Assembly: GCF_002571385.2 (NCBI RefSeq)
Contig: NW_019218217.1
Location: 104,960 to 168,959, forward strand
DNA from: Stylophora pistillata
Taxonomy: Eukaryota
Reading direction: 5' to 3'
DNA: 64,000 nucleotides
The notes beneath the pieces were generated by a model. That model was given only the letters and a program-made list of their open reading frames with translations, was not told the DNA's origin and ran no database searches. Positions within the stretch are counted from its first letter, which is position 1. Every line of letters begins with the position of its first letter. The position numbers were made by a program, and so were the translations under genes. Shown piece after piece: positions 1-64,000 of this stretch.

Positions 1-349
1 AGCGAATAGTAAGCAAGGTCCACGTGAGAACCTTCGAGACCTTTTATTTGAACCTTGTTTGTACATTGGTTTTCAAGCTTTTTTAGCAAGCTTCACACTA
101 TTTAAGGACAATGGTGGTATTTCACAGAATTTACAAGCCGTTTATTATTAACATATTTTTTCAAGTTTCCACTGAATGAAGTGTGCAAGCGAAAGCGCCG
201 AAAGTTTAACATCGCTATTAATACAAGATAAATAGCTTGAAGTGTAAATACGTGTATTCATCGGTATCTTATTCCTTTAAAAACATAGGAGTGTTTCATG
301 CAAAGTCCAAAAACTTCAATCTTTTTTTTTTGTAGAAATTCATTACAAG

Positions 350-740
350 CAACTGCCATTAGCTAAGTCGTTAGGATGAGCATTGACTGAAAGTTGACGG
401 AAATATTCGCTGGAGAGTTGTTGAGCGATACATTGGTGAACAGTCCACCTAGAACTCTTGCTGTTAGATCATCACTGCCGTTATTCATTGATGTTGTGTT
501 ATTGCCAACTACTAATGGAAGTACAAGGCTGTTGACTTCAATTTCTTGCAAACGGCTTCAGTGCGTAGACCGTCGCTGGCGTTGGCAACTGTGACAGTCG
601 TGGTCGTACGACTGCAAATCCAGCCAACTTGCCTGACATCCTTCGTTGATTTTCTAAAAGAGTATGGCTGTAGGTGGATATTGAACCCGAGTTGACCTGA
701 CCCGTTAGCTCGGAGGTTGTTTTTTGTGGGCCATGTTTAC
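350..740 (-). pseudogene. Possible Crypton (tyrosine recombinase) C-terminal remnant
   Basis: Minus-strand frame reads ELTGQVNSGSISTYSHTLLENQRRMS, resembling the TGH-x-N..S..Y..Q..MS Crypton tail, followed by GGLFTNVSLNNSPANISVNF; frameshifted. Confidence 0.35.
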
Positions 741-1395
741 AGGATTTTCTCGCTTTCGCGTTGTCGCGAGCGAAAGAGGTTTTTCATGCCTCTCCAATAA
801 TTAACTGTTCAGTTCAAAACAAGGAAGAACCTCAAGCTCACTTTCAAAACCGCATTTTATGTTTTTGGCCCTTTAAAAGGTGACAATGGTTTTAAAATCA
901 TTTTAGATTGACTCAGAAACCAAACTTTGTAACGATAGTTATTCTGCTTACGTAGATGCAAAAAAAATATCACTTAGCCTCATTATCAACTCGCAATTCC
1001 ACCGTAAATAACTCGCTTCCTTAACCAATCAGAATGCAATATTGTGTTCAACGATGCCATTATATCGCAAATAGTGACTAGCCAAGGGCGTTATGATCAG
1101 GCTTTTTAATAACTTAAAAGTGTCAAAAGTGGTCCAAAACAAGGGAATCGGTTTGCAGGGTCCTTTTGCTTTCATCAATAACTAAATGAAACAAATCCTA
1201 TGTCAAATGTAGCTAACTGTTTCTTAACATTCTCGTAACTTCCAAGCTATCTCGATCGATATTGTTCAGCCAGTCGAAAGTAAGTGCATTGTATGCAAAT
1301 ACAACCAAAGGCTTATTTGAAATACGAGTACTTTGATCTCAAACAAAAAATTAAGGAATAGGTAAACATACGTAGCACAATAAATAGGTACTTAC

Positions 1396-1398
1396 ACC
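1396..1398 (-). CDS. Candidate 3-nt microexon GGT (array unit 1)
   Basis: ttgttttctttctttcatttcacctcatgctcaacag|GGT|gtaagtac. Confidence 0.55.
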
Positions 1399-1896
1399 CT
1401 GTTGAGCATGAGGTGAAATGAAAGAAAGAAAACAACAAATAGTCAACTGTTGTTAATCATTTTAGCATACTTATCATTAACCTTTATTCCCAGAAAAAAT
1501 GGCAGGAAACCTGTGTTGGTTGAAATCTCGTCTATTCGGAGACTACGTAGAAAGTTATTTTGCGAGTAGTGAATAGCGAAGGGCGTTACGATCAGACTTT
1601 TTAATACTTTAGAAATATGAAAAGTCGTCCAAAAAAAGGGAATCGGGTTGCAGGGCCCTTTTTGCTTTTATCAATAACAAAATGGAACAAATCCTATGTC
1701 AAATGCAGCTACCTGTTTGTTATTGTTCTCGTAACTTCCAAGCTATCTCGATCGATATTATTCAGCCGCTCGAAAGTAAGTGCATTCTATGCAAATACAA
1801 CCAAAGGCTTATTTGAAATACGAGTACTTTGATCTCAAACAATTAAATCAGTTAAGGAATAGGTAAACATACGTAGCACAATAAATAGGTACTTAC

Positions 1897-1899
1897 ACC
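1897..1899 (-). CDS. Candidate 3-nt microexon GGT (array unit 2)
   Basis: Same splice cassette as unit 1. Confidence 0.55.
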
Positions 1900-2393
1900 C
1901 TGTTGAGCATGAGGTGAAATGAAAGAAAGAAAACAACAAATAGTCAACTGTTGTTAATCATTTTAGCATACTTATCATTAACCTTTATTCCCAGAAAAAA
2001 TGGCAGGAAACCTGTGTTGGTTGAAATCTCGTCTATTCGGAGACTACGTAGAAAGTTATTTTGCGAGTAGTGAATAGCGAAGGGCGTTACGATCAGACTT
2101 TTTAATACTTTAGAAATATGAAAAGTCGTCCAAAAAAAGGAAATCGAATTGCAGGACCCTTTTTGCTTTTATCAATAACAAAATGGAACATATCCTATGT
2201 CAAATGGAGGTACATGTTTGTTATTGTTCCAGTAATTTCCAAGCTATATCGATCGATATTATTTAGCCACTCGAAAGTAAGTGCATTCTATGCAAATAAA
2301 ACCAAAGGCTTATTTGAAATACGAGTACTTTGATCTCAGACAATTAAATTAAGGAATAGGTAAACAAACGTAGCACAATAAATAGGTACTTAC

Positions 2394-2396
2394 ACA
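2394..2396 (-). CDS. Candidate 3-nt microexon TGT (array unit 3)
   Basis: ctcaacag|TGT|gtaagtac. Confidence 0.55.
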
Positions 2397-2890
2397 CTGT
2401 TGAGCATGAGGTGAAATGAAAGAAAGAAAACAACAAATAGTCAACTGTTGTTAATCATTTTAGCATAATTATCATTAACCTTTTTTCCCAGAAAAACTGG
2501 CACAAAACCTGTGTTGGTTAAAATCTCGTCTATTCGGAGACTACGTAGAAAGATATTTTGCAAGTAGTGAATAGCGAAGGGCGTTACAATCAGACTTTTT
2601 AATACTTAAGAAATATGAAAAGTCGTCCAAAAAGAGGAAATCGGGTTGCAGGGCCCTTTTTGCTTTTATCAATAACAAAATGGAACAAATCCTATGTCAA
2701 ATGTAGTTACCTGTTTGTTATTGTTCTCGTAACTTCCAAGCTATCTCGATCGATATTATTCAGACGCTCGAAAGCTAGTGCATTCTATGCAAATACAAGC
2801 AAAGGCTTATTTGAAATACGAGTACTTTGATCTCAAACAATTAAATTAAAAAATAGGTAAACATACGTAGCACAGTAAATAGGTACTTAC

Positions 2891-2893
2891 GGT
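2891..2893 (-). CDS. Candidate 3-nt microexon ACC (array unit 4)
   Basis: ctcaacag|ACC|gtaagtac. Confidence 0.55.
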
Positions 2894-3387
2894 CTGTTGA
2901 GGATAAGGTGAAATGAAAGAAAGAAAACAACAAATAGTCAACTGTTGTTGATAATTTTAGCATAGTTATCATTAACCTTTATTGCCAGAAAAAGTGGCAG
3001 GAAACCTGTGTTGGTTGAAATCTCGTCTATTCGAAGACTACGTAGAAAGTTATTTTGCGAGTAGTGAATAGCGAAGGGCGTTACGATCAAACTTTTTAAT
3101 ACTTTAGAAATATGAAAAGTCGTCCAAAAAAAGGGAATCGGGTTGCAGGGCTTTTTTTGCTTTTTTCAATAACAAAATGGAACAAATCCTGAGTCAAACA
3201 CAGCTACCTGTTTCTTATTGTTCTCGTAACTTCCAAGCTATCTCGATTGATATTATTCAGACGCTCGAAAGTAAGTACATTCTATACAATTACAACCAAA
3301 GGCTTATTTGAAATACGAGTACTTTGATCTCAAACAATTAAATTAAGAAATAGGTAAACATACGTAGCACAATAAATAGGTACTTAC

Positions 3388-3390
3388 CAA
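3388..3390 (-). CDS. Candidate 3-nt microexon TTG (array unit 5; upstream pyrimidine tract deleted)
   Basis: tagctgcag|TTG|gtaagtac; a ~300-bp deletion removed the normal acceptor context. Confidence 0.35.
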
Positions 3391-3580
3391 CTGCAGCTAC
3401 CTGTTTGTTATTGTTCTCGTAACTTCCAAGCTATCTCGATCGATATTATTCAGCCGCTCGAAAGTAAGTACATTCTATGCAAATACAACCAAAGGCTTAT
3501 TTGAAATACGAGTACTTTGATCTCAAACAATTAAATTAAGGAATAGGCAAAGATACGTAGTACAATAAATAGGTACTTAC

Positions 3581-3583
3581 AGA
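3581..3583 (-). CDS. Candidate 3-nt microexon TCT (array unit 6)
   Basis: ctcaacag|TCT|gtaagtac. Confidence 0.55.
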
Positions 3584-4849
3584 CTGTTGAGCATGAGGTG
3601 AAATGAAAGAAAGAAAACAACAAATAGTCAACTGTTGTTAATCATTTTAGCATACTTATCATTAACCTTTATTCCCAAAAAAAATGGCAGGAAACCTGTG
3701 TTGGTTGAAATCTCGTCTATTCGGAGACTACGTAGAAAGTTATTTTGCGAGTAGTGAATAGCGAAGGGCGTTACGATCAGACTTTTTAATACTTTAGAAA
3801 TATGAAAAGTCGTCCAAAAAAAGGGAATCGGGTTGCAGGGCCCTTTTTGCTTTTATCAATAACAAAATGGAACAAATCCTATGTCAAATGCAGCTACCTG
3901 TTTGTTATTGTTCTCGTAACTTCCAAGCTATCTCGATCGATATTATTCAGCCGCTCGAAAGTAAGTGCATTCTATGCAAATACAACCAAAGGCTTATTTG
4001 AAATACGAGTACTTTGATCTCAAACAATTAAATCAGTTAAGGAATAGGTAAACATACGTAGCACAATAAATAGGTACTTACNGTCACTGTTGAGCATGAG
4101 GTGAAATGAAAGAAAGAAAACAACAAATAGTCAACTGTTGTTAATCATTTTAGCATACTTATCATTAACCTTTATTCCCAGAAAAAATGGCAGGAAACCT
4201 GTGTTGGTTGAAATCTCGTCTATTCGGAGACTACGTAGAAAGTTATTTTGCGAGTAGTGAATAGCGAAGGGCGTTACGATCAGACTTTTTAATACTTTAG
4301 AAATATGAAAAGTCGTCCAAAAAAAGGGAATCGGGTTGCAGGGCCCTTTTTGCTTTTATCAATAACAAAATGGAACAAATCCTATGTCAAATGCAGCTAC
4401 TTGTTTGTTATTGTTCTCGTAACTTCCAAGCTATCTCGATCGATATTATTCAGCCGCTCGAAAGTAAGTGCATTCTATACAAATACAGCCAAAGGCTTAT
4501 TTTAAATAAGCAAAAAGTTCAAGGAATGGATAAACTTGCATAGCAAAAACGGTAATCATTAACCCTTACTCTTAGAAAAGGCCAGGAAAGCCGCGATGTT
4601 TCTAATCTCGTCTCTTTGAAATACTATCAAGAGATTTCTTTCGCTCTCGAATGACTCCGTGATAATCTATATATTCAGAATTCAATTTTTGCACGACATT
4701 CTACCTAAGAAGACAGCAACAAAATGTGGCGAATAAATAAAGGGAGAAAAAAACCTATGTTTGGAGGTCGAGGGTAAATATCTTAAGCGACATGGAATAT
4801 TGTTTACGGTTCTTGATTATGGTAAGTAGTGTTCTCAACACCGGTTTAT

Positions 4850-4851
<2 letters not shown>

Positions 4852-4895
<44 letters not shown>
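4852..4895 (+). repeat. (ATT)n microsatellite
   Basis: About 14 ATT units. Confidence 0.95.
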
Positions 4896-4896
<1 letters not shown>

Positions 4897-5383
4897 TTTG
4901 TAATTTTAATACATAATTGATGTGTTTCTTTTGCTTGTTTAGTTTTACATGCAGTTAGCTCGTTCGGAATTAGACGATCGAAGAGCTTTTCAAATAGCTT
5001 TGTCCATTGAACACGATGCGAAAGAAGGGAATGTAGTTTGAAACCTGAAGACTGTTTCGTCGAGAAATTCTATTATTGATCATTAAGTTAATTAATCCAC
5101 TAATAAGATACTTTAAAGTGATATCATAATACTAATGTAAGTGATTTGTCGGCTGTGGGCCCAACCGACTCACTTGGTAAATATCAAATCGTTTCGTATA
5201 CGTTATTATCTGAGCATTTCATAACAATGTGACTTTATTTTAAGATTCGAACGCACTTCTTTGATTGTCTGACACTGTAGTCGTCAATAAAGATGTTTGA
5301 TAATAGTGAACCAAAAGCCCACAACTGACGAAACATTCGAATCCCAATCGGTAACTCCGAGGACCGCGACGGATAACACTGAG

Positions 5384-8300
5384 ATGGCAGAAGAAGCCAA
5401 AAGCATTCGACGAACAGCCAAAGCAATGTTTGCCAGGATGCGCAATTAACTCCTGAAACCTATGGATGCCGACCAAGGACGAGAAATGGTCGAAGGTAAT
5501 TACGTGAAGCTTTCAGAAGCATGGGATATCGTTGAAAGTAAACACGATCTATACAGGATGTATTTAACGGATGAAGAACTGGAAGTCGTGGAGGGGTGGA
5601 TTACTGAGTTGCGGGGCCTGTTTGCAGAAGCGACAGCGCGTAAAATCCAGTATATACACAAATCAGTTAGATCAGAAATTGTCGTTCGAGAGAACACATT
5701 ACGTCATGAAACAGAAATGAAGGAGCGCGCGGAAAGAGAGAGGAAAGCAGAAGAGGCACTTACAATGCGCGCGAAAACGCAAACAGTTTTTAGCACTATC
5801 TGTAATAATAGAAAGCATTTTCTTGATAATAACATGGCCGCACATACTCTGGAAAGGTCTTTAAGACAGATAGAGGATGCGTATGCCGAGTGTAAAACTG
5901 CAAACGATGACGTTTTAGATTTAGCAGACCATGACACTTCAGAAAACGCTATAAAATTTGCATCACTGTNNNNNNNNNNNNNNNNNNNNNNNNNNNNNNN
6001 NNNNNNNNNNNNNNNNNNNNNNNNNNNNNNNNNNNNNNNNNNNNNNNNNNNNNNNNNNNNNNNNNNNNNNNNNNNNNNNNNNNNNNNNNNNNNNNNNNNN
6101 NNNNNNNNNNNNNNNNNNNNNNNNNNNNNNNNNNNNNNNNNNNNNNNNNNNNNNNNNNNNNNNNNNNNNNNNNNNNNNNNNNNNNNNNNNNNNNNNNNNN
6201 NNNNNNNNNNNNNNNNNNNNNNNNNNNNNNNNNNNNNNNNNNNNNNNNNNNNNNNNNNNNNNNNNNNNNNNNNNNNNNNNNNNNNNNNNNNNNNNNNNNN
6301 NNNNNNNNNNNNNNNNNNNNNNNNNNNNNNNNNNNNNNNNNNNNNNNNNNNNNNNNNNNNNNNNNNNNNNNNNNNNNNNNNNNNNNNNNNNNNNNNNNNN
6401 NNNNNNNNNNNNNNNNNNNNNNNNNNNNNNNNNNNNNNNNNNNNNNNNNNNNNNNNNNNNNNNNNNNNNNNNNNNNNNNNNNNNNNNNNNNNNNNNNNNN
6501 NNNNNNNNNNNNNNNNNNNNNNNNNNNNNNNNNNNNNNNNNNNNNNNNNNNNNNNNNNNNNNNNNNNNNNNNNNNNNNNNNNNNNNNNNNNNNNNNNNNN
6601 NNNNNNNNNNNNNNNNNNNNNNNNNNNNNNNNNNNNNNNNNNNNNNNNNNNNNNNNNNNNNNNNNNNNNNNNNNNNNNNNNNNNNNNNNNNNNNNNNNNN
6701 NNNNNNNNNNNNNNGCATCGATTCTTTCAGATATAACCGGAGTTTCAGTTTGAAAAACCTCAAACCTACTTTGCACACAACGATACTTGATAGAGATCAA
6801 CCATGTGCTTCATTTTATCAAATAATATCCAGTCACAAGAGAAACAGCTTGCCATTTCGGGCGAATTCTTCAATTGTACGAACTGGTTTGTGTTACGTTA
6901 ATATCAAAATAAAGTGGACGCGAGTACTATCAATACCATGGAAAAGCTTCATGAGGTAAACCTTGTTAATCTTAAACTTAGCCTAGAAATGATGAGAGAA
7001 AGCAATAATTACCTGAGGGAAACCAGTCTTCCGTGCGACGTCTTGCCATGCAAGTTCCTTTTTGTTGCGGTCTTTAAAATCTTTACTTGCTTTACCATAC
7101 AAAACTGGATATTGTCTCACCGCCTCGGAGAGAAGTTCATCTACTGACAGCTCTGCATTTGCCGAAGTGTCAAATCGATCGGAGTCCCCCATTTTGTTTG
7201 TGGATAGTTTCTCGAGGAGATATGGGTCAAAGTGAGCGATTATTCGTTGACCACCTTACGCTTATGCTTATATATGCTTATTTCACACGCGTTCGCACTA
7301 CGACATAAGCATAACAGCACAAGAAGAACGAACCTTGTTCGTTTTTCTTGTGCTTATGCTTATGGTTAGGTCGTGGGTGTTCTCACTTGCTTATGCTTGT
7401 GCTTGTGCTTATGCTTGCGCTTGTGCTTATGCGCAAGTGAAAACCAGCCTTTAGGCAGCGAGCCTGCAACTATCGTTAAAATCATTGACGACGATGTCAG
7501 GGAAATATGGAAAAGTCTAGATGAGAAGTCTGGAGATCCAGCAAAAGTTGCAGATGTCATTATTGACGGGATACGGAGAACTGGAATTATAAGAGAAGAA
7601 GAGGAGAAGAGATTTATTGAACTCGTAGAGATCATTGAAGAGGGCTATAGAGATCTAAAAAGGCTCGCTCTAGAATCGGAGATAACAAAAACAAGCTCTG
7701 TCAGTATCATAGAAAAGAAACTACCGGCGGACATTCGACGAAAATGGGCCGAGATTGTGAGCGCTGATAACAGTGCAGTTAATAAAACTAACAAATTTCC
7801 ATCGCTTCTTAACTTCCTACACAGCCAACGTAGAGCCATAGAATATGACACGGCCTCGCTAAGGGTACCAGCTGGTCCATTGAAAGCCGTCATTCACCAC
7901 ACAACTGCTGAGAAGGAAATCGATATGAAAGGCCAAAGACTGACGCAGGGTAAATGCTTAATTCAAGAGGGTGGCAAACATTCCGCTGAGGAATGTAAAG
8001 TCTGCTCGTCGCAGTCTCTTGACGAAAAGAAGACGCTACTGAAAGAGAAAAATGCTTGCTGGTATTGTCTTAAGGTCGGTCACCTGTCTCGTGTATGCAG
8101 AGCGAAGAAAACATGCAACATCAAAGACTGTCCATTGACACATCATCACTCTCTGCACGAAGAAATACAGGTGTTAAACACGTCCAACACCTCTGGGCCA
8201 ACAAACGTTTGTAGGAATACAGAGACTGACGCCTGCCTGTTACAAGTGCAGAAGATCAAAACCAAAAGGGTAACTTGAACGTGATGTGAGATAACGCATC

Positions 8301-11300
8301 CTCTCTATGTTTCGTTACCAATTCCAAAGCTAGAGAACAAGATCGTAAAGGAAAGAAAGGAGCTTTATCGAACATAAAGATTGGATCCCAGGATAAGAAG
8401 ATAAATACGATGAAATTTATACTACCCTTAGTTGATACACAAGGTAAAACAATACACATTGAAGCCTATGGTATTGATCAGATTACCTCAGACTTCGAAA
8501 GCATGAGCACCGAGAATCTGGCAAAGTTGTTTAACGGCGTGTCAAAGGACGATATCGCACGACCAGCGGGACCCGTCGACGTTTTTATTGGGTATGAGTT
8601 TGCTGCGTATCACCCTCAAAGAAAAAAGAACGCTAGACACCTTCTGTTACTCCAGACTTGATTTGGCCTTTGTATCGGAGTAACACACCCGTCGATAAAA
8701 GGCGAAATAAAAAAACATGACCTCAGTTACGCTCGAGTGCATCATGTAATAAAAGTAGAAGACTTGTACAAAATAGAGAATCTTGGCGTTGAAAGTGTTT
8801 AGCGTTGTGGAAGCTGCAAATGTGGACATTGTACTATTGGAAGTAAAAACTAAAGCATCAAAGAAGAAAAGGAGTTCGAGTTGATTGAGAAAAACATGAA
8901 GTTTGACGCTCAAGACAATAGATGGATCGCGGAGTACCCATTGATTTAAGATCCGTGCGATCTTCCTGATAATAGACGAGTGAGTAGCTCTAGCCATGCT
9001 GTATTCTACTGAGCGTAGACTGGAAAAGAATACACAACATGCAACTGTATACGATAACCAAGCTGGAGATATGGTTCTATAGGGGGTCGTCCGTAAACTC
9101 AGCAAAGAGGAACTTAACACTTACAAAGATGCTATCCATTACATTTCCCATCCGGAGGCGCTCAAACCAGACTCTAAATCTCCTCCAGTTACAATCGTGT
9201 TTAACAGTAACGCAAACTACATTGATTACGTATTTAATGAGTACTGGGCAAAGGAGCCAGACTTGCTTAACAGTCTGCATGGAATACTTGTGCGATTTCG
9301 CGAGAATGAAGTAGCATTCATAGGTGATATCAAGGAGATGTACCATACCGTTAAAACAACAGTGCTAGATCGACACACTCACCGATTTTTATGGAGGGAC
9401 ATGGTCACCGACAGAGCACCCGACACCTATGTGATAAAAAGAGTTTCACTCGGAGATAAGCCCTCTGCAACCATTGCTACGATGGCCCCGCGCAAGACAG
9501 CAGAGATGGGAAGTGAGCGATATCTGGATGCCGCAAAAATCGTGAAACATATATGGATGGCATTATATAAAGTACCACAGACCTTCCCACTGCCCTAAAA
9601 TGAATACAGGACATCAAGACCTTAATTATTAAGGGCAGATTTGAACTAAAAGAATGGATATTTTCCCGTGACTCAAGTAACAGTAAAAAGTATCTATCAA
9701 ATGAGTCAAACGTAGCGACCGAAAAGGTACTAGGAGTCAATTGGGACCCAATCCACGACCATTTGTGCTTTTCAGCAAAGCTTAACTTCTTTTCGAATCG
9801 GAAACGCGGAGTACAGAAAGGCAATCCTAGTAACGATTCGAAACTCACACCATCACTTACGAACTGATGATATTGTCAGAAGCCAACAGTATGTACGACC
9901 CTCTTGGACTGGCGGGGCCCTTCACAGTGCGGGCCAAAATCTTTAAGCGACATTTGTGGGAAAATAGCGAGAAGCTCGACTGGGACGATCCGATACCAGA
10001 AAATAATAAACAACAATGGTCAGCATTCCTTAATAAATAACCTGAAATGGATCGAGTCAAATTTTTCGGTGAGATGTTTAAAGCCTTCGGACGCAGTTTG
10101 CAATCCTGTTCTTATTATATTCTGTGATGCTTCAGAAGGCATTTACGGCTCCTGTGCGTATGTACGATGGCAACGACAGAGCGGAGGGTTTGCGTGCAAT
10201 TTGATTGTTTCTAAAAATCGCGTTGCCCCGACAAAAATATGTCTATCGAAAAAGTAGAGTTGTGTGGAGCAGTGTTAAGTGAGCGGCTTGAATCCTTGAT
10301 CGATAAAGAAAGCAGATACTTTTTTGAGAAATCCTATTACGTAGTTGACTCTCAGATAGTGCACGCAATGTTACAGAAAAGCTCCTACGGTTTGAATACC
10401 TTCGCCGCTACACGTATCGGTGAGATTCAGGAAGGAACCAACATCGAGGATTGGTATTGGTGCGAAAGTAAATTTAACATTGAAGATTGGTTAACTAGAG
10501 GAAAGAAGCCAAGTGAAATTAGTCTTCACAGCGATTTGCAACGAGGAGCTCTTTTTCTTAAACAACCCGAGAGCGAGTAGCCTATTTCTCGTAATTATTC
10601 TGAAGTAAGAATACCTCCAACAATTATGAAAGTAGTCCACACAGGGAATGTAACTGTTAAAGGCGACTTGGCGTCTAGAATCAAGATCGAACGATTCTCA
10701 GATTATAACCGTCTATCGAGAGTGACAGCAGTTATTTTAAACCTTTATCGCAGAGAACCCAAGGTAACCTTTAAGAACGCATAACAGGAAATAACAAGTA
10801 AAGATGTAGAGGCAGCGGAGGTATTCTGGATCAAAGAGGCACAGCGAAATATGGAGAACGATATAAAACATGGTAGGTACAGACGTTTGTGTCGTCGATT
10901 ACGAGATGATGGCATATATGTGATAAGTGGCCGTGCTGAAAAATAGCTAGAAATAGCCTACAACAAGAAAGATATACTCCTACCATGGCAGCATCGATTT
11001 GCTCGTATTTACTAGGAGTACATTCATGCTAAGGGGCATCACGGAGTTCTTACAACAGCAAGCAAGATCCGTGCAAGGTTCTGGATAACCAAATAACTTA
11101 AAATGATCCAATCTGTAAAGATCAACTGTGTGACGTGTAAGAAACTTGACAAGAAACTATCAGGACAAGTACTGGGAAACCTTCCTAAAGAAAGACTCAA
11201 ACCGAAACCCTCATGATATTCCACATCAATTGACTTATTTGGATCCTTTACGATCCGTGACGCAGTTAAGAAGCGTTCTACATCAAAAGCGCATGGGGTG

Positions 11301-11703
11301 ATTTTTAATTGCGCTGGAACCAGAACTGCATATTTGGAGCTTGCACCTGACTACAGCCCAGAAAGTTTTCTTATGGTTTTAAGCAGATTTGTCTTACTTA
11401 GGGAATATCCATCGAAAATTTATGCCGACAATGGCGCGAAACTTCTCGCAGCAACTCAGGAACTTGAGAAAGTTACGAAATCTTTACATTTGGAGAAGCT
11501 AAAAATTCTTTGAGGTATGGAAGGTTTTGAATGGAACTTCACGCCAGCTGATGCACCAGGGCAAAATGGAACATCAGAATCTCTCGTCAGATCAGTCAAA
11601 AGATCACTCAAGACTGCTATTGGAGAAAGCATCCTCACGTTTTCAGAAGTTCAAACGGTACTCTTTAAAGTTGCTAATCTAATTAATGAAAGACCTATAA
11701 CCG
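5384..11703 (+). mobile_element. Degenerate BEL/Pao LTR retrotransposon (gag-protease-RT-RNaseH-integrase), 3' truncated, antisense to the host gene
   Basis: Gag zinc knuckles (CWYCLKVGHLSRVC, CNIKDCPLTHHHSLH); RT (PDLLNSL..RFRENEVAFIGDIKEMYH, HRFLWRD); Pao RNaseH (IFCDASEGIYGSCAYVRW, SKNRVAP, ELCGA); integrase (YADNG, WNFTPADAPGQNGTSESLVRSVK). Many stops and frameshifts; LTRs not defined. Confidence 0.93.
6716..7450 (-). mobile_element. PIF/Harbinger-type element end with MADF-domain ORF fragment, inserted in BEL gag
   Basis: ORF 6983-7192 (LSEAVRQYPVLYGKASKDFKDRNKKELAWQDVA) is MADF/Myb-SANT-like. The end has subterminal TGCTTA/TGCTTG repeats, then gtgaaaaccagcct followed by TTA. The other end is in the N gap. 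Confidence 0.7.
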
Positions 11704-12224
11704 TATAAAAGTTGAAACAGAAGTGACCGTTTTTGACGGTTGATGACTAAAGCTTGAGCTATGCGATGGCTGAAAGTTAAACTCATTGAGACCTTTTAAA
11801 GTGGACGCGCTATCTGAATTAGACACGAAACATATCTGAAGGCATGTAAAGCAATTTTAAAATCATATATCATATGACCTGTACGGCCCGCGCGCAAACC
11901 TATAAGCCAAGGTGAAAGCTGACGTGTGAAGGGCCGACGGGTTGACTTGGATCGGTCCAGAAAAAACACTTTCAGCCCTGCACTTATTGGGATCTTTATA
12001 ATTTTCTGATAACGCATTTGAAATTGTGCACTTCAGATAAAAGTATAATAAATGAGAAAACGAGTAAAACTTCTCGATAATTATGACCAGCAGCAATAAA
12101 GAAAAATATTTTTTTCTGTAGAATGCTTTACCAAGTGTGCAGTGCGTACCTTTCTGCCGTATACATGTACATCCTACCTATTACGACAAAGGTTTCGAAA
12201 TCTTCAACACCTAGTGGTCATGTG

Positions 12225-12368
12225 ATAAAAGGCTTATTGATTGAGTTTGTTAGGACCACACGGGATAATATTTGACCCTCTGCCCGAGGTCATGCTCTCT
12301 GAACGAGCATGACCTCGAGCAAATTATTTTTCCCGTCCGACCCTCCCACTCAGTCAAAAAGCACATTT
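12225..12368. repeat. Short palindromic non-autonomous repeat
   Basis: Central hairpin cgaggtcatgctc...gagcatgacctcg with imperfect outer arms. Confidence 0.5.
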
Positions 12369-12549
12369 TACATGTCCCTTCTTTTTAAAATCCATCTCGA
12401 TGTTATGCTGTTAGCCACTGTATCAATAAAACTCACGGCCGAAAACGTTTTGTGCTCGGATTATCGGAAAAAGAAAATCCGTACTTTAGCTACAACACTT
12501 TCCCCTCTGCAAAAGTTCGATTACACTTTCCAACTTGTTACAATGAACT

Positions 12550-13950
12550 AATAATAATAAAGTATTATCGTTTGTCTCACGATATGGTCACTTGAGATGT
12601 GGATCGCGACATTTCGACTGCATCCGGCTATTCTTCATCAGGAGATAAGGTCTACTGACTTCAGGTCTTTTTATAAAGCAGGATGCTCCGCTGTGATTGG
12701 TTGGTATTCCCCAGCTGTGATTGGTACGATTCCTAGATGACGAGATGATGGTGTCTTTCGACGTATAGTTCCTTTTTACCAACGTCCCTGTCAACGCCGC
12801 TGTTCAGGCCGCATTGCAAAAACTGTAAAACGACCCCAGCCTCCCAGAACACACGGCGCTAACACCAGCTCAAATCGCCGAACTTCTGAATTTTGTTTTG
12901 AGAGCCACATACTTCCAGGTCCTCACGGCTGCCGCACCAGTATCGTACACAGGAAGCCCACACACACTAATCAATACTGAGCGTATGATTCACACCAACC
13001 ACAATCAGTAAAACATGGTATTGTTAAGTGTCTCCAAGAGTGCACTAACGCCTCCTGACAAAAGCTTCTGTCATCTCTCAGGAAAAGAAACATTTTTCAT
13101 CCGCTCTTACCTCTAATGACTACCCTATTTCTTCCTTGCAGAAAGTCACCAAGATCAGAAAATCTAACGCTGCTTCCGAGCCCGCAATCGATTTGAAGTG
13201 CACTGCAGTGTTACTTTATGTTAAAGGTCTTTCGGAACAGCTTCGCCGCTGCCTACAACAACAAAGCGTACGCGCTGTCTTCAAGTCGGAAATCGTAATA
13301 TGATCAGAGCTGGTAAGAGCAAAAGACGCTGTCGATTCGGCCAAACAAGACGGCGTAGTTTACAGGATTCCCTGTGAATGCGGCAAAGTTTACATCGGTG
13401 AGACTGGAAGACCAATGTACGACAGAATGACGGAACAAGACCGAGAGATCCGACTAGCTTGTACCCAAACCTCCGCCATTTCAGAGTACCCCTACAATAC
13501 CGGACACCAACCGCTTTCAAGTGAGATTAGGTTTATTAATCGAGATCCTCACTGATAAAATCGCAGGGTGAAAGAGGCTATTCACATAAGACTTCACCCT
13601 TAGAACATCAATAAGGACAGCGGATTAGAAATTCTTGAAGGGTGGATGGCTACGATCAAGAAACACAACAACAGGAGAACCGTACGACAGCTGACTACCG
13701 AGAGAACGTCTCACCAACATCAAGGATTAAAACGCGCCGATCATAGCTGTGGAATACCAAACAATGACAACGGAACATCCTGCTTTATAAGAATACCCGA
13801 AACCAGTCGACCTTATCGCCTGATGAAGACTAGCCGGATGCAGTTGAACGGGCGCGATCTACATCATAAGTGACCATATCGTGAGACAAACCATAATACT
13901 TTATTATTATTGTACTTTACCATGATGAATAAGCACAACCTTATTTACGA
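12550..13950 (+). mobile_element. 5'-truncated Penelope-like retroelement (RT tail + GIY-YIG endonuclease) with inverted pseudo-LTRs
   Basis: Plus-strand remnants MVSFDV..LFTNVP and GVVYRIPCECGKVYIGETGR (GIY-YIG), VKEAIHI; 12550-12725 is an inverted diverged copy of ~13740-13910. Confidence 0.9.
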
Positions 13951-14099
13951 AATAATGAAATAAGTTATAAACTTTGGATTAAAAAAAAACAAATGAATAT
14001 AAATAAAATNATTAATAACATTGTCTTAATTAACTTAATATGTAAATGATGAAACCGATAATGCATTAGAGGGTTAAAAGAAAAATAATGGCTACTTAC

Positions 14100-14102
14100 A
14101 GC
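14100..14102 (-). CDS. Candidate 3-nt microexon GCT
   Basis: Long pyrimidine tract (cctcttt...ctgttatc) ...gtgacaataag|GCT|gtaagta. Confidence 0.55.
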
Positions 14103-14266
14103 CTTATTGTCACAGGGTCAGTTAAGTTGATAACAGAAAAAAGAGAAAAAAAGAGGAAACAATAAAACATAAATCAATAGGTGTAAATTGACTTAGAACT
14201 TGTCAAAATTGTTATCATTCAACATTTCATAATTCCAGTGGGTTAACCCGTTAAAATAATACTTAC

Positions 14267-14269
14267 ATG
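14267..14269 (-). CDS. Candidate 3-nt microexon CAT
   Basis: ctaac ctttttctttttattactttcttctcctggtaactgcttattacag|CAT|gtaagta; clear branch point, pyrimidine tract, acceptor and donor. Confidence 0.6.
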
Positions 14270-15158
14270 CTGTAATAAGCAGTTACCAGGAGAAGAAAGT
14301 AATAAAAAGAAAAAGGTTAGCTCAATTAAAGAAAGAATATTGCACTAATGATAAATGTTATTTAATGAAGCTGGATTTATCATATGGGCTAAGGATTTGA
14401 AAAATTCCTCTCGTTGTCGGATTAATGGACTAGATGCCTTGAGGATTAATAAATGAACAACAATCCAAGGTAACATAGGATATTTGTAGGCAACAGATTG
14501 ATACATGTCTTTCCACTTGTTTCTTGCGTGACAAAGTTGTTTGTCAGAATACCGAAAATATTTCGACCTTTTAAAGCGAACTTTTTAACAGAAGCATTTT
14601 TGCTGAATACTGTCGAACCCTGTATTAAGCGGCACCGTAGTAGAGGTCACCCTGTATTAGTTGATCAGTTATCAGTCCCGAAATTTTTATTCCTTAATCA
14701 ACGTAAAATTATCACTTCCATTAACGGTTGTGATCAGCCTTTACTGAGTCCCAACGGCCCGTTTGCATTGTCTTTCACCTGTATCGAACGGTCACATAAA
14801 GCGAACCACTCAAATAAAACTAAGAATGATCTCTCTGTAGAATTGAATCCATATTAAATTCCCGAAATCAATGCACTTACTATTACTGGGCGAATTCTTT
14901 TACATGGATTGGTCAATTATGGTACAAATGACTTTTTTATCGTTTCCTTATAGTAACCTATTCTGTGGAACCGGCATGGAGCGGTTACCAAGCAATTTCC
15001 CGCAGGTTAACGTTTAAGTGTGAAATGTTCAGAAGGCAACCGTGGACGATACTCCTACTCTTGTACGTTGGATCAGCTATGATCTGATCGGCCCCAAATA
15101 ACGAATATGAAATATAAATAAGACCGATACAACGTAGATAAGTATATTTTAAGACGGA

Positions 15159-15199
15159 GCACTATATTTCGGCTGGCCAAACCAGCCTTCTTCAGGTGC
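15159..15199 (-). ncRNA. Minimal type I hammerhead ribozyme motif (Penelope/retrozyme-type fragment)
   Basis: Minus strand gcac-CTGAAGA-a-ggctgg-tttgg-ccagcc-GAAA-tata-gtgc: stem I, core, stem II and a short palindromic stem III. Confidence 0.65.
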
Positions 15200-16264
15200 A
15201 TTGGGAATTAACAGAGAATTGGGGTAATGCTTCGTAGTTAAGACAGGTTTGACTGTGTATAGGACGCTTGCAGAAATTGCCAGATTTTCACTTCATTTAT
15301 TCTTGTTCGATTAATTATGCTAAATGATGATAAGTTTGCTAAATATATGAGCGGAGGAAGAAACAGATTAGAAAAAAAAAATATTCTGCTGTTTTGGCTT
15401 TGTAATTTATTTCGGAATTAGTTGCACATCTGACCGGAATGGAGAGTTTTTTGTTTGTACTTTATCTTTTGAATGTCTGTCGCTCAATAGTGTTTTTTTT
15501 TTCGGGGTATTTAGCAAAGGAAATCGTGGCAAGATAACTCTTATTTCGTACTTTTAATTCCAATATAATCAGAATTGAACTGATGGAAAATAGTAAGAAT
15601 CTCTTGTTTCCAATTATTGATGAAATCATTGCTAAAGTGAGCTAATGCAATAAGTGTATCAAGGTCGACAGCGCCCGCTGATTACTGTATCATTATGACG
15701 CAAATAGATAAGATAAGATAAATGCTACTTCTTTATAGAGGCTCCTCTAAGTTAACATGCCATAATATTTTGCAGTTCATTTCATGGTAATAAATATCCT
15801 TCATGGTTCGAACTTTTTAAATCAGGGAGATATTTTTCTTCTATCAGGTTTGTCACTGTTTACTCTATTTTATTTTCCAACTACGCTCCGTAGAGTACAA
15901 ATAACGCCTACGACGGGTACAAATATAACTCGTTATTTGTACTCGAGAGAACCGGTTATACAGGTTTTCTTGCATCGCACAAGCGATGAATTGGAGTTAC
16001 AAAAACTGGTGGAGAATTGAAATCACTTTTCCGACGAGGAAGAGTCGGAATGACAGGCGAATATTGATCCAAGTTTATCGGATATATCGAACGAAGAAAA
16101 GCAGTTAGACGACGATGAAATTTCATCATCTTGTGGAACAAAACAGAAACAGCAACACGACAAAGGGTGAATTCTGTTCCGCTTCGCCTACTTCTGTCAC
16201 ACATTTCCGTAAAGAAATGTCCGCGAAATTCATCCGCACTCAAATTACAATTTGGCGTTTGGGA

Positions 16265-16430
16265 TAATAAGTAACTTATTAAGCGTTTTGTTGTGTAGTA
16301 TCGCTGAGTATTTCTTACTCGTTACTTGTATTTTGACTCGCCCAACGGGCTCGTCAAGATACGGCACAACTCTTAAAAATACTCAGCGATACTACACAGT
16401 AAAACGTCTCATAAAATATATTAATTTCGT
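16265..16430. repeat. Palindromic MITE-like element
   Basis: 22-bp perfect inverted repeat tgtgtagtatcgctgagtattt (16292-16313) / aaatactcagcgatactacaca (16377-16398). Confidence 0.7.
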
Positions 16431-17415
16431 ATGAAACAGAACAGACATTAACCTCGCTAAAGTAATTTCGCGACGATCTGCTGTATCTTATGCATGGGTT
16501 GCATTTTGTCACCCTCGTTGCTCAAGAACTGAATTGTAAGAAGCATCCAATTCAATTTGGATTGGCGAACTAGCTCAAATAACTTAGCCCCAGTCTCTCT
16601 CCAATGGCTATATGGAGTTGAGGAGGATAGGAATACTAGTCCTTCCACGTGGAAATTACTGCCGTAGTAAATTTTGGGGGAATTTCGTCGGCATTTTGCT
16701 AACAGCAGAAAATTAAGTACTGTAAGTCAGAAGAAAATGACGAAAACATTGAGAACACACATGACAATTACCCTGTTATATTCCTAATCATCAAGAAAAA
16801 CAAAACACCTCACGAACATGACGCATTCATAAAAAAAACAAGTCAACACTGTATAGGAAGATATATTTTGACTTGTTATGACTGATGGTCAAAGAAATAC
16901 TTTTAAGTTCCCATTGGGATTTAGCCACATAGGGCCGGTTATGTATAAGAGGTTTAACCCAAACCCCGGTTTTACGCAAGGACTGGGCCTCGAAGATTCT
17001 CTGTAAGAGGGTTAATTTTATTGGTTAAAGAAATGTCCTTCCACGATTAGCTTTCGGCCCTCTTGACACTGTTTACAAAAATAGATATTGATATAAACTG
17101 ATTGGGATAAATTGAAGATGGCTTAGAACGAGTTTTGTTAAACAACGGCTAAACTTTGTTTAAATGAGTAGCCTGTGGACTCTACGACATTGCTTACCCG
17201 ATAAGAGTACAGTACGTGTGTCACTTATGAAACTTCTTCTCCTATTTTATTTTTTAATTTTTATTTTAGTACCGAGCATAAAACCATCCATCACTTGACT
17301 TCTATTTAAGCACATGTCACGACCCTGTTTACTTTGTTTTCGATACGGTAAATGAAAGATACATAAAGATACGTATTATCTTCGTTACAATATTTAGTTT
17401 TAAGCTTTCACTTAC

Positions 17416-17418
17416 CGC
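17416..17418 (-). CDS. Candidate 3-nt microexon GCG
   Basis: ccttttctctgctctc...aaattgcatcag|GCG|gtaagtg. Confidence 0.55.
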
Positions 17419-17782
17419 CTGATGCAATTACATGTATTTCATCCATCGTGTGCGATATTGAGAGCAGAGAAAAGGATAGAGATAGGCAGAAATCGAGCAT
17501 TATAACATAATGTTCAGTTCAACTATAATTTAGTTACAGTAGGTAAAGTGCACACCTTCCCATCAATCTGACAGCTGACCTTAGTTCTTTTTCTTTCACC
17601 AACTGTTTTCGAGATATGTCTTTTATTTTTCTCTTACAACGACTGGTATTCAAAAGTCAAATTCTCATCCTCATCTTTTCATGCACGTTTGCGGTATTTA
17701 GGAATGACTATGGAAAGTGGAGCAGAAACAAATGTAAACAGGTAAATTATTAACTTCAGTAGTGTAATCAAAAATCACTCAC

Positions 17783-17785
17783 ACG
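17783..17785 (-). CDS. Candidate 3-nt microexon CGT
   Basis: ctaac (branch-point-like) tttattgttgttctgtatttctctac...aaacaag|CGT|gtgagtg. Confidence 0.55.
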
Positions 17786-18513
17786 CTTGTTTATTTCACA
17801 GGTGCAGCACATGAGTAGAGAAATACAGAACAACAATAAAGTTAGGGAGACTAGACAAAAACACTAGTATACCAATAAATGAATTATGTGACGATCAATT
17901 TGAAGCTTTAAAATCCCTCCGGGCATTTGAACCTTTGAAGATTGGTTTGTTTAAATTTCCGCCCCCAGGACCAAAATTGTGTTCAAATTATCCAAGTGCT
18001 GGATTTGATTGTCAATATTATTCCTACATGCCTACTAAGCATTAGAGCCTAGATTTAATTTATTTTAACTTTACTCAACTCCGTATTAAAAGGTAAAACA
18101 CTTCTATTCTGCTGGAAAGACTTGAAACTTCCGGTTTAAACTCCCCACCACAACCAGGCTGAGCTCAAATTCCCCAACATAAGAGCACGGACGGCAGTCA
18201 AATGTTCATGGGTCGCTTGGCGGGATGTTGAAGGAAAAGCGAAATTAAAGGAGTCCTGAAGCTAAGGGAGGCTAAAGCAAAGTTATTCAGCAAAGTGTTG
18301 GATTCATTGTATAATCTTGAAACATGACGTATTTTCCGGGCCAATACACAGATCTCGATTTTTGGATGAAGTGCAGCACCTCTTGATCTTTTCTTTTGTC
18401 TCTATCGGCGCTCAGCTGGTAGAAAGGGTACAGACCAGGAGTAGTCAGCAGTTTTTTGGTCATGTGACATGTTAGTAGTAACATTTTTATTACGAAAACT
18501 AAGTAGCACTTAC

Positions 18514-18516
18514 TTC
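18514..18516 (-). CDS. Candidate 3-nt microexon GAA
   Basis: ttttcttttgtttttcctatgttattttttatgtactgcgcctcggaaatatcag|GAA|gtaagtg; AG-free run from the pyrimidine tract to the acceptor. Confidence 0.55.
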
Positions 18517-19303
18517 CTGATATTTCCGAGGCGCAGTACATAAAAAATAACATAGGAAAAACAAAAGAAAAGTGAAATTCACCGTTAATTATACGATCGT
18601 GCATCATCATGTTGAAAAAAAAAAAGGAAACAAAAAAAAAAGGCATAGAACATAAGGGAAATTATTAAGTTATTTCCTATAAAATGTAAGATAATTAATT
18701 AAATGACATTCACCAGCGATTACGATGACGTATCCCCATGTTAAAATAAAAGAGCATAGAAAACTGGGGAAAGTATTAAGTTATTTTCTATGCAACGTCA
18801 GAAAATTAATCAAATGTATTTGAATGCTTTTCATTTTAAGAGGAGGATACACAGGCGTTTTTTTTCCTTTTTCTTTTTTTTTTCCTACGTTCATTAAACG
18901 TTGTCAAAAGAGTTTATATTTTCTTGACGTGGTACATGCACTTTTATACTCCCCTGAGTTTAGCAATAAATCCCAAGCAGTATGTAAGACGTCAAATTTC
19001 ATTCATTCTCAATAGTTAATTTCAACGCTAAATGACATGAGGAAAACATTCCGAATTATCTCAGGTAAATGTTTGTTATACTAGGGACGGTCCAAAATTT
19101 GTTTTGAAAGAAAAAAAGGTTCGAAACAGATTCCACGCCCGTAAGCGTAAATGCCCCAAGTAACTAGCTGTTAGGCTTTTCTTTGACAAAGTGGGATTAA
19201 CATTGTACTGAAATAGTTAAAGAAAAGTATAAATGAAATAGAATAAAGAAATGATTAGATAAGCGAACACATAAAGCATATTTACGATAAAAAAAAAACT
19301 TAC

Positions 19304-19309
19304 GCTGAG
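19304..19309 (-). CDS. Candidate 6-nt microexon CTCAGC
   Basis: gctttttgtttttatcattttcg...ataaaag|CTCAGC|gtaagtt; weaker AAG acceptor. Confidence 0.45.
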
Positions 19310-19858
19310 CTTTTATTTCCACGTGAATGATTCGAAAATGATAAAAACAAAAAGCAATCTCAAAGTCAATATATATATTTAGTAGCTAGGATTTGCTCTA
19401 TTCCTGGCTTTTGCACATTAAAACAAGCAAAAATAATAACATCGACTCAAATGATAGCTGAATTGAGAAAATCATCCTATGTAGTCAGTAGATATAGCTA
19501 TAGCAGCAACCTTTATTTTCTCTATTTAGTCCATATTATACATAATTATTGTTATTTAACAGCGGANNNNNNNNNNNNNNNNNNNNNNNNNNNNNNNNNN
19601 NNNNNNNNNNNNNNNNNNNNNNNNNNNNNNNNNNNNNNNNNNNNNNNNNNNNNNNNNNNNNNNNNNNNNNNNNNNNNNNNNNNNNNNNNNNNNNNNNNNN
19701 NNNNNNGAGAGAAAAAGACGAAGAGACGGCTCTTAGTATTTGTTTGTATCCCGACATGGTTATCACAGCCCGACTTGAATGACAGCGAGCCATCAGACCT
19801 GAGGGAAGGAAGACTATAAAATAAGACAACAGTGATCATAGTAATAAAACAAACTTAC

Positions 19859-19969
19859 GGCACTGCTGTTCATCTGAGTTATCACCACAGTCATCTCCGA
19901 ACCCACAACGCCTCCATTTACTAAGACACTTTCCATTTGCACAGGTGAACTCATAGTTCTCACACTTTC
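19859..19969 (-). CDS. Host gene exon: second LDL-receptor class A repeat KCENYEFTCANGKCLSKWRRCGFGDDCGDNSDEQQC
   Basis: 111-bp phase 1-1 exon, gtacag acceptor and gtaagt donor; FxCxNGxC and DCGDNSDE motifs. Confidence 0.9.
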
Positions 19970-22189
19970 CTGTACATTAATGCAAATAACATCGATTCAA
20001 AGACAAGAATATTGAGCCTGTGCATCGAAGAAAATGGAGAGCGCAAAGATAACCGGGAAAAATCCAATCAATTAAACCAGAGACACATTACTTGGAGCGT
20101 TCAACTCCCGCACTGAGCCTATGTCAAGGCATTGTCGGAGAATGGTTTATTTCAGACTATCTTTTCCCGGGAAATAATTTGAATTTAACAACTAGCTAAA
20201 CGTAATTGGTCGAAGAGCTTACGTGGGCGGCCGGGGAATCTCATACCGCGGTAATTCAAACTAAAAATAGATTTTTCTATTGAAAACATCGCGACATAAA
20301 CAAAGGTGAGTTGAACGCTTGAAGAAATGGCTCTTGATTAAACATGTTCTTTAGTTGTCAAGTCAAGACTTGGTGGTTGGATCATAATGCAATTTTCAGC
20401 TTGAACCCTCCTCCCCCTCCCCCCCTCTCCCCCATCATTCTACGAAGTAGTAATTGTCGTGATAAGCAATGAATCTGAAGCTTCACAGAAAGTTTACCCG
20501 TTTGAAAGATTGGTAAAGTTTGCCAATAAGGACTCCTGAAGTTAACATTTAAACTAAATATGGTTTGTTTTATTTCATCTCCATCCATTATATACAATGC
20601 AAGAGATCATTATTCTTCTTTTTTTTCTTCACTTCGCTCTATTTTTTCCAATTGCATTCTACTTGATTGATCTACACTTTTTTCCCTTGACCTGAAATTG
20701 CAAAATTTTAAATGTTGTTGCAAAAATAGTCGTGCTACTGGCAACTGGAAGACTTTAGAATTTATTCTCCCACCATCACTAACAATTCCGGTCACGACGA
20801 ATCCGCGCGGCGTCAGCTATGCTTCATGTGAATCTAACATGGTGGCTGTGCGTAAGAAGAAGGGTGTCGATAAAATTGATTACGTACAACTCCACACCTC
20901 AAAAGGGGCCGAAAACTTACCCTTCAACGCACAACGTGGAAAGAATAATATACCGGCGAAAGGTTCGCAATGTGAGTATTAACAGACCTTCGAAGAAAGA
21001 AATAACTGACTCCGTGTTTTCCGTATATATTTTGAAATTTTTACTTAAGAGGCTGCCTACAAAAATTAATAACCTGATGGATTGTTTGAAGTCCAATGTG
21101 GAAATAAATACATACGAAGTTCAAAAAGAAAAAAAAATGCCGGCGTTTTGTTTATTTATTTAATTTTTTGTTTGCGTTTAAGATGTACTTGACCTTCAAG
21201 TCAGGAATAGTCTGGTTTTTACCTTCAATCCATAATTTTCTTCTAAAATCGCGTTTAGAATTTCTGCGTAGCCGATTGCCAATGCATTACTTTTCTTCAA
21301 ATTGTACAAGGTTTTTAAACAGTCGCATGTGAATGCGACTTAAAGGCCACCTGTTCGCACTAACATACTGATATTTTACGTATGTTAAGGCTATCATTGA
21401 TGGAAACACTATCAGATTCCCTAAACCGGGATAAAGCAGATTTCTGGAGTAAATCAGACCTCTCAGAGATCCCAGAAATACTTGCCCATGCGATATGAAC
21501 AAAAGTGTTATTCTTATTTTTCAAATTTTAGCGTTAGATCCGGCGGGAAACTACCGGAAGTGAACTTTCTCACACGTTTGACTGCTGGCCAAAAGCTCCT
21601 ATCCAAACTCCTATTCCAGAAAGACTAGCAGCTTTAGAAACTATTCAAAACTAGAGAAATTGGGCTTCGAACAAGTGTTGAATCTCTGGAAGGAAGTTGA
21701 TATTGCAGGTAGAAGCTTGTTTTTCTTTCTCGCAAGGCTCAGAATGTTGTTTGTGTTCTTTGCAAAGAAAAAGGATGGAGCAAACAATTCACTATGGGTC
21801 TCCACCCCCGCGAGTGAAGTACCAAGCACAGCAATACAGGTATCGACCTGTTTGTAATTTTTGGCTTTTTAGTGTATCTTTGCCAGCTATAAAGGCTTAA
21901 GCGCGTCGCTTACCTGGATACAAAACAAAGGAAAAATGAAGTGTTTTTTTTTTTACTTTAAATCTTATTATTTACAGTAGTACACAGACAGCAGTCGTTA
22001 TATTGGCATCCCGCTGCGGCAAAATAAGTATGTAAAATAGGTGTCCTAGCACAGTTGCCATGTTTTTGCCCTCCTTACCTCCAACTACCAAACAAACATA
22101 CCTCCGTTGACCCCCAACTCGACGATCGACGCTGCGGGCACGAAATTATTAATTTTTTTTGTTTGGCCTCAACAGTGGCTATTAATTTT

Positions 22190-22333
22190 GGGTCATCCCC
22201 GGTGTAAAAACCTGACGAGGTTTTCTTTGTTTCATGTGGTATTATTCTGCTGTACGCTATTGTTTATAATGCTTTGTTGTCTTTGTTTTACGTCAGTCGT
22301 GAGCTTCACGGGTTTTTACACCGAGGATGAGCC
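22190..22333. repeat. ~145-bp MITE-like insert in the left Polinton TIR
   Basis: ~24-bp imperfect inverted ends (ggtcatcc..ggtgtaaaaacc / ggtttttacaccgaggatgagcc); segment absent from the right TIR. Confidence 0.55.
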
Positions 22334-23286
22334 GGCTATTTCATATGCTTGTTTCTGTTGATTATACAGTGGTTTACTCTTGTTATATGTGACCGGGCAC
22401 AGGATTTCGTACACTAACGCTCTTTCGTTAAATGGTTGAAAATAAACGGTTTGTAAACGGATAATAAACGGGTAGTAAGAGTGTTTAAATGGTTTGCATA
22501 TCCATTTAAACGGATAGTCCAAAGCGTTAAACGGTAGAGCAAAGTCCAAAAACGGATTCCGTAAATATTAAACGGTCGAGAAAAAAAATAAACTCATGGC
22601 TTAAAACGTTAAACAGTTGAACAGAATCTATTAATGGATAGCTTAAAACGTTAAACGGATGGACAAAAGCCTTGAACGGATCAGAAGGGCTAAAGAACAG
22701 CGGGATAAGCCATGCACGTAACTAACAGAAAGCGCCGGTTGCGAACAATTATACGACTTGTTCTTGCGGAACACTGACGTTTCATGCTAATATTATATTC
22801 GACTGACACCAATAGAAAACGAAGTAAAATTAAATTACTATATGGCCTGCAATTAAGTTATCCACTGGTGAGTAAAGCAAGCCGAGAGCGAGTCTCGCTC
22901 GGTAGAGCTCGCAATGCGTTTGAAAATTTCCATAAAATATAAGCAGAGGAAGCAATCAGTCAATCATACCATGCGGACTGAACATTCTCGACAGAAAAAA
23001 AAAATTAGAATTGAGAAGCAAAGTATGTTTTTTTTCATGTTCCTACATCGTTTCCTCTACGAAACAACTTTGCATATGCAACTTTCTTTCGCTCATGTGT
23101 CATCTAGCGTTCGCTTTCGTAAAGTAATTTGTAATTATAGCTTTAATAAAGCCATTTTCGTTTCCTTTCAATCGATGGAAATAAAAGATGAGAAACCCGA
23201 TAGCCACCGATTCGGTAAATCATTTTACCGTAAACTTCTATCGAAATAAATTTGCATAAGCATGAATACAAATCTCGCTCTTCTCG

Positions 23287-26200
23287 TATGGGGGCCCGTT
23301 CTGGTCAGAATTATATTAATTATTTTGACTAATACAGAATTAATAAAACTTTTTGTTCAGTTATTTTTGTGGTGTCTTATAAATAATTATATCCACTCTT
23401 CCAACTATTTTTACATATTTGACATCTTATTTTCTACTTCTTTTAAGTCTGGAATTAATTTTACCTTATTTTTTTTTCATTCCTTTCTTCAATTATTTTG
23501 TCCTATATGCACGAATTTCTCAGCAAATCCCATATCTCATTGCGGGCTGAGGGGAATCCCATACGCCATTGCTCACCCTCATACAATATGAAACACAAAA
23601 AAAAAACAATGTGGCGGCTGGTGCATGTGCAGCGATTCTCAGAAGGATGAAATTATCAGAATTGCAGAAAGTGCAATAGAAACTCTAACTCAACTTTCAA
23701 ACGTAGTGGGAAGATCAAACCCTGCTCCATTTCCAGCTCGAAGTATTAGGTGCAGTTCGCGTTCAGAAAACGCCGTCGATGAACTTCATCGCAGATTTCC
23801 AACTGCAGGTCAAAGATTTTCCAGAGGTTCAAGGTCAAATTATCCGCCAACTTGGGGGAAGTTGTATATGGATATTTTCAGTAATACAAATTCGTCAACA
23901 TTACCTTGTTTAACACTAATGCTCTTTTTGTTTCATCACTTTTACCAAAGCATGGAAATATTTATAATTATATAATTTTACATCTGACTGATGTAGAGAA
24001 ATTGATTGGAAAGTCAGCAAATAGAGTAAAAATGGCACTTCTGTTATTCAGACAATAACTACCAGTGCTGTCTCACTATGCAGATGATTTCTTTTTCTGA
24101 TGACTGTTTGATCAGCATTTAACTGTTTGGACAAACTGTTTTACAGACAAGGCCTCTCTTTTGGTGTTACTGGAAAAACTCTCAAAAAATTCCCACATAT
24201 TGTCACATGGGGTTCACTGAGATCCAATCAACATTTGACTTTTGAAACAAGGAATGGTTTGCATTTTCAACTTCCATTTGAACAGTGGATCTATTGAAAG
24301 GAGTGATTAAAGGAAATTTTTCAGAATAAGTTTACCTATAGCATAGATGCTTGACCTATTTTGACTGTTATAATTGTGGATGCACTTGACCTAGAGAAAA
24401 CAGTGTAGGATTGCGTTTACTACTTGGCTGTTGTAAGAAGTTAATATGGGATACATGCATTGAGTTTTTACAGAAAATGTCCATACCTCCTTCACCATCA
24501 GTCAAAACGTCTACCCTGCTACCACCCACCTTCTAAGACAATATTCATAATAAATTACAAAGTCCCCACCCTGACTGGGTATGGATATTTTCTAGTATCA
24601 TTGATGCTTCTTGTTTATTGTTCCTGTTTGTATAGTAAAGTAGTTTTAATCCAAGAGAAATAAAATTAGAATAAAATTGACTCACAACGCACACCGTCTG
24701 CCTCCATGGAAACTGGAACAGAAATCTTGTATTAAAATGCTGTCCCTAGCTTACTCTAAGTGATTCAATAAATGGAACACACATCTAATGCCTACATCCA
24801 GATATCTTCCATCTTCTCATTATGCTGTCAATGTTGCTTGATTTACATGGTCTAAAGCTCTACCTCAAGAAAGAATGAATTAACTCTACACATTGCTTGA
24901 AAATATGAACTCCACAGTTCTCATCATTTTGCAGTGTACTTGGCATTTGGGTTAACTGTTGCTCAGTTAACTCAATTGTTGGAGGGATAACATTAACCTG
25001 GTAATCGTCTCTTTAACTAACAGTGCACCCTCTAGATCCACCCCAAAGTTTTAAATTTCTTCTGATGAAAGTGCACTGTGCCCAGAATGGATGTTCTCTA
25101 ACATTCCCTTTTCCTACATCTGTAAGGGTGATTGGTTGTTTTAAGTTAAAACTGGGTAATTGTTCATTTGCTGAATAAACTCATTCAAAGATCTACTGAT
25201 CCTGAGAACATAGACATGGTGAAGGCTGAATAAATGAACATCATCCGATATGTCAAGAATGCTTTCATCTTCCATTGCCTCAAAAATGCGTGAATAAAAG
25301 GCGAGCACCCAAGAGTAAACATTTCGATGAGCTCTTTCAACTCTGGAGTTGTGCACTGAGGATCCAGTAATTATGCTTACTCTGCCTTCTCCATGGTGTT
25401 CAATCATGTATTGGCCAACATAGAATTTTTCCATTCCATAGTCACAGCGAACACGTGAAGGTAGTCCCCACCGTTCCACCCCATTTTGGAACAAAGAGAG
25501 CACTGTATCAGCCTTGCCATTGTTGCAGCATGAAACATAAACTAACAATCTGGTCTTGCCATCCATGCAAACATGAGTGATTAGTTTGTACCGTAGAAGT
25601 TTATGCCCAGAATCTATATGCCAAAGGCTGTTAGGTGTTGGAACAAAATATTTTCTGCGATGAATTGTCATTCTCCATCGCAAAGCAGTGCCAATGGGAT
25701 CAACGCGGCGTAAGCACTCGCTAACTTTCCATCTTTGAATTCGTAAACCACGGCTTTTCAATGCACCAATGAACCTCCTCCTTCCCATATTAGGGGTGAG
25801 GGGGCCTTCACGTGAGTTACCTCTTACACTTGCATAAATCTGATCTATTTCATAATCTGTTATGTCTGAATAACGTTCAAATTCATCACTGAGCCCAAAC
25901 TCCCTGCGCCTTCGCTGGATGGTAGAAACACTCACCTGCAGCATATTTGCTATTTTTTTCCAAGAGAAAAAAGTGAGCGCAAGTGTTCGAGCTGGTCCCT
26001 AGAGATGTCAAAACGTCTCCGTTCAGGTCCAAACTGCGCTGTTGTCACAGATGTCGAAAAAGCAGTGCCCTGATCAGAATTTTCAGCCTGCTGTCTACTC
26101 TCTATCTGGGCTGGCAACATGTTAATCATTTGAGCCACAAACTCGTTTAACTTCTGAAGGGGTGCTTGTAAATTACTTGCCGGTAAACCTGTTGGGTTGG

Positions 26201-26707
26201 GGTCACCTCTTTCCAAATCAACAATTAACAAAGACAAAGTCCCTCTGGCATCTAGCAGATGATGTCTTCCTTCAACTGAAGCATCGGTTGTTAAATTTCC
26301 ATTCCCAGGAGTCAGGAAAAGCCGAAACACTGCCTTCAAATTTTGCTGAAAATTACGAAAACCTCGCTCATTTCTCTCTCGAAAAACTACGTTTCTGGCC
26401 GCCATCTTGGAATTATTCTCAGGGGCTATGGTTTCAACTCAGCCCGCAATGAGATATGGGATTTGCTGAGAAATTCGTGCATGTAGGAAAAAATAATTGA
26501 AGAAAGGAATGAAATAAAAATGACACAAGTAAAGTTAATTCCAGACTTAAAAGAAGTAAAAAATAAGATGTCAAATACGTAAAAATAATTCGAAGAGTGG
26601 ATATAATTATTTATAAGACACCACAAAAAATAACTGAACAAAAAGTTTTATTAATTCTGTATTAGTCAAAATAATTAATATGATTTTGACCAGAATGGGC
26701 CCCCATA
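23287..26707 (-). mobile_element. IS3EU-like DNA transposon with ~265-bp TIRs and integrase-type DDE transposase
   Basis: TIR 23287-23551 versus 26438-26707 (TATGGGG...CCCCATA); CTTCTCG duplicated on both flanks. Confidence 0.8.
24890..26405 (-). pseudogene. IS3-family-like integrase-core transposase with N-terminal HTH (frameshifted)
   Basis: VSVSTIQRRRREFGL (HTH), PNSLWHIDSGHKL, MDGKTR, GLPSRVRCDYGME, GSSVHNSRVERAHRNV. Confidence 0.85.
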
Positions 26708-27419
26708 CTTCTCGTGTTACTTAACGAATATTATTCTGTTTTCGTAAGGTAATGCGAGCTCTCGTGTCTCAATATCTGATTGAGAATTCTTCTAATCGAA
26801 GACTTTCTCATACCAGAGATTTGCAAACAGTAAGTTGTAACATCATCTCGATCGAAGCGTGATTGATTTTCAACGGATGCTTCTTGGGCCTGTTTTATAC
26901 CGTTGCTCTTCAAAAACGTTAAACGGATTCAAGTAACAGTTAAACGGATGGATTTTTTTTAAACGGATAGGTTAACCGTTTAAACGTTTTGTCGAAAACG
27001 TTAAACGGATGAGCAAAGCGTTTAAACGGATGAAGAAAGCATTTAAACGCTTGATGATCCGTTTTAAACGGATAATAAACGGATAGTAAACGGATTATTT
27101 CGTTAAACGGTAAAGCGTTAGTGTACGAAATCCTGTGCCCGGTCACATATGTTATAAATATGGAAAGTGAAAAAGCTATTTTTACTCGTCGTAAATTTTT
27201 GGTAATACTGATAAAGGTTTAAAACCAATTCTAAAACTAAGAGATCCAAATTTACCTGTTGACGTTAACCGAATTATTTTAGAAAATTTCGGTTCGGATT
27301 TTATGAAATTGAATGTAAGAAATTATCGTCACCATCCAGTTTTTAAAGAATGCTTTTGCTTGTCCAGATAAAAGTGTTTGCGAAATTTATAATTGTATTC
27401 ATGAATTATATACCGGTAC

Positions 27420-27600
27420 TCATGGTAAAGGAATACGTATTCGTTGGTCTGTTGTTGAATATGATCCATCTAATTATAATGGTGCTGCTGCTCATAGATT
27501 AGTTTATGAATGTTTTAATGGTTTGATTCCAAAAGGAAGGAAAATTTATTTTAGAGATAAAGATCAGAGTAACTTGAGACTGGATAATTAAAAGATTTCT
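27420..27600 (+). pseudogene. HNH endonuclease-like remnant inside the Polinton
   Basis: AHRLVYECFNGLIPKGRKIYFRDKDQSNLRLDN matches the HNH_3-type pattern, with the catalytic His degenerate. Confidence 0.6.
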
Positions 27601-30600
27601 TCTGGAAAAGGATGCTTAGAATATCTTGCAGCACAAAGTGAATATAATAAGTGGTTAAAAACTGTATGTACTGTTTGAATGGCAAGATGGATTCTCTGCA
27701 ATTTGATAAAAATATTCATATAATGATGATAATGAGATAGAGAAAGATATGTGTGACTACAGTTGAAGGTTTCAATAATTTTATGAGTCTAAATGACGTT
27801 AAAAATGGTAAAGTGGTATCTATTTTGAAAAGAATGTATGTGAATGTGGTGAAAATGTTATGAATAATAATGACAAGAGTTTTCTTCATTTACTAGGTAA
27901 TAAATTTGCCGTGATTAAGCAGTTTTTGATTGATAATGTCATTGTTTCTGAAGATGATGTTGTATGTTATGGTGTGTGAAATGTATGTAAAACTAATTTA
28001 TATAGTTAAAATAATATAGTATGTGTGATTATAACAATTATTCACTTTGGATTGGTAAATAACAATTGTGATGCATGCAGACAGATTTTGAGAAAGAAGA
28101 TCAAAAAGACTTCAGGAGATGAAAAAAGAAATTGATAAGATTATGTGATGATAATATTCATGAAGGTTTAGTTGATATTGGAGATAATTGCCCTTTTTGT
28201 ATGGAGTTGATTTTATGTTAAAGGCATTGCAGTTGATTCGATAGTTTGTTGATCAAATTATTTCCTGGTTGTTGAATTGTTATTTTTCACTGCTTCTTGA
28301 ATTTTGATTTCTTTTTTCAAATTTCACTTTTTCATCAATTAGACTAATGCATTTTCATTTCTATTGTAAGTGAAAAATGTATTGTAAGTTTCCACTCAAA
28401 AATTATTTCTATATAATTCTTCAGCACCATAAAACAACATAACTTTGGAAATTGTCAATGTAAGCGATTCCACTTTTGTTTTCTAATATCAAGTCAAAAT
28501 AAAGATAATTGGTTGTTGGTTTATTATATTTATGCAAGTCAATTTTGTTTCGAGTGGACTTTTGCAAATGTTTTGGTGCTGTGCATTCAATAGTTTCAAT
28601 GGCTGAGATTACACCAATTGTTACATTTTGGTAATTGATGTTGTCACCTTCCCAAAACATTTCAAAGGAAAGTGTATATACTCCTGTTGGTAAAGTGCAC
28701 AAACTCAGACCAAACCTGCTCGAATAATGTCTTTTTTGATTCATTGAGATGAAATGTGAATGGTTTGACTTCTTGTTGAATTTATAGTTTCAAGTCTTTT
28801 TCAGTGAATGGTGCTCCTATAATGTCATATTTTAATAGTTATTTTTCTTCTGTGCCATTGATTGCATGTGATTATCTGTCTTCGACGTACAATTGATAGT
28901 TAGTTTTGATTGTACTATGTTCACTTTGCAGAAAGTTTTTGTTGACTACCTGATCATTTGCAGTTGGATTTGTAACTGAGCCTATTATTGTATTTTTTGC
29001 ATCATAACCGTTTTTAACTGAAGAAAATTTGAGAAGATTGCTTTCATCCACTTGTGTTGTATAATTGTCTCTCAAATATTTGAGATTGACAGCATCCTGG
29101 TCATTAATTTTTCAGGATTTTTTAGAGATATAAGTTTGTTGTTATTAATGTCAAGATTATTTCTCATTTTCACACTTCCATCACTTTTTAAATCACCTTG
29201 CTACTTGAAATTTTTTAATCAACATAAGATTTATTTGCTGCATCAGAAGCAGTTGATGTATTTTTGACATAATTTTTATTTGATTGAATGTCCAGTCATT
29301 GACATCACCTGTGAAATTTTCCTCTCCTTTCAAAACTTTGTTGATTATGATGTATCTGTGTAAGATTTTGGAATTCCATCTGATACATGTAATTTGTGCT
29401 TGTGGAATATTTAACAATCTTTTGTTATTGAAATTCAGATTCCCTTTAAGAGTTCTGCCAGAAAGTGGAAAATAGTTGCCAATTGTATGTGAAGAAACAT
29501 GTGATTCAAGTAAATAGAGATTTTGTCATTGCTGAATTATTTGTTAATTATTCCTTCTCTGAGATCGATTGCTTTGTTATTTTTTTGCATCATACTTATT
29601 ACCTGAAGAGTTTGAATATTCAATAAATCTGTTTGCTCATATATTATAAGGAAAATTGTTTAAAATGAAATTATAATTGACTGCATGGTAGATAGTAACT
29701 GGATCCGGCAAAACTATTTGGTTAAATCCATTCATATCAATTGACACCACTCGTTTTAGTCCACCACTTAAAATGCCGGGGCCAAACCACCCCTCAAATC
29801 GGTCATCTGAGTGTCCCAAATAAATTTTCAATATGGCGGCCAAAATGCGTGCAAAGGCTTCTGGCCTGAATTTCTTCGATCTCTCCTCCAGACCAGCCGA
29901 GAAAAATCTCGCCGTGTGAAGACTGGGTACCTTAAACAGAGAAACGGCGGGCAAACTCATTTTCTAGAGGAGACAAGCTTTGTTTTGGTATGTAAACTGC
30001 AAGGGTTATTCTTGAAGCGCCCTTGTTTGGGGCATGCTTGGAGGGGTAAAAGAAGACAATATACTTGTCGAAGTGGGCAGCGAAAGGTGAGTTTGTAACT
30101 ATATTTTTTTGGACTGTATGTAGTTTACGAGAAAAAAGTAAAATGATAGGATTTTAGTTCGATTCTTCCTTTGTTAAAGAGTTTGATTTTGCGTCCCAAA
30201 TAGCATTTGATGAAAAAAATAAATCATTGGTGTTTCAGCATACTGCGTGGAGTGAAAAGTAAAACGTCGATTTAATATTGGTGCGTACCAACATGCCAAA
30301 AAGATTGCCATACAAAATGCGCGGGCCGAACAATCCAGAGCTGTTGAGGCCCTCAGAAATTGTCTTGTTGAGAAGGAAGGGGAGTTGGAAGAGCTCACGA
30401 AAATGCTGAATACTAAACACAAAGAAAATAGAGAGAAGAAAAAGAAAGGTAAGAAGTTTTTAATTGCATATTTTCTATAATATATCAGCAAGTTTGTAGT
30501 GGCAGGATATCTTAGCAGGCTTTACTGAGCTTTTCAACTAAAATTCTTTTTAATTACTCAAATATTTTAGAAGAATAGATATTCATAAAGTAAAAACACA

Positions 30601-33600
30601 TTTTAATTGTCAATTCAGTTTCAAAATTTAGTTTTGTATGATGCATTTCATGTGCTTTGTGCTGTTACTATGCAGATGGAGTAATTTGCAGGTGTATGTG
30701 CACACACAGCTTTAGGTTTAGCTCTAACCCAGTTAACCATAATACCGGTTTACAGAGTGACACCTCCAGCAGTTTGCACCATCCAGATTAGGTGTATACT
30801 TGAATGATATTAGTGAGATCACAGACTATTTTTTTAGATAGAGGTAGTATTATGTTTACAAAGTTATGTTAATGAGTTAGTTAGGAAATGCTCTTTTAAA
30901 AGCTCACAGAAATTGAGAACAATACACAACAGTGTGAACACCCAAGTATACCAGGAAAAATGAGGAGGCCGTCTGTGATCAGTAAAATCAATCCAGCAGA
31001 TAGTGAAATACTGAGTTTATCAGCAAGCCAGTTCAGGCGACGAAGACAGGAAACAGTTGATGCTGTAAAAGCAATCCACTGTGACAGTCATGTTTACACT
31101 TCTGAGAAAGAACAAACAAAATCAATAAAAGATGGCCATTGGGCAACTTTGATTACCTCAGCAGAAACTGGAGAGATGAGAGAGTATATATCCAATTGCA
31201 AGAAATGCATGGATTCAATTGTTCCAAGCATTGTGAACAGCAAGGTCGAAGAATATGAAGGAGCCAAGCAAACAAAATTAGAAGCATGCGAGTACTTTAT
31301 GAAAGTAGGCTGCTTGGAAAGAGAAAATACGCCAGCATAAGAAATAGTTCTGATGTCTTAAATGAGTCAGGGGGAAGGGAAAAAAATCAGAAAGCAGAAT
31401 TTCTTCCAGGGGTTGAAGTGCCTAAAATTTTACCCAATAAAAATCTGATGTCATTTTTGAAAACTATTGATGTCGGAGAACTGAGAGATTTACAAACACT
31501 AGCCACAGAGCTATCTACAGAATGTGTTCCTGGTGTTTACAGACCACTTAAACCATATCTCTTAAAGCTAGCTGACTTGTATATGAATCTTCATAAACAA
31601 ATCCCCATACTTCATTGGTTTCATGGTGAAGAGGGACTATTCTGGGTTGCTATAGGGGCAGATGGTGCACCATTTGGTGAAGATGTTTGCGCCACTGGTA
31701 AGCATGTATAGTTAGTTTAGAATAGCATGAATGGCCAGTATAGGTAAAATCACTGCAAGAAACTTTTGAATTGCCAGTATATCTTTTAGAGCTTAGTTGT
31801 ACCTAAGGATACTGTGAACTATCTTTCACATGCATTTCATTGTAAATAAAGATGGGTCCATATTAATAATATTAATATTCTTATATTTAATACTTTTTTA
31901 TATCACTTGAGGGCACCATAACATAGTTCTGGTAGTGAATACTTCTACTGTACTGATATTGATCTGTTATGTTCTTATAATCAACCTTGCAGCCTACTTA
32001 GTCGGTTTCCTAAACCTGCTAAATCGCACCCAGAGCTGCAATGAAAATCACCTGCTGCTGAGAGCCAACTGTCAAGAGGACCACCCTTTGATGAAAGCCT
32101 ACACCCAACAACTTACAAAAGAAATGGAAGAAGTGGAAAATAAACTGTTGACCACTGAGAAGGGATATCAAGTAAGGTTTACCATCAAATTAATTCCTTC
32201 AGACATGAAGTGGGCCTCCTCTTTCTCAGGAGAGTTGAACAATGCGGCAACGTATTTTTCCCCATTTGCAAATGTCTCGCAAAGCAACAAGCTAGCACAT
32301 AATGTTTGGCACCATAGGAGGTTCAGATGGAACCTGGCAGCCACGGAGTTATGAAAAGAGATTAGAAGTGGCGAGAGAATTTCAAAATTTTAAAAAGCGT
32401 CTCACAGATCCGGACAAGAAGCAGAGGGGTGAAGTAACAAAATTCATACCACAAAACAAATCCAGGTAGAGTATTTGATGCCACTCAATTAATTTTGCTC
32501 TTATTTAAAATTTTTAAAAGCAGTTTGATTTTTTGATTTTTTTTTTTGGTCTACTCTTAATCTTACATTTACTTTACCTAACCTTTCCAGGCAGAAGTTT
32601 GCACCACCCCTTGGAAAATAAGTTAACTTGATAAAGCCTGATCCATTGCACAGCATCAACAATGGTTGGCAACAGCGGTTTAACAATTGCTTGACTTTTT
32701 CCATGCAGCACACCAATCCTAATCAATTGAAGGCTGTAGTAGTTTTATCAGATTTGCCAACTTTCTGCCCTCTAGTGACGTTCTTTAATTGTATAAAAGA
32801 ACGCATGAAGTGTGGACGTCTGTACAAAAATTTTTGCCTTTGGTATTCTGAGAAACGAAAGAGAGGGCTTCCATACAGTTATCGTTTTACAGGTTTAGAG
32901 TCCAAGAGATTTTATTGGCACTTTGGGCTTCTAATTGAAGTCCTCTTAGGCATTGCCAATATTTCAAATTCAATTAAAGTAAAACTGCATGACTTAGCTT
33001 TTTCAGCTTTACAATTACGAGACAGTGGGTCACTGTTTTCAAGGGTGGAAATTAGTAGAAAACAGTTGGTAGAGCTTATAAGCAAGTGCCAACTGTATTT
33101 CAATAATCATTCCCTTTTGCTTGGTGGCATTAACCCCACAACTTGGACAATTGGATATGCCATCTCCTACTGCACCCAACAACTGTTCAAGGAGAGTGGG
33201 TTTGGACTTGGATTAAATTCCAAGCAGGGGAGAGAAGCCAAACATATTAAATTAGCGGCTTATGTACAAAACACTTGGAATTTAAACAAAAACCAGAGGT
33301 GTAAATACTGAGACAGTTTGTTAATAGCCTAGATAGAACAGTTCGTTAATTGTACCAAGCTGGGCAGTAACATCTGCAGGTGCTACAATAAAACTGACTC
33401 TTTTTTGGTTAACAGCATCTGTCGTGGAAACTAAGCAATAATTTTAATGGTTCTGATCACAATTGACTGAAACAACATTTGTAGAATACCAAATTTAAAT
33501 ATTATAGCATCTGAATTTCATTTGTTAGCTACACTGGAAACAATAATCTGAAATCCAATCCAACTCACATAAGCTATTTGTCCGATAACAATAATGTATC

Positions 33601-33854
33601 ACATGCTGTAAAAATCCTAACATTTAAATCCCTTAACAAAACAAATTTCAACCAAAACGAAACACCAAAACCTATGACAAAAACTGCATAGTTTCTATAA
33701 TCTAATTCATGTGTATTTATGGCATAAAACTCCAATATTCCATGCCATTGTCATTTATGTAAACAAAACAGTACTTTTCTAGCTATACAACCTCTTACAA
33801 GCCAAAAATTAATGTTGTGGCACTCCATGCCCATTCCAAAAGCCATAATGGAAA

Positions 33855-34400
33855 TTAACTGAGAACACTTCTGAATCTTTTGTTGTATCTAAACTTTAGT
33901 GGTTTGCCGTTGTGAACAATAACCTCACATCTCCCATTAGTTTTGGTAGGTTTCTTTTTCAGTAGATCATCCTTGGCTATAGCTTGACTCTCAATGTTAA
34001 TTTTGTCAAAGATAAAAACAGCTTTATTTATCCGTGTTACTTCCACATTAACCACAGCTGTAGACTCCCTGCACTGATGCCCGTAACTGTCTCTTTGTAT
34101 AATATGTTTCAAAAGGACATCAAAATTCTCTCGCGGAATATCGAGGGAAAATTCACCATTCCAAGGGTATGTTAGACTGGGTGTTGGTCGAAGTCTACTG
34201 ACAATCTTCGTATGGATCTTCTTTAGAGCATTAATAACCATTCTTTAGGTCCCAACAAGTCGTTGAATTTCTTTGTTCCGCGATTCACCCACATATTTTT
34301 CCTCCAACATTCCTATTGCCGTCTCTACTTCATGATAAAATCTGGAGATGGTGTGCATCGTAGCCGAACTTTCAGTTTGAGATAGATAATCGCGCATATT
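33855..34400 (-). pseudogene. Second ORF of the Chapaev3-like element, unknown function
   Basis: 128-aa ORF extends upstream through one stop (MRDYLSQ...IQRLVGT*RMVINALK); lies tail-to-tail with the transposase inside the TIRs. Confidence 0.5.
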
Positions 34401-34436
34401 TCTCCGCAAACACCTGTTAATTCTCCGAGGAGGGTT

Positions 34437-34793
34437 TGTTGTTGTTGTTGTTCATTTATTTGTTTTAGCAGGTTGATTAATTTGGCAGCTGTAATAGCTG
34501 ATGTGGACCTGCTGTCCTAACCCACCCATCCCACCCCAGGGGAGGACATCCATCACACAGTAATCTCGTGTGTGGGAAATTAACGTCTCCTGCCCCAACC
34601 CTGCAGGAGACGGGACCTCCATTTATTCGTCCCTATCCGAGAAGACTAGAATATCTAACCATTTCTTGATGTTATAGAAAGGTAGCAAATTCTTCTCAAT
34701 TATTTTAAGGCCTTGAGTATTGGTCCGGCCGGGGCTCGAACCCTCGACCTCCCGCACTACAGTCCAGCGCTCTATCCATTGAGCTAACCGGGA
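34437..34793 (-). mobile_element. tRNA-derived SINE
   Basis: Head ggttagctcaatggatagagcg (A box) ... gggttcgagccc (B box); central domain shared with 60690-60925; (CAA)n tail. Confidence 0.85.
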
Positions 34794-35559
34794 GCTTTCT
34801 TTAGAACAGCTTTCTTTAGAACAGGTCCTCCGCTATGTTGTGTTGTACCCATGACACAGTGCGCGCCTCCAATGACCGATTTGAGGGGTGGTTTGGCCCC
34901 GGCGCGTAATGGTAAATAATTTGTGCTTGACGGGAGTTGAAACGTGTGAGTCTATATTTATAAGCTTTATTTGCAGCATCTTTAGAATTTGTTGGATCAG
35001 AAATGTTGAATATCTCTTTCTTCCTTGCATTGAAACTTGTAGCTGGAGTAATAGAAAGTATTTTTCAAGGCTTTTTTCCATCAATTTCTGTTTGAGAATC
35101 TTCATTCAATGTCTTGTTAAATTGCATATAAACTAAATCTTGCTAATAAATTATAAGATTTGAAAGACAATGCTGTTTTTTTTAATTTTTAAATAATAAC
35201 ACTGGAATAATTTATGATCCTAATCTTGTGTATTCTTTCATGTTCGCTATCTCTTTTGAACCCATATAAATATCACCACTCATAGTGCCATCAGAAAGAG
35301 ATAGATATTATCGTTACCACCTGTATGGCCTTGTAATTTTCTCAAACTGACGGCATCAGTGGTTTGTTTAAAAACAAATTATGTTTTGGAGTGCTTTTTA
35401 GTGGGCTTTTTTTGCTTAATATTAGTCCACTGCCCGTTTTTTTTCTTTCGAAGATCATTTTTTGTTTCTTTGATACACCTCTTCCAATGGTATCCTGATG
35501 TGGCCAGTTTACTAAAAAAGGTGTTGCCATTGACATAATTTGACCATTATTACTTTTTT

Positions 35560-37480
35560 GAATTACTGGTGGACTTTTTGTGATGGGCCACTTGGTGTGT
35601 TACAATTCTTCACAAAACATGTCTTTCCAAATTGGTATTCCTGCATGGATCCATAAATGCCTGCCAACCTGGTTTCATTGAATTGAAAACTTTTGGTTTA
35701 CCCACAACAGTTTCTAAAACTGAACCGATTCCATTTCCTTTAAGTAAACTTGGCAACATTCCAAGTGCATGAAGAAGCAATGGAAGAAAACCACTATTTT
35801 GCTGTTTCTTTGTTGGTTTAAAAGGGAATATCGTTCGCCACTGCAGCAGCAACACCATTTTTGTGTGCTGTTGTGAGCATAGGAATCAATTGTTGCATGA
35901 TTAATATTGCTTGAGGTGGAATCAATTTGTTGCACCACCATTTTGTGGTGTTCTATTTTTCATTCCTAAACTGAGTGCTTTATTGATGTGCCAGCAGCTG
36001 CCAAACTGGTTAGTGCCTCAGTTGCTATTCCGGGAAGTGCTTCTTTTTCCTATCTTCACAACAGCACTTGTGGCTTTGCTTAGAAGAGGTCTGGCAAATG
36101 GAGCAAGAGAAGCCCAAAGTAAATCTCCATATTGAACAACTTTCCTTATTTGTGCCTGAGAAATTTTTAAATCAATTAATACTAACATGCTGTAGCATTA
36201 ATTTTTTTTATTTTTATGATTTATGGTTTTAATTGTAAAATCATGAGTGACAGCTAGTTCAGCCTTCAATTCCACCATGATTCGAAGAAAAACTCATAAA
36301 TGTTCTTTTCATTATACAATATGCCTATACTGATTTATAAACCTTTTGACATATTCATTGTATTCATTTACAAATCAATTACTTTGAGTTTGATGAGATG
36401 GTCAAGAATTTGCTATGCTTCATTGCTGAGTTGAATATTATTGTGTCCTGCAAGTCTAATGTGCCTGTAAGAAGTTTCAATCCTGGAATCAAATCTTTTG
36501 GTGTTGTATAAAATACTTTTGAATCAACAAGATATTGTTTTCCACTGCTTCTGTGTTTTGGCATATTTGCAAGTCGGAGAGTTATTATTGAATATTATAA
36601 TAGCTTTCAATAGCACTACATTTCTCCTTTTCGTAATCAAATCCATCAAACTCTTATCGGCTTTTACCGTCATAATAATCTGCCCACCTTTTTGTAGTTC
36701 AGTAACCATCTCATTCGTCAGTCTTGGAACATTTATCATCAATTACCATATTATCCATTATCTATTTTATATGCATTTCTTTTCTTCTGTTTGTAGTTCC
36801 TCATTCCTTTTCCTTTCTTGATCGACTTTCATCTTATCACTTTTAAATCACCTTTTATAAGTTAGAATGTGTGAGTCTCTGTAAATTGAGGTGATTTAAT
36901 AACTGAATCAAAAAACTCCAAAAGAGGAGAATCTTTTTTTATTCTTTACTTCTTTCTTCAAATTTCCAATTTGTTGAGCAAAGATTCCAGATTCAGCTTT
37001 AAACTTATTAAAATCTTCTAGAGTTGCACTAAACAATTGTGATGGAAGTGGAAAAGCTTCTTCAATTACTCCTGATTTGAAAAATCAAAAGGTCACCGAG
37101 CACTTCAATGTCTTGTACAGATAACCCTTCATGAGCATAAAAGTTTTTGTTGGTGGTGGTTTGATCTCTGGCATTATTTTAAGTAATTCTCTGTTTAAAG
37201 TAATAATGATGTCTCTGTACGTTTCTGTGATATCATAGAGATCTTTTCTTATTGCCAACTGATTTTCCTTTAATTCACCAATTTGTATAGTTTTTCATCA
37301 ACTGACTTTTTCAATTCTGTCTGACTTTCTATAACAGGTTTGAAAAACTGTCTGCTTGCAAACTGTGAATCAATTATTTGATCATTATAATTTCTGACAG
37401 TTTGTTTGATTGCTTTTCTCATTTCTGAGGCTTCTGCTCTGTTTTCAGTGTTCTTTTTCAGTCTATTGATATCCAGATAT
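35560..37480 (-). pseudogene. Decayed Polinton accessory genes (basic/Gly-rich and coiled-coil-like ORFs)
   Basis: Fragments LSQAQIRKVVQYGDLLWASLAPFARPL, GFLPLLLHALGMLPSLLKGNG and YTTPKDLIPGLKLLTG resemble Maverick accessory ORFs; many stops. Confidence 0.45.
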
Positions 37481-37859
37481 AAATAGTCTATCTCAACTGA
37501 GCAATTAACTAATAAAATGTGCTTATGTACTTTCAGTCTGGCTATAATGTGTAAATAAAGATTTCTAACTTAATTGACAAGAAATCCAAATAAAACCAAA
37601 AGAGCCTTGAATGATTTCATTGGTGAACAATACAGAATACCGTAACTGTTTGTGATCAAAGTGGGTGCGGCAAAACAATTGTTGTGATGCGTATGTTGAG
37701 AGAACTATTGGTTTATTATGATAAAAATCTTTACACACTAAAGCAGCACCAAGAAAGGATTGTTGATTTACAAGAGGTAATGGTGACAATCTATATATTG
37801 TTTGAGCCAATTGGACTTTGATCATGCTGAGTGACTCTAATAGTGTACTTCCTTTAAAC

Positions 37860-39800
37860 GTTAACCCTAATTCAGGATAAAGCTGTTGGCAATACAACTG
37901 ATTCCACCTCTCATCCCTTTTTCAATGAATAAAAATTTGTCAACATCTGTTATCGCTGAGTTCAAGTTTGATGCCAACCATTTTAAATATTGCATCCCAA
38001 CTAAGACCAGGACTTGTAAAATAATGACAAGGATCTGAAGTTTATAATAATTATTGCAAACATGTATTTCTGACATTTTCAAACACTACATCAGCCAACA
38101 ACAACACATCACTTTGCAGATCTATACAAATCGTGATATTCACCCATATTTTTCAATTCGAATGTCTTTCAAACATTTTGAGCATGTTCATATTCTTCAT
38201 CTGTTATGTGCTTGCTAGTCAGAATTTCTGTAAAATTCTTCTCTTGGTGGCAGCTGTGTTTCTTCAAATTTTTCAAAGCTGTCCATGTAGTCATATGGAT
38301 AAAAACTTTTTTGTTTGATAAGTTTATATTTTCCATTTTTCTTGAACTTTTGTCTCGTGTATTTGAGATTGTCTTCAGGTAAATTATCAACGAGCTTTGT
38401 AAGAGAACTGCTCATAAACTGAAAATCGTCAAGAAACAACAAATTATTATTCAATGTGAAAGCCATGACATTTCTCCATATTATTTCGAATGTCATCCAA
38501 TTACAATCCTGATGTGCACTTCCTCTGAATTCTCCAGTAATATGATCATGATAGATCTCTCACTCTGATGCATTCTTTCAAAGGTTTATTGTGGTGCTTC
38601 TTGGCTATATCTTTGCAATATTTGTTTCTTCAAGAATCTGTTTAAAAAATTTCTCTACTGCATTCTTATACCCCTGAAATTCTGAACTTGTTTACTGAGT
38701 TTGTCATCATAACAATAAACCAATTTATGGGCATAACCAATCGATCTGTGTGCTTCTGATAAGCTTCTTTATAAGATTTACTTTCAAAAGGAGAACAAGG
38801 TTGTATTTTCTCTGTTATGGCCTCAAATCAGCATAAATGCAAAATGGAAGTGGAATCTGTCTGTATATAGCCATAGAAAACTTGTTCACATTTTTCTGGC
38901 ATTTATATACTCTGCTTTCCTTGTATAACAATACAATTCTCCTTATGTTTATTTTTACTACTAAAATCCTGCAGACAATACATGCAAAAATGTTTCCTCT
39001 CATTGTGCTTGGTTTTATGCCTCATCATTTTTTTAAAATATTTTATCAATACATAATGGCTCTTGTGATCATCACTTATCAATAGCAGGTTTATTTCATT
39101 CTCAACTTTTTCTTTTAAAATGTGAAGAGGGTAAAATTCCTTATTTTCATAACCGAAAACAATTTTAATGTCATTCTGTTTTCCGATCTTATTTTTGTAA
39201 TGTTTCAGTGAAACTGGAAAATCAACACCTGAATAATCCAATTTATCAACAAACTGTTGGTCTATCTTTTTAGTTCTTTGTTGATTAGTCTCTGCTGAAT
39301 TGAGATGCTTTGCATGGCACCTTCTAAAACATTCATTGTCTCCATTCTTCATATTTATCAAACTCTTTGTAAGTACTAATTTACTTGGAAGTTGCATAAT
39401 TATGAAGAGTCGGCCTTTCATTGTCCTATATAACGATATTTATAAATTGTTGATCAACTCTATCTATTGTCCATCCAGATCCTTTAGAAATCCAATTACC
39501 AATTGTATTAAGAAGTTCAGGGCTTAAAATTTTAAGATCCCTCTCAAGATCAGCCTCATTAATCACAATTTTTGAATATTAATTTAAAAATGCATTTTGA
39601 AATTCATCGTCACCATGCACCCTTCATTTACTAAAAAGTAATTTTTGAAGTCTCAACAAACTTAAGACCTTTCATTTCCAATAACTGACCTCTTACATGT
39701 AAAATATGAAAAATCGCTTTCCTTGTTTCTCTCAACTGTTTCAAAGCATTATTATCACTACGAATACTGATTTTAAATGATTTAGTAAATTCACTCAGTG
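37860..39800 (-). pseudogene. polB: Protein-primed DNA polymerase B (Polinton type), fragmented, C-terminus missing
   Basis: LINMKNGDNECF, DYSGVDFPVSL, HYVLIK, HFCMYCLQDF, IYAD, FLDDFQFMSSSLTKLV, FYPYDYMDSFEKFEETQLPPREEFY, FIEKGMRGGIS. Confidence 0.9.
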
Positions 39801-40974
39801 CTTTATCCTTGATTGTAATATTAGTTCTACGTGTTGGAACTGGTAAAAATTTTAATAGTCCTTGGTTTTGGAATACGAGGTACTATATTCTTTTTCTCAT
39901 ATTCTTGAACCATTTGCTTGACAGATTTTTGTGGTCTTGGCATTGGAGTTGGTTTTATTCAGCCAATCTTTTGTCCTTTGTTAAAATAAAATCAATCAAT
40001 ACAGATTTTTTAGTTTTTTTCAAATCTATATTTTTAAGATGGCTCATCTCCGTACTATAGTTAGATAAAATTTTTTCACCCTAATTCTTCGCCATACTCG
40101 TTTCTGCTTTTTGTACGTCATTTACCTTTAAAACGTTTCCTAAATGTTGAAAGACAAAGCTGAAATCTATAATAATTCTCTGAAAATTCTGGCTAAAGCG
40201 AGAATTCTCGTTAAGTGTGGTTTTAGACTTAGTTAAGAGGTAAGAAAAGGAATATAAATATAGTATTACTTTGAGCCAGTCAATGCAAAACTATAGAAAG
40301 CAGTTTGATTATTTCCCTTTCATTTTGGCAGTCTGATCTAAGTAAAATTTCTTTCACCTTCTTATTGTGGTAACGTTGTGAATTTGGCATAGAAGGAGAT
40401 GTTCAGTTTATACGGTAAATGGAAGTTGTAGTATATTTCGCGTTAAGCTGTTTTTGATTATGTCAATCTGCTAGTTAAGGATGAGAGTAAATCTCTGTAG
40501 TAAAAGTTCACCTCACACAGGAATTCCTGGAAATTTCTGCTTCTTGTACTTTTAATTATTTCCAGACCCGTTTTTTGAGATGAAATTCTCTGTCAAATTC
40601 ACGATCCATGAATATTTCTTAAAGTTTGATCTAACACCTTCAACACCCCTTTCTTTAAGATGACCCTGAGTGTAAGAAGCTTATACCTTTTTATCTTCGC
40701 ACTAAATTTTGAATTAGATAATCTGCTGTAAGATCACATAGCATTTGTGGGGTCGATACTTGTGAACGCCTCTTCTCCAATCTCCTGTTTATTTTGTTGT
40801 TATGTAGGTCTTCTAGGGCTGTTTTCTCCTAATATCTCTTTTCAAGAATGATTCTTGTTCTACCAATACCCTAATTATGATTTTTATATCATCAGTCTTG
40901 TTTCTGTTTTGGCCGATCTCAACCGTAAAAATTTTTTAAATTCAGGGTAGAAAATAAATTAATCAATCAATCAA

Positions 40975-42290
40975 TCGTTTATTCAACCCTACTGCAGTAA
41001 CAAGAAATTCGTCTAAAGTATCTGATGTAATATTTCTGGACCTGTCAAAAGCGTTCGACAGTGTCCCTCATGAGCGCCTACTTTTAAAACTCAATAGGTA
41101 CGGGATAGACGGGCAGCTGCACCTGTGGTTCAAGAACTTCTTAACCAATCGAAAACAAAGAGTTATGGTACGTGGATCGTACTCGGATTGGTCACCAGTT
41201 ACATCTGGTGTCCCTCAAGGCTCAGTACTTGGACCGGTTATGTTCCTTATTTATGTGAACGAAATACCTGGCATCATCACGTCTACTGCCAAATTATTTG
41301 CCGACGATACCAAAATCTACCGACAGATAAATAATATCGATGCTTCTATTGCTTTACAGATAGATCTGACCACCCTCGACCTATGGGCGGATCGTTGGCA
41401 GATGAAATTTAATTCTACCAAATGTAAAGTCATGAGAATTACACCTAACAGAGACAAAAAGTCCACACGGTACAATACATTGAGTACAGTGTTGAGGAAT
41501 GTATCTAATAACAAAGATCTTGGAGTTATTATGACTAGTGATCTGAAATGGTCAAAGCATGTTGAACAAATAGTTCACAAAGCAAATAAGGTTCTTGGCT
41601 TACTTAAACGCACAGTAGGCGGTAAAAACAAAGATATTTTTTCAAACTTGTACAAAACCTTGGTTCGTCCAATCTTGGAATACGCCTGCCCGGTGTGGTC
41701 AACACACCTCATCAAAACATCGATGAAACTGAGAAGATACAAAGAAGAGCCTCGCGAATTGCTTTAGGCCAAAGAAGACAAGAGATGGCGTATACGGAGA
41801 GGTGTAAAATTCTTAAATGGAACTCTTTAGTACAAAGGAGAGATTTCCTTTCCTTAGTGGAATGTTATAAAACTGTATTATATCTAAATGGTTGAATTTC
41901 AGCGACTATTTTAAACTTTGTAAAAACACTAAATCGAGATCTAACCACCCATATAAACTACAACTCAAACTCGCAAAACTGAACTGTTACAAAAATTATT
42001 TCTATGTCAGAATTATCAAACCCTGGAATAATCTTCCTGTTAATTTATCTAATTTTTGTGACAGCCCTAACGTTCGTGAGTTGAAATCAAAATTGAAGAA
42101 ACATATGCATATTTATTGAATCGTCATTTTATAATTGATATTTAGCTGTGTCTTATTTGACTTTCTTATATTTTTATTAACTAGTTCTGTAAGATTTATT
42201 ACATAAATAGGAGACCCTTGATATAGGGCCAACCTCTGGGTTTCCTTTTTCTTAATAACTATGTATTTGCATGTTGTTCTGAAATAAAGT
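40975..42290 (+). mobile_element. 5'-truncated CR1/L2-group LINE (RT 3' half)
   Basis: FLDLSKAFDSVPH, SGVPQGSVLGP, LFADDTK, KDLGV, LVRPILEYACPVWS; 3' UTR ending aataaa. Confidence 0.92.
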
Positions 42291-42299
42291 ATTGTTATA

Positions 42300-43690
42300 A
42301 CAACTGAATTACAGGGGGCGGTAGTGACATACTTTTCAAAATTTGACAGACTTTACAAAATCATTAAATCTTTTGCATTTGCCAGTAGAAGTCTGAAACG
42401 ATTGTGAGCCTGAGCGTAAATTATAACCGTGGTAGTAAACAAGCAGAACCCGAAAGAGACTACTAAGTGTTCCTGACATATGACAGGAATTTGCAAATTC
42501 ACGCAAGCTTGTTGCCGCCTACCGCTAAGGAGTTCAAGGTCAGCAAGAATCAGTGCGTCACTATAACAACGATCAGGGAACACAATATAAAGAGCTTTCC
42601 TCTGGAATTGTTCTAAAAGGTCACTTGGGTAGGCTGGAAGTGCCGCCCATGCAGGGGAGGCATATTCGAGCACAGAGCGAATCGTACTGCAATATACAGA
42701 TACTAATTGGGAAGGTGAAAGTCCACTTTTCTTAAGAATCCTCAACCCGGAGAGGCGTTTGGTTGCTTTATCGTATATGTACTCACCATGTGCGTTCCAT
42801 GAAAGGTCATCAGAAGCTATGACTCCCAGCAGTTTGTACTGGGATACCATTTCGATTAGGGCGCCCCTTATAAGTAGGGGACTAGAACATGTTGATTTAT
42901 ACTGGAGAAGGTCAACAGCCATCTCTTTGTACTTCTTAGGGTTAAGTTTCATTTTGCGCTCTAGGGAGTACTTATTTACGTTACATGCGATGTTTGGCAG
43001 ACAACTATTAGAGTTCCTGGTAATAAGTTCCATGATGGTGCGGTCATCAACGTACTTAAGACGAGTACAACATTCACTGGTCAGCCTATTCACAAGTATA
43101 GCGAAAAGAAGGGGAGCCAAGTGCGTACCTTGTGGGATACCACCACGAGGCGAGATGACCGAGGACAGTTGGCCATTATGCTAGGACTAGGAGGTTCCAA
43201 GGGAGAGAAGTCCAGAGTGAGGTTGCCGAGGAGCTGATTGAAACGCTCGGCAAGCAGAACCTCATTTGGCATCTGTTCGTCCAACATTTGTAGATGCCAG
43301 GGAGAGGAACTCCCCCGTTTGCCACTCAATTTATTGATTTCGCTCCACCAAAGCTTAACCTTCGAAGATCTTAAGGCAGCTACTTTGCAGGTGAGAAAGG
43401 TCTTCTTGGCGATAGAACAATTATTCTGCACAGCATTCCTGTAGGCTTTGTAAACCTCAGAATCCTTACCCTTGGTATGGAAAGCCTTCTGTCCATTGTG
43501 GATTAGAGACTTGATTTTGGCGGTAATCCATGGTTGATCAGACGAGCACACTTTTATCTTACGTAAGGGTAGATATGTATCTACAGCCGCAGACAGGATG
43601 TTGGTGAATACAGTGAGTTTGTTCAATGACAAGTGGCTCGTCATAAACAGACTGCCAATTTTGCTGGGTTATCCAGTTATCCAGCTGATT
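42300..43690 (-). mobile_element. Truncated L2/Crack-type LINE with internal deletion, tail-to-tail with the previous LINE
   Basis: DQPWITAKIK, GIPQGTHLAPLLF, KYVDD, KLLGV, IRSVLEYASPAW. Confidence 0.9.
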
Positions 43691-44269
43691 TTGCGTAAAC
43701 AACTCGAAGGTGCATACTTAATATGCAGGTACTGTTGCGCATAATTCAACGCGACTCGCTGGTTGAGATAGAACGATGACGATGCAAGAAGACTGACAGT
43801 CGTAGTAGTGTCACCTTTAGTGTTGCCTTAATACGCTAGGGAACAGCATTTTCAATCAGAGTGGAATTGAATTGAATTGAATAGTATTGACACCTGAGCT
43901 AGTCCTAAAAGAAGAAAGTTGTATTAAGAATCCAAGCCGAGAAATAAAGAAACATTAACTGGGTGTTAGAAAAAACTTCTAAGATTAATTACCCAAATCC
44001 CATGGTCAACCACAAAATCCCCAAGGTCACGATACCTCCGTATTAACCACCAACAAGAGTAAACCACTGCATACGCCTTATTCATAAGTGGCGGACGCGC
44101 GGTTAAGACCTGAGCCGAGTTCACCAAAACGAGGCTTACGAGGCATCGCTCGATCTATTGATACTGTAAGTCTTGTTCGAAGGTTTTTAGAATTATTGAC
44201 TGTTTACAATGTAGTTTAATTGAGGATCAGCTGATGTAACGTAGTTTGACATTGGCGAATGTTCAGTTA

Positions 44270-46378
44270 TAAAAGTGGCGGCGAGTTCTGCAGTGAATTT
44301 CAGTCAAGACGATATTCCTGGAGCGTCTTCAGAGGGAAGAAACCCTGCAGAGCTTAGCAACTATGCCTTGAGCTTTTGGCTAAAATGTAGGGGAGATAAA
44401 TGCAAAGGGCTGAAAACAAAAGCTCAGCTACTAAAACTGTAACGATCGATAAGCCAAATAACGATAACATAACGATCGATAGCCAAATATAAGTGGTAAT
44501 CTAAACGTCTTATGTTGAGCAAGTTAAATATAGTTTTGTTTCGATATCTGAGTGAAATATACTCTAATTCGAAACTTTTTCTCCAGGGTTGATGAATATA
44601 TCAAGTCGGGGTTAGAAGACGCGATAGTCGATCCTGATCCAGACTTAACTTATACGTAGAGGAAAATTGCAAGGGAGCGAGGAAGCAGCGGCCATGAGAC
44701 TGGAGCAAGTCCTTCTCAGTGTAAATGCCAGATCAATTACCCGACGAGTGGATGGGGGAGCTCACTAAAGAAAATGCCCCTCTTCTCCCGTGCCGAGATG
44801 GATAAATTTGTTGCACTAACTGGAAAGAGTTTGGGCTGTGCCGGTAAGAAATCTGTTCCAACCGGGCTCAAAAGAGCCACAACATTTCTAAAGGATGAAT
44901 ATCTTAAGAACATTGAAAGCTACAGTGGCCAAAGATACTTTTTCATGCGTTGCAAATGTTATCACTCCTTTCAAAAGAACGATCCCCCTCATAATGTATT
45001 TTTAGCATTATGTATTGTCTCAGGCGAAGTGCAAGACTCCAAATGTTCGTGTGTTGAAGGTTCCTTGGGCTACTGCAACCATTCTTTAGCCTTAATGCTG
45101 AAGGCTTGTAAATTTAGTCTATATGGGTCTCAAATTACTAAAGACCTAGAAAATGAAGCTGATCAGATCCCAGAGCAGCTTCGCACCTCAAAACTTCAAA
45201 CTTGGCATCAAAAAAGTCGCTGTGAAACCATCTACCCTCAGCCTGTTATGGATGTGGTTGTCTAAAAAACCAAACTGGAGGTTACAGAACGTGGAAATAA
45301 AGGGATTCATTGTCTTCTTTAAGAGGCAAGAAATAATGCAATGTACAACAGTGCAGAGGAGCAAAAATTCAAGCAGGCAATCAGAGATATAAACTCTCAA
45401 ATGGGTCTTGCTCAACTTGTTGATCTTGGGAGTGAAAGACATCTGAAAGAAACAGGATTCAGGCATAGTCCATTGGGCTCTTATTTAAGCTACCAGCTAG
45501 CCCACACAGAATCCAACTTTAATGTTTGTGTTGATATTTCCTCTGTGCCTCGGGGGAGGAAGAAAACCAGCCTTTAACCTATCCCAGGTTTCCTTTAAGA
45601 GATTGTGGACTGCTTACAGTTCAAAACAGTCAGCTAACAGATGTAGAGAAGAACCTGTATGAATCATTATGCATTGATGAGGAGACTGTCAATGCCATTG
45701 AGAGGGAGACTAAAAGATCAGTCACTTTCTGAAAGGTGGAAGCTTGAGCGAAAGTACCGTTTTACAGCATCTCAATTTCATCTGATATCCCACAGACAAC
45801 GCAGTCATGATAAATTTGCTCAAGAAATCATGTGCCCAAAGACATTCCACTCTAGACAAACAGCTCATGGGATTAAATATGAGCCAGTAGCAATTGACAG
45901 GTATCACAAATACATGCACAGTCAAAAAACACCAGTACATGTTTTCAAAAGTGGATTTGTTGTATGCACTAATTCTCCAATACTGGGATGCTCTGCGGAT
46001 GGAAAGGTAATAGACCCCAGTTGTGAAGATCCCTTTGGACTACTTGAAGTCAAGTGCCCGGAAACAAGGTTTCAAGTGAGTCCCCTAGATGCCTGCACAG
46101 ACCCCAAGTTCTTTTGGAAGAGGGTTGGGAACATGTGCAAGCTGAAAAGAACCCATGCTTACTATGCCCAAGGTCAGGGACAAAAGGGCTGAACTGGTGC
46201 ACAATGGTGCGATTTGGTTGTTTACACTAAAAAAGGGATGTCAATTGAAAGATTTGCCTTTGGCAGAGGTTACTGAGTTGAGCTTCAGGAGAAGCTTTGG
46301 CAATATTATTTCACAAATCTCATTAAGTATGCTGTAGCTGAATTTGCATCAACATGTACAGAAGCTGTGGGGGTTTGA
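44270..46378 (+). pseudogene. SWIM zinc finger + YqaJ/lambda-exonuclease-like protein of ISL2EU (intron ~44439-44586)
   Basis: CSCVEGSLGYCNH (SWIM), WKLERKYRFTASQF, HGIKYEP, LGCSADG, LLEVKCP, YYAQ.QGQ. Confidence 0.88.
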
Positions 46379-46869
46379 CATTCTACAACAGCATCATAAT
46401 CAAACATTTAATGCATAAAGTCTCAGAATGGTTTGAGAAATATCCTAAGGGGTAAATCCAATAGATTTGAAGCTCACAAAGACAGTGTAAAATTGTAAGT
46501 CTTTATCAAAATCACAAACCACTCATTAGTTTTCACTTTTGTGGGGCTGGTCAAGAGGCATACTGCAGTGGGTCATTAGTTCTTTAATCCTTCAAAAAGG
46601 GATGGGCTGTGTAATTTTTCACTACACATAAGGGCTGGGTTATCTTCTTTTCCCATTTAGGGGAGGAGGTCATCTAATTTCTGACCTCTATTTTGGGGTC
46701 AATTGTTTTTTTATTCCAAAGGTAAGGGGTTAGGTCATGTGCTCAGGTCCTCCCCCTGTAATTGTTGGCCTCTCGTTTACAGGTATCATAAACACATCCT
46801 TCTTTAGCCAAAACATTCAACATTATAAAAATTACAAATCAGCTGTCTAAAGCTTTCTATTGTTTCAGC

Positions 46870-48428
46870 TTGTTAAAATAGAGTATTGAATGTTGCAAAG
46901 AAACGCACAAACAGACCACATTTGATTTGCAATGCCAAAGAGATTCAGTAGGATAACGCTATCCTATATATGAAATTGTTTACTTTTATTAAAATTGCAC
47001 GTTCAACATGGATCCTCAGTCGTGCAATCTCCTGAGTTCTCACAACATCCTCCGGGGACATTTGCGTGGATGTTCCCAAGAATGGTGGAATATGCAAAGA
47101 CACACCTAAAGGTAAGATGTCACTTAAAATAAAACCTTTATCTGCCATGACAGAATCTCCTTCATTGAATGGCAGGTCAAGCATCCCTGACCTTTCTACA
47201 ATTTTTCTGTCTGATATACTTCCTGTATACAGTTGGCTTATGAAAGTGATAGCACCAGATGGAGAAATTTCCACAAGCCCTCTAAGTGTAGTATGATTCT
47301 TGTAGGCACTGAACAACTCACTATTCAGCAACAAGCTACTAGGCATTGCACACTTCACTTCCGTACAATGAATAATAACTCTTATACTTGGATATGACTT
47401 CCTGAAGTCTTCAGGCATTGTTCTGTTGACAGCTTCTCTTGCTGGCCAAATGTTAAGCACTCCAAATCGAAGATACATAAAATTGATCCAACTAATAATA
47501 ATCCTACTAACAGTTGCTTGAGATATATTAGACAGGTGGGAAAGGTGGGTTTCTGCAAATCGCTGTCTCAAGCGACACAAATTGAGAAAAAATTACTCTT
47601 GTGGTTTGAGCAATCTTGGTCTACCCCTCTTTACACCTACCTGCGGTGGAGACACATAGTGTTCTGAGGGTATCTTTCGCCTGACAACCAGTATCTGACA
47701 TTTTCTCCATTATCTCCCGGATCTAAATATTCAAAGGATGCCAAGAATGTTTTGTAGTTAGGAAAGCCTGTACAAAACAACATTGCCTCATCGGAGGTAA
47801 ATCGACTAAGTGAGAAGACATTTGACTGAAATGCTTGATTTTTGTCTTTCAAATCTGCAACTGTCTTCTCGAGATTTGCGCATTTTTTTTCAAGTAGCCT
47901 TAATGGTATACGGACCCCATTAAGATATTTCTCAGTGGAAGGCATTTCATTAAGACTGGTACTGGCGGCTCTTAATATAGTATTTTCATTAGTACCTGTT
48001 TCAGGAATATCGTTTGCTGTTTCAGGTGTTTTTCCAGGCTCCGAACACACTGAAAAAGACTCTTTTTCTGGGACAGATCTCTTCTCTTTTCGCAGTCGTA
48101 GATACGGCCTCTCGGTAGGGGAAAGTCGCTTTCGTGGTGAGGTTTGTTTCCAAGCAAATATCGACGGAACTGCATTTTTGTTCAGAGACATTCGTCCACC
48201 AAGACCCTTTGATATGTCACTAAGCTGGAAATCTAACGAACACACTTTTAATGCCTCGGAGATGCGAAAAAAGCTACCAACATCTCTACGTAAAGCATGT
48301 ATCCAACGTTTCTTCATTTCCTCTACGTCTGGAAACTTGAAGAATCCAATTAATTCTCCTTTCGGTCCGACACGCCCATTTTGTGCGCACAATGGTACGC
48401 AACAGTGAATATTTGACTTCGACGCCAT
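46870..48428 (-). pseudogene. THAP + HTH + DDE_Tnp_4 transposase of ISL2EU
   Basis: HCCVPLC..FFKFP..W..VCS..AVPSIF (THAP), ISQATVSRII (HTH), SAYKNHTT, VMADKGF, RIHVERAI. Confidence 0.9.
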
Positions 48429-48635
48429 GTTTATTGCGATACCTCCTAAGCCTCGTTTTGGTGAACTCGGCTCAGGTCTTAACCACGCGTCCGCCATTTA
48501 TGAATAAGGCGCATTGTTCAACAGAAACAAGCATATGAAATAGGAACTGTAGAGCCCAAACAAAAAAATTAAACTTTTCGTGCCCGTAGAGTCGATCGTC
48601 GAGTTGGTGGTCAACGGAGGTATATTTGTTTGGTA

Positions 48636-48894
48636 TGGTAAATTGGCCATCGCAACGATTACAAAAGCTGACGTTTCGAGCATTAGCCCTTCGTCGGAGG
48701 GAATAGAGGAATTGTGGGTTGTGTGCGCTTTTAAAGGCAGAAAATGGAGCTACGTTATCGGTGGACCACCAATAACGTAGTGTAATCGTTACGGTGGCCA
48801 ATTTACCATTCCAACTTTGTTGATATATCCTAATTATTTCGTTACCCCTATTGACGCAGCCCCAAACAGTTTCTTTAGAAACTATCAGCCTTTA
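48636..48894. mobile_element. Short hammerhead-bearing (Penelope-type) non-autonomous insertion in the right Polinton TIR
   Basis: 15-bp duplication tatatttgtYtggta (48621-48635, 48895-48909); internal inverted repeat tggtaaattggcca..acgattaca; minus-strand ccgacgaagggctaatgctcgaaacgtc is a decayed CUGANGA..GAAA core. Confidence 0.65.
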
Positions 48895-49842
48895 TATATT
48901 TGTCTGGTAGTTCGGGGGTAAAAAGGGTAAAAACATGGCAACTGTGCCACGACACCCCTTTTTAATACTACTGGCAAACGTTCCATCAGTAATTTTTAAC
49001 CGACCTTTTTGAAATTAAAGATTAAAAATCTCTCCATACATTTCTTTATAAAATTTGACGCCGATTTTAATGTTACATTTCTAAGTAACCGCTTACGTTA
49101 CGCGGGCGCTCGGCCACAATAGTTGAGGATGGAATACAAAAGACTGTGCGCAGTCAGGGTGAAGTCGACCCAATATAGATCAAAATTATAGCTTTTTCTT
49201 TTTTATCTCCATGGTTATGGGGCTTATGTCATAATTCTCAACTTATTTCAACCAATATGCGGACGGACAAGTATTGTTAGGAAACAGTGAGATCTTTCGT
49301 GTTGATTGCCAAATGATTTACCATAGCTCTTGCTGCCTAGTGTCATATTACAACATTTTAGTCCATGTCGTTTCTAGAAATGAAAAAAGTTGCTGCTGAC
49401 CCTTAGCCACACTATGTCATTTTTTTTCCTTTTCTTTTAGCTGTTTAATTGATTTCCCATTTTTTTTTGTTTGAGGGCGTTAAAGATATACCTTTCCTTT
49501 GGGAAAAGCGAGGTGTTTAACAACAACAAAAAAAGGGTGCATTTGGAATTTACAGCTGCAGAGGGATGAGACCAAATAAGGAAAGATAGGACTCGACATT
49601 ATACTATTTTTGATGTCACGAATATTCATGAACTTCAGTTATCTTCACAGAAGGGCTTAGTAAATCATATGAAAAAAATCAAAGGAAACTGTGAATAAGT
49701 CGTGGATACATTGCGTTTGAACAAGTTTTGAAGATAGTTCATTTCCAATGGGTAACTCCCGGGTACAATTGAAAGTACTCGGTATTACTTTAAACAGCTA
49801 GGGTGACGTCGGGTGAATGGTCAGAATTCATATTTTAGCTAT

Positions 49843-50060
49843 CGGTCAGAAATGCAGACTAGGTATAAATTACAGACTGCAAACCGGCTACGAAATGCAG
49901 AATAGGTACAAAATGCAGACTGCAAACCGGCTAGGTAATGCAGAATAGGTACAAAATACAAACTGCAAACCGGGTATCAAATGCAGAATAGGTACAAAAT
50001 ACAGACTTCAAACCGTGTACGAAATACAGAATAGGTAAAAAATGCAGAATGCAGACTGGA
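49843..50060 (+). repeat. Minisatellite, ~42-bp unit of two AAATGCAGA-headed halves, ~5 copies
   Basis: aaatgcagactgcaaaccggctacgaaatgcagaataggtac repeated with variation. Confidence 0.85.
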
Positions 50061-50559
50061 AATTCTCAAAACTGTCTTTTCTTCTGATACATAGTAACAG
50101 ATGTCATCTTACAACTTACCGAATGTCACGCAATCGCCTTTTAGCGATCACTTACATGATTATTTGCACTATTTAAAGAGCAGTGTTTCTGTCGAGGAGC
50201 TATCGGCTGATAGTTGCCCCGAGAAACGAAGCTTCTAGCTAACTTCGCGGCCGTCAAACTATTTATTAAAAAAATAAATAAAAAAATTACGACGTAAAAT
50301 CATGAACTTTGGCAGAGAATGTTTTATTAAAGACTTTAGAAAACTACTTTTTAGACGTCTTTTTAGGCAGACTGTCCGTAAAAGTTGAAAGTACAGTTTT
50401 GAAAAGAACCGATGAAAAGTTCTGGGCCGCGCCGGTTTGGTGAACGCCAATATTGGACTGTTGATTAATGCAGCGAGTTTCGTCCTGGCTCTGATTTTGC
50501 TGCAGTGTTCCAAGAGGACTTAGTGACTGAGCGGTGACTCTGAGCGCCAGTTGCAACAG

Positions 50560-51850
50560 CTTGGCTTGCTCTCACTGGACCCACAAAATTGCTGATTATG
50601 GCTGAGGACTGCAGTTGTTAAATTGTCAGTCTTTCGCGGTACGAATCGAGCGACGCCTCACTTTTGTGGCCAGTAACACTTCTTACTCACGAATTCTCCA
50701 GGCCGGCTGCTTTGAGGATGGTTACTGATGCATGATGTCGCCCGAATACAGTGAGTGCGATGCGAAGTGAGTAGACAGACTAGCTTTCTTATTCATGCGG
50801 CCGAGTAAATCTTGCGAAGAGTTTTTCCCTAAAGGGACATTGCAGTGCCGCACCGCGTCGCTTTCCTAAAATTCGCCGGTGCTGTTGTTACTTGGCCTTT
50901 GCCATAAGGTGAGCAGCTGGGGTTTCGCTTCTTCAAATACTTTTTTATACATATGACTGTACATCTTTCCGTATTGTCTGGTCTCTCATAAATTATGGCT
51001 TGTGAATTATCCACGTTGTCACGGAGGCCGCCAGGATGAATTTTTGTCGCTCGCTCTCGAAGGGCAATATATTCCAGGCCGTTTGCGATTTTTCTGAAAA
51101 CAATTTCTTCCTTTACCATATTTCTCTGGTTTCTCGGCCTCGCCTGCCAAAGAAGAGCATCAGATAGAACCAAGCAGTCTGTACTAGACTTTTAGAATTG
51201 TCGTTTCCTAACTGCTTCGCCGTGAACAACTGCTCCACATCTTCCCGCTCTAAGGCTTACTTGTGTTTTGTAGATGACAACGACCCCGTCTTCGCCAAAC
51301 TTTTTAGGTGGTAATCTAAGGCCTCTTTAGATAGAACAAAGACTTTGTTGTGTATGATGGAAAATACTTTCGTGTGTGGAGCTTGACTCAGGTACCGTTC
51401 AAGACCCGCTCGAATGGCTTTCATGGAGTTTCGCGAATAGCGTTGCCCACTAGCTGTACGTGCCCCCACGTAAAATTTGCGAAGGACTCCAGCAAGTCTT
51501 TCTGCTGGAAACTCTTCAATGCTTTCCGTTATTCCTTTCTCTCTAGACCAAGCTTAAAGGTAAAAACAATTTCACTGAATTTAACTTTTATTCGTTGTTG
51601 TAGTTTCTTGGTGAATATCTTTTAATTCGTCAAATGCATTGTAACTTTTGAAACAAATATGTCCTACTAAAAGTTTCATTACCTTCAAAAATTTCAACCT
51701 CATACGAAGTCGCCTCCTTGGTTTTTTGGGGTATTCCCTCAATGACAAGGATAATCACATCTTCGCTGACCTCGGCGGATCGAGTAGCCTTACTTGTTAC
51801 AACGAAGCCTGCTTGTTTAGCACAGAAAATTTTTCACGGAACAGATGAGA
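50560..51850 (-). mobile_element. Degenerate Crypton (DUF3504/ZMYM-KCTD1-type tyrosine recombinase)
   Basis: YSRNSMKAIRAGLERYL, RNQRNM, ATKIHPGGL, RCTVICIKKYLKKRNP, HCIRAT, TGHKSEASLDSY. Confidence 0.8.
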
Positions 51851-52491
51851 CGTAAAACCACCAGGAAAGTAAACAGTTGGCCAGCCACGAAAACAATGCT
51901 TCGCTTTCCCCTATAAAGACTCACCGGTTACTCATTTTAACGATATACAACGATAGAAATACTGACGGCTCGCAGGGAGAGGAATGAAAGCTTGAAATTG
52001 TATTTAAGAACGACTGTAGCCTGGACGCTTTGTAAAAACAAAATATACCCGGAACGGCGAGGAATATTCCACAATAATGCAAATGATGGCGAAAGATGAT
52101 CGCGGAAAAGCGATTGCATAAGGCGTATTTACTCATAGTTACACCTTAGTCTTTCAAAGAGCTTTGACTCGGTTACACATATGCTAACTGCGACGAGTAT
52201 TTTAATTAAAATCGAAGTCCATCGAAGAAAGACAGAGTTAAATTTTAACGTCGCAGCATTACTTCGGAAATGTGATAGAGGCAGCATTCCCGTATGAATT
52301 CGGAAGCTCGCTATTAATTGGGCTGCCGTCGACATATCGATTTGTTTACATCTGAGTGAGAGACACATTTGCATATTCTGCCCCACGACAAAAAATCAAA
52401 TCAGTAAGCATGTATGTATGTATCAGTTATTTTTATTCTTTTTTTCCGATAAGGACGTGACACAAAAATAGATCTAGATTATGGTACTTAC

Positions 52492-52497
52492 GGCCAG
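52492..52497 (-). CDS. Candidate 6-nt microexon CTGGCC between the two LDLa exons
   Basis: ccttttctttcatgttttatctgcaccaatcag|CTGGCC|gtaagtac; first AG after the pyrimidine tract; frame-preserving, giving the linker ...QC-T-G-R-KC... Confidence 0.55.
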
Positions 52498-53410
52498 CTG
52501 ATTGGTGCAGATAAAACATGAAAGAAAAGGAAAAGTCAATCAAATTTTCTTTTTATATGATTAAGATACCACTAAGACTGTATAAGCTTCAGCGGTAAAA
52601 TTTAGATGTTGTTTATCATGATGGGTGACACAAACTAGCATGTAAAAGAAAAATTTGTTCGTAAGCCCTGTCTTCAGCAATTTAGTTTCGCCTGCGTTGT
52701 GAACGGTTTATTTACTTTTTCCCGGTCAAATTGATGTAATCAGGCAATGTTGATGGGTCGATGACTATATTTCTATATTAGCTCTTTTTCAAATTAATAT
52801 ACCAACGCTTGAGGAACTCAGTATACCCGAGAAAACCCGTAGTATTCATTCAAAGCATAACATTTGTCTGCTTTCAGAATAATTTACATCGAGCATTTTA
52901 TGTTGCAAGATATAATTTGTTGTTTCCTGTCGCCAACTGAATGCATTTGCAATTGAGTTTGCCGGCCGCTAAGATACAAATGATCAGGTCATCTCGTACA
53001 TGAAATCGCAGACATCTTGTTCTGCTTATTACAGTTTATATCATTTGTTTTCATGGTAACTTTCACCATCACAAAAATCTCTTTCATACCATTGAGGCTC
53101 TTCATTCAAATGAAAGATGAACGGATATGACAGCATTTGACCAATAACCAACCATTACTGTAAAACTACCTTCCCACATGATAACATTATGCGCCAAGGC
53201 TTTATTTTGCTATTAGGATATGGTCTTGTAAATTGGGCTCTTGATGCACAATTTTTTTCTTTCTTCATTTCTTTTGGAAAAAAAAGGTATTTGCAAGTCA
53301 GCATGATTATTATTATTTTTTGTAATACTTTTAGGGTCGAAAAAGCACAGCCCATGATAAATGTTAAAATATATACAAGAATTTAAAAACAAATTAACTA
53401 CACTACTTAC

Positions 53411-53521
53411 TGCATTGTTCGTCTGATCCATCACTACAGTCCCTGTACCTATCGCAGCGTTCAGACGCATGGTTACACTTTTGTTGATTTGCACAAGTAA
53501 ACTGATCGCCTTCACAAGTTA
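53411..53521 (-). CDS. Host gene exon: LDL-receptor class A repeat (I)TCEGDQFTCANQQKCNHASERCDRYRDCSDGSDEQC
   Basis: 111-bp phase 1-1 exon, ctcatag acceptor and gtaagt donor, six Cys, F-x-C and DCxDGSDE LDLa signature. Confidence 0.9.
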
Positions 53522-55731
53522 CTATGAGATGATGAAAAGAAACACACGAATTGTGACAAATCGTTTACACTTCATGCACATTAAGGGCTACATCACGACT
53601 CATGCAAGCGCTGTCACAATTGAAAACCCCATAAATAGGCGGTTAGCAGTTTATTTTCAGGGATTGATCTTTTGCGGCTGACATTGTGAAGTTACATTTC
53701 ATCAGAGATCAAGATTGATCTCTGCGCGGTTTTTTTTTTTTTATGGAAGGCACTCGCGATGGGTCGGAGTACTCTTAATGACGACGCGTTTGACCTTTTT
53801 TCAGACTTAGCTGCAGAAAATATCTTGATAGCACAGAATTTCTGCATTTCTTTCTTGTCAAAGTTTTTGTTACCTTTACTTATTGACATTAAGCATGTTG
53901 TTTTTTATGATAATTTGTTTTTTCAATAAAGCTAACTTCCCTGGAAAGCTGTTATTCTTGTGTTATGTCGATTTCCCGATAATGCGAGTTCGAGTGAGCT
54001 TTTATGCTTATTTGTATTTGATGCTTTAGACTGGCAGAATATAGCCGTCAGATTGTCAGATTATGTCTTCGTCGATTGAGAAAGCCCTGAAATTTATTGA
54101 AACTCTCAGAAAAGGATCAGAAGGAAAAGGGTCTACATTATAAATTGCAAGGAAACAGTTGCCGCTGACCCTCGACTTCTTCAATTCTTTTTTTTTGTTC
54201 TGTCCTTTTTTTTAAGGTCGGTTTGCTCTCTCATTTCCCTTAGTATGAGTGTATCGACTAATGGTATTTTGTTGAGGAAAATGAAAAGTTTATTCTAAAA
54301 GAAAAAATAAACAACAAGAAAAAAACTGCGGAGGACTGAGAAGGGATAAGTAAGAGACATAATAATGATTTTAATAAATTTCAGCTGTTAAAAAAGCAAA
54401 GGAATTTTAAAATATAATTCAAATAAGTGAACAAATTTATCAATTTGATGTTGGTGTTATTGCTTTGCATTTATCTTTTCATGCAACTTCCCTATCAAGC
54501 ACTAGCTGACTTTGCTTTTTTTTTTATTCTTCCTCTTAAGAAGAGAAAGAAGCTTTTTTTCACTATTACGATCGCGATCATGTTCAATTTCAGATTTCTT
54601 CTTTATGGCTACATGCAAACTAATCGTAAACCAAAAGACAATTGTGTAAGGCGCATTCATAATACAACATTCGTTTAATGCTGCTACTATAGAAATATGT
54701 ATGGAGACGATACAAATAAATATAAATCTAAGGTCCCTATCGTTAGCTGATTGGTGCAGGTAAAAGAAAAGAAAAAGAGGAAAAGTTAATCAAATGATCA
54801 GATAGTTTTATGACAATACCACCAAACTCCATTCAATTTGCGGTAAAATCATAATTTCATTAACCAAGGGAGACAACAATTTATGTGTGAAGAAGAATTT
54901 ATCCGTGAGCTCCACATTCAGCATTTGTTCAAGCTCCGCCCCCAGACACCGCTCCAGTCACCAACCAATCACAGCGTTTTAGAAAAAAAAGTGGCGCGAA
55001 GTGCTTTGTATACAAGCCACACGCGAGGCCAATCCCACACGCTGAGTAAATCTCATAAATGACATTGATTGTATGCTATTGTTTACAGTTGTTATTTAGG
55101 GTCAATAGTGTTTGTATCCCCTAGTTTATTTCAATTTGTGATTTTCAATACCCAATCGATGCATTTCCTTTGCCTATAGCTCAGATGGCTCGTTCGCAAT
55201 TAAACAAACGGCCTCTTGAATAGCACTGTCCATACAACAGCATTATACAACCACCGCACCATGATATCACGTGACCTATCGAGTAGCTCCGTTCATATAT
55301 GAACAGATGAACAGCTTGGACAATAGTGTGGGCATAGGCGTTATTTTCTCGCGCCCCTCTGTCCGAACGTATTAATAACCACTAGCCTTTTACCCGAGAT
55401 GTGGTCTCTTTTTTTTTTTTTTTCTGCCTTTTTTCTTCTATAATGTCGGTATCACATGGTTATTTGATTTCGACCTATCGTCACAAGTAGTGAGTGAATC
55501 ATTTCTGTCAAAATTTATAGACATTACAATGAGTGGCTTATAGGTCTTTTTAAGTAACAAGTTGAGTTCTCCAAGTTCTTTTTTTCAGACCCAGAAAAGC
55601 ATGTTCCGAATAGGGTTGGAATATTTGTTTTTAATTTTCTCTAGCAGGTTAAATTTTCACATGCAAATATTCCGTTTACTTATCAGGGTAGAGGTGATAT
55701 CTAAACATAACCTAATATTACTGTAACATAC

Positions 55732-55789
55732 TCGCAGTTGTGAAGGGAACAGCTACCAGCATGAGCAATAGAACAGCCTGGGGATCCAT
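55732..55789 (-). CDS. Host gene first coding exon: signal peptide MDPQAVLLLMLVAVPFTTA (ends phase 1)
   Basis: Minus strand catag|attgtaATG GAT CCC CAG GCT GTT CTA TTG CTC ATG CTG GTA GCT GTT CCC TTC ACA ACT GCG A|gtatgt. Hydrophobic core ending T-T-A; phase 1 joins in frame to the LDLa exon at 53521. Confidence 0.7.
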
Positions 55790-56514
55790 TACAATCTATG
55801 TGGAAAGTCAAAAGGTTATTTAATTTATTTATCATATATTTTTTTTTTTTTTGGGGGGGGGGGAAGAAATTGGTGGAGGAGAGCAAAAACTACAATTACC
55901 TGCTGAGTGTCGTGAAGTCAAGATAAGCATTCCCACCGATAAAGAAGGGGGAAAAAGAAATTGTTGCATCTTACAGACTATTAAGAGGATTTCTATAGAT
56001 ATATGAAACCATTTCTAGGACGTAATTAAATTGGAGAGAAAAATCTCGTCTTTTTAAACTGTTGTTTGACAAATGTCGTGTGGAGCCAATAAAAAAATAC
56101 TGAGCGTATATTTAAGATATTACGGCTCGTATGAAACTGACAATGTGAAAGTATAGAGATTTATCTATTTATAAATACATTTTGATTTAATTGTATTACT
56201 TTGCGTCACAGTGTTCTGAAGCCACCTAAAGTAGCTTCCGAATAAACAAGTTTCATACGGGTTTAAGTTTCATATAGATACTACTTCCAACTACTACTTC
56301 CAACCGGCTCATTACAACAATTTAGAGTACGGTAATTGAGACTTCTCAAAATGAATTTTGACAGAGTGCAGAAATATGATATAATGTAATGATAATCATA
56401 ATTTTGTTGATAATCATGATGATGATACTTGCAATAATAAAATAATAAAAGTAACAGCTCAATGAACAATAATAAATCATTTAGGAAATAAAGCACACTT
56501 TCTAACAGTTCATA

Positions 56515-56575
56515 CGCGTTATTTATCAAGCTTGTTCGGACAGGATGGCTAGATATTGGCCGGGTTTTCTTTTTT

Positions 56576-56606
<31 letters not shown>

Positions 56607-56830
56607 TTTGTTTTTGTTTGTTGTTTGTTTGTTTTTTTCTTGTTTTGACAGTCTTCCACTTAGTTGCTGACATTTTCCAAAAGCTACAAACTTTGTAGGT
56701 CCGCTCCCCGCACTTTTTTTCTTGCACGATATAAAAGCGGGCAGTCTTGAGCGGGCCCCATCTTGCCCGCACGGGTAGCCAATCATAACACATGATCGCC
56801 TCGTCCTGCCTGCGGGCGCCGCCAGCTAAA
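56515..56830. repeat. Non-autonomous repeat with (GT)n/T-rich expansion
   Basis: ggatggctagatattggcc...gggccccatcttgcccgcacgggtagccaatca motif; (GT)n at 56581-56606. Confidence 0.5.
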
Positions 56831-57739
56831 AAATAAACTGCGGTAATAGACCGCGCGGGATGATGGAAAAAAAAAAAAAAAAAAAAAAAAACTCGAGGTG
56901 CAGCTAAGTGGTTTACAAACTCTGCATTCCTACTTTTTTTTTTTTTGTTTTCTCTCTTTTCCTTTCAGTTTTTTGTTTTAATTTTGGTTCTCTTCCTTTT
57001 TAATGAACTGCTTTAAGATGAAGTGCTTCAGTTATTTCCTTTTTTGGCAAGAGGAGAAACACGTGAACGTTCGAATATAATTCAACTTCAGTCGACCACT
57101 TGGATCTAAAACTAATGAAGACCATAGAAGCAACGCTTATTTTACTAGCATTAATCTGAAATAAAGCATACAGAAGCAAATTACTCTAAAACAGATATTG
57201 ACCCAAACATGCTTTATACACAGAGATATGGTATTAACACAACATTAATATTATGTTTGTCAAAGCCGTTTCTTGGTCAGAATTAGAATCACTATTGGCA
57301 TAATACTAAAGAATGCCTCTTAAAAACAAACAGCTTAAAATAGTTATTTAACAAGGAAAGAAAGGAGCAAAACGATGGGGAAAATTTTCACAGAACCGAA
57401 GTAGTAGAGATGATGATCGTCGGCGACGATTAATTATACGCGGCACCTCATCAGCAGGTTAACAACCGAATTATAAAACGAGTAACGATGTTCTCAATAC
57501 TCCAGATGGAGCCAAAATAAATAACAAAAGATTACCTTTATCAAGGGTGTTTCTCTGAGAATCAATAGATTCTAGCTAAACAAAGTCGAAAGTGGCTGAA
57601 TATAAATATTCCTTCCGTGGTGACACAAACCAACAAAAAGGAAGACTGTGCTGTTTACTTTGCATAAGGATGTATTTCAGAATCCAATAATCCAGCCAAT
57701 AAGAGGACACGAACATTGTGGGCTTGCAACCGTCTGGAG

Positions 57740-60345
57740 AACTAAATTAACTTCTGAATAAACAGTTTTATGGAACTAAAGCAGTATTATAACTTTTTTC
57801 TGTGATAATATTCAATCCAGCACGTTGGAAAAGTTACATCTACTTACATGGAGAGTATCTGAGAAATCGTATTGTTAGTGGAGAGTTTGTGAAAGCACCT
57901 TTACGCATGAAACGTTAAAGGCGCCTTGAGTGAGAAATTACCTTTGACGCTAAATATTTTTAGATACATGCCGAGAAAATAGATAATTACACGTCTGGCA
58001 AATACTGTTCTATTAGGATGAAAAAAGGCGAGAGTGATAGTAATAACTGCGATGATGACGATGATGATAAATGTGATAATAAAATATTGACAAACATCCT
58101 AATATATTGAATAATAATAACCTATAGATGGATAGAAGTCGTATAGTTTTAATGTTTTCAAAGACCACAGCTGCTCGGCATTTAACATATTGTTATCTCT
58201 GTCGATCAAAACTTAGAATTATGACATCATCATTATTTCGAATCAGCCAACCAAGCGAGAGATGGGGACAAATAACATAACGTTTAGTCAATTCATTAGA
58301 TTGTCTCATCCGACGGTTGTCAAGAAAATTTTTTCCATTCACAACGGTTTCTAATTATTTTTGCTTCATTTTTCTTGTTTTATTTCTTGTTTTTGTCTCT
58401 CGATGTAAGTTTGTATCGTTTTGTCTTTTGACAGTTATCAGTAATTGGCAAGCGTTTAGTTACGATCAAGCGACCAAAAAAAAAATTAAATATTGACGCT
58501 TACGATGTAAATTAACCAAAATACATAATTAGTTCACTCTTCCGACACGTGATGAGAAAAAAAAAATGTCTTACGTAGTCTTTTAAATATGTATGTATGT
58601 ACACACCCACTGTTTCGGTTTCTGTTTCAGAATTGCAAAGTGTCTCCAATTATTTGTTTTATTATTATAATTATTATTTTTCTTCTTATTCTTTTTATGT
58701 ATTTTTTAAAGGCGAAATGCTTCCTTCGTTTTGTTTTTCTCATTATTTCTATCATTTTTCAAGAAGAAAATCGCGGGAATGTTCAAATATAAGCTGTTAG
58801 CTCACTTACTCTAAGGAAAGATGATGGGCAAACAGGGGTGGGGTGGGGGGAAGGTAAACCCTTTAACTTCCAAGGTCTGATTGTTACCTCTCCCCTCTAA
58901 GTGCTACATATTTCTTTGTAAAGTGGATATAATGATTTTATGTTAGATTGAGATAACTACCAGATAAGTTTGAATATTCTCATTACCTGTTTACTGGATA
59001 TAATGTATGTATATTGAAGGGAGAATTTTCTCAGTAATTACTTCTGGGAGTTGAAAGTTATCCAATCTCTCTTTCCCTTGGTTACAGTTTTTAAAAGGAA
59101 TATAGACTCTCTTCAAATAATTTCGGGAATTTTGAGGTAAAATCATCGAGCATCGCGCTCGCAATCTCGTTTCCAAACATCTGTGGATACCTTGAACTTT
59201 GTAAAAATGACAGTACTCTTATGGAAAACGACCAAATGACAGAAATGTAGAGGAAAATAAAGAATGTTCCTGTTAATCTTTACATCGATGTGTTTGTAAT
59301 GTTCCGTTGCTGTCAATTTCATGCAGTCAGTTCTGCGTGTTGAAACTACAATAACAAAGGCACAACCCATTTGTTGTTTTGGTATGTATGTCATGTTGTG
59401 GTCATGTCCTTAGTATAGATGAATACAGACCTTCAAATGGAAAACAGTAATTGAAGTTTTCAAATTAAACGTCGAACCATAGGACGCGATGACTTTTATA
59501 CCTTGGCTACTTATCATTAGGTATTACAATCTAACAGATATAAGTAGAAAAGAAATAGTAATAACGCACGAGTCGATTTTACAAACATCCTGCGATATTT
59601 GGACAATTAGCTACTTGTCTGTGTAATAGGACTATATGCCGTTTAATCTGGGAATAATTAGTTAAAAAAAATTCTCAGATAGCCTAGATCTTTTTGAACA
59701 CGACGACTGATCTGCAATTAACTTATTATTATTTGTGGTATTCTTAACGTAATAATATTCAAACAAACACGTTTGAAAAGTTATATCGAGAGTAAATAGG
59801 GAGTCTTATCATTATAGAGCTTGTGAAGTTTTCTTCAATCATGAAACGTTAAAGGAATTTCAAACTAGAAATTACCTCTGAAATAAAATATTTCTAAATA
59901 ATATCCCGTTGAAATAGATAGAAACGCGCATGGTAAAGACTGTTGGGTCAGGACAGAAAAAGCGAGAATGATAATAACAATTGCGATAATGACGATGATG
60001 CTAAATGCAATAGTATAATATTAACAACCATCCAGAGAAAAGGAACATTAACAACCCTATAAATAAATAAAAAATTAGAATTATAACATCATCACTCTTT
60101 TAAATCGGCCAATCAAGCGAGAGACCCGTGACGCTTGCAGCCATATGGTGACAAATAACATAACGTTTAGTAACATCATTAGACTGCTTCAGCTGACGGC
60201 CCTCAAGAAAAAATTTTCCATTTCCAACAGTTCTAAATTCTTTTTTCTTTGTTTTTTTTTTGTTTTGTGTCTCGGTTTTGTTTCTCGATGTAAGTTTGTA
60301 TCATTTTGTCTTTTGACAGTTATCAGTAATTGGCAAGCGTTTAGG
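57740..60345. repeat. Diverged ~650-700 bp direct duplication (57740-58460 versus 59740-60345) upstream of the host gene
   Basis: Shared aatattcaa..cacgtt.gaaaagtta.atc, catgaaacgttaaagg, gacaaataacataacgtttagt, gtcttttgacagttatcagtaattggcaagcgtttag. Confidence 0.85.
58856..59056 (+). repeat. Interspersed TTAACCCTTTAAC-headed repeat (related pieces at 62290-62478 and 63350-63442)
   Basis: Similar aaccctt heads and tctcc..agaata blocks, with imperfect inverted ends. Confidence 0.45.
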
Positions 60346-60689
60346 ATGATGAAGGCGGGTCGTAATACGGTGGCCTTCCTAAATGATCGTCTGTGTGAGT
60401 CGTCCCAAATGAAGCTTGAGAGATCAACATAAATTTTTGGAAACCAAGGCAAAAGATCTGTAACGATTTGGACGATGAAGAAAACTTCCATCGCTCGGAT
60501 GTACGACCGCCCCGATCATCTCGATCAGTACTAACTTGGTGCGCCGATCAGGATGATGCAACACTGATCAATTGCAAGAGAGCATCAGCGCTTGAACTTC
60601 CCGAGCCGGCTGCATAGAAGAAAATGCTTTCGTGAGCGTTGCTTTGGTCCAAATAATTTACAAGCTTCTGTGTAAGGCAGTTTTCACTG

Positions 60690-60925
60690 TTGAGTCGGGG
60701 GGACGTACCCCGCTAAACAATATACAGAAGGCGTAGGAGACGACGCCTAGGACTTATCGTCCTAATCCGAGAAGACAAGACCCTCTAACCATTTGCAAAT
60801 GTCAGAGCAAAGGCAGCACGTCCCCCTTAGTTATTTCGAGACCCTGAGTGTTGGTCCAGTCTAGGGCTTTAACCTTTGACCTCCCGTAAGGCAGTGCGGC
60901 GCTCTACAACACCAGCTTTCTAGGC
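60690..60925 (-). mobile_element. Older tRNA-derived SINE copy
   Basis: tccgagaagac..tctaaccattt..ttggtcc..gacctcccg..gcgctcta collinear with the SINE at 34437-34793. Confidence 0.7.
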
Positions 60926-63900
60926 ACGGTTGATAGCCGTGTAACAAGCATGAACTCTTTCTGAGATGAAGTTGAACCCCCAAGGCTGTCTACGTTTAAT
61001 AAAGTCATGTAAACTTACAGCGTTTCGTTATGGAAAAGCAGTTATTAACGGAAACAACCACAGCAACTGTAGGTCAGTTCAAAATTGGTGAGTTTTATTC
61101 CTTTTTTTCCCAGTTGGGGTATCTCGAACAAATCTCATTTGTTTCAAGCTCAACTCTACGCAAAACTCTGTGGACTTTCCATGCAGAGGACAGAATTCAA
61201 AACGACTAGAATACTACATATAGAGTCCTCAACTGTTTCACGACCCGTTATGACTGACTGTGAAGTTGGGGATAGAGGAGCATGGTCGAGCAGGATTTTG
61301 GAAAACGTTTGGCAAAAATAATCCAAGTTCAACAGTTTTATATACAAAAATTACTTTAAGAACGACTTATCTTAAATAAAATGACCTCTTGAACTGCTAA
61401 CAATGGGAAAGAGAATTCAATATGATACCTACACACTAGATTTGATAAAGGGAACGAGAAATGTTTCCATCGTCACCTAAGTGATGGCTGTTTTAACACT
61501 AAATCCGTGACTTTCTCCAGTAGTTCAACTATGGGACTTGTCAGGGGAAACTGGCTTTCTGATGTAATATCTGCTACATTTATGAGACAACAAAAATATT
61601 GATGGCAATGATTCATTAGGGATTTGAAGGTTCACTTGTCTAATTTGCCCTTTCATTTCTTCTGCCCCTAATCATTTACTCAACGACAGAAATTTAAATG
61701 TTGATCATTTATGCTTGGGCGTTACAAAAAAATCTTCTTCAACTCATTTAACAGCCTGTATATGTTTTGTTTTGCTTTTGGTTTTGTCTTGTATTTTTTT
61801 CAGTGTTAATTTTCATGTACTTTTTTTAAGACAATGAAGTAAGTTTTCGATTAGTACCACTCCGATATGTCCCCTCTGATAAACCTCTGAATAATTCCTC
61901 TTTCCTCGTCTGCAAGCCTTTGTAATTGATAAACCTTCTAGAGTATCTCAAAACGCTTAATATAAGTTATCAAATATTACAACTGCAACAACAATTGCGG
62001 GAAAAATAGTACAAAAAGATCGTTTGCTATTTATTCTTAATACTCCAAAAAAAAAAAAAAAAATGCCCTCTCAACAAAAATAGCCGAAGAAAACTTACTG
62101 GAGCAGAAATCGAAAGAAAAATAAACGGCATTAATGATTACGAGCAGTCCCGGCTAATAACGTTACTAATAACGTTAAACGTTCCATGATCCTCTGTAAA
62201 AAATATTTCTGAAAATAGAACGAAGATATCAACCTTTGATTATGAGACGCTGCTGTTGTCGTTGGATTAAGGTCGTTCTTAAGATCCCTTAACCCTTAAC
62301 CCTTCACCCTTCAGATTGACCAGCAGCTAATTTCTCCCAACATTGTCGGTGGTAAATCAAACATTAAGGTCACAAGAATAAAGGAAATGGTTGCCGACTG
62401 AAGGAGCGCCATAAGAAATGTAAAAAGAACACTCTGGAGAATATGCATACTGATGTTGTAAAAGTTTTAGGGGTTAAGATATGCACTAATCAACATATGT
62501 TAGTAAAAATCTATCGGCATTCCTTCACTAGTTCTGCTATCTGATTGCCCAACTTACTCGCCTGTAGCCTGAAAATGTGCGTTTGTAACTAAAATAAAAA
62601 TTGAAAAAGACAAGTCTGTCTTGTTTTGACTTAAAAGTTTTAGATTACTAGAAGAAGCAAACTGTAAAGCATTTAGAATATTTCTGTTGTCCTCGTCAAC
62701 CGTCAGGCGATGTGAAATTTGTGTTCAAAATTTAGTTGTTAAATTAAATTGGCCATGGTCGCGTACTATTGGAACTTTGCTTATTTTAAGTTGGTTGCGT
62801 ATTGTCGTATTCTATAGATCACTTTCATAAGTGGCTGCTGGATTAATATTCTTTTGTTTAAATTTAAATTAGCCTTTCTGGCCTCGTTCTCTAGTACAAA
62901 GTTCAAAAGAATACATTATCTCAAGCGAGGCCAGAAAGGCTAATTTAAATTTGAATAAAAGAATATTAATCCGGCAGCCATTTTTGAAAGTGGTCAATTG
63001 GAAAAGAAACGTTGTTGAATTCGTTAATTCCTCAAATTTTCCAAGTGGCGGCAAACCAAGTTGAAACGGTTCCTTTAAAGACACAGATTGACCAAAGTAT
63101 GAACTAATAGACCGTAAATGTCAATCCCCACCGTAAAGAAGGAAAACTGTTTCTTGCACGTTCCGAATAGAGCGAGTAGGAGCTTAGGAAAGGAGCCTTT
63201 CGCCACCTTGAAACGAGTTGCAGTTGTATAAACTTTAAAATATTTGGTTAATCTTTTTGTCCAATGATATTATTTCAATTTGTATTTCTCATTGTTTCGA
63301 TAATTCTTGGAATGAGCAATCTTTTCTAAATGTTTGCTTCTATTCTGCCTCAACCCGTTGACTGCCATAAGTGACCAAGACAGAATTTCTCCTTACTATT
63401 TTAATACAACATCAAGTAGACAAGTGATGAGAATAAAGAAAAGTAAGTCCGCATTGCGTACATGTGTGTCTCACGCCATTGAGCTGCTTTTAGTGTCTGG
63501 TGTCATAATGAGCTTGTTCTAGCTAATAATCTGATTATGGTTAGATAGTTTTCAATATTGTTCCTGCTCATCAATAAAAACAACGATAACTAGCATACAA
63601 TATAGTGCTGAAATGTTCATTAAAGTCAGGGTTAATTGCCAAACTCTGTTGTGGTCTCATTTCGACAACAGAAAACATGAAGATTTTAGGTACTGAAAAA
63701 AAACCTAAACATTATATCACACAGTGGCCTGATAGATTCAGTCATGATTTGTTTACGTAACAAAATGGAATTGGGTTCTGAAGTTTGTAGGTTAATGTTC
63801 TCTTCCAAGGCAAGTGATGTGAAATTAACTCCAGGGAAGCAAGAAAATCTTTGGCATTTTGTGTACCAGTACATAAGGAAAATGATATAATCTACACTAG

Positions 63901-64000
63901 AAGCCATTAGGAGCTTGATTTGGTTTCAATGTATGGCTAATTTTGGACAGTACATATAGAATACTTCATGGTAACTGCGCGCGTACGGTGTTTACGCACG

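What the first reader, a model, noticed from the sequence alone, without database searches (positions are those of the whole stretch)
1080..55789. Candidate micro-exon diversification gene: signal peptide, two LDLa domains and a long run of 3-nt microexons
Seen on the minus strand: signal-peptide exon, LDLa, CTGGCC, LDLa, then CTCAGC, GAA, CGT, GCG, CAT, GCT, one unresolved unit, TCT, TTG, ACC, TGT, GGT, GGT, probably continuing off the window. Every cassette is pyrimidine tract - AG-free spacer - AG|3 or 6 nt|GTRAGT on the same strand. Full inclusion reads ...QQC-P-Q-R-T-C-A-C...F-D-L-W-W with no stop. Established: Schistosoma micro-exon genes (MEGs) vary secreted proteins by skipping symmetric micro-exons, and LDLa repeats bind ligands. 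Inference: this locus builds a variable peptide one codon per exon, a possible recognition, immune or allorecognition diversifier. I know of no description of this in an anthozoan-like genome, but cannot search. Standard gene predictors and read aligners would miss it.
Basis: partly seen in the sequence, partly recalled or inferred. Interest (0 to 1): 0.95.

Follow-up and report, generated by a model that had tools for sequence, protein, structure and literature searches.

The report
Coral gene with single-codon exon arrays
A stony-coral gene family for small secreted calcium-binding-type (LDLa) proteins is followed by chains of perfectly built splice cassettes that enclose only 3 or 6 bases, some multiplied as 497-base tandem modules. 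The three enclosed bases are the fastest-changing spot, which points to a protein tail written one codon per exon, but no RNA data could be obtained to prove it.

Summary
AG-NNN-GTRAGT occurs 12 times on the minus strand and never on the plus strand, against 3.1 expected for both strands.

What supports real microexons:
- Every cassette except two has a long AG-free zone and a strong pyrimidine tract.
- The same ordered chain lies at 10 or more loci of this Stylophora pistillata assembly, always on one strand.
- Over 64 array junctions, AG is invariant and GT nearly so. The 3 enclosed bases are the three most variable of 500 columns.
- In the most diverged paralog, only about 250 nt centred on the cassette still aligns.
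- A RefSeq model of a paralog contains the two residues of the 6-nt exon. A Pocillopora model uses the acceptor before CTCAGC.

What is missing or speaks against:
- No model contains a 3-nt exon. One model skips two of them and ends in a nearby terminal exon.

Most likely (about 0.5) these are real phase-1 single-codon exons that build a fast-evolving C-terminal tail. Module duplication and triplet change would diversify it in the germline. I file it as a new variant of micro-exon genes.

Notes s1-791421, s1-791713 and s1-791969 had flagged parts of this stretch; the scan had not found the family on other DNA.

The parts
55732..55789 (-). First coding exon: ATG and a hydrophobic signal peptide (MDPQAVLLLMLVAVPFTTA), ending in phase 1 before GTATGT
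   Evidence: Sequence read. The homologous N-termini of the RefSeq family members P0151, P0098 and P0147 are nearly the same.
53411..53521 (-). LDLa1 exon, phase 1-1, six cysteines
   Evidence: Pfam PF00057 at 32 bits, cut-off 24.1; sequence.
52492..52497 (-). 6-nt exon CTGGCC (adds Thr-Gly in phase 1)
   Evidence: The cassette is conserved in 9 loci as CTGGCC, CTAACC or CTAACT, with near-identical flanks. The residues TG are present at this place in RefSeq XP_022809406.1 of paralog C1040.
19859..19969 (-). LDLa2 exon, phase 1-1, ends ...EQQC plus one C
   Evidence: Pfam PF00057 at 36.1 bits; sequence.
19567..19706 (.). Assembly gap inside the intron between LDLa2 and CTCAGC
   Evidence: The flanks align collinearly to paralog L166, where the missing part is 98 nt without a cassette.
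19304..19309 (-). 6-nt cassette CTCAGC
   Evidence: Conserved in 5 loci (four CTCAGC, one CTCGGC). AG-free zone 47 nt. The tail TQRK of Pocillopora XP_066014615.1 starts with these letters.
18514..18516 (-). 3-nt cassette GAA
   Evidence: AG-free zone 158 nt, pyrimidine 14/15. The triplet GAA was read in 5 loci. The cassette region also matches at C532:80938-81121, where the triplet was not read.
17783..17785 (-). 3-nt cassette CGT (CCT in two paralogs)
17416..17418 (-). 3-nt cassette GCG
   Evidence: Identical in C433, C532a and C1040. AG-free zone 102 nt.
14267..14269 (-). 3-nt cassette CAT
   Evidence: Present in C433, C532a, C1040 and C1804. Lies in the only block between 5 and 16 kb of the locus that still aligns with C1040.
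14100..14102 (-). 3-nt cassette GCT (GCG in C1040)
5400..10600 (+). BEL/Pao retroelement remnant in the intron, with the assembly gap 5970-6714 and the chance match TTC 9861-9863
   Evidence: Pfam Peptidase_A17 and DUF1759 on plus-strand ORFs. The gap flanks are collinear with C1857 and C1380.
1072..4508 (-). Tandem array of a 497-bp module, each one intron plus one 3-nt exon. Junctions: TGACN 4081-4085, TCT 3581-3583, TTG 3388-3390 (deletion junction, doubtful), ACC 2891-2893, TGT 2394-2396, GGT 1897-1899, GGT 1396-1398.
   Evidence: TRF gives period 497 and 4.7 copies; unit alignment. The same module forms arrays at 10 or more loci. The triplet holds the 3 most variable of 500 columns, and AG is kept in 64/64 junctions.

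Best explanation
The minus strand carries one member of a Pocilloporid gene family, with at least 10 loci in this Stylophora pistillata assembly, that encodes small secreted proteins. The layout is a signal peptide, then two LDLa modules separated by a 6-nt exon. After LDLa2 the coding sequence most likely continues in phase 1 through symmetric exons of 6 and 3 nt, so that each exon adds one residue and each codon is split over two exons.

Part of the chain arose by tandem duplication of a 497-bp module made of one intron and one 3-nt exon. Introns of different modules stay alike, while the triplets differ. The C-terminal tail therefore changes in length by unequal crossing-over and in sequence by triplet change between paralogs, and probably between alleles. 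This is germline diversification.

Shown:
- the anatomy of the gene and its cassettes
- the strand bias of the cassettes
- the conservation pattern, with fixed splice signals and variable triplets
- use of the 6-nt exon in a paralog's RefSeq model

Inferred:
- splicing-in of the 3-nt exons
- translation in phase 1
- any skipping of exons within transcripts
For: Strand and spacing:
- 12 cassettes on the minus strand and 0 on the plus strand.
- In 11 paralogous stretches, only a spacing of exactly 3 nt is enriched, and only on the family strand.

Splice signals:
- Every single-copy cassette has an AG-free zone of 46 nt or more, a strong pyrimidine tract and GTAAGT or GTGAGT.

Family order:
- The cassettes keep the same order across loci: CTCAGC, GAA, CGT/CCT, GCG, CAT, GCT/GCG, array, GTT/GCT, ACG/GGG, AAA/AAC, GAT, CTC, CTG.

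Conservation over 64 junctions:
- AG is kept in 64/64 and GT in 62/64.
- Triplet entropy is 1.74, 1.44 and 1.87 bits, against a mean of 0.40.
- Unit pairs with flanks at least 99% identical differ in the triplet in 29 of 29 cases. Other 3-nt windows differ in 1.2%.
- In the most diverged paralog, C1040, only -136..+123 around the junction still aligns.
- In array C532a, ACG (which holds a CpG) is kept in about 13 of 19 junctions, while intron end branches in the tree are 0.007-0.12 changes per column.

Gene models:
- XP_022809406.1 holds TG from the 6-nt exon.
- XP_066014615.1 continues after LDLa2 with the letters of CTCAGC.

Frame:
- Differences between paralogs in single-copy cassettes are mostly silent or mild in phase 1: Thr/Thr, Cys/Cys, Arg/Arg and Tyr/Trp. 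All are replacements in phase 0.

Lead only:
I did not check it here.
Against: - No RNA evidence for any 3-nt exon could be obtained.
- No transcript-derived protein of the family turned up among 5.8 billion proteins.
- RefSeq XP_022809406.1 joins LDLa2 directly to an exon 60 nt behind the GCG cassette and stops there, without the CCT and GCG triplets. It is unclear whether the triplets are truly skipped or were missed by aligners.
- The Pocillopora tail TQRK* can also be read as CTCAGC followed by an unspliced GTAAGTGA. It therefore supports only the acceptor.
- The end of the gene was not found. It lies beyond the DNA I could fetch.
- Single Ns sit at junction triplets in C433 and C1380, and the intron tree is star-like with several copies identical to the node. 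This suggests that the arrays are partly collapsed or consensus-corrected in this short-read assembly, which would inflate the contrast between triplet and flanks.
- The synonymous-change argument rests on only about 5 sites.
Confidence: 0.5

Rival explanations
1. The genes encode only short SP-LDLa-LDLa proteins of about 100 residues that end in a terminal exon soon after LDLa2. The downstream cassettes are spliced, if at all, in untranslated RNA such as a 3' UTR extension, a separate non-coding transcript, or a unit whose only role is to be spliced. The triplets would then carry no coding meaning.
For: All three RefSeq models of the family stop within a few residues after LDLa2, each in a different way: RYIDAQAQ*, TQRK*, and an exon derived from a repeat. 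No longer family protein was found among proteins of 53-280 residues.
Against: - Neutral triplets should vary like neutral intron positions. Instead they are the three most variable of 500 columns in most arrays, and in C532a they are kept as ACG against CpG decay.
- Exon length stays at exactly 3 nt in 62 of 64 junctions.
- The terminal exon of C1040 has a T10 tract that C433 and C532a lack. The matching site in the window has another AG 8 nt upstream, so it is a poor acceptor.
- Models that end in three different ways look like truncated models.
Confidence: 0.25
2. The 494-nt intron is a mobile or homing-type intron, introner-like, or a splice-site-bearing satellite. It spreads by copying itself next to existing copies. 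On this view the differing triplets are leftovers of the target sequence, not products of selection.
For: The intron tree is star-like, with copies identical to the central node in five loci that have unrelated triplets on both sides. The boundaries lie exactly at GT and AG. Adjacent identical triplets such as GGT GGT, GGA GGA and CCT CCT are common.
Against: - The module is found only in arrays at the same relative place of this one gene family, never as a lone intron in other genes.
- The constant 3-nt spacing fits tandem duplication of intron plus exon.
- Some triplets travel with linked flank variants, for example ACC with TTATCC and GGA with GTAAGTATC. That is ordinary descent.
- Even under this model the mRNA would contain the triplets.
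Confidence: 0.12
3. The cassettes are regulatory pseudo-exons. They would act as stepwise (nested) splicing stations or U1-binding decoys that help process a very long, transposon-filled transcript, without a selected protein product.
For: The locus spans more than 75 kb with large transposon-bearing introns. The donors are consensus-strength and recur at regular intervals.
Against: A classical recursive site needs the donor directly after the AG. Here 3 nt would remain after each step, so the message changes anyway. The idea also does not explain why the triplets vary more than the introns.
Confidence: 0.08
4. Assembly artefact: the arrays and their odd triplets come from mis-assembly of a repeat.
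For: Single Ns lie exactly at junction triplets in two arrays. Many small contigs carry arrays.
Against: Seven single-copy cassettes outside any repeat show the same design. More than 60 junctions on 11 contigs agree on it. Collapse can change copy number and order, but it cannot invent the pattern.
Confidence: 0.03

Closest known systems
Schistosoma micro-exon genes (MEGs)
   Same: Both are secreted proteins with a conventional signal-peptide exon followed by a chain of very short symmetric exons separated by much longer introns. Both form a multi-copy, fast-evolving, lineage-restricted family. MEG exons are reported as short as 3-6 bp (bioRxiv 10.1101/2023.06.21.545858).
   Different: - MEG exons are mostly about 15 bp and make up most of the protein. 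Here two ordinary LDLa exons make up most of it, and the chain is almost entirely 3-nt exons.
- Part of this chain is a tandem array of near-identical intron-plus-codon modules.
- There is no sequence relation, the host is a cnidarian, and splicing and alternative skipping are shown for MEGs but not here.
Single 3-nt microexons in animal genes (cytohesin-1, homothorax, RPS24; SOWAH in this coral according to scan note s1-776248)
   Same: Exons of exactly 3 nt with strong splice sites that add one residue. Aligners and gene models usually miss them (PMC6314551, PMC7392893, PMC7821500).
   Different: Those are isolated, old and conserved in sequence. Here there are more than 15 in a row per locus, they are young, they are multiplied in tandem, and they vary in sequence.
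Introner elements and intron gain by duplication
   Same: Many near-identical introns with exact GT...AG borders and a star-like tree.
   Different: Introners are scattered over many unrelated genes. This module occurs only as arrays inside one gene family, always 3 nt apart.
Recursive splicing (ratchet) sites
   Same: An acceptor is followed at once by a consensus donor inside long introns.
   Different: Ratchet points have no nucleotides between AG and GT, or they use an exon that is later removed. Here 3 nt would stay in the message.
Small LDLa-only secreted or membrane proteins (names given by RefSeq: VLDLR-like, CD320-like)
   Same: One or two class-A LDL-receptor modules behind a signal peptide.
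   Different: None of the other LDLR-family domains is present. The RefSeq names are automatic.

Membership tests
LDL-receptor class A (LDLa) domain proteins | A module of about 37 residues with six cysteines and an acidic SDE calcium cage, scoring above the Pfam PF00057 gathering threshold | tested here: met
   Both exons score 32 and 36.1 bits against a cut-off of 24.1. Each has six Cys.
Micro-exon genes (MEG-like architecture) | A first exon of ordinary size that encodes a signal peptide | tested here: met
   The exon at 55789-55732 encodes a hydrophobic leader that is conserved in the RefSeq family members.
Micro-exon genes (MEG-like architecture) | A chain of symmetric exons (length a multiple of 3) of at most about 36 nt, with proper splice sites, on one strand | tested here: met
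   There are 6-nt and 3-nt cassettes with AG, a long AG-free zone, a pyrimidine tract and GTRAGT, and the design is family-wide. One unit, TGACN, is unresolved.
Micro-exon genes (MEG-like architecture) | Micro-exons make up most of the coding sequence | tested here: not met
   The signal peptide and two LDLa exons give about 95 residues. The cassettes seen so far give about 20-30.
Micro-exon genes (MEG-like architecture) | Micro-exons present in mature mRNA, with variable skipping between transcripts | not testable with these tools
The only indirect evidence is the 6-nt exon in XP_022809406.1.
Micro-exon genes (MEG-like architecture) | Descent from the Schistosoma MEG families | not tested
   There is no reason to expect it. 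MEGs are described as specific to Schistosomatidae, and the tails here are too short to compare.
Introner-type mobile introns | Near-identical intron copies dispersed in many unrelated genes | tested here: not met
   All 108 matches of the unit lie in arrays, or in the fixed post-array remnant, of this family. The exact junction pattern occurs 50 times, about 43 of them in family contigs, against 11 in the control.
Recursive splice sites | The donor is regenerated directly at the acceptor (AG|GTRAGT, spacing 0) | tested here: not met
   A spacing of 0 occurs 0-1 times per locus on the family strand. A spacing of 3 occurs 2-27 times per locus.

The most novel reading that the evidence does not exclude
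A codon-cassette diversifier. A coral gene family writes the exposed tail of secreted LDLa proteins one codon per exon. Intron-plus-codon modules are duplicated, lost and exchanged between loci by recombination in their near-identical introns. Subsets of modules are also skipped during splicing. The result would be a large repertoire of short Trp/Tyr/Arg/Asp/Cys-rich tails for recognition, antimicrobial or calcium/skeleton-related roles.
Probability: 0.18. Interest if true: 0.95.

Novelty: new variant of a known kind. Interest (0 to 1): 0.78.

Why it matters
If the triplets are spliced in, this would be the most extreme micro-exon architecture I know of: more than 15 consecutive single-codon exons per gene, and a tandem module of one intron plus one codon as the unit of protein evolution.

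- **Splicing limits.** It would show that a spliceosome can process long runs of 3-nt exons.
- **Micro-exon genes.** It would provide a second, independent origin of micro-exon genes, outside flatworms.
- **Evolution.** It would offer a simple system for studying how exon-level duplication and recombination diversify secreted proteins in a reef-building coral.
- **Annotation.** Current gene models and read aligners miss this part of the genes entirely.

Tried and rejected
**RNA evidence.**
The distal end of the gene and several paralogs could not be read.

**Metagenome scan.** A scan for the last 15 nt of LDLa2 gave only unspecific matches. One unrelated animal LDLa exon (L080) turned up and nothing was usable.

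**Protein searches.**
- Searches with the LDLa2 exon and with family proteins found only genomic read-through fragments and three RefSeq models. None was transcript-derived.
- I searched no database with a joined spliced model. Joined triplets were translated only inside scripts, to read the frames.

**Intron-hosted structured RNA.** No Rfam match in 1-20000, and the fold z-score of the unit is -1.1. Rejected.

**Stop-codon counts by phase.** Phases 0 and 1 are both open and phase 2 has two stops. The counts are too small to decide.

**UGC motif upstream of the acceptor**, as in SRRM4-type microexons. Found in 8 of 16 cassette types against a background of 28%, which is not significant.

**Other first-reader claims.**
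- XP_022777558.1 ("CD320-like") as evidence for a microexon tail: its tail is an exonised copy of a repeat (4,454 first-look candidates genome-wide, 150 of them scored). Rejected.
GCT followed by AAC would give TAA if the cassette between them, whose triplet lies in a 21-N gap, were skipped.

Full report
**1. What is in the window**

The window is G000:C433:104960-168959 of a stony-coral assembly. RefSeq proteins of Stylophora pistillata map to contigs of this assembly: XP_022809406.1 lies on a 68,135-base contig, which is C1040.

On the minus strand I confirmed these exons:
- A first exon at 55789-55732 with an ATG and a hydrophobic leader, ending in phase 1.
- LDLa1 at 53521-53411.
- A 6-nt unit, CTGGCC, at 52497-52492.
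- LDLa2 at 19969-19859.

Both LDLa exons are phase 1-1 and pass the Pfam PF00057 threshold. The 33-kb intron between CTGGCC and LDLa2 holds transposon ORFs for an integrase and a THAP domain.

**2. The cassettes are real and non-random**

- AGNNNGTRAGT occurs 12 times, all on the minus strand. The expectation is 3.1 for both strands, and no shuffle out of 100 reaches 12.
- All seven single-copy cassettes (CTGGCC, CTCAGC, GAA, CGT, GCG, CAT, GCT) and the array units have an AG-free zone of 46-158 nt and a 12-15/15 pyrimidine tract. In the background only 9% of AGs have a zone of 40 nt or more.
- Two matches fail this test. TTG 3390 is an internal deletion junction of the repeat. TTC 9863 lies in a BEL/Pao remnant on the other strand.
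- The array at 4508-1072 has a 497-bp period. Each unit is a well-formed intron (GTAAGTACC ... TTGAC, pyrimidine tract, CAACAG) followed by 3 nt.
- The first junction reads TGACN, with the N at 4082, and cannot be resolved.

**3. The assembly gaps**

- Gap 19567-19706 lies in the intron after LDLa2. Its flanks align collinearly to paralog L166, which has 98 nt there and no cassette.
- Gap 5970-6714 lies in the transposon-bearing intron before the array. Paralogs have about 1.4-2 kb there, again without a cassette.
- Neither gap touches a proposed exon or the frame. I did not fill them.

**4. It is a gene family**

The 497-bp module forms tandem arrays on C285 (two), C532 (two), C669, C1040, C1380, C1804, C1857, C2795, C3671 and fragments.

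In 11 stretches, only a spacing of exactly 3 nt between AG and GTRAGT is enriched, and only on one strand.

Single-copy cassettes keep their order around the arrays: CTCAGC, GAA, CGT/CCT, GCG, CAT, GCT/GCG, array, GTT/GCT, ACG/GGG, AAA/AAC, GAT, CTC, CTG, ACC, GTT, CTG. The chain therefore continues at least 17 kb beyond the left edge of the window, with no end in the 20 kb fetched there.

LDLa exons lie upstream on the same strand in C433, C1040, C669 and C285. The 6-nt cassette is conserved in nine loci.

**5. Signature of selection**

- Over 64 junctions, AG is invariant and GT is kept in 62.
- The three enclosed positions are the three most variable of 500 aligned columns, at 1.74, 1.44 and 1.87 bits against a mean of 0.40.
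- Unit pairs with flanks at least 99% identical never share the triplet (29 of 29). Other 3-nt windows differ in 1.2% of such pairs.
- In C1040, the most diverged paralog, only -136..+123 around the junction still aligns. This is a conservation island centred on the cassette.
- In C532a the reverse holds. ACG, which contains a CpG, is kept in about 13 of 19 junctions, while intron end branches in the tree are 0.007-0.12 changes per column.

Both patterns say that the triplets are seen by selection and the flanks are kept for splicing.

Caveats:
- The intron tree is star-like, with copies identical to the node in five loci.
- Single Ns sit at junction triplets in two arrays.
- The short-read assembly may therefore have collapsed or consensus-corrected the arrays, which would exaggerate the contrast.

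**6. Transcript-level evidence**

Only indirect evidence remains:
- XP_022809406.1 (C1040) reads ...EQC-TG-RKC..., so it includes the 6-nt exon. The older model PFX13174.1 lacks it.
- The same RefSeq model joins LDLa2 to an exon 60 nt behind the GCG cassette and stops (RYIDAQAQ*). It passes the CCT and GCG cassettes.
- That terminal exon has a T10 tract. The window and C532a lack it, and their matching acceptor is poor.
- Pocillopora verrucosa XP_066014615.1 ends ...EQQC-TQRK*. This fits A+CTCAGC+GAA+..., but equally CTCAGC followed by an unspliced GTAAGTGA. It supports only the acceptor before CTCAGC.
- XP_022777558.1 ends in an exonised repeat.
- No transcript-derived family protein was found.

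**7. Frame**

LDLa2 ends in phase 1 and all cassettes are symmetric, so phase 1 is predicted.
- The window then reads PQRTCAC, and later (F)YLWW followed by C.
- Other loci give Asp/Gly-Tyr-rich or Arg/Trp-rich tails.
- Paralog differences in single-copy cassettes are silent or mild in phase 1: ACG/ACC Thr, TGT/TGC Cys, AGA/CGA Arg, TAC/TGG Tyr/Trp. All are replacements in phase 0.
- This rests on about five sites and is weak.
- Stop counts do not separate phases 0 and 1.

**8. Reading**

Most likely (about 0.5) these are true single-codon exons that build a fast-evolving tail on a secreted two-LDLa protein. Diversity would arise in the germline by module duplication, loss, exchange and triplet change.

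Skipping within transcripts, an immune role and a skeletal role are speculation.

Rivals:
- A short protein with untranslated cassettes: 0.25.
- A mobile-intron-like module: 0.12.
- Processing stations: 0.08.
- An assembly artefact: 0.03.

**9. Comparison and novelty**

- The design works like Schistosoma micro-exon genes, but it fails the criterion that micro-exons make up most of the coding sequence, and it has no relation by descent.
- Isolated 3-nt exons are known. Scan note s1-776248 reports RNA-verified ones in this coral.
- I found no description of runs or tandem arrays of 3-nt exons, or of this family, in the paper library.
- I did not search any database with a joined spliced model.

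Noticed in passing
window 54741-54800 (-): A decayed copy of the 6-nt cassette lies in the first intron. It has the same pyrimidine tract and ...CACCAATCAG acceptor, followed by CTAACG, but it has no GT donor. A second copy of this kind lies in paralog C1393.
   Followed up: partly
window 5400-10600 (+); 25141-25944 (-); 47637-48497 (-): Transposon remnants sit inside the introns: BEL/Pao (Peptidase_A17, DUF1759), an integrase core (rva_4) and a THAP-domain ORF. They explain the unusual 33-kb and 9.6-kb introns. The matching introns are 1.8 kb in C1040 and 2.4 kb in C532a.
   Followed up: partly
G000:C1663:21030-21128, and 4,454 first-look candidates genome-wide (150 scored): A short interspersed repeat, whose translation contains GLNPPPPAQQSGAVPIELT, forms the last coding exon of RefSeq XP_022777558.1 ("CD320 antigen-like"). 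This is probably an exonised repeat or a model artefact.
   Followed up: partly
L023/L024 (G000:C532:62500-72900, -): The largest array has 19 aligned junctions and a higher-order repeat of about 1.49 kb (three units). Its triplets are nearly all ACG or GGT. In phase 1 this reads as a run of Asp with Gly-Tyr, and in phase 0 as poly-Thr.
   Followed up: partly
L021/L022 (G000:C1804:1-3800, -) and L032 (G000:C433:87900-89300, -): A second kind of repeated cassette lies downstream of the arrays...ATCTGATTCATTTGGG...TTAG + CTC or CTG + GTRAGTAAC, with a period of about 1.37 kb. Two more cassettes alternate with it (ACC, GTT). In C433 their donors are weakened to GTACGT and GTAGGT.
   Followed up: no
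window 4082; L013 (G000:C1380:7529); L031 (C433, 21 N after ...GGATATGTCAG): Ambiguous bases or short gaps fall exactly on the triplets of three cassettes. This suggests that reads from different units or alleles disagree there, and that the arrays are collapsed in this assembly.
   Followed up: partly
L157 (G000:C1306:14507-14643): This paralog has CTAACT as its 6-nt exon. If LDLa2 starts with GA as elsewhere, that gives TGA in phase 1. The copy is either a pseudogene or one that must skip the exon.
   Followed up: no

What the first reader, a model, noticed from the sequence alone, without database searches (positions are those of the whole stretch)
1390..4090. Tandem ~500-bp array whose most variable spot is the 3 nt between AG and GT
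The units are near-identical, yet the predicted exon triplet reads GGT, GGT, TGT, ACC, TTG, TCT, and all three positions vary. The flanking CAG and GTAAGTA are invariant. The single N in unit 7 (4082) falls at this same spot, as expected if collapsed copies or haplotypes disagree there. Inference: intron-microexon units are amplified by unequal crossover, with diversifying selection or targeted change at the exon. What looks like a satellite may be an expanding exon library.
Basis: partly seen in the sequence, partly recalled or inferred. Interest (0 to 1): 0.9.

Follow-up and report, generated by a model that had tools for sequence, protein, structure and literature searches.

The report
Intron-like repeat array with hypervariable triplet
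A stony-coral gene family carries tandem arrays of ~497-base intron-like units, each separated by exactly three bases that sit between a conserved splice acceptor and donor and differ from unit to unit far more than any other position; they may be one-codon exons, but I found no RNA evidence that they are spliced into a message.

Summary
Window 1072-4510 is a 497-bp tandem array. On the minus strand each unit ends in a pyrimidine tract plus CAG, then 3 nt, then GTAAGTACC. The three triplet columns are the three most variable of about 500: 1.3-1.9 bits against a mean of 0.36.

Triplet divergence is saturated at about 0.65 per site, whether unit bodies differ by 1% or 30%. The "N" at 4082 is a contig join, not a readable triplet.

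The unit occurs on at least 12 contigs of this genome, which is Stylophora pistillata. It always lies in paralogous copies of one locus: signal peptide, two LDLa exons, then a chain of non-repetitive AG-NNN-GTRAGT sites. The array sits inside that chain. Paralogs without an array carry a single such site there.

Splice signals are conserved: AG is unchanged in 58 of 58 junctions. A 6-nt exon with the same kind of flanks is translated in a RefSeq model of a paralog.

No RNA evidence shows the 3-nt units in mature mRNA. RefSeq models end soon after the second LDLa exon, and the reads I laid show no joint.

Amplified intron-plus-microexon modules are plausible, but the cause of the triplet diversity is unresolved. 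The scan has independently reported RNA-supported 3-nt exons elsewhere in this genome (SOWAH).

The parts
1072..4510 (-). Tandem array, period 497 (some units 501, one 193). Each unit reads as an intron-like body of 494/498 nt plus 3 nt.
   Evidence: TRF; alignment; unit matrix
1396..1398 (-). Triplet GGT between CAG and GTAAGTACC
1897..1899 (-). Triplet GGT
2394..2396 (-). Triplet TGT
2891..2893 (-). Triplet ACC
3388..3390 (-). Triplet TTG. The intron-like piece just upstream of it in the gene (3391-3580) is the 193-bp short unit, so this triplet's acceptor lacks the pyrimidine tract.
3581..3583 (-). Triplet TCT
4082..4086 (-). Contig join (single N) right after the CAG. Not a readable triplet; left unfilled.
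14100..14102 (-). Non-repetitive AG-GCT-GTAAGT site, kept in paralog C1040 as GCG
14267..14269 (-). Non-repetitive AG-CAT-GTAAGT site, kept in C1040 as CAT
17416..17418 (-). AG-GCG-GTAAGT site, kept in C1040. RNA reads run across it without a joint.
17783..17785 (-). AG-CGT-GTGAGT site, kept in C1040 as CCT
18514..18516 (-). AG-GAA-GTAAGT site. This stretch is absent from C1040.
19304..19309 (-). 6-nt site (CTCAGC) after AAAAG. The C-terminus TQRK of the Pocillopora verrucosa RefSeq model fits use of this acceptor followed by read-through of the donor.
   Evidence: inference from the codons
19859..19969 (-). Second LDLa exon, 111 nt, phase 1 at both ends
   Evidence: Pfam PF00057, E 7e-9; sequence; RNA depth about 3
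52492..52497 (-). 6-nt site CTGGCC followed by GTAAGTACC. The same site in C1040 is translated as Thr-Gly in RefSeq protein P0152.
53411..53521 (-). First LDLa exon
   Evidence: Pfam PF00057, E 3e-7
55732..55789 (-). Signal-peptide exon (starts MDPQAVLLL), like the N-termini of the RefSeq paralogs
5280..11700 (+). Decayed LTR-retrotransposon-like insert (gag with a DUF1759 hit, pol-like frames with stops) lying between the chain and the array. It contains the N run 5970-6714.

Best explanation
The array is a real tandem amplification inside a multi-copy Stylophora pistillata locus. That locus encodes small secreted proteins with two LDLa domains.

The amplified piece is a splice module: a set-back pyrimidine tract, CAG, exactly 3 nt, then GTAAGTACC. 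It is carried in an intron-like body of about 494 nt, so each unit reads as one intron plus a one-codon exon.

Shown:
- the anatomy of the unit;
- the fixed length of 3;
- conserved acceptor and donor signals;
- the same kind of site at about a dozen non-repetitive, paralog-conserved places upstream and downstream of the array;
- a solo site in array-less paralogs;
- triplet diversity that is saturated and unlinked to the history of the unit bodies;
- non-random triplet composition: 79% C or G in the middle position, 46% GGN or ACN, third position the most variable.

Inferred:
- The array grew from one site by unequal crossing-over.
- The bodies are kept alike by exchange between arrays. This is partly exaggerated by collapse in the short-read assembly.
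- The triplets stay different because they are the only part that selection on a product sees.

Whether they reach a translated mRNA is not shown.
For: - Entropy spike at the triplet.
- AG changed in 0 of 58 junctions and GTAAGTA in 2-9%, against a 9% mean.
- Triplet divergence stays about 0.65 per site for body divergence from 1.4% to 30%.
- 53 junctions found genome-wide by pattern, all with a 3-nt spacer (the pattern fixes the length); in the looser search, which allowed 0-12 nt, every junction but the N join also had 3.
- The chain of sites is conserved in paralogs.
- AG and GTRAG are kept at 4 of 4 sites between paralogs that are only 65-75% identical overall.
- Solo-site paralogs share only about 90 nt around the junction with the array unit.
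- The 6-nt site with a GTAAGTACC donor is translated as Thr-Gly in RefSeq P0152.
- There are no stops in the codons that span junctions in phase 1, the phase left by the LDLa exon: 0 of 61 against 3.4 expected, P = 0.014.
- Contigs break exactly at the triplet, as expected if the reads disagree there.
Against: - Raw RNA reads and RNA contigs laid on 14020-19990 gave no joint at any site, and reads run unspliced across the GCG site. A 3-nt piece cannot be placed by that tool in any case.
- RefSeq models end 4-8 residues after the second LDLa exon, about 15 kb upstream of the array.
- The codon-position pattern of the triplets fits phase 0, while the upstream exon and the stop test point to phase 1.
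- Selection alone is a poor explanation where bodies are 99.6% identical and 5 of 6 flanking triplet bases differ.
- The arrays come from a short-read assembly, so unit order, unit number and the 'master' units may be unreliable.
Confidence: 0.42

Rival explanations
1. The acceptor-3nt-donor pairs are used by the spliceosome but are non-coding. They could be stepping stones or decoys for removing or controlling a very long, transposon-filled intron or 3' region. This would resemble recursive splicing or the repeated host-gene units of snoRNA/miRNA clusters. The 3 nt would be only a spacer of fixed length.
For: - Conserved splice signals with a free spacer.
- Gene models and RNA coverage suggest that the main mRNA ends before the array.
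- The locus is full of transposon inserts.
Against: - A neutral spacer should diverge like the rest of the unit, not ten times faster, and should not be 79% C/G in the middle position.
- No Rfam family and no stable hairpin in the unit.
- True recursive sites have AG directly abutting GT, which is not the case here.
Confidence: 0.2
2. The 494-nt body is, or was, a mobile intron-like cassette (an introner-like element, or a unit copied through a circular or RNA intermediate). It is added head-to-tail next to existing copies, and each addition creates a new 3-nt spacer. That would make the triplets different from birth.
For: - Star-like phylogeny: one 'master' body is 99-100% identical in at least 7 arrays on different contigs, flanked by different triplets. 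Other units are about 96% identical to the master and about 92% to each other.
- The units are more alike than the paralogous flanks, which are 82-93% identical.
- Two master units are flanked by identical triplets (GGT/GGT).
Against: - No terminal inverted repeats.
- No copies outside the paralogous loci.
- Most units lack matching flanking triplets.
- The master units often lie next to assembly gaps and may be collapsed consensus.
- No enzyme is linked to the unit.
Confidence: 0.13
3. A decaying satellite within dead or dying gene copies. On this view the splice-like motifs are inherited relics, and the pattern owes much to assembly artefacts.
For: - Short-read assembly with joins at the junctions.
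- Many paralogs are interrupted by gaps and transposons.
- No RNA support.
- The old C532 array behaves neutrally.
Against: - AG is invariant in 58 of 58 junctions, and the signals are kept between paralogs only 65-75% identical.
- More than 20 different triplets at one fixed-length spot cannot come from assembly consensus.
- Non-random composition.
Confidence: 0.15

Closest known systems
Micro-exon genes (MEGs) of Schistosoma
   Same: Both have a secreted product with a signal peptide and a run of very short symmetric exons between much longer introns. The family is multi-copy and its exon content varies. MEG exons are reported as 3-81 bp (PMC10526429, abstract seen).
   Different: - Here the host is a cnidarian and there is no sequence relation to MEGs.
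- The exons would be almost all exactly 3 nt.
- They sit in near-identical tandem introns.
- They follow two LDLa domains.
- Splicing of the 3-nt units is not shown.
Repeated host-gene units of imprinted snoRNA/miRNA clusters (SNORD116, C19MC type; my own knowledge)
   Same: Tandem units made of an intron plus a tiny exon whose sequence matters little.
   Different: No embedded snoRNA or miRNA was found: there is no Rfam match and no stable hairpin.
Recursive splice sites (ratchet points; my own knowledge)
   Same: An acceptor and a strong donor side by side inside very long introns.
   Different: Ratchet points have no nucleotides between AG and GT. Here there are always 3, which would remain in the RNA.
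MHC-type pattern: introns homogenised, exons kept diverse (my own knowledge; papers listed but not read)
   Same: Intron bodies are alike across copies while the exon part stays different.
   Different: The 'exon' here is 3 nt, the contrast is far stronger, and no function or selection agent is known.
SRRM4/eMIC-dependent microexons of bilaterians (my own knowledge)
   Same: Set-back pyrimidine tract, strong donor, and a TGC motif within 25 nt upstream of the AG at 8 of 13 sites against a 26% background.
   Different: From memory, the eMIC domain is held to be bilaterian. No factor was examined here.

Membership tests
Tandem repeat / satellite | Head-to-tail copies of one unit | tested here: met
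   TRF: period 497, 4.7 or more copies, 92% matches. Arrays are present on at least 10 contigs.
Micro-exon gene (MEG-like architecture) | Run of very short exons whose lengths are multiples of 3, flanked by canonical splice sites | tested here: met
   At sequence level only. The sites are 3 or 6 nt with AG and GTRAGT.
Micro-exon gene (MEG-like architecture) | Signal peptide / secreted product | tested here: met
   Signal-peptide-like first exon at 55789-55732. The RefSeq paralogs start with the same kind of hydrophobic leader. No prediction program was run.
Micro-exon gene (MEG-like architecture) | Micro-exons present, and variably included, in transcripts | tested here: inconclusive
   One 6-nt exon is supported by RefSeq P0152. 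There are no joints at the 3-nt sites in the reads laid, and the tool cannot place 3-nt pieces.
Transposable element / introner | Copies dispersed into unrelated sites or genes | tested here: not met
   All matches lie in paralogous copies of one locus with shared flanks.
Transposable element / introner | Terminal inverted repeats or matching target-site duplications | tested here: not met
   No terminal inverted repeat. Only 4 young units have identical triplets on both sides.
Recursive splice site | AG directly followed by GT (zero-length exon) | tested here: not met
   Always 3 nt between them.
Retrozyme / hammerhead-bearing tandem repeat; snoRNA or miRNA host unit | Embedded ribozyme, snoRNA or hairpin | tested here: not met
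   Rfam at E up to 10 gives only chance-level SNORD108 hits on the opposite strand. Whole-unit fold z = -0.65, and the best 90-nt window has an energy of -22 kcal/mol.
LDL-receptor class A domain protein | PF00057 domain | tested here: met
   Both exons pass the Pfam cut-off.

The most novel reading that the evidence does not exclude
A cnidarian micro-exon diversification system. Arrays of single-codon exons are separated by a homogenised, possibly self-copying, intron cassette. They are spliced in varying combinations onto a secreted two-LDLa scaffold, so that each paralog, and perhaps each cell, makes a different short peptide tail. New 'codons' would be created whenever a cassette is added.
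Probability: 0.15. Interest if true: 0.9.

Novelty: new variant of a known kind. Interest (0 to 1): 0.62.

Why it matters
If the triplets are spliced, this would be the first micro-exon gene family outside flatworms and the most extreme known case, with a peptide built one codon per exon from a growing tandem array. It would also be a natural system for asking how a spliceosome defines 3-nt exons.

The pattern is unusual even if they are not spliced. A fixed-length 3-nt spot is saturated with change inside otherwise near-identical repeats, and the splice signals on both sides are conserved. No standard process explains this: not neutral drift, unequal crossover or plain gene conversion.

On the practical side, these loci break short-read assemblies exactly at the triplet, and gene models of the family are probably truncated.

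Tried and rejected
- Rfam on both strands of 1-5900: only chance-level hits. This rules out the described ribozyme, snoRNA and spliced-leader families.
- Embedded hairpin or structured RNA: none.
- Terminal inverted repeats: none.
- A + strand exon inside the unit, bounded by an AG and a GTAAGT on the + strand. It coincides with the block best conserved between old and young arrays. However, its donor is lost in the old array, its length of 67 nt breaks the frame, and substitutions show no 3-periodicity. Rejected as coding.
- Intrinsic hypermutation of the spot. The old array on C532 has units only 80-85% alike yet mostly the same triplet (ACG), which is what neutral decay predicts.
- Independent assemblies. 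A scan of JGI metagenome contigs for the junction pattern found nothing. A protein search with a 41-aa frame that crosses a junction found nothing, and a 31-aa query was too short.
- An exhaustive protein search with the LDLa exon gave only generic LDLa proteins plus four short coral models.
The joined readings in this report are codon arithmetic on short pieces only.
Full report
**What is there**

The window holds a tandem array of period 497 from about 1072 to 4510 (TRF; alignment). Read on the minus strand, every unit ends with a pyrimidine-rich stretch and CAG. Three bases follow, then GTAAGTACC.

The seventh spot (4082-4086) is different. In this array and in others, single Ns lie 0-5 nt behind the CAG, followed either by a later part of the unit or by unrelated sequence. 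These are contig joins, so the letters around the N are not a triplet. I did not try to fill it. One unit (3379-3571) is a 193-bp short form with a 304-bp internal deletion.

**Is the spot really the most variable one?**

Yes. In 28 full-length units from 8 loci, the three triplet columns (seen at both unit ends) take the top six entropy ranks at 1.28-1.94 bits. The mean is 0.36, the 95th percentile 0.92, and the best other column 1.23.

I repeated the test without choosing junctions by their motif, using BLAST hits that span the junction. Across 58 junctions:
- AG is unchanged in all 58.
- The GTAAGTA positions change in 2-9%.
- The triplet positions change in 60-67%.
- The average elsewhere is 9%.

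A pattern search of the whole assembly gives 53 junctions, all with a 3-nt spacer (the pattern fixes that length); in a looser search that allowed 0-12 nt, every junction but the N join also had 3. More than 20 different triplets occur.

**The unit is dispersed, but not at random**

The assembly has 397.6 Mb in 5513 contigs. It is Stylophora pistillata: two RefSeq proteins of that species map to it, and one was seen on a contig of exactly the length of C1040.

The unit gives 108 matches on at least 12 contigs. The flanks of the arrays are shared too, at 82-93% identity. LDLa exons lie on the same strand upstream of arrays on C433, C285 and C1040. These are therefore paralogous copies of one locus, not a free satellite or a transposon scattered among unrelated genes.

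**The locus**

On the minus strand of the window lie, in order:
- a signal-peptide exon (55789-55732);
- a first LDLa exon (53521-53411);
- a 6-nt site (52497-52492);
- a second LDLa exon (19969-19859, phase 1 at both ends);
- non-repetitive sites of the form AG-NNN-GTRAGT at 18516, 17785, 17418, 14269 and 14102, plus a 6-nt site at 19309;
- the array;
- more such sites beyond the window's left end.

The + strand has only the three such sites that chance would give, while the minus strand has 16.

Paralogs keep these sites in place. Between the window and C1040, which are 65-75% identical there, AG and GTRAG are intact at 4 of 4 shared sites. Three paralogs (C561, C1844, C532 near 9 kb) have a single site with triplet ATT where the others have an array. 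They share only about 90 nt around the junction with the array unit. This fits an origin of the array by tandem duplication of one site. It also marks the roughly 90-nt module as the conserved part.

**Evidence on splicing**

- *For.* The RefSeq protein of the C1040 paralog (P0152) has Thr-Gly between its two LDLa domains. This is what the 6-nt site CTGGCC gives in the phase left by the first LDLa exon. That site has the same donor, GTAAGTACC, as the array and is present unchanged in the window. An earlier follow-up in this scan reported RNA-supported 3-nt exons in another gene of this genome (s1-776248); I did not re-test that.
- *Against or open.* The Pocillopora verrucosa model ends in TQRK. 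This fits use of the acceptor of the 19309-type site followed by read-through of its donor. The C1040 model skips two 3-nt sites and ends in a nearby exon.
- *Reads.* I laid two raw-read RNA runs and two RNA contig sets on 14020-19990. The second LDLa exon has depth of about 3 on the gene strand. A stretch at 17220-17500 has depth of about 5 and runs across the GCG site without a joint. No joints were listed at any site. The test is therefore inconclusive for the older sites and silent on the array.

**The odd part: triplets do not share the history of the units**

Per-site difference at the triplets is about 0.65 in every class of body divergence, from 1.4% to 30%.

One body type ('master') is 99-100% identical in at least 7 arrays on different contigs and is flanked by different triplets. 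Other units are about 96% identical to it and about 92% to each other. Two bodies that differ at 2 of 494 positions differ at 5 of their 6 flanking triplet bases.

Seven of the eleven master units lie next to gaps. They may be consensus produced by the short-read assembler, or true identical repeats that broke the assembly. Even leaving them out, a roughly ten-fold excess of change at the triplet remains.

The spot is not a built-in hotspot. In the old array on C532 the units are only 80-85% alike, yet 9-10 of 14 junctions still read ACG. That is what neutral decay from one ancestor predicts.

Unequal crossover alone cannot make new triplets. Three explanations remain:
- selection for difference while the bodies are homogenised;
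- a process that writes a new triplet when a unit is added;
- something not yet thought of.

**Do the triplets look coding?**

They are not random. The middle base is C or G in 79%, GGN plus ACN make up 46%, and variability runs third > first > second position. That is the signature of codons read in phase 0, giving mostly Gly, Thr, Ala, Pro and Ser.

The LDLa exon, however, leaves phase 1, and all recognised sites are multiples of 3. In phase 1 the codons that span junctions contain no stop: 0 of 61, against 3.4 expected when triplet order is shuffled, P = 0.014.

The two hints point to different phases and neither is strong. The chains were curated by hand, paralogs are not independent, and array order may be misassembled. 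The companion note that 'no skipping combination makes a stop' does not hold once the downstream sites are included: a T-ending triplet followed by AAC or GAT gives a stop.

**Alternatives tested**

- No Rfam family matches.
- No stable hairpin is present.
- The unit has no terminal inverted repeats.
- No copies lie outside the paralogous loci.
- The most conserved interior block (unit positions about 106-195, with a TCGATCGA palindrome) shows no coding periodicity.

**Verdict**

The reading as amplified intron-plus-microexon modules is the best available, at about 0.4. It rests on anatomy, conservation and one supported 6-nt exon in the family, not on RNA evidence for the 3-nt units. The rivals keep substantial weight: non-coding use of the splice pairs, a cassette that is copied with a new spacer each time, and decaying relics seen through a poor assembly.

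For these reasons the 3' end of the chain and independent assemblies could not be examined.

Noticed in passing
window 5280-11700 (+), with N run 5970-6714: A decayed LTR-retrotransposon-like insert. It has gag with a zinc knuckle and a weak DUF1759 hit, plus protease, RT and integrase-like frames full of stops. It lies between the microexon-like chain and the array. I observed it only.
   Followed up: partly
window 12551-13910: A segment bounded by inverted copies of the same roughly 80-nt sequence. It holds a frame that looks like a GIY-YIG endonuclease, as in Penelope-like elements. This is my reading of the sequence and was not tested with Pfam.
   Followed up: no
unit positions about 106-195 on the gene strand, e.g. 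window about 1700-1790: This is the block of the repeat unit best conserved between young and old arrays (85-92% against 62-80% elsewhere). It includes a TCGATCGA palindrome and several retained CpGs. It shows no coding periodicity, and its function is unknown.
   Followed up: partly
13 distinct AG-NNN-GT sites (window, L021, L027, L048, L050): A TGC motif lies within 25 nt upstream of the acceptor AG at 8 of 13 sites, against 26% for all AGs on this strand (P = 0.008). This is reminiscent of the UGC motif of bilaterian neural microexons.
   Followed up: partly
L026:5529, L028:3420, L028:5107, L025:6026 (gene orientation) and window 4082: Single-N contig joins fall within a few bases of the array junction in several paralogs. 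The short-read assembly breaks at the hypervariable spot, so array length and order are probably underestimated.
   Followed up: yes
C433:98,990-98,440 and C1040:23,060-22,340 (L050, L046): About 200 nt past the last shared 3-nt site lies a block of about 33 nt that is identical between two paralogs only 79% alike overall. It follows a pyrimidine tract and an AG. It may be a terminal exon, and the homology between the paralogs ends about 350 nt further on.
   Followed up: partly
L035/L036 (C1663) and more than 140 other places: The C-terminal 33 residues of RefSeq protein XP_022777558 (P0147, 'CD320 antigen-like') match a repeat present at over 140 places in the genome. That gene model probably ends in a transposon-derived exon.
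   Followed up: no
window 4793-4822 (+): A short open frame starting with ATG and ending at a GTAAGT donor on the + strand, just beside the array, followed by a (TTA)n run at 4846-4896. It could be the first exon of a + strand gene.
   Followed up: no
window 49849-50053: A 43-bp tandem repeat of 4.8 copies at 86% matches, lying between the two LDLa exons.
   Followed up: no
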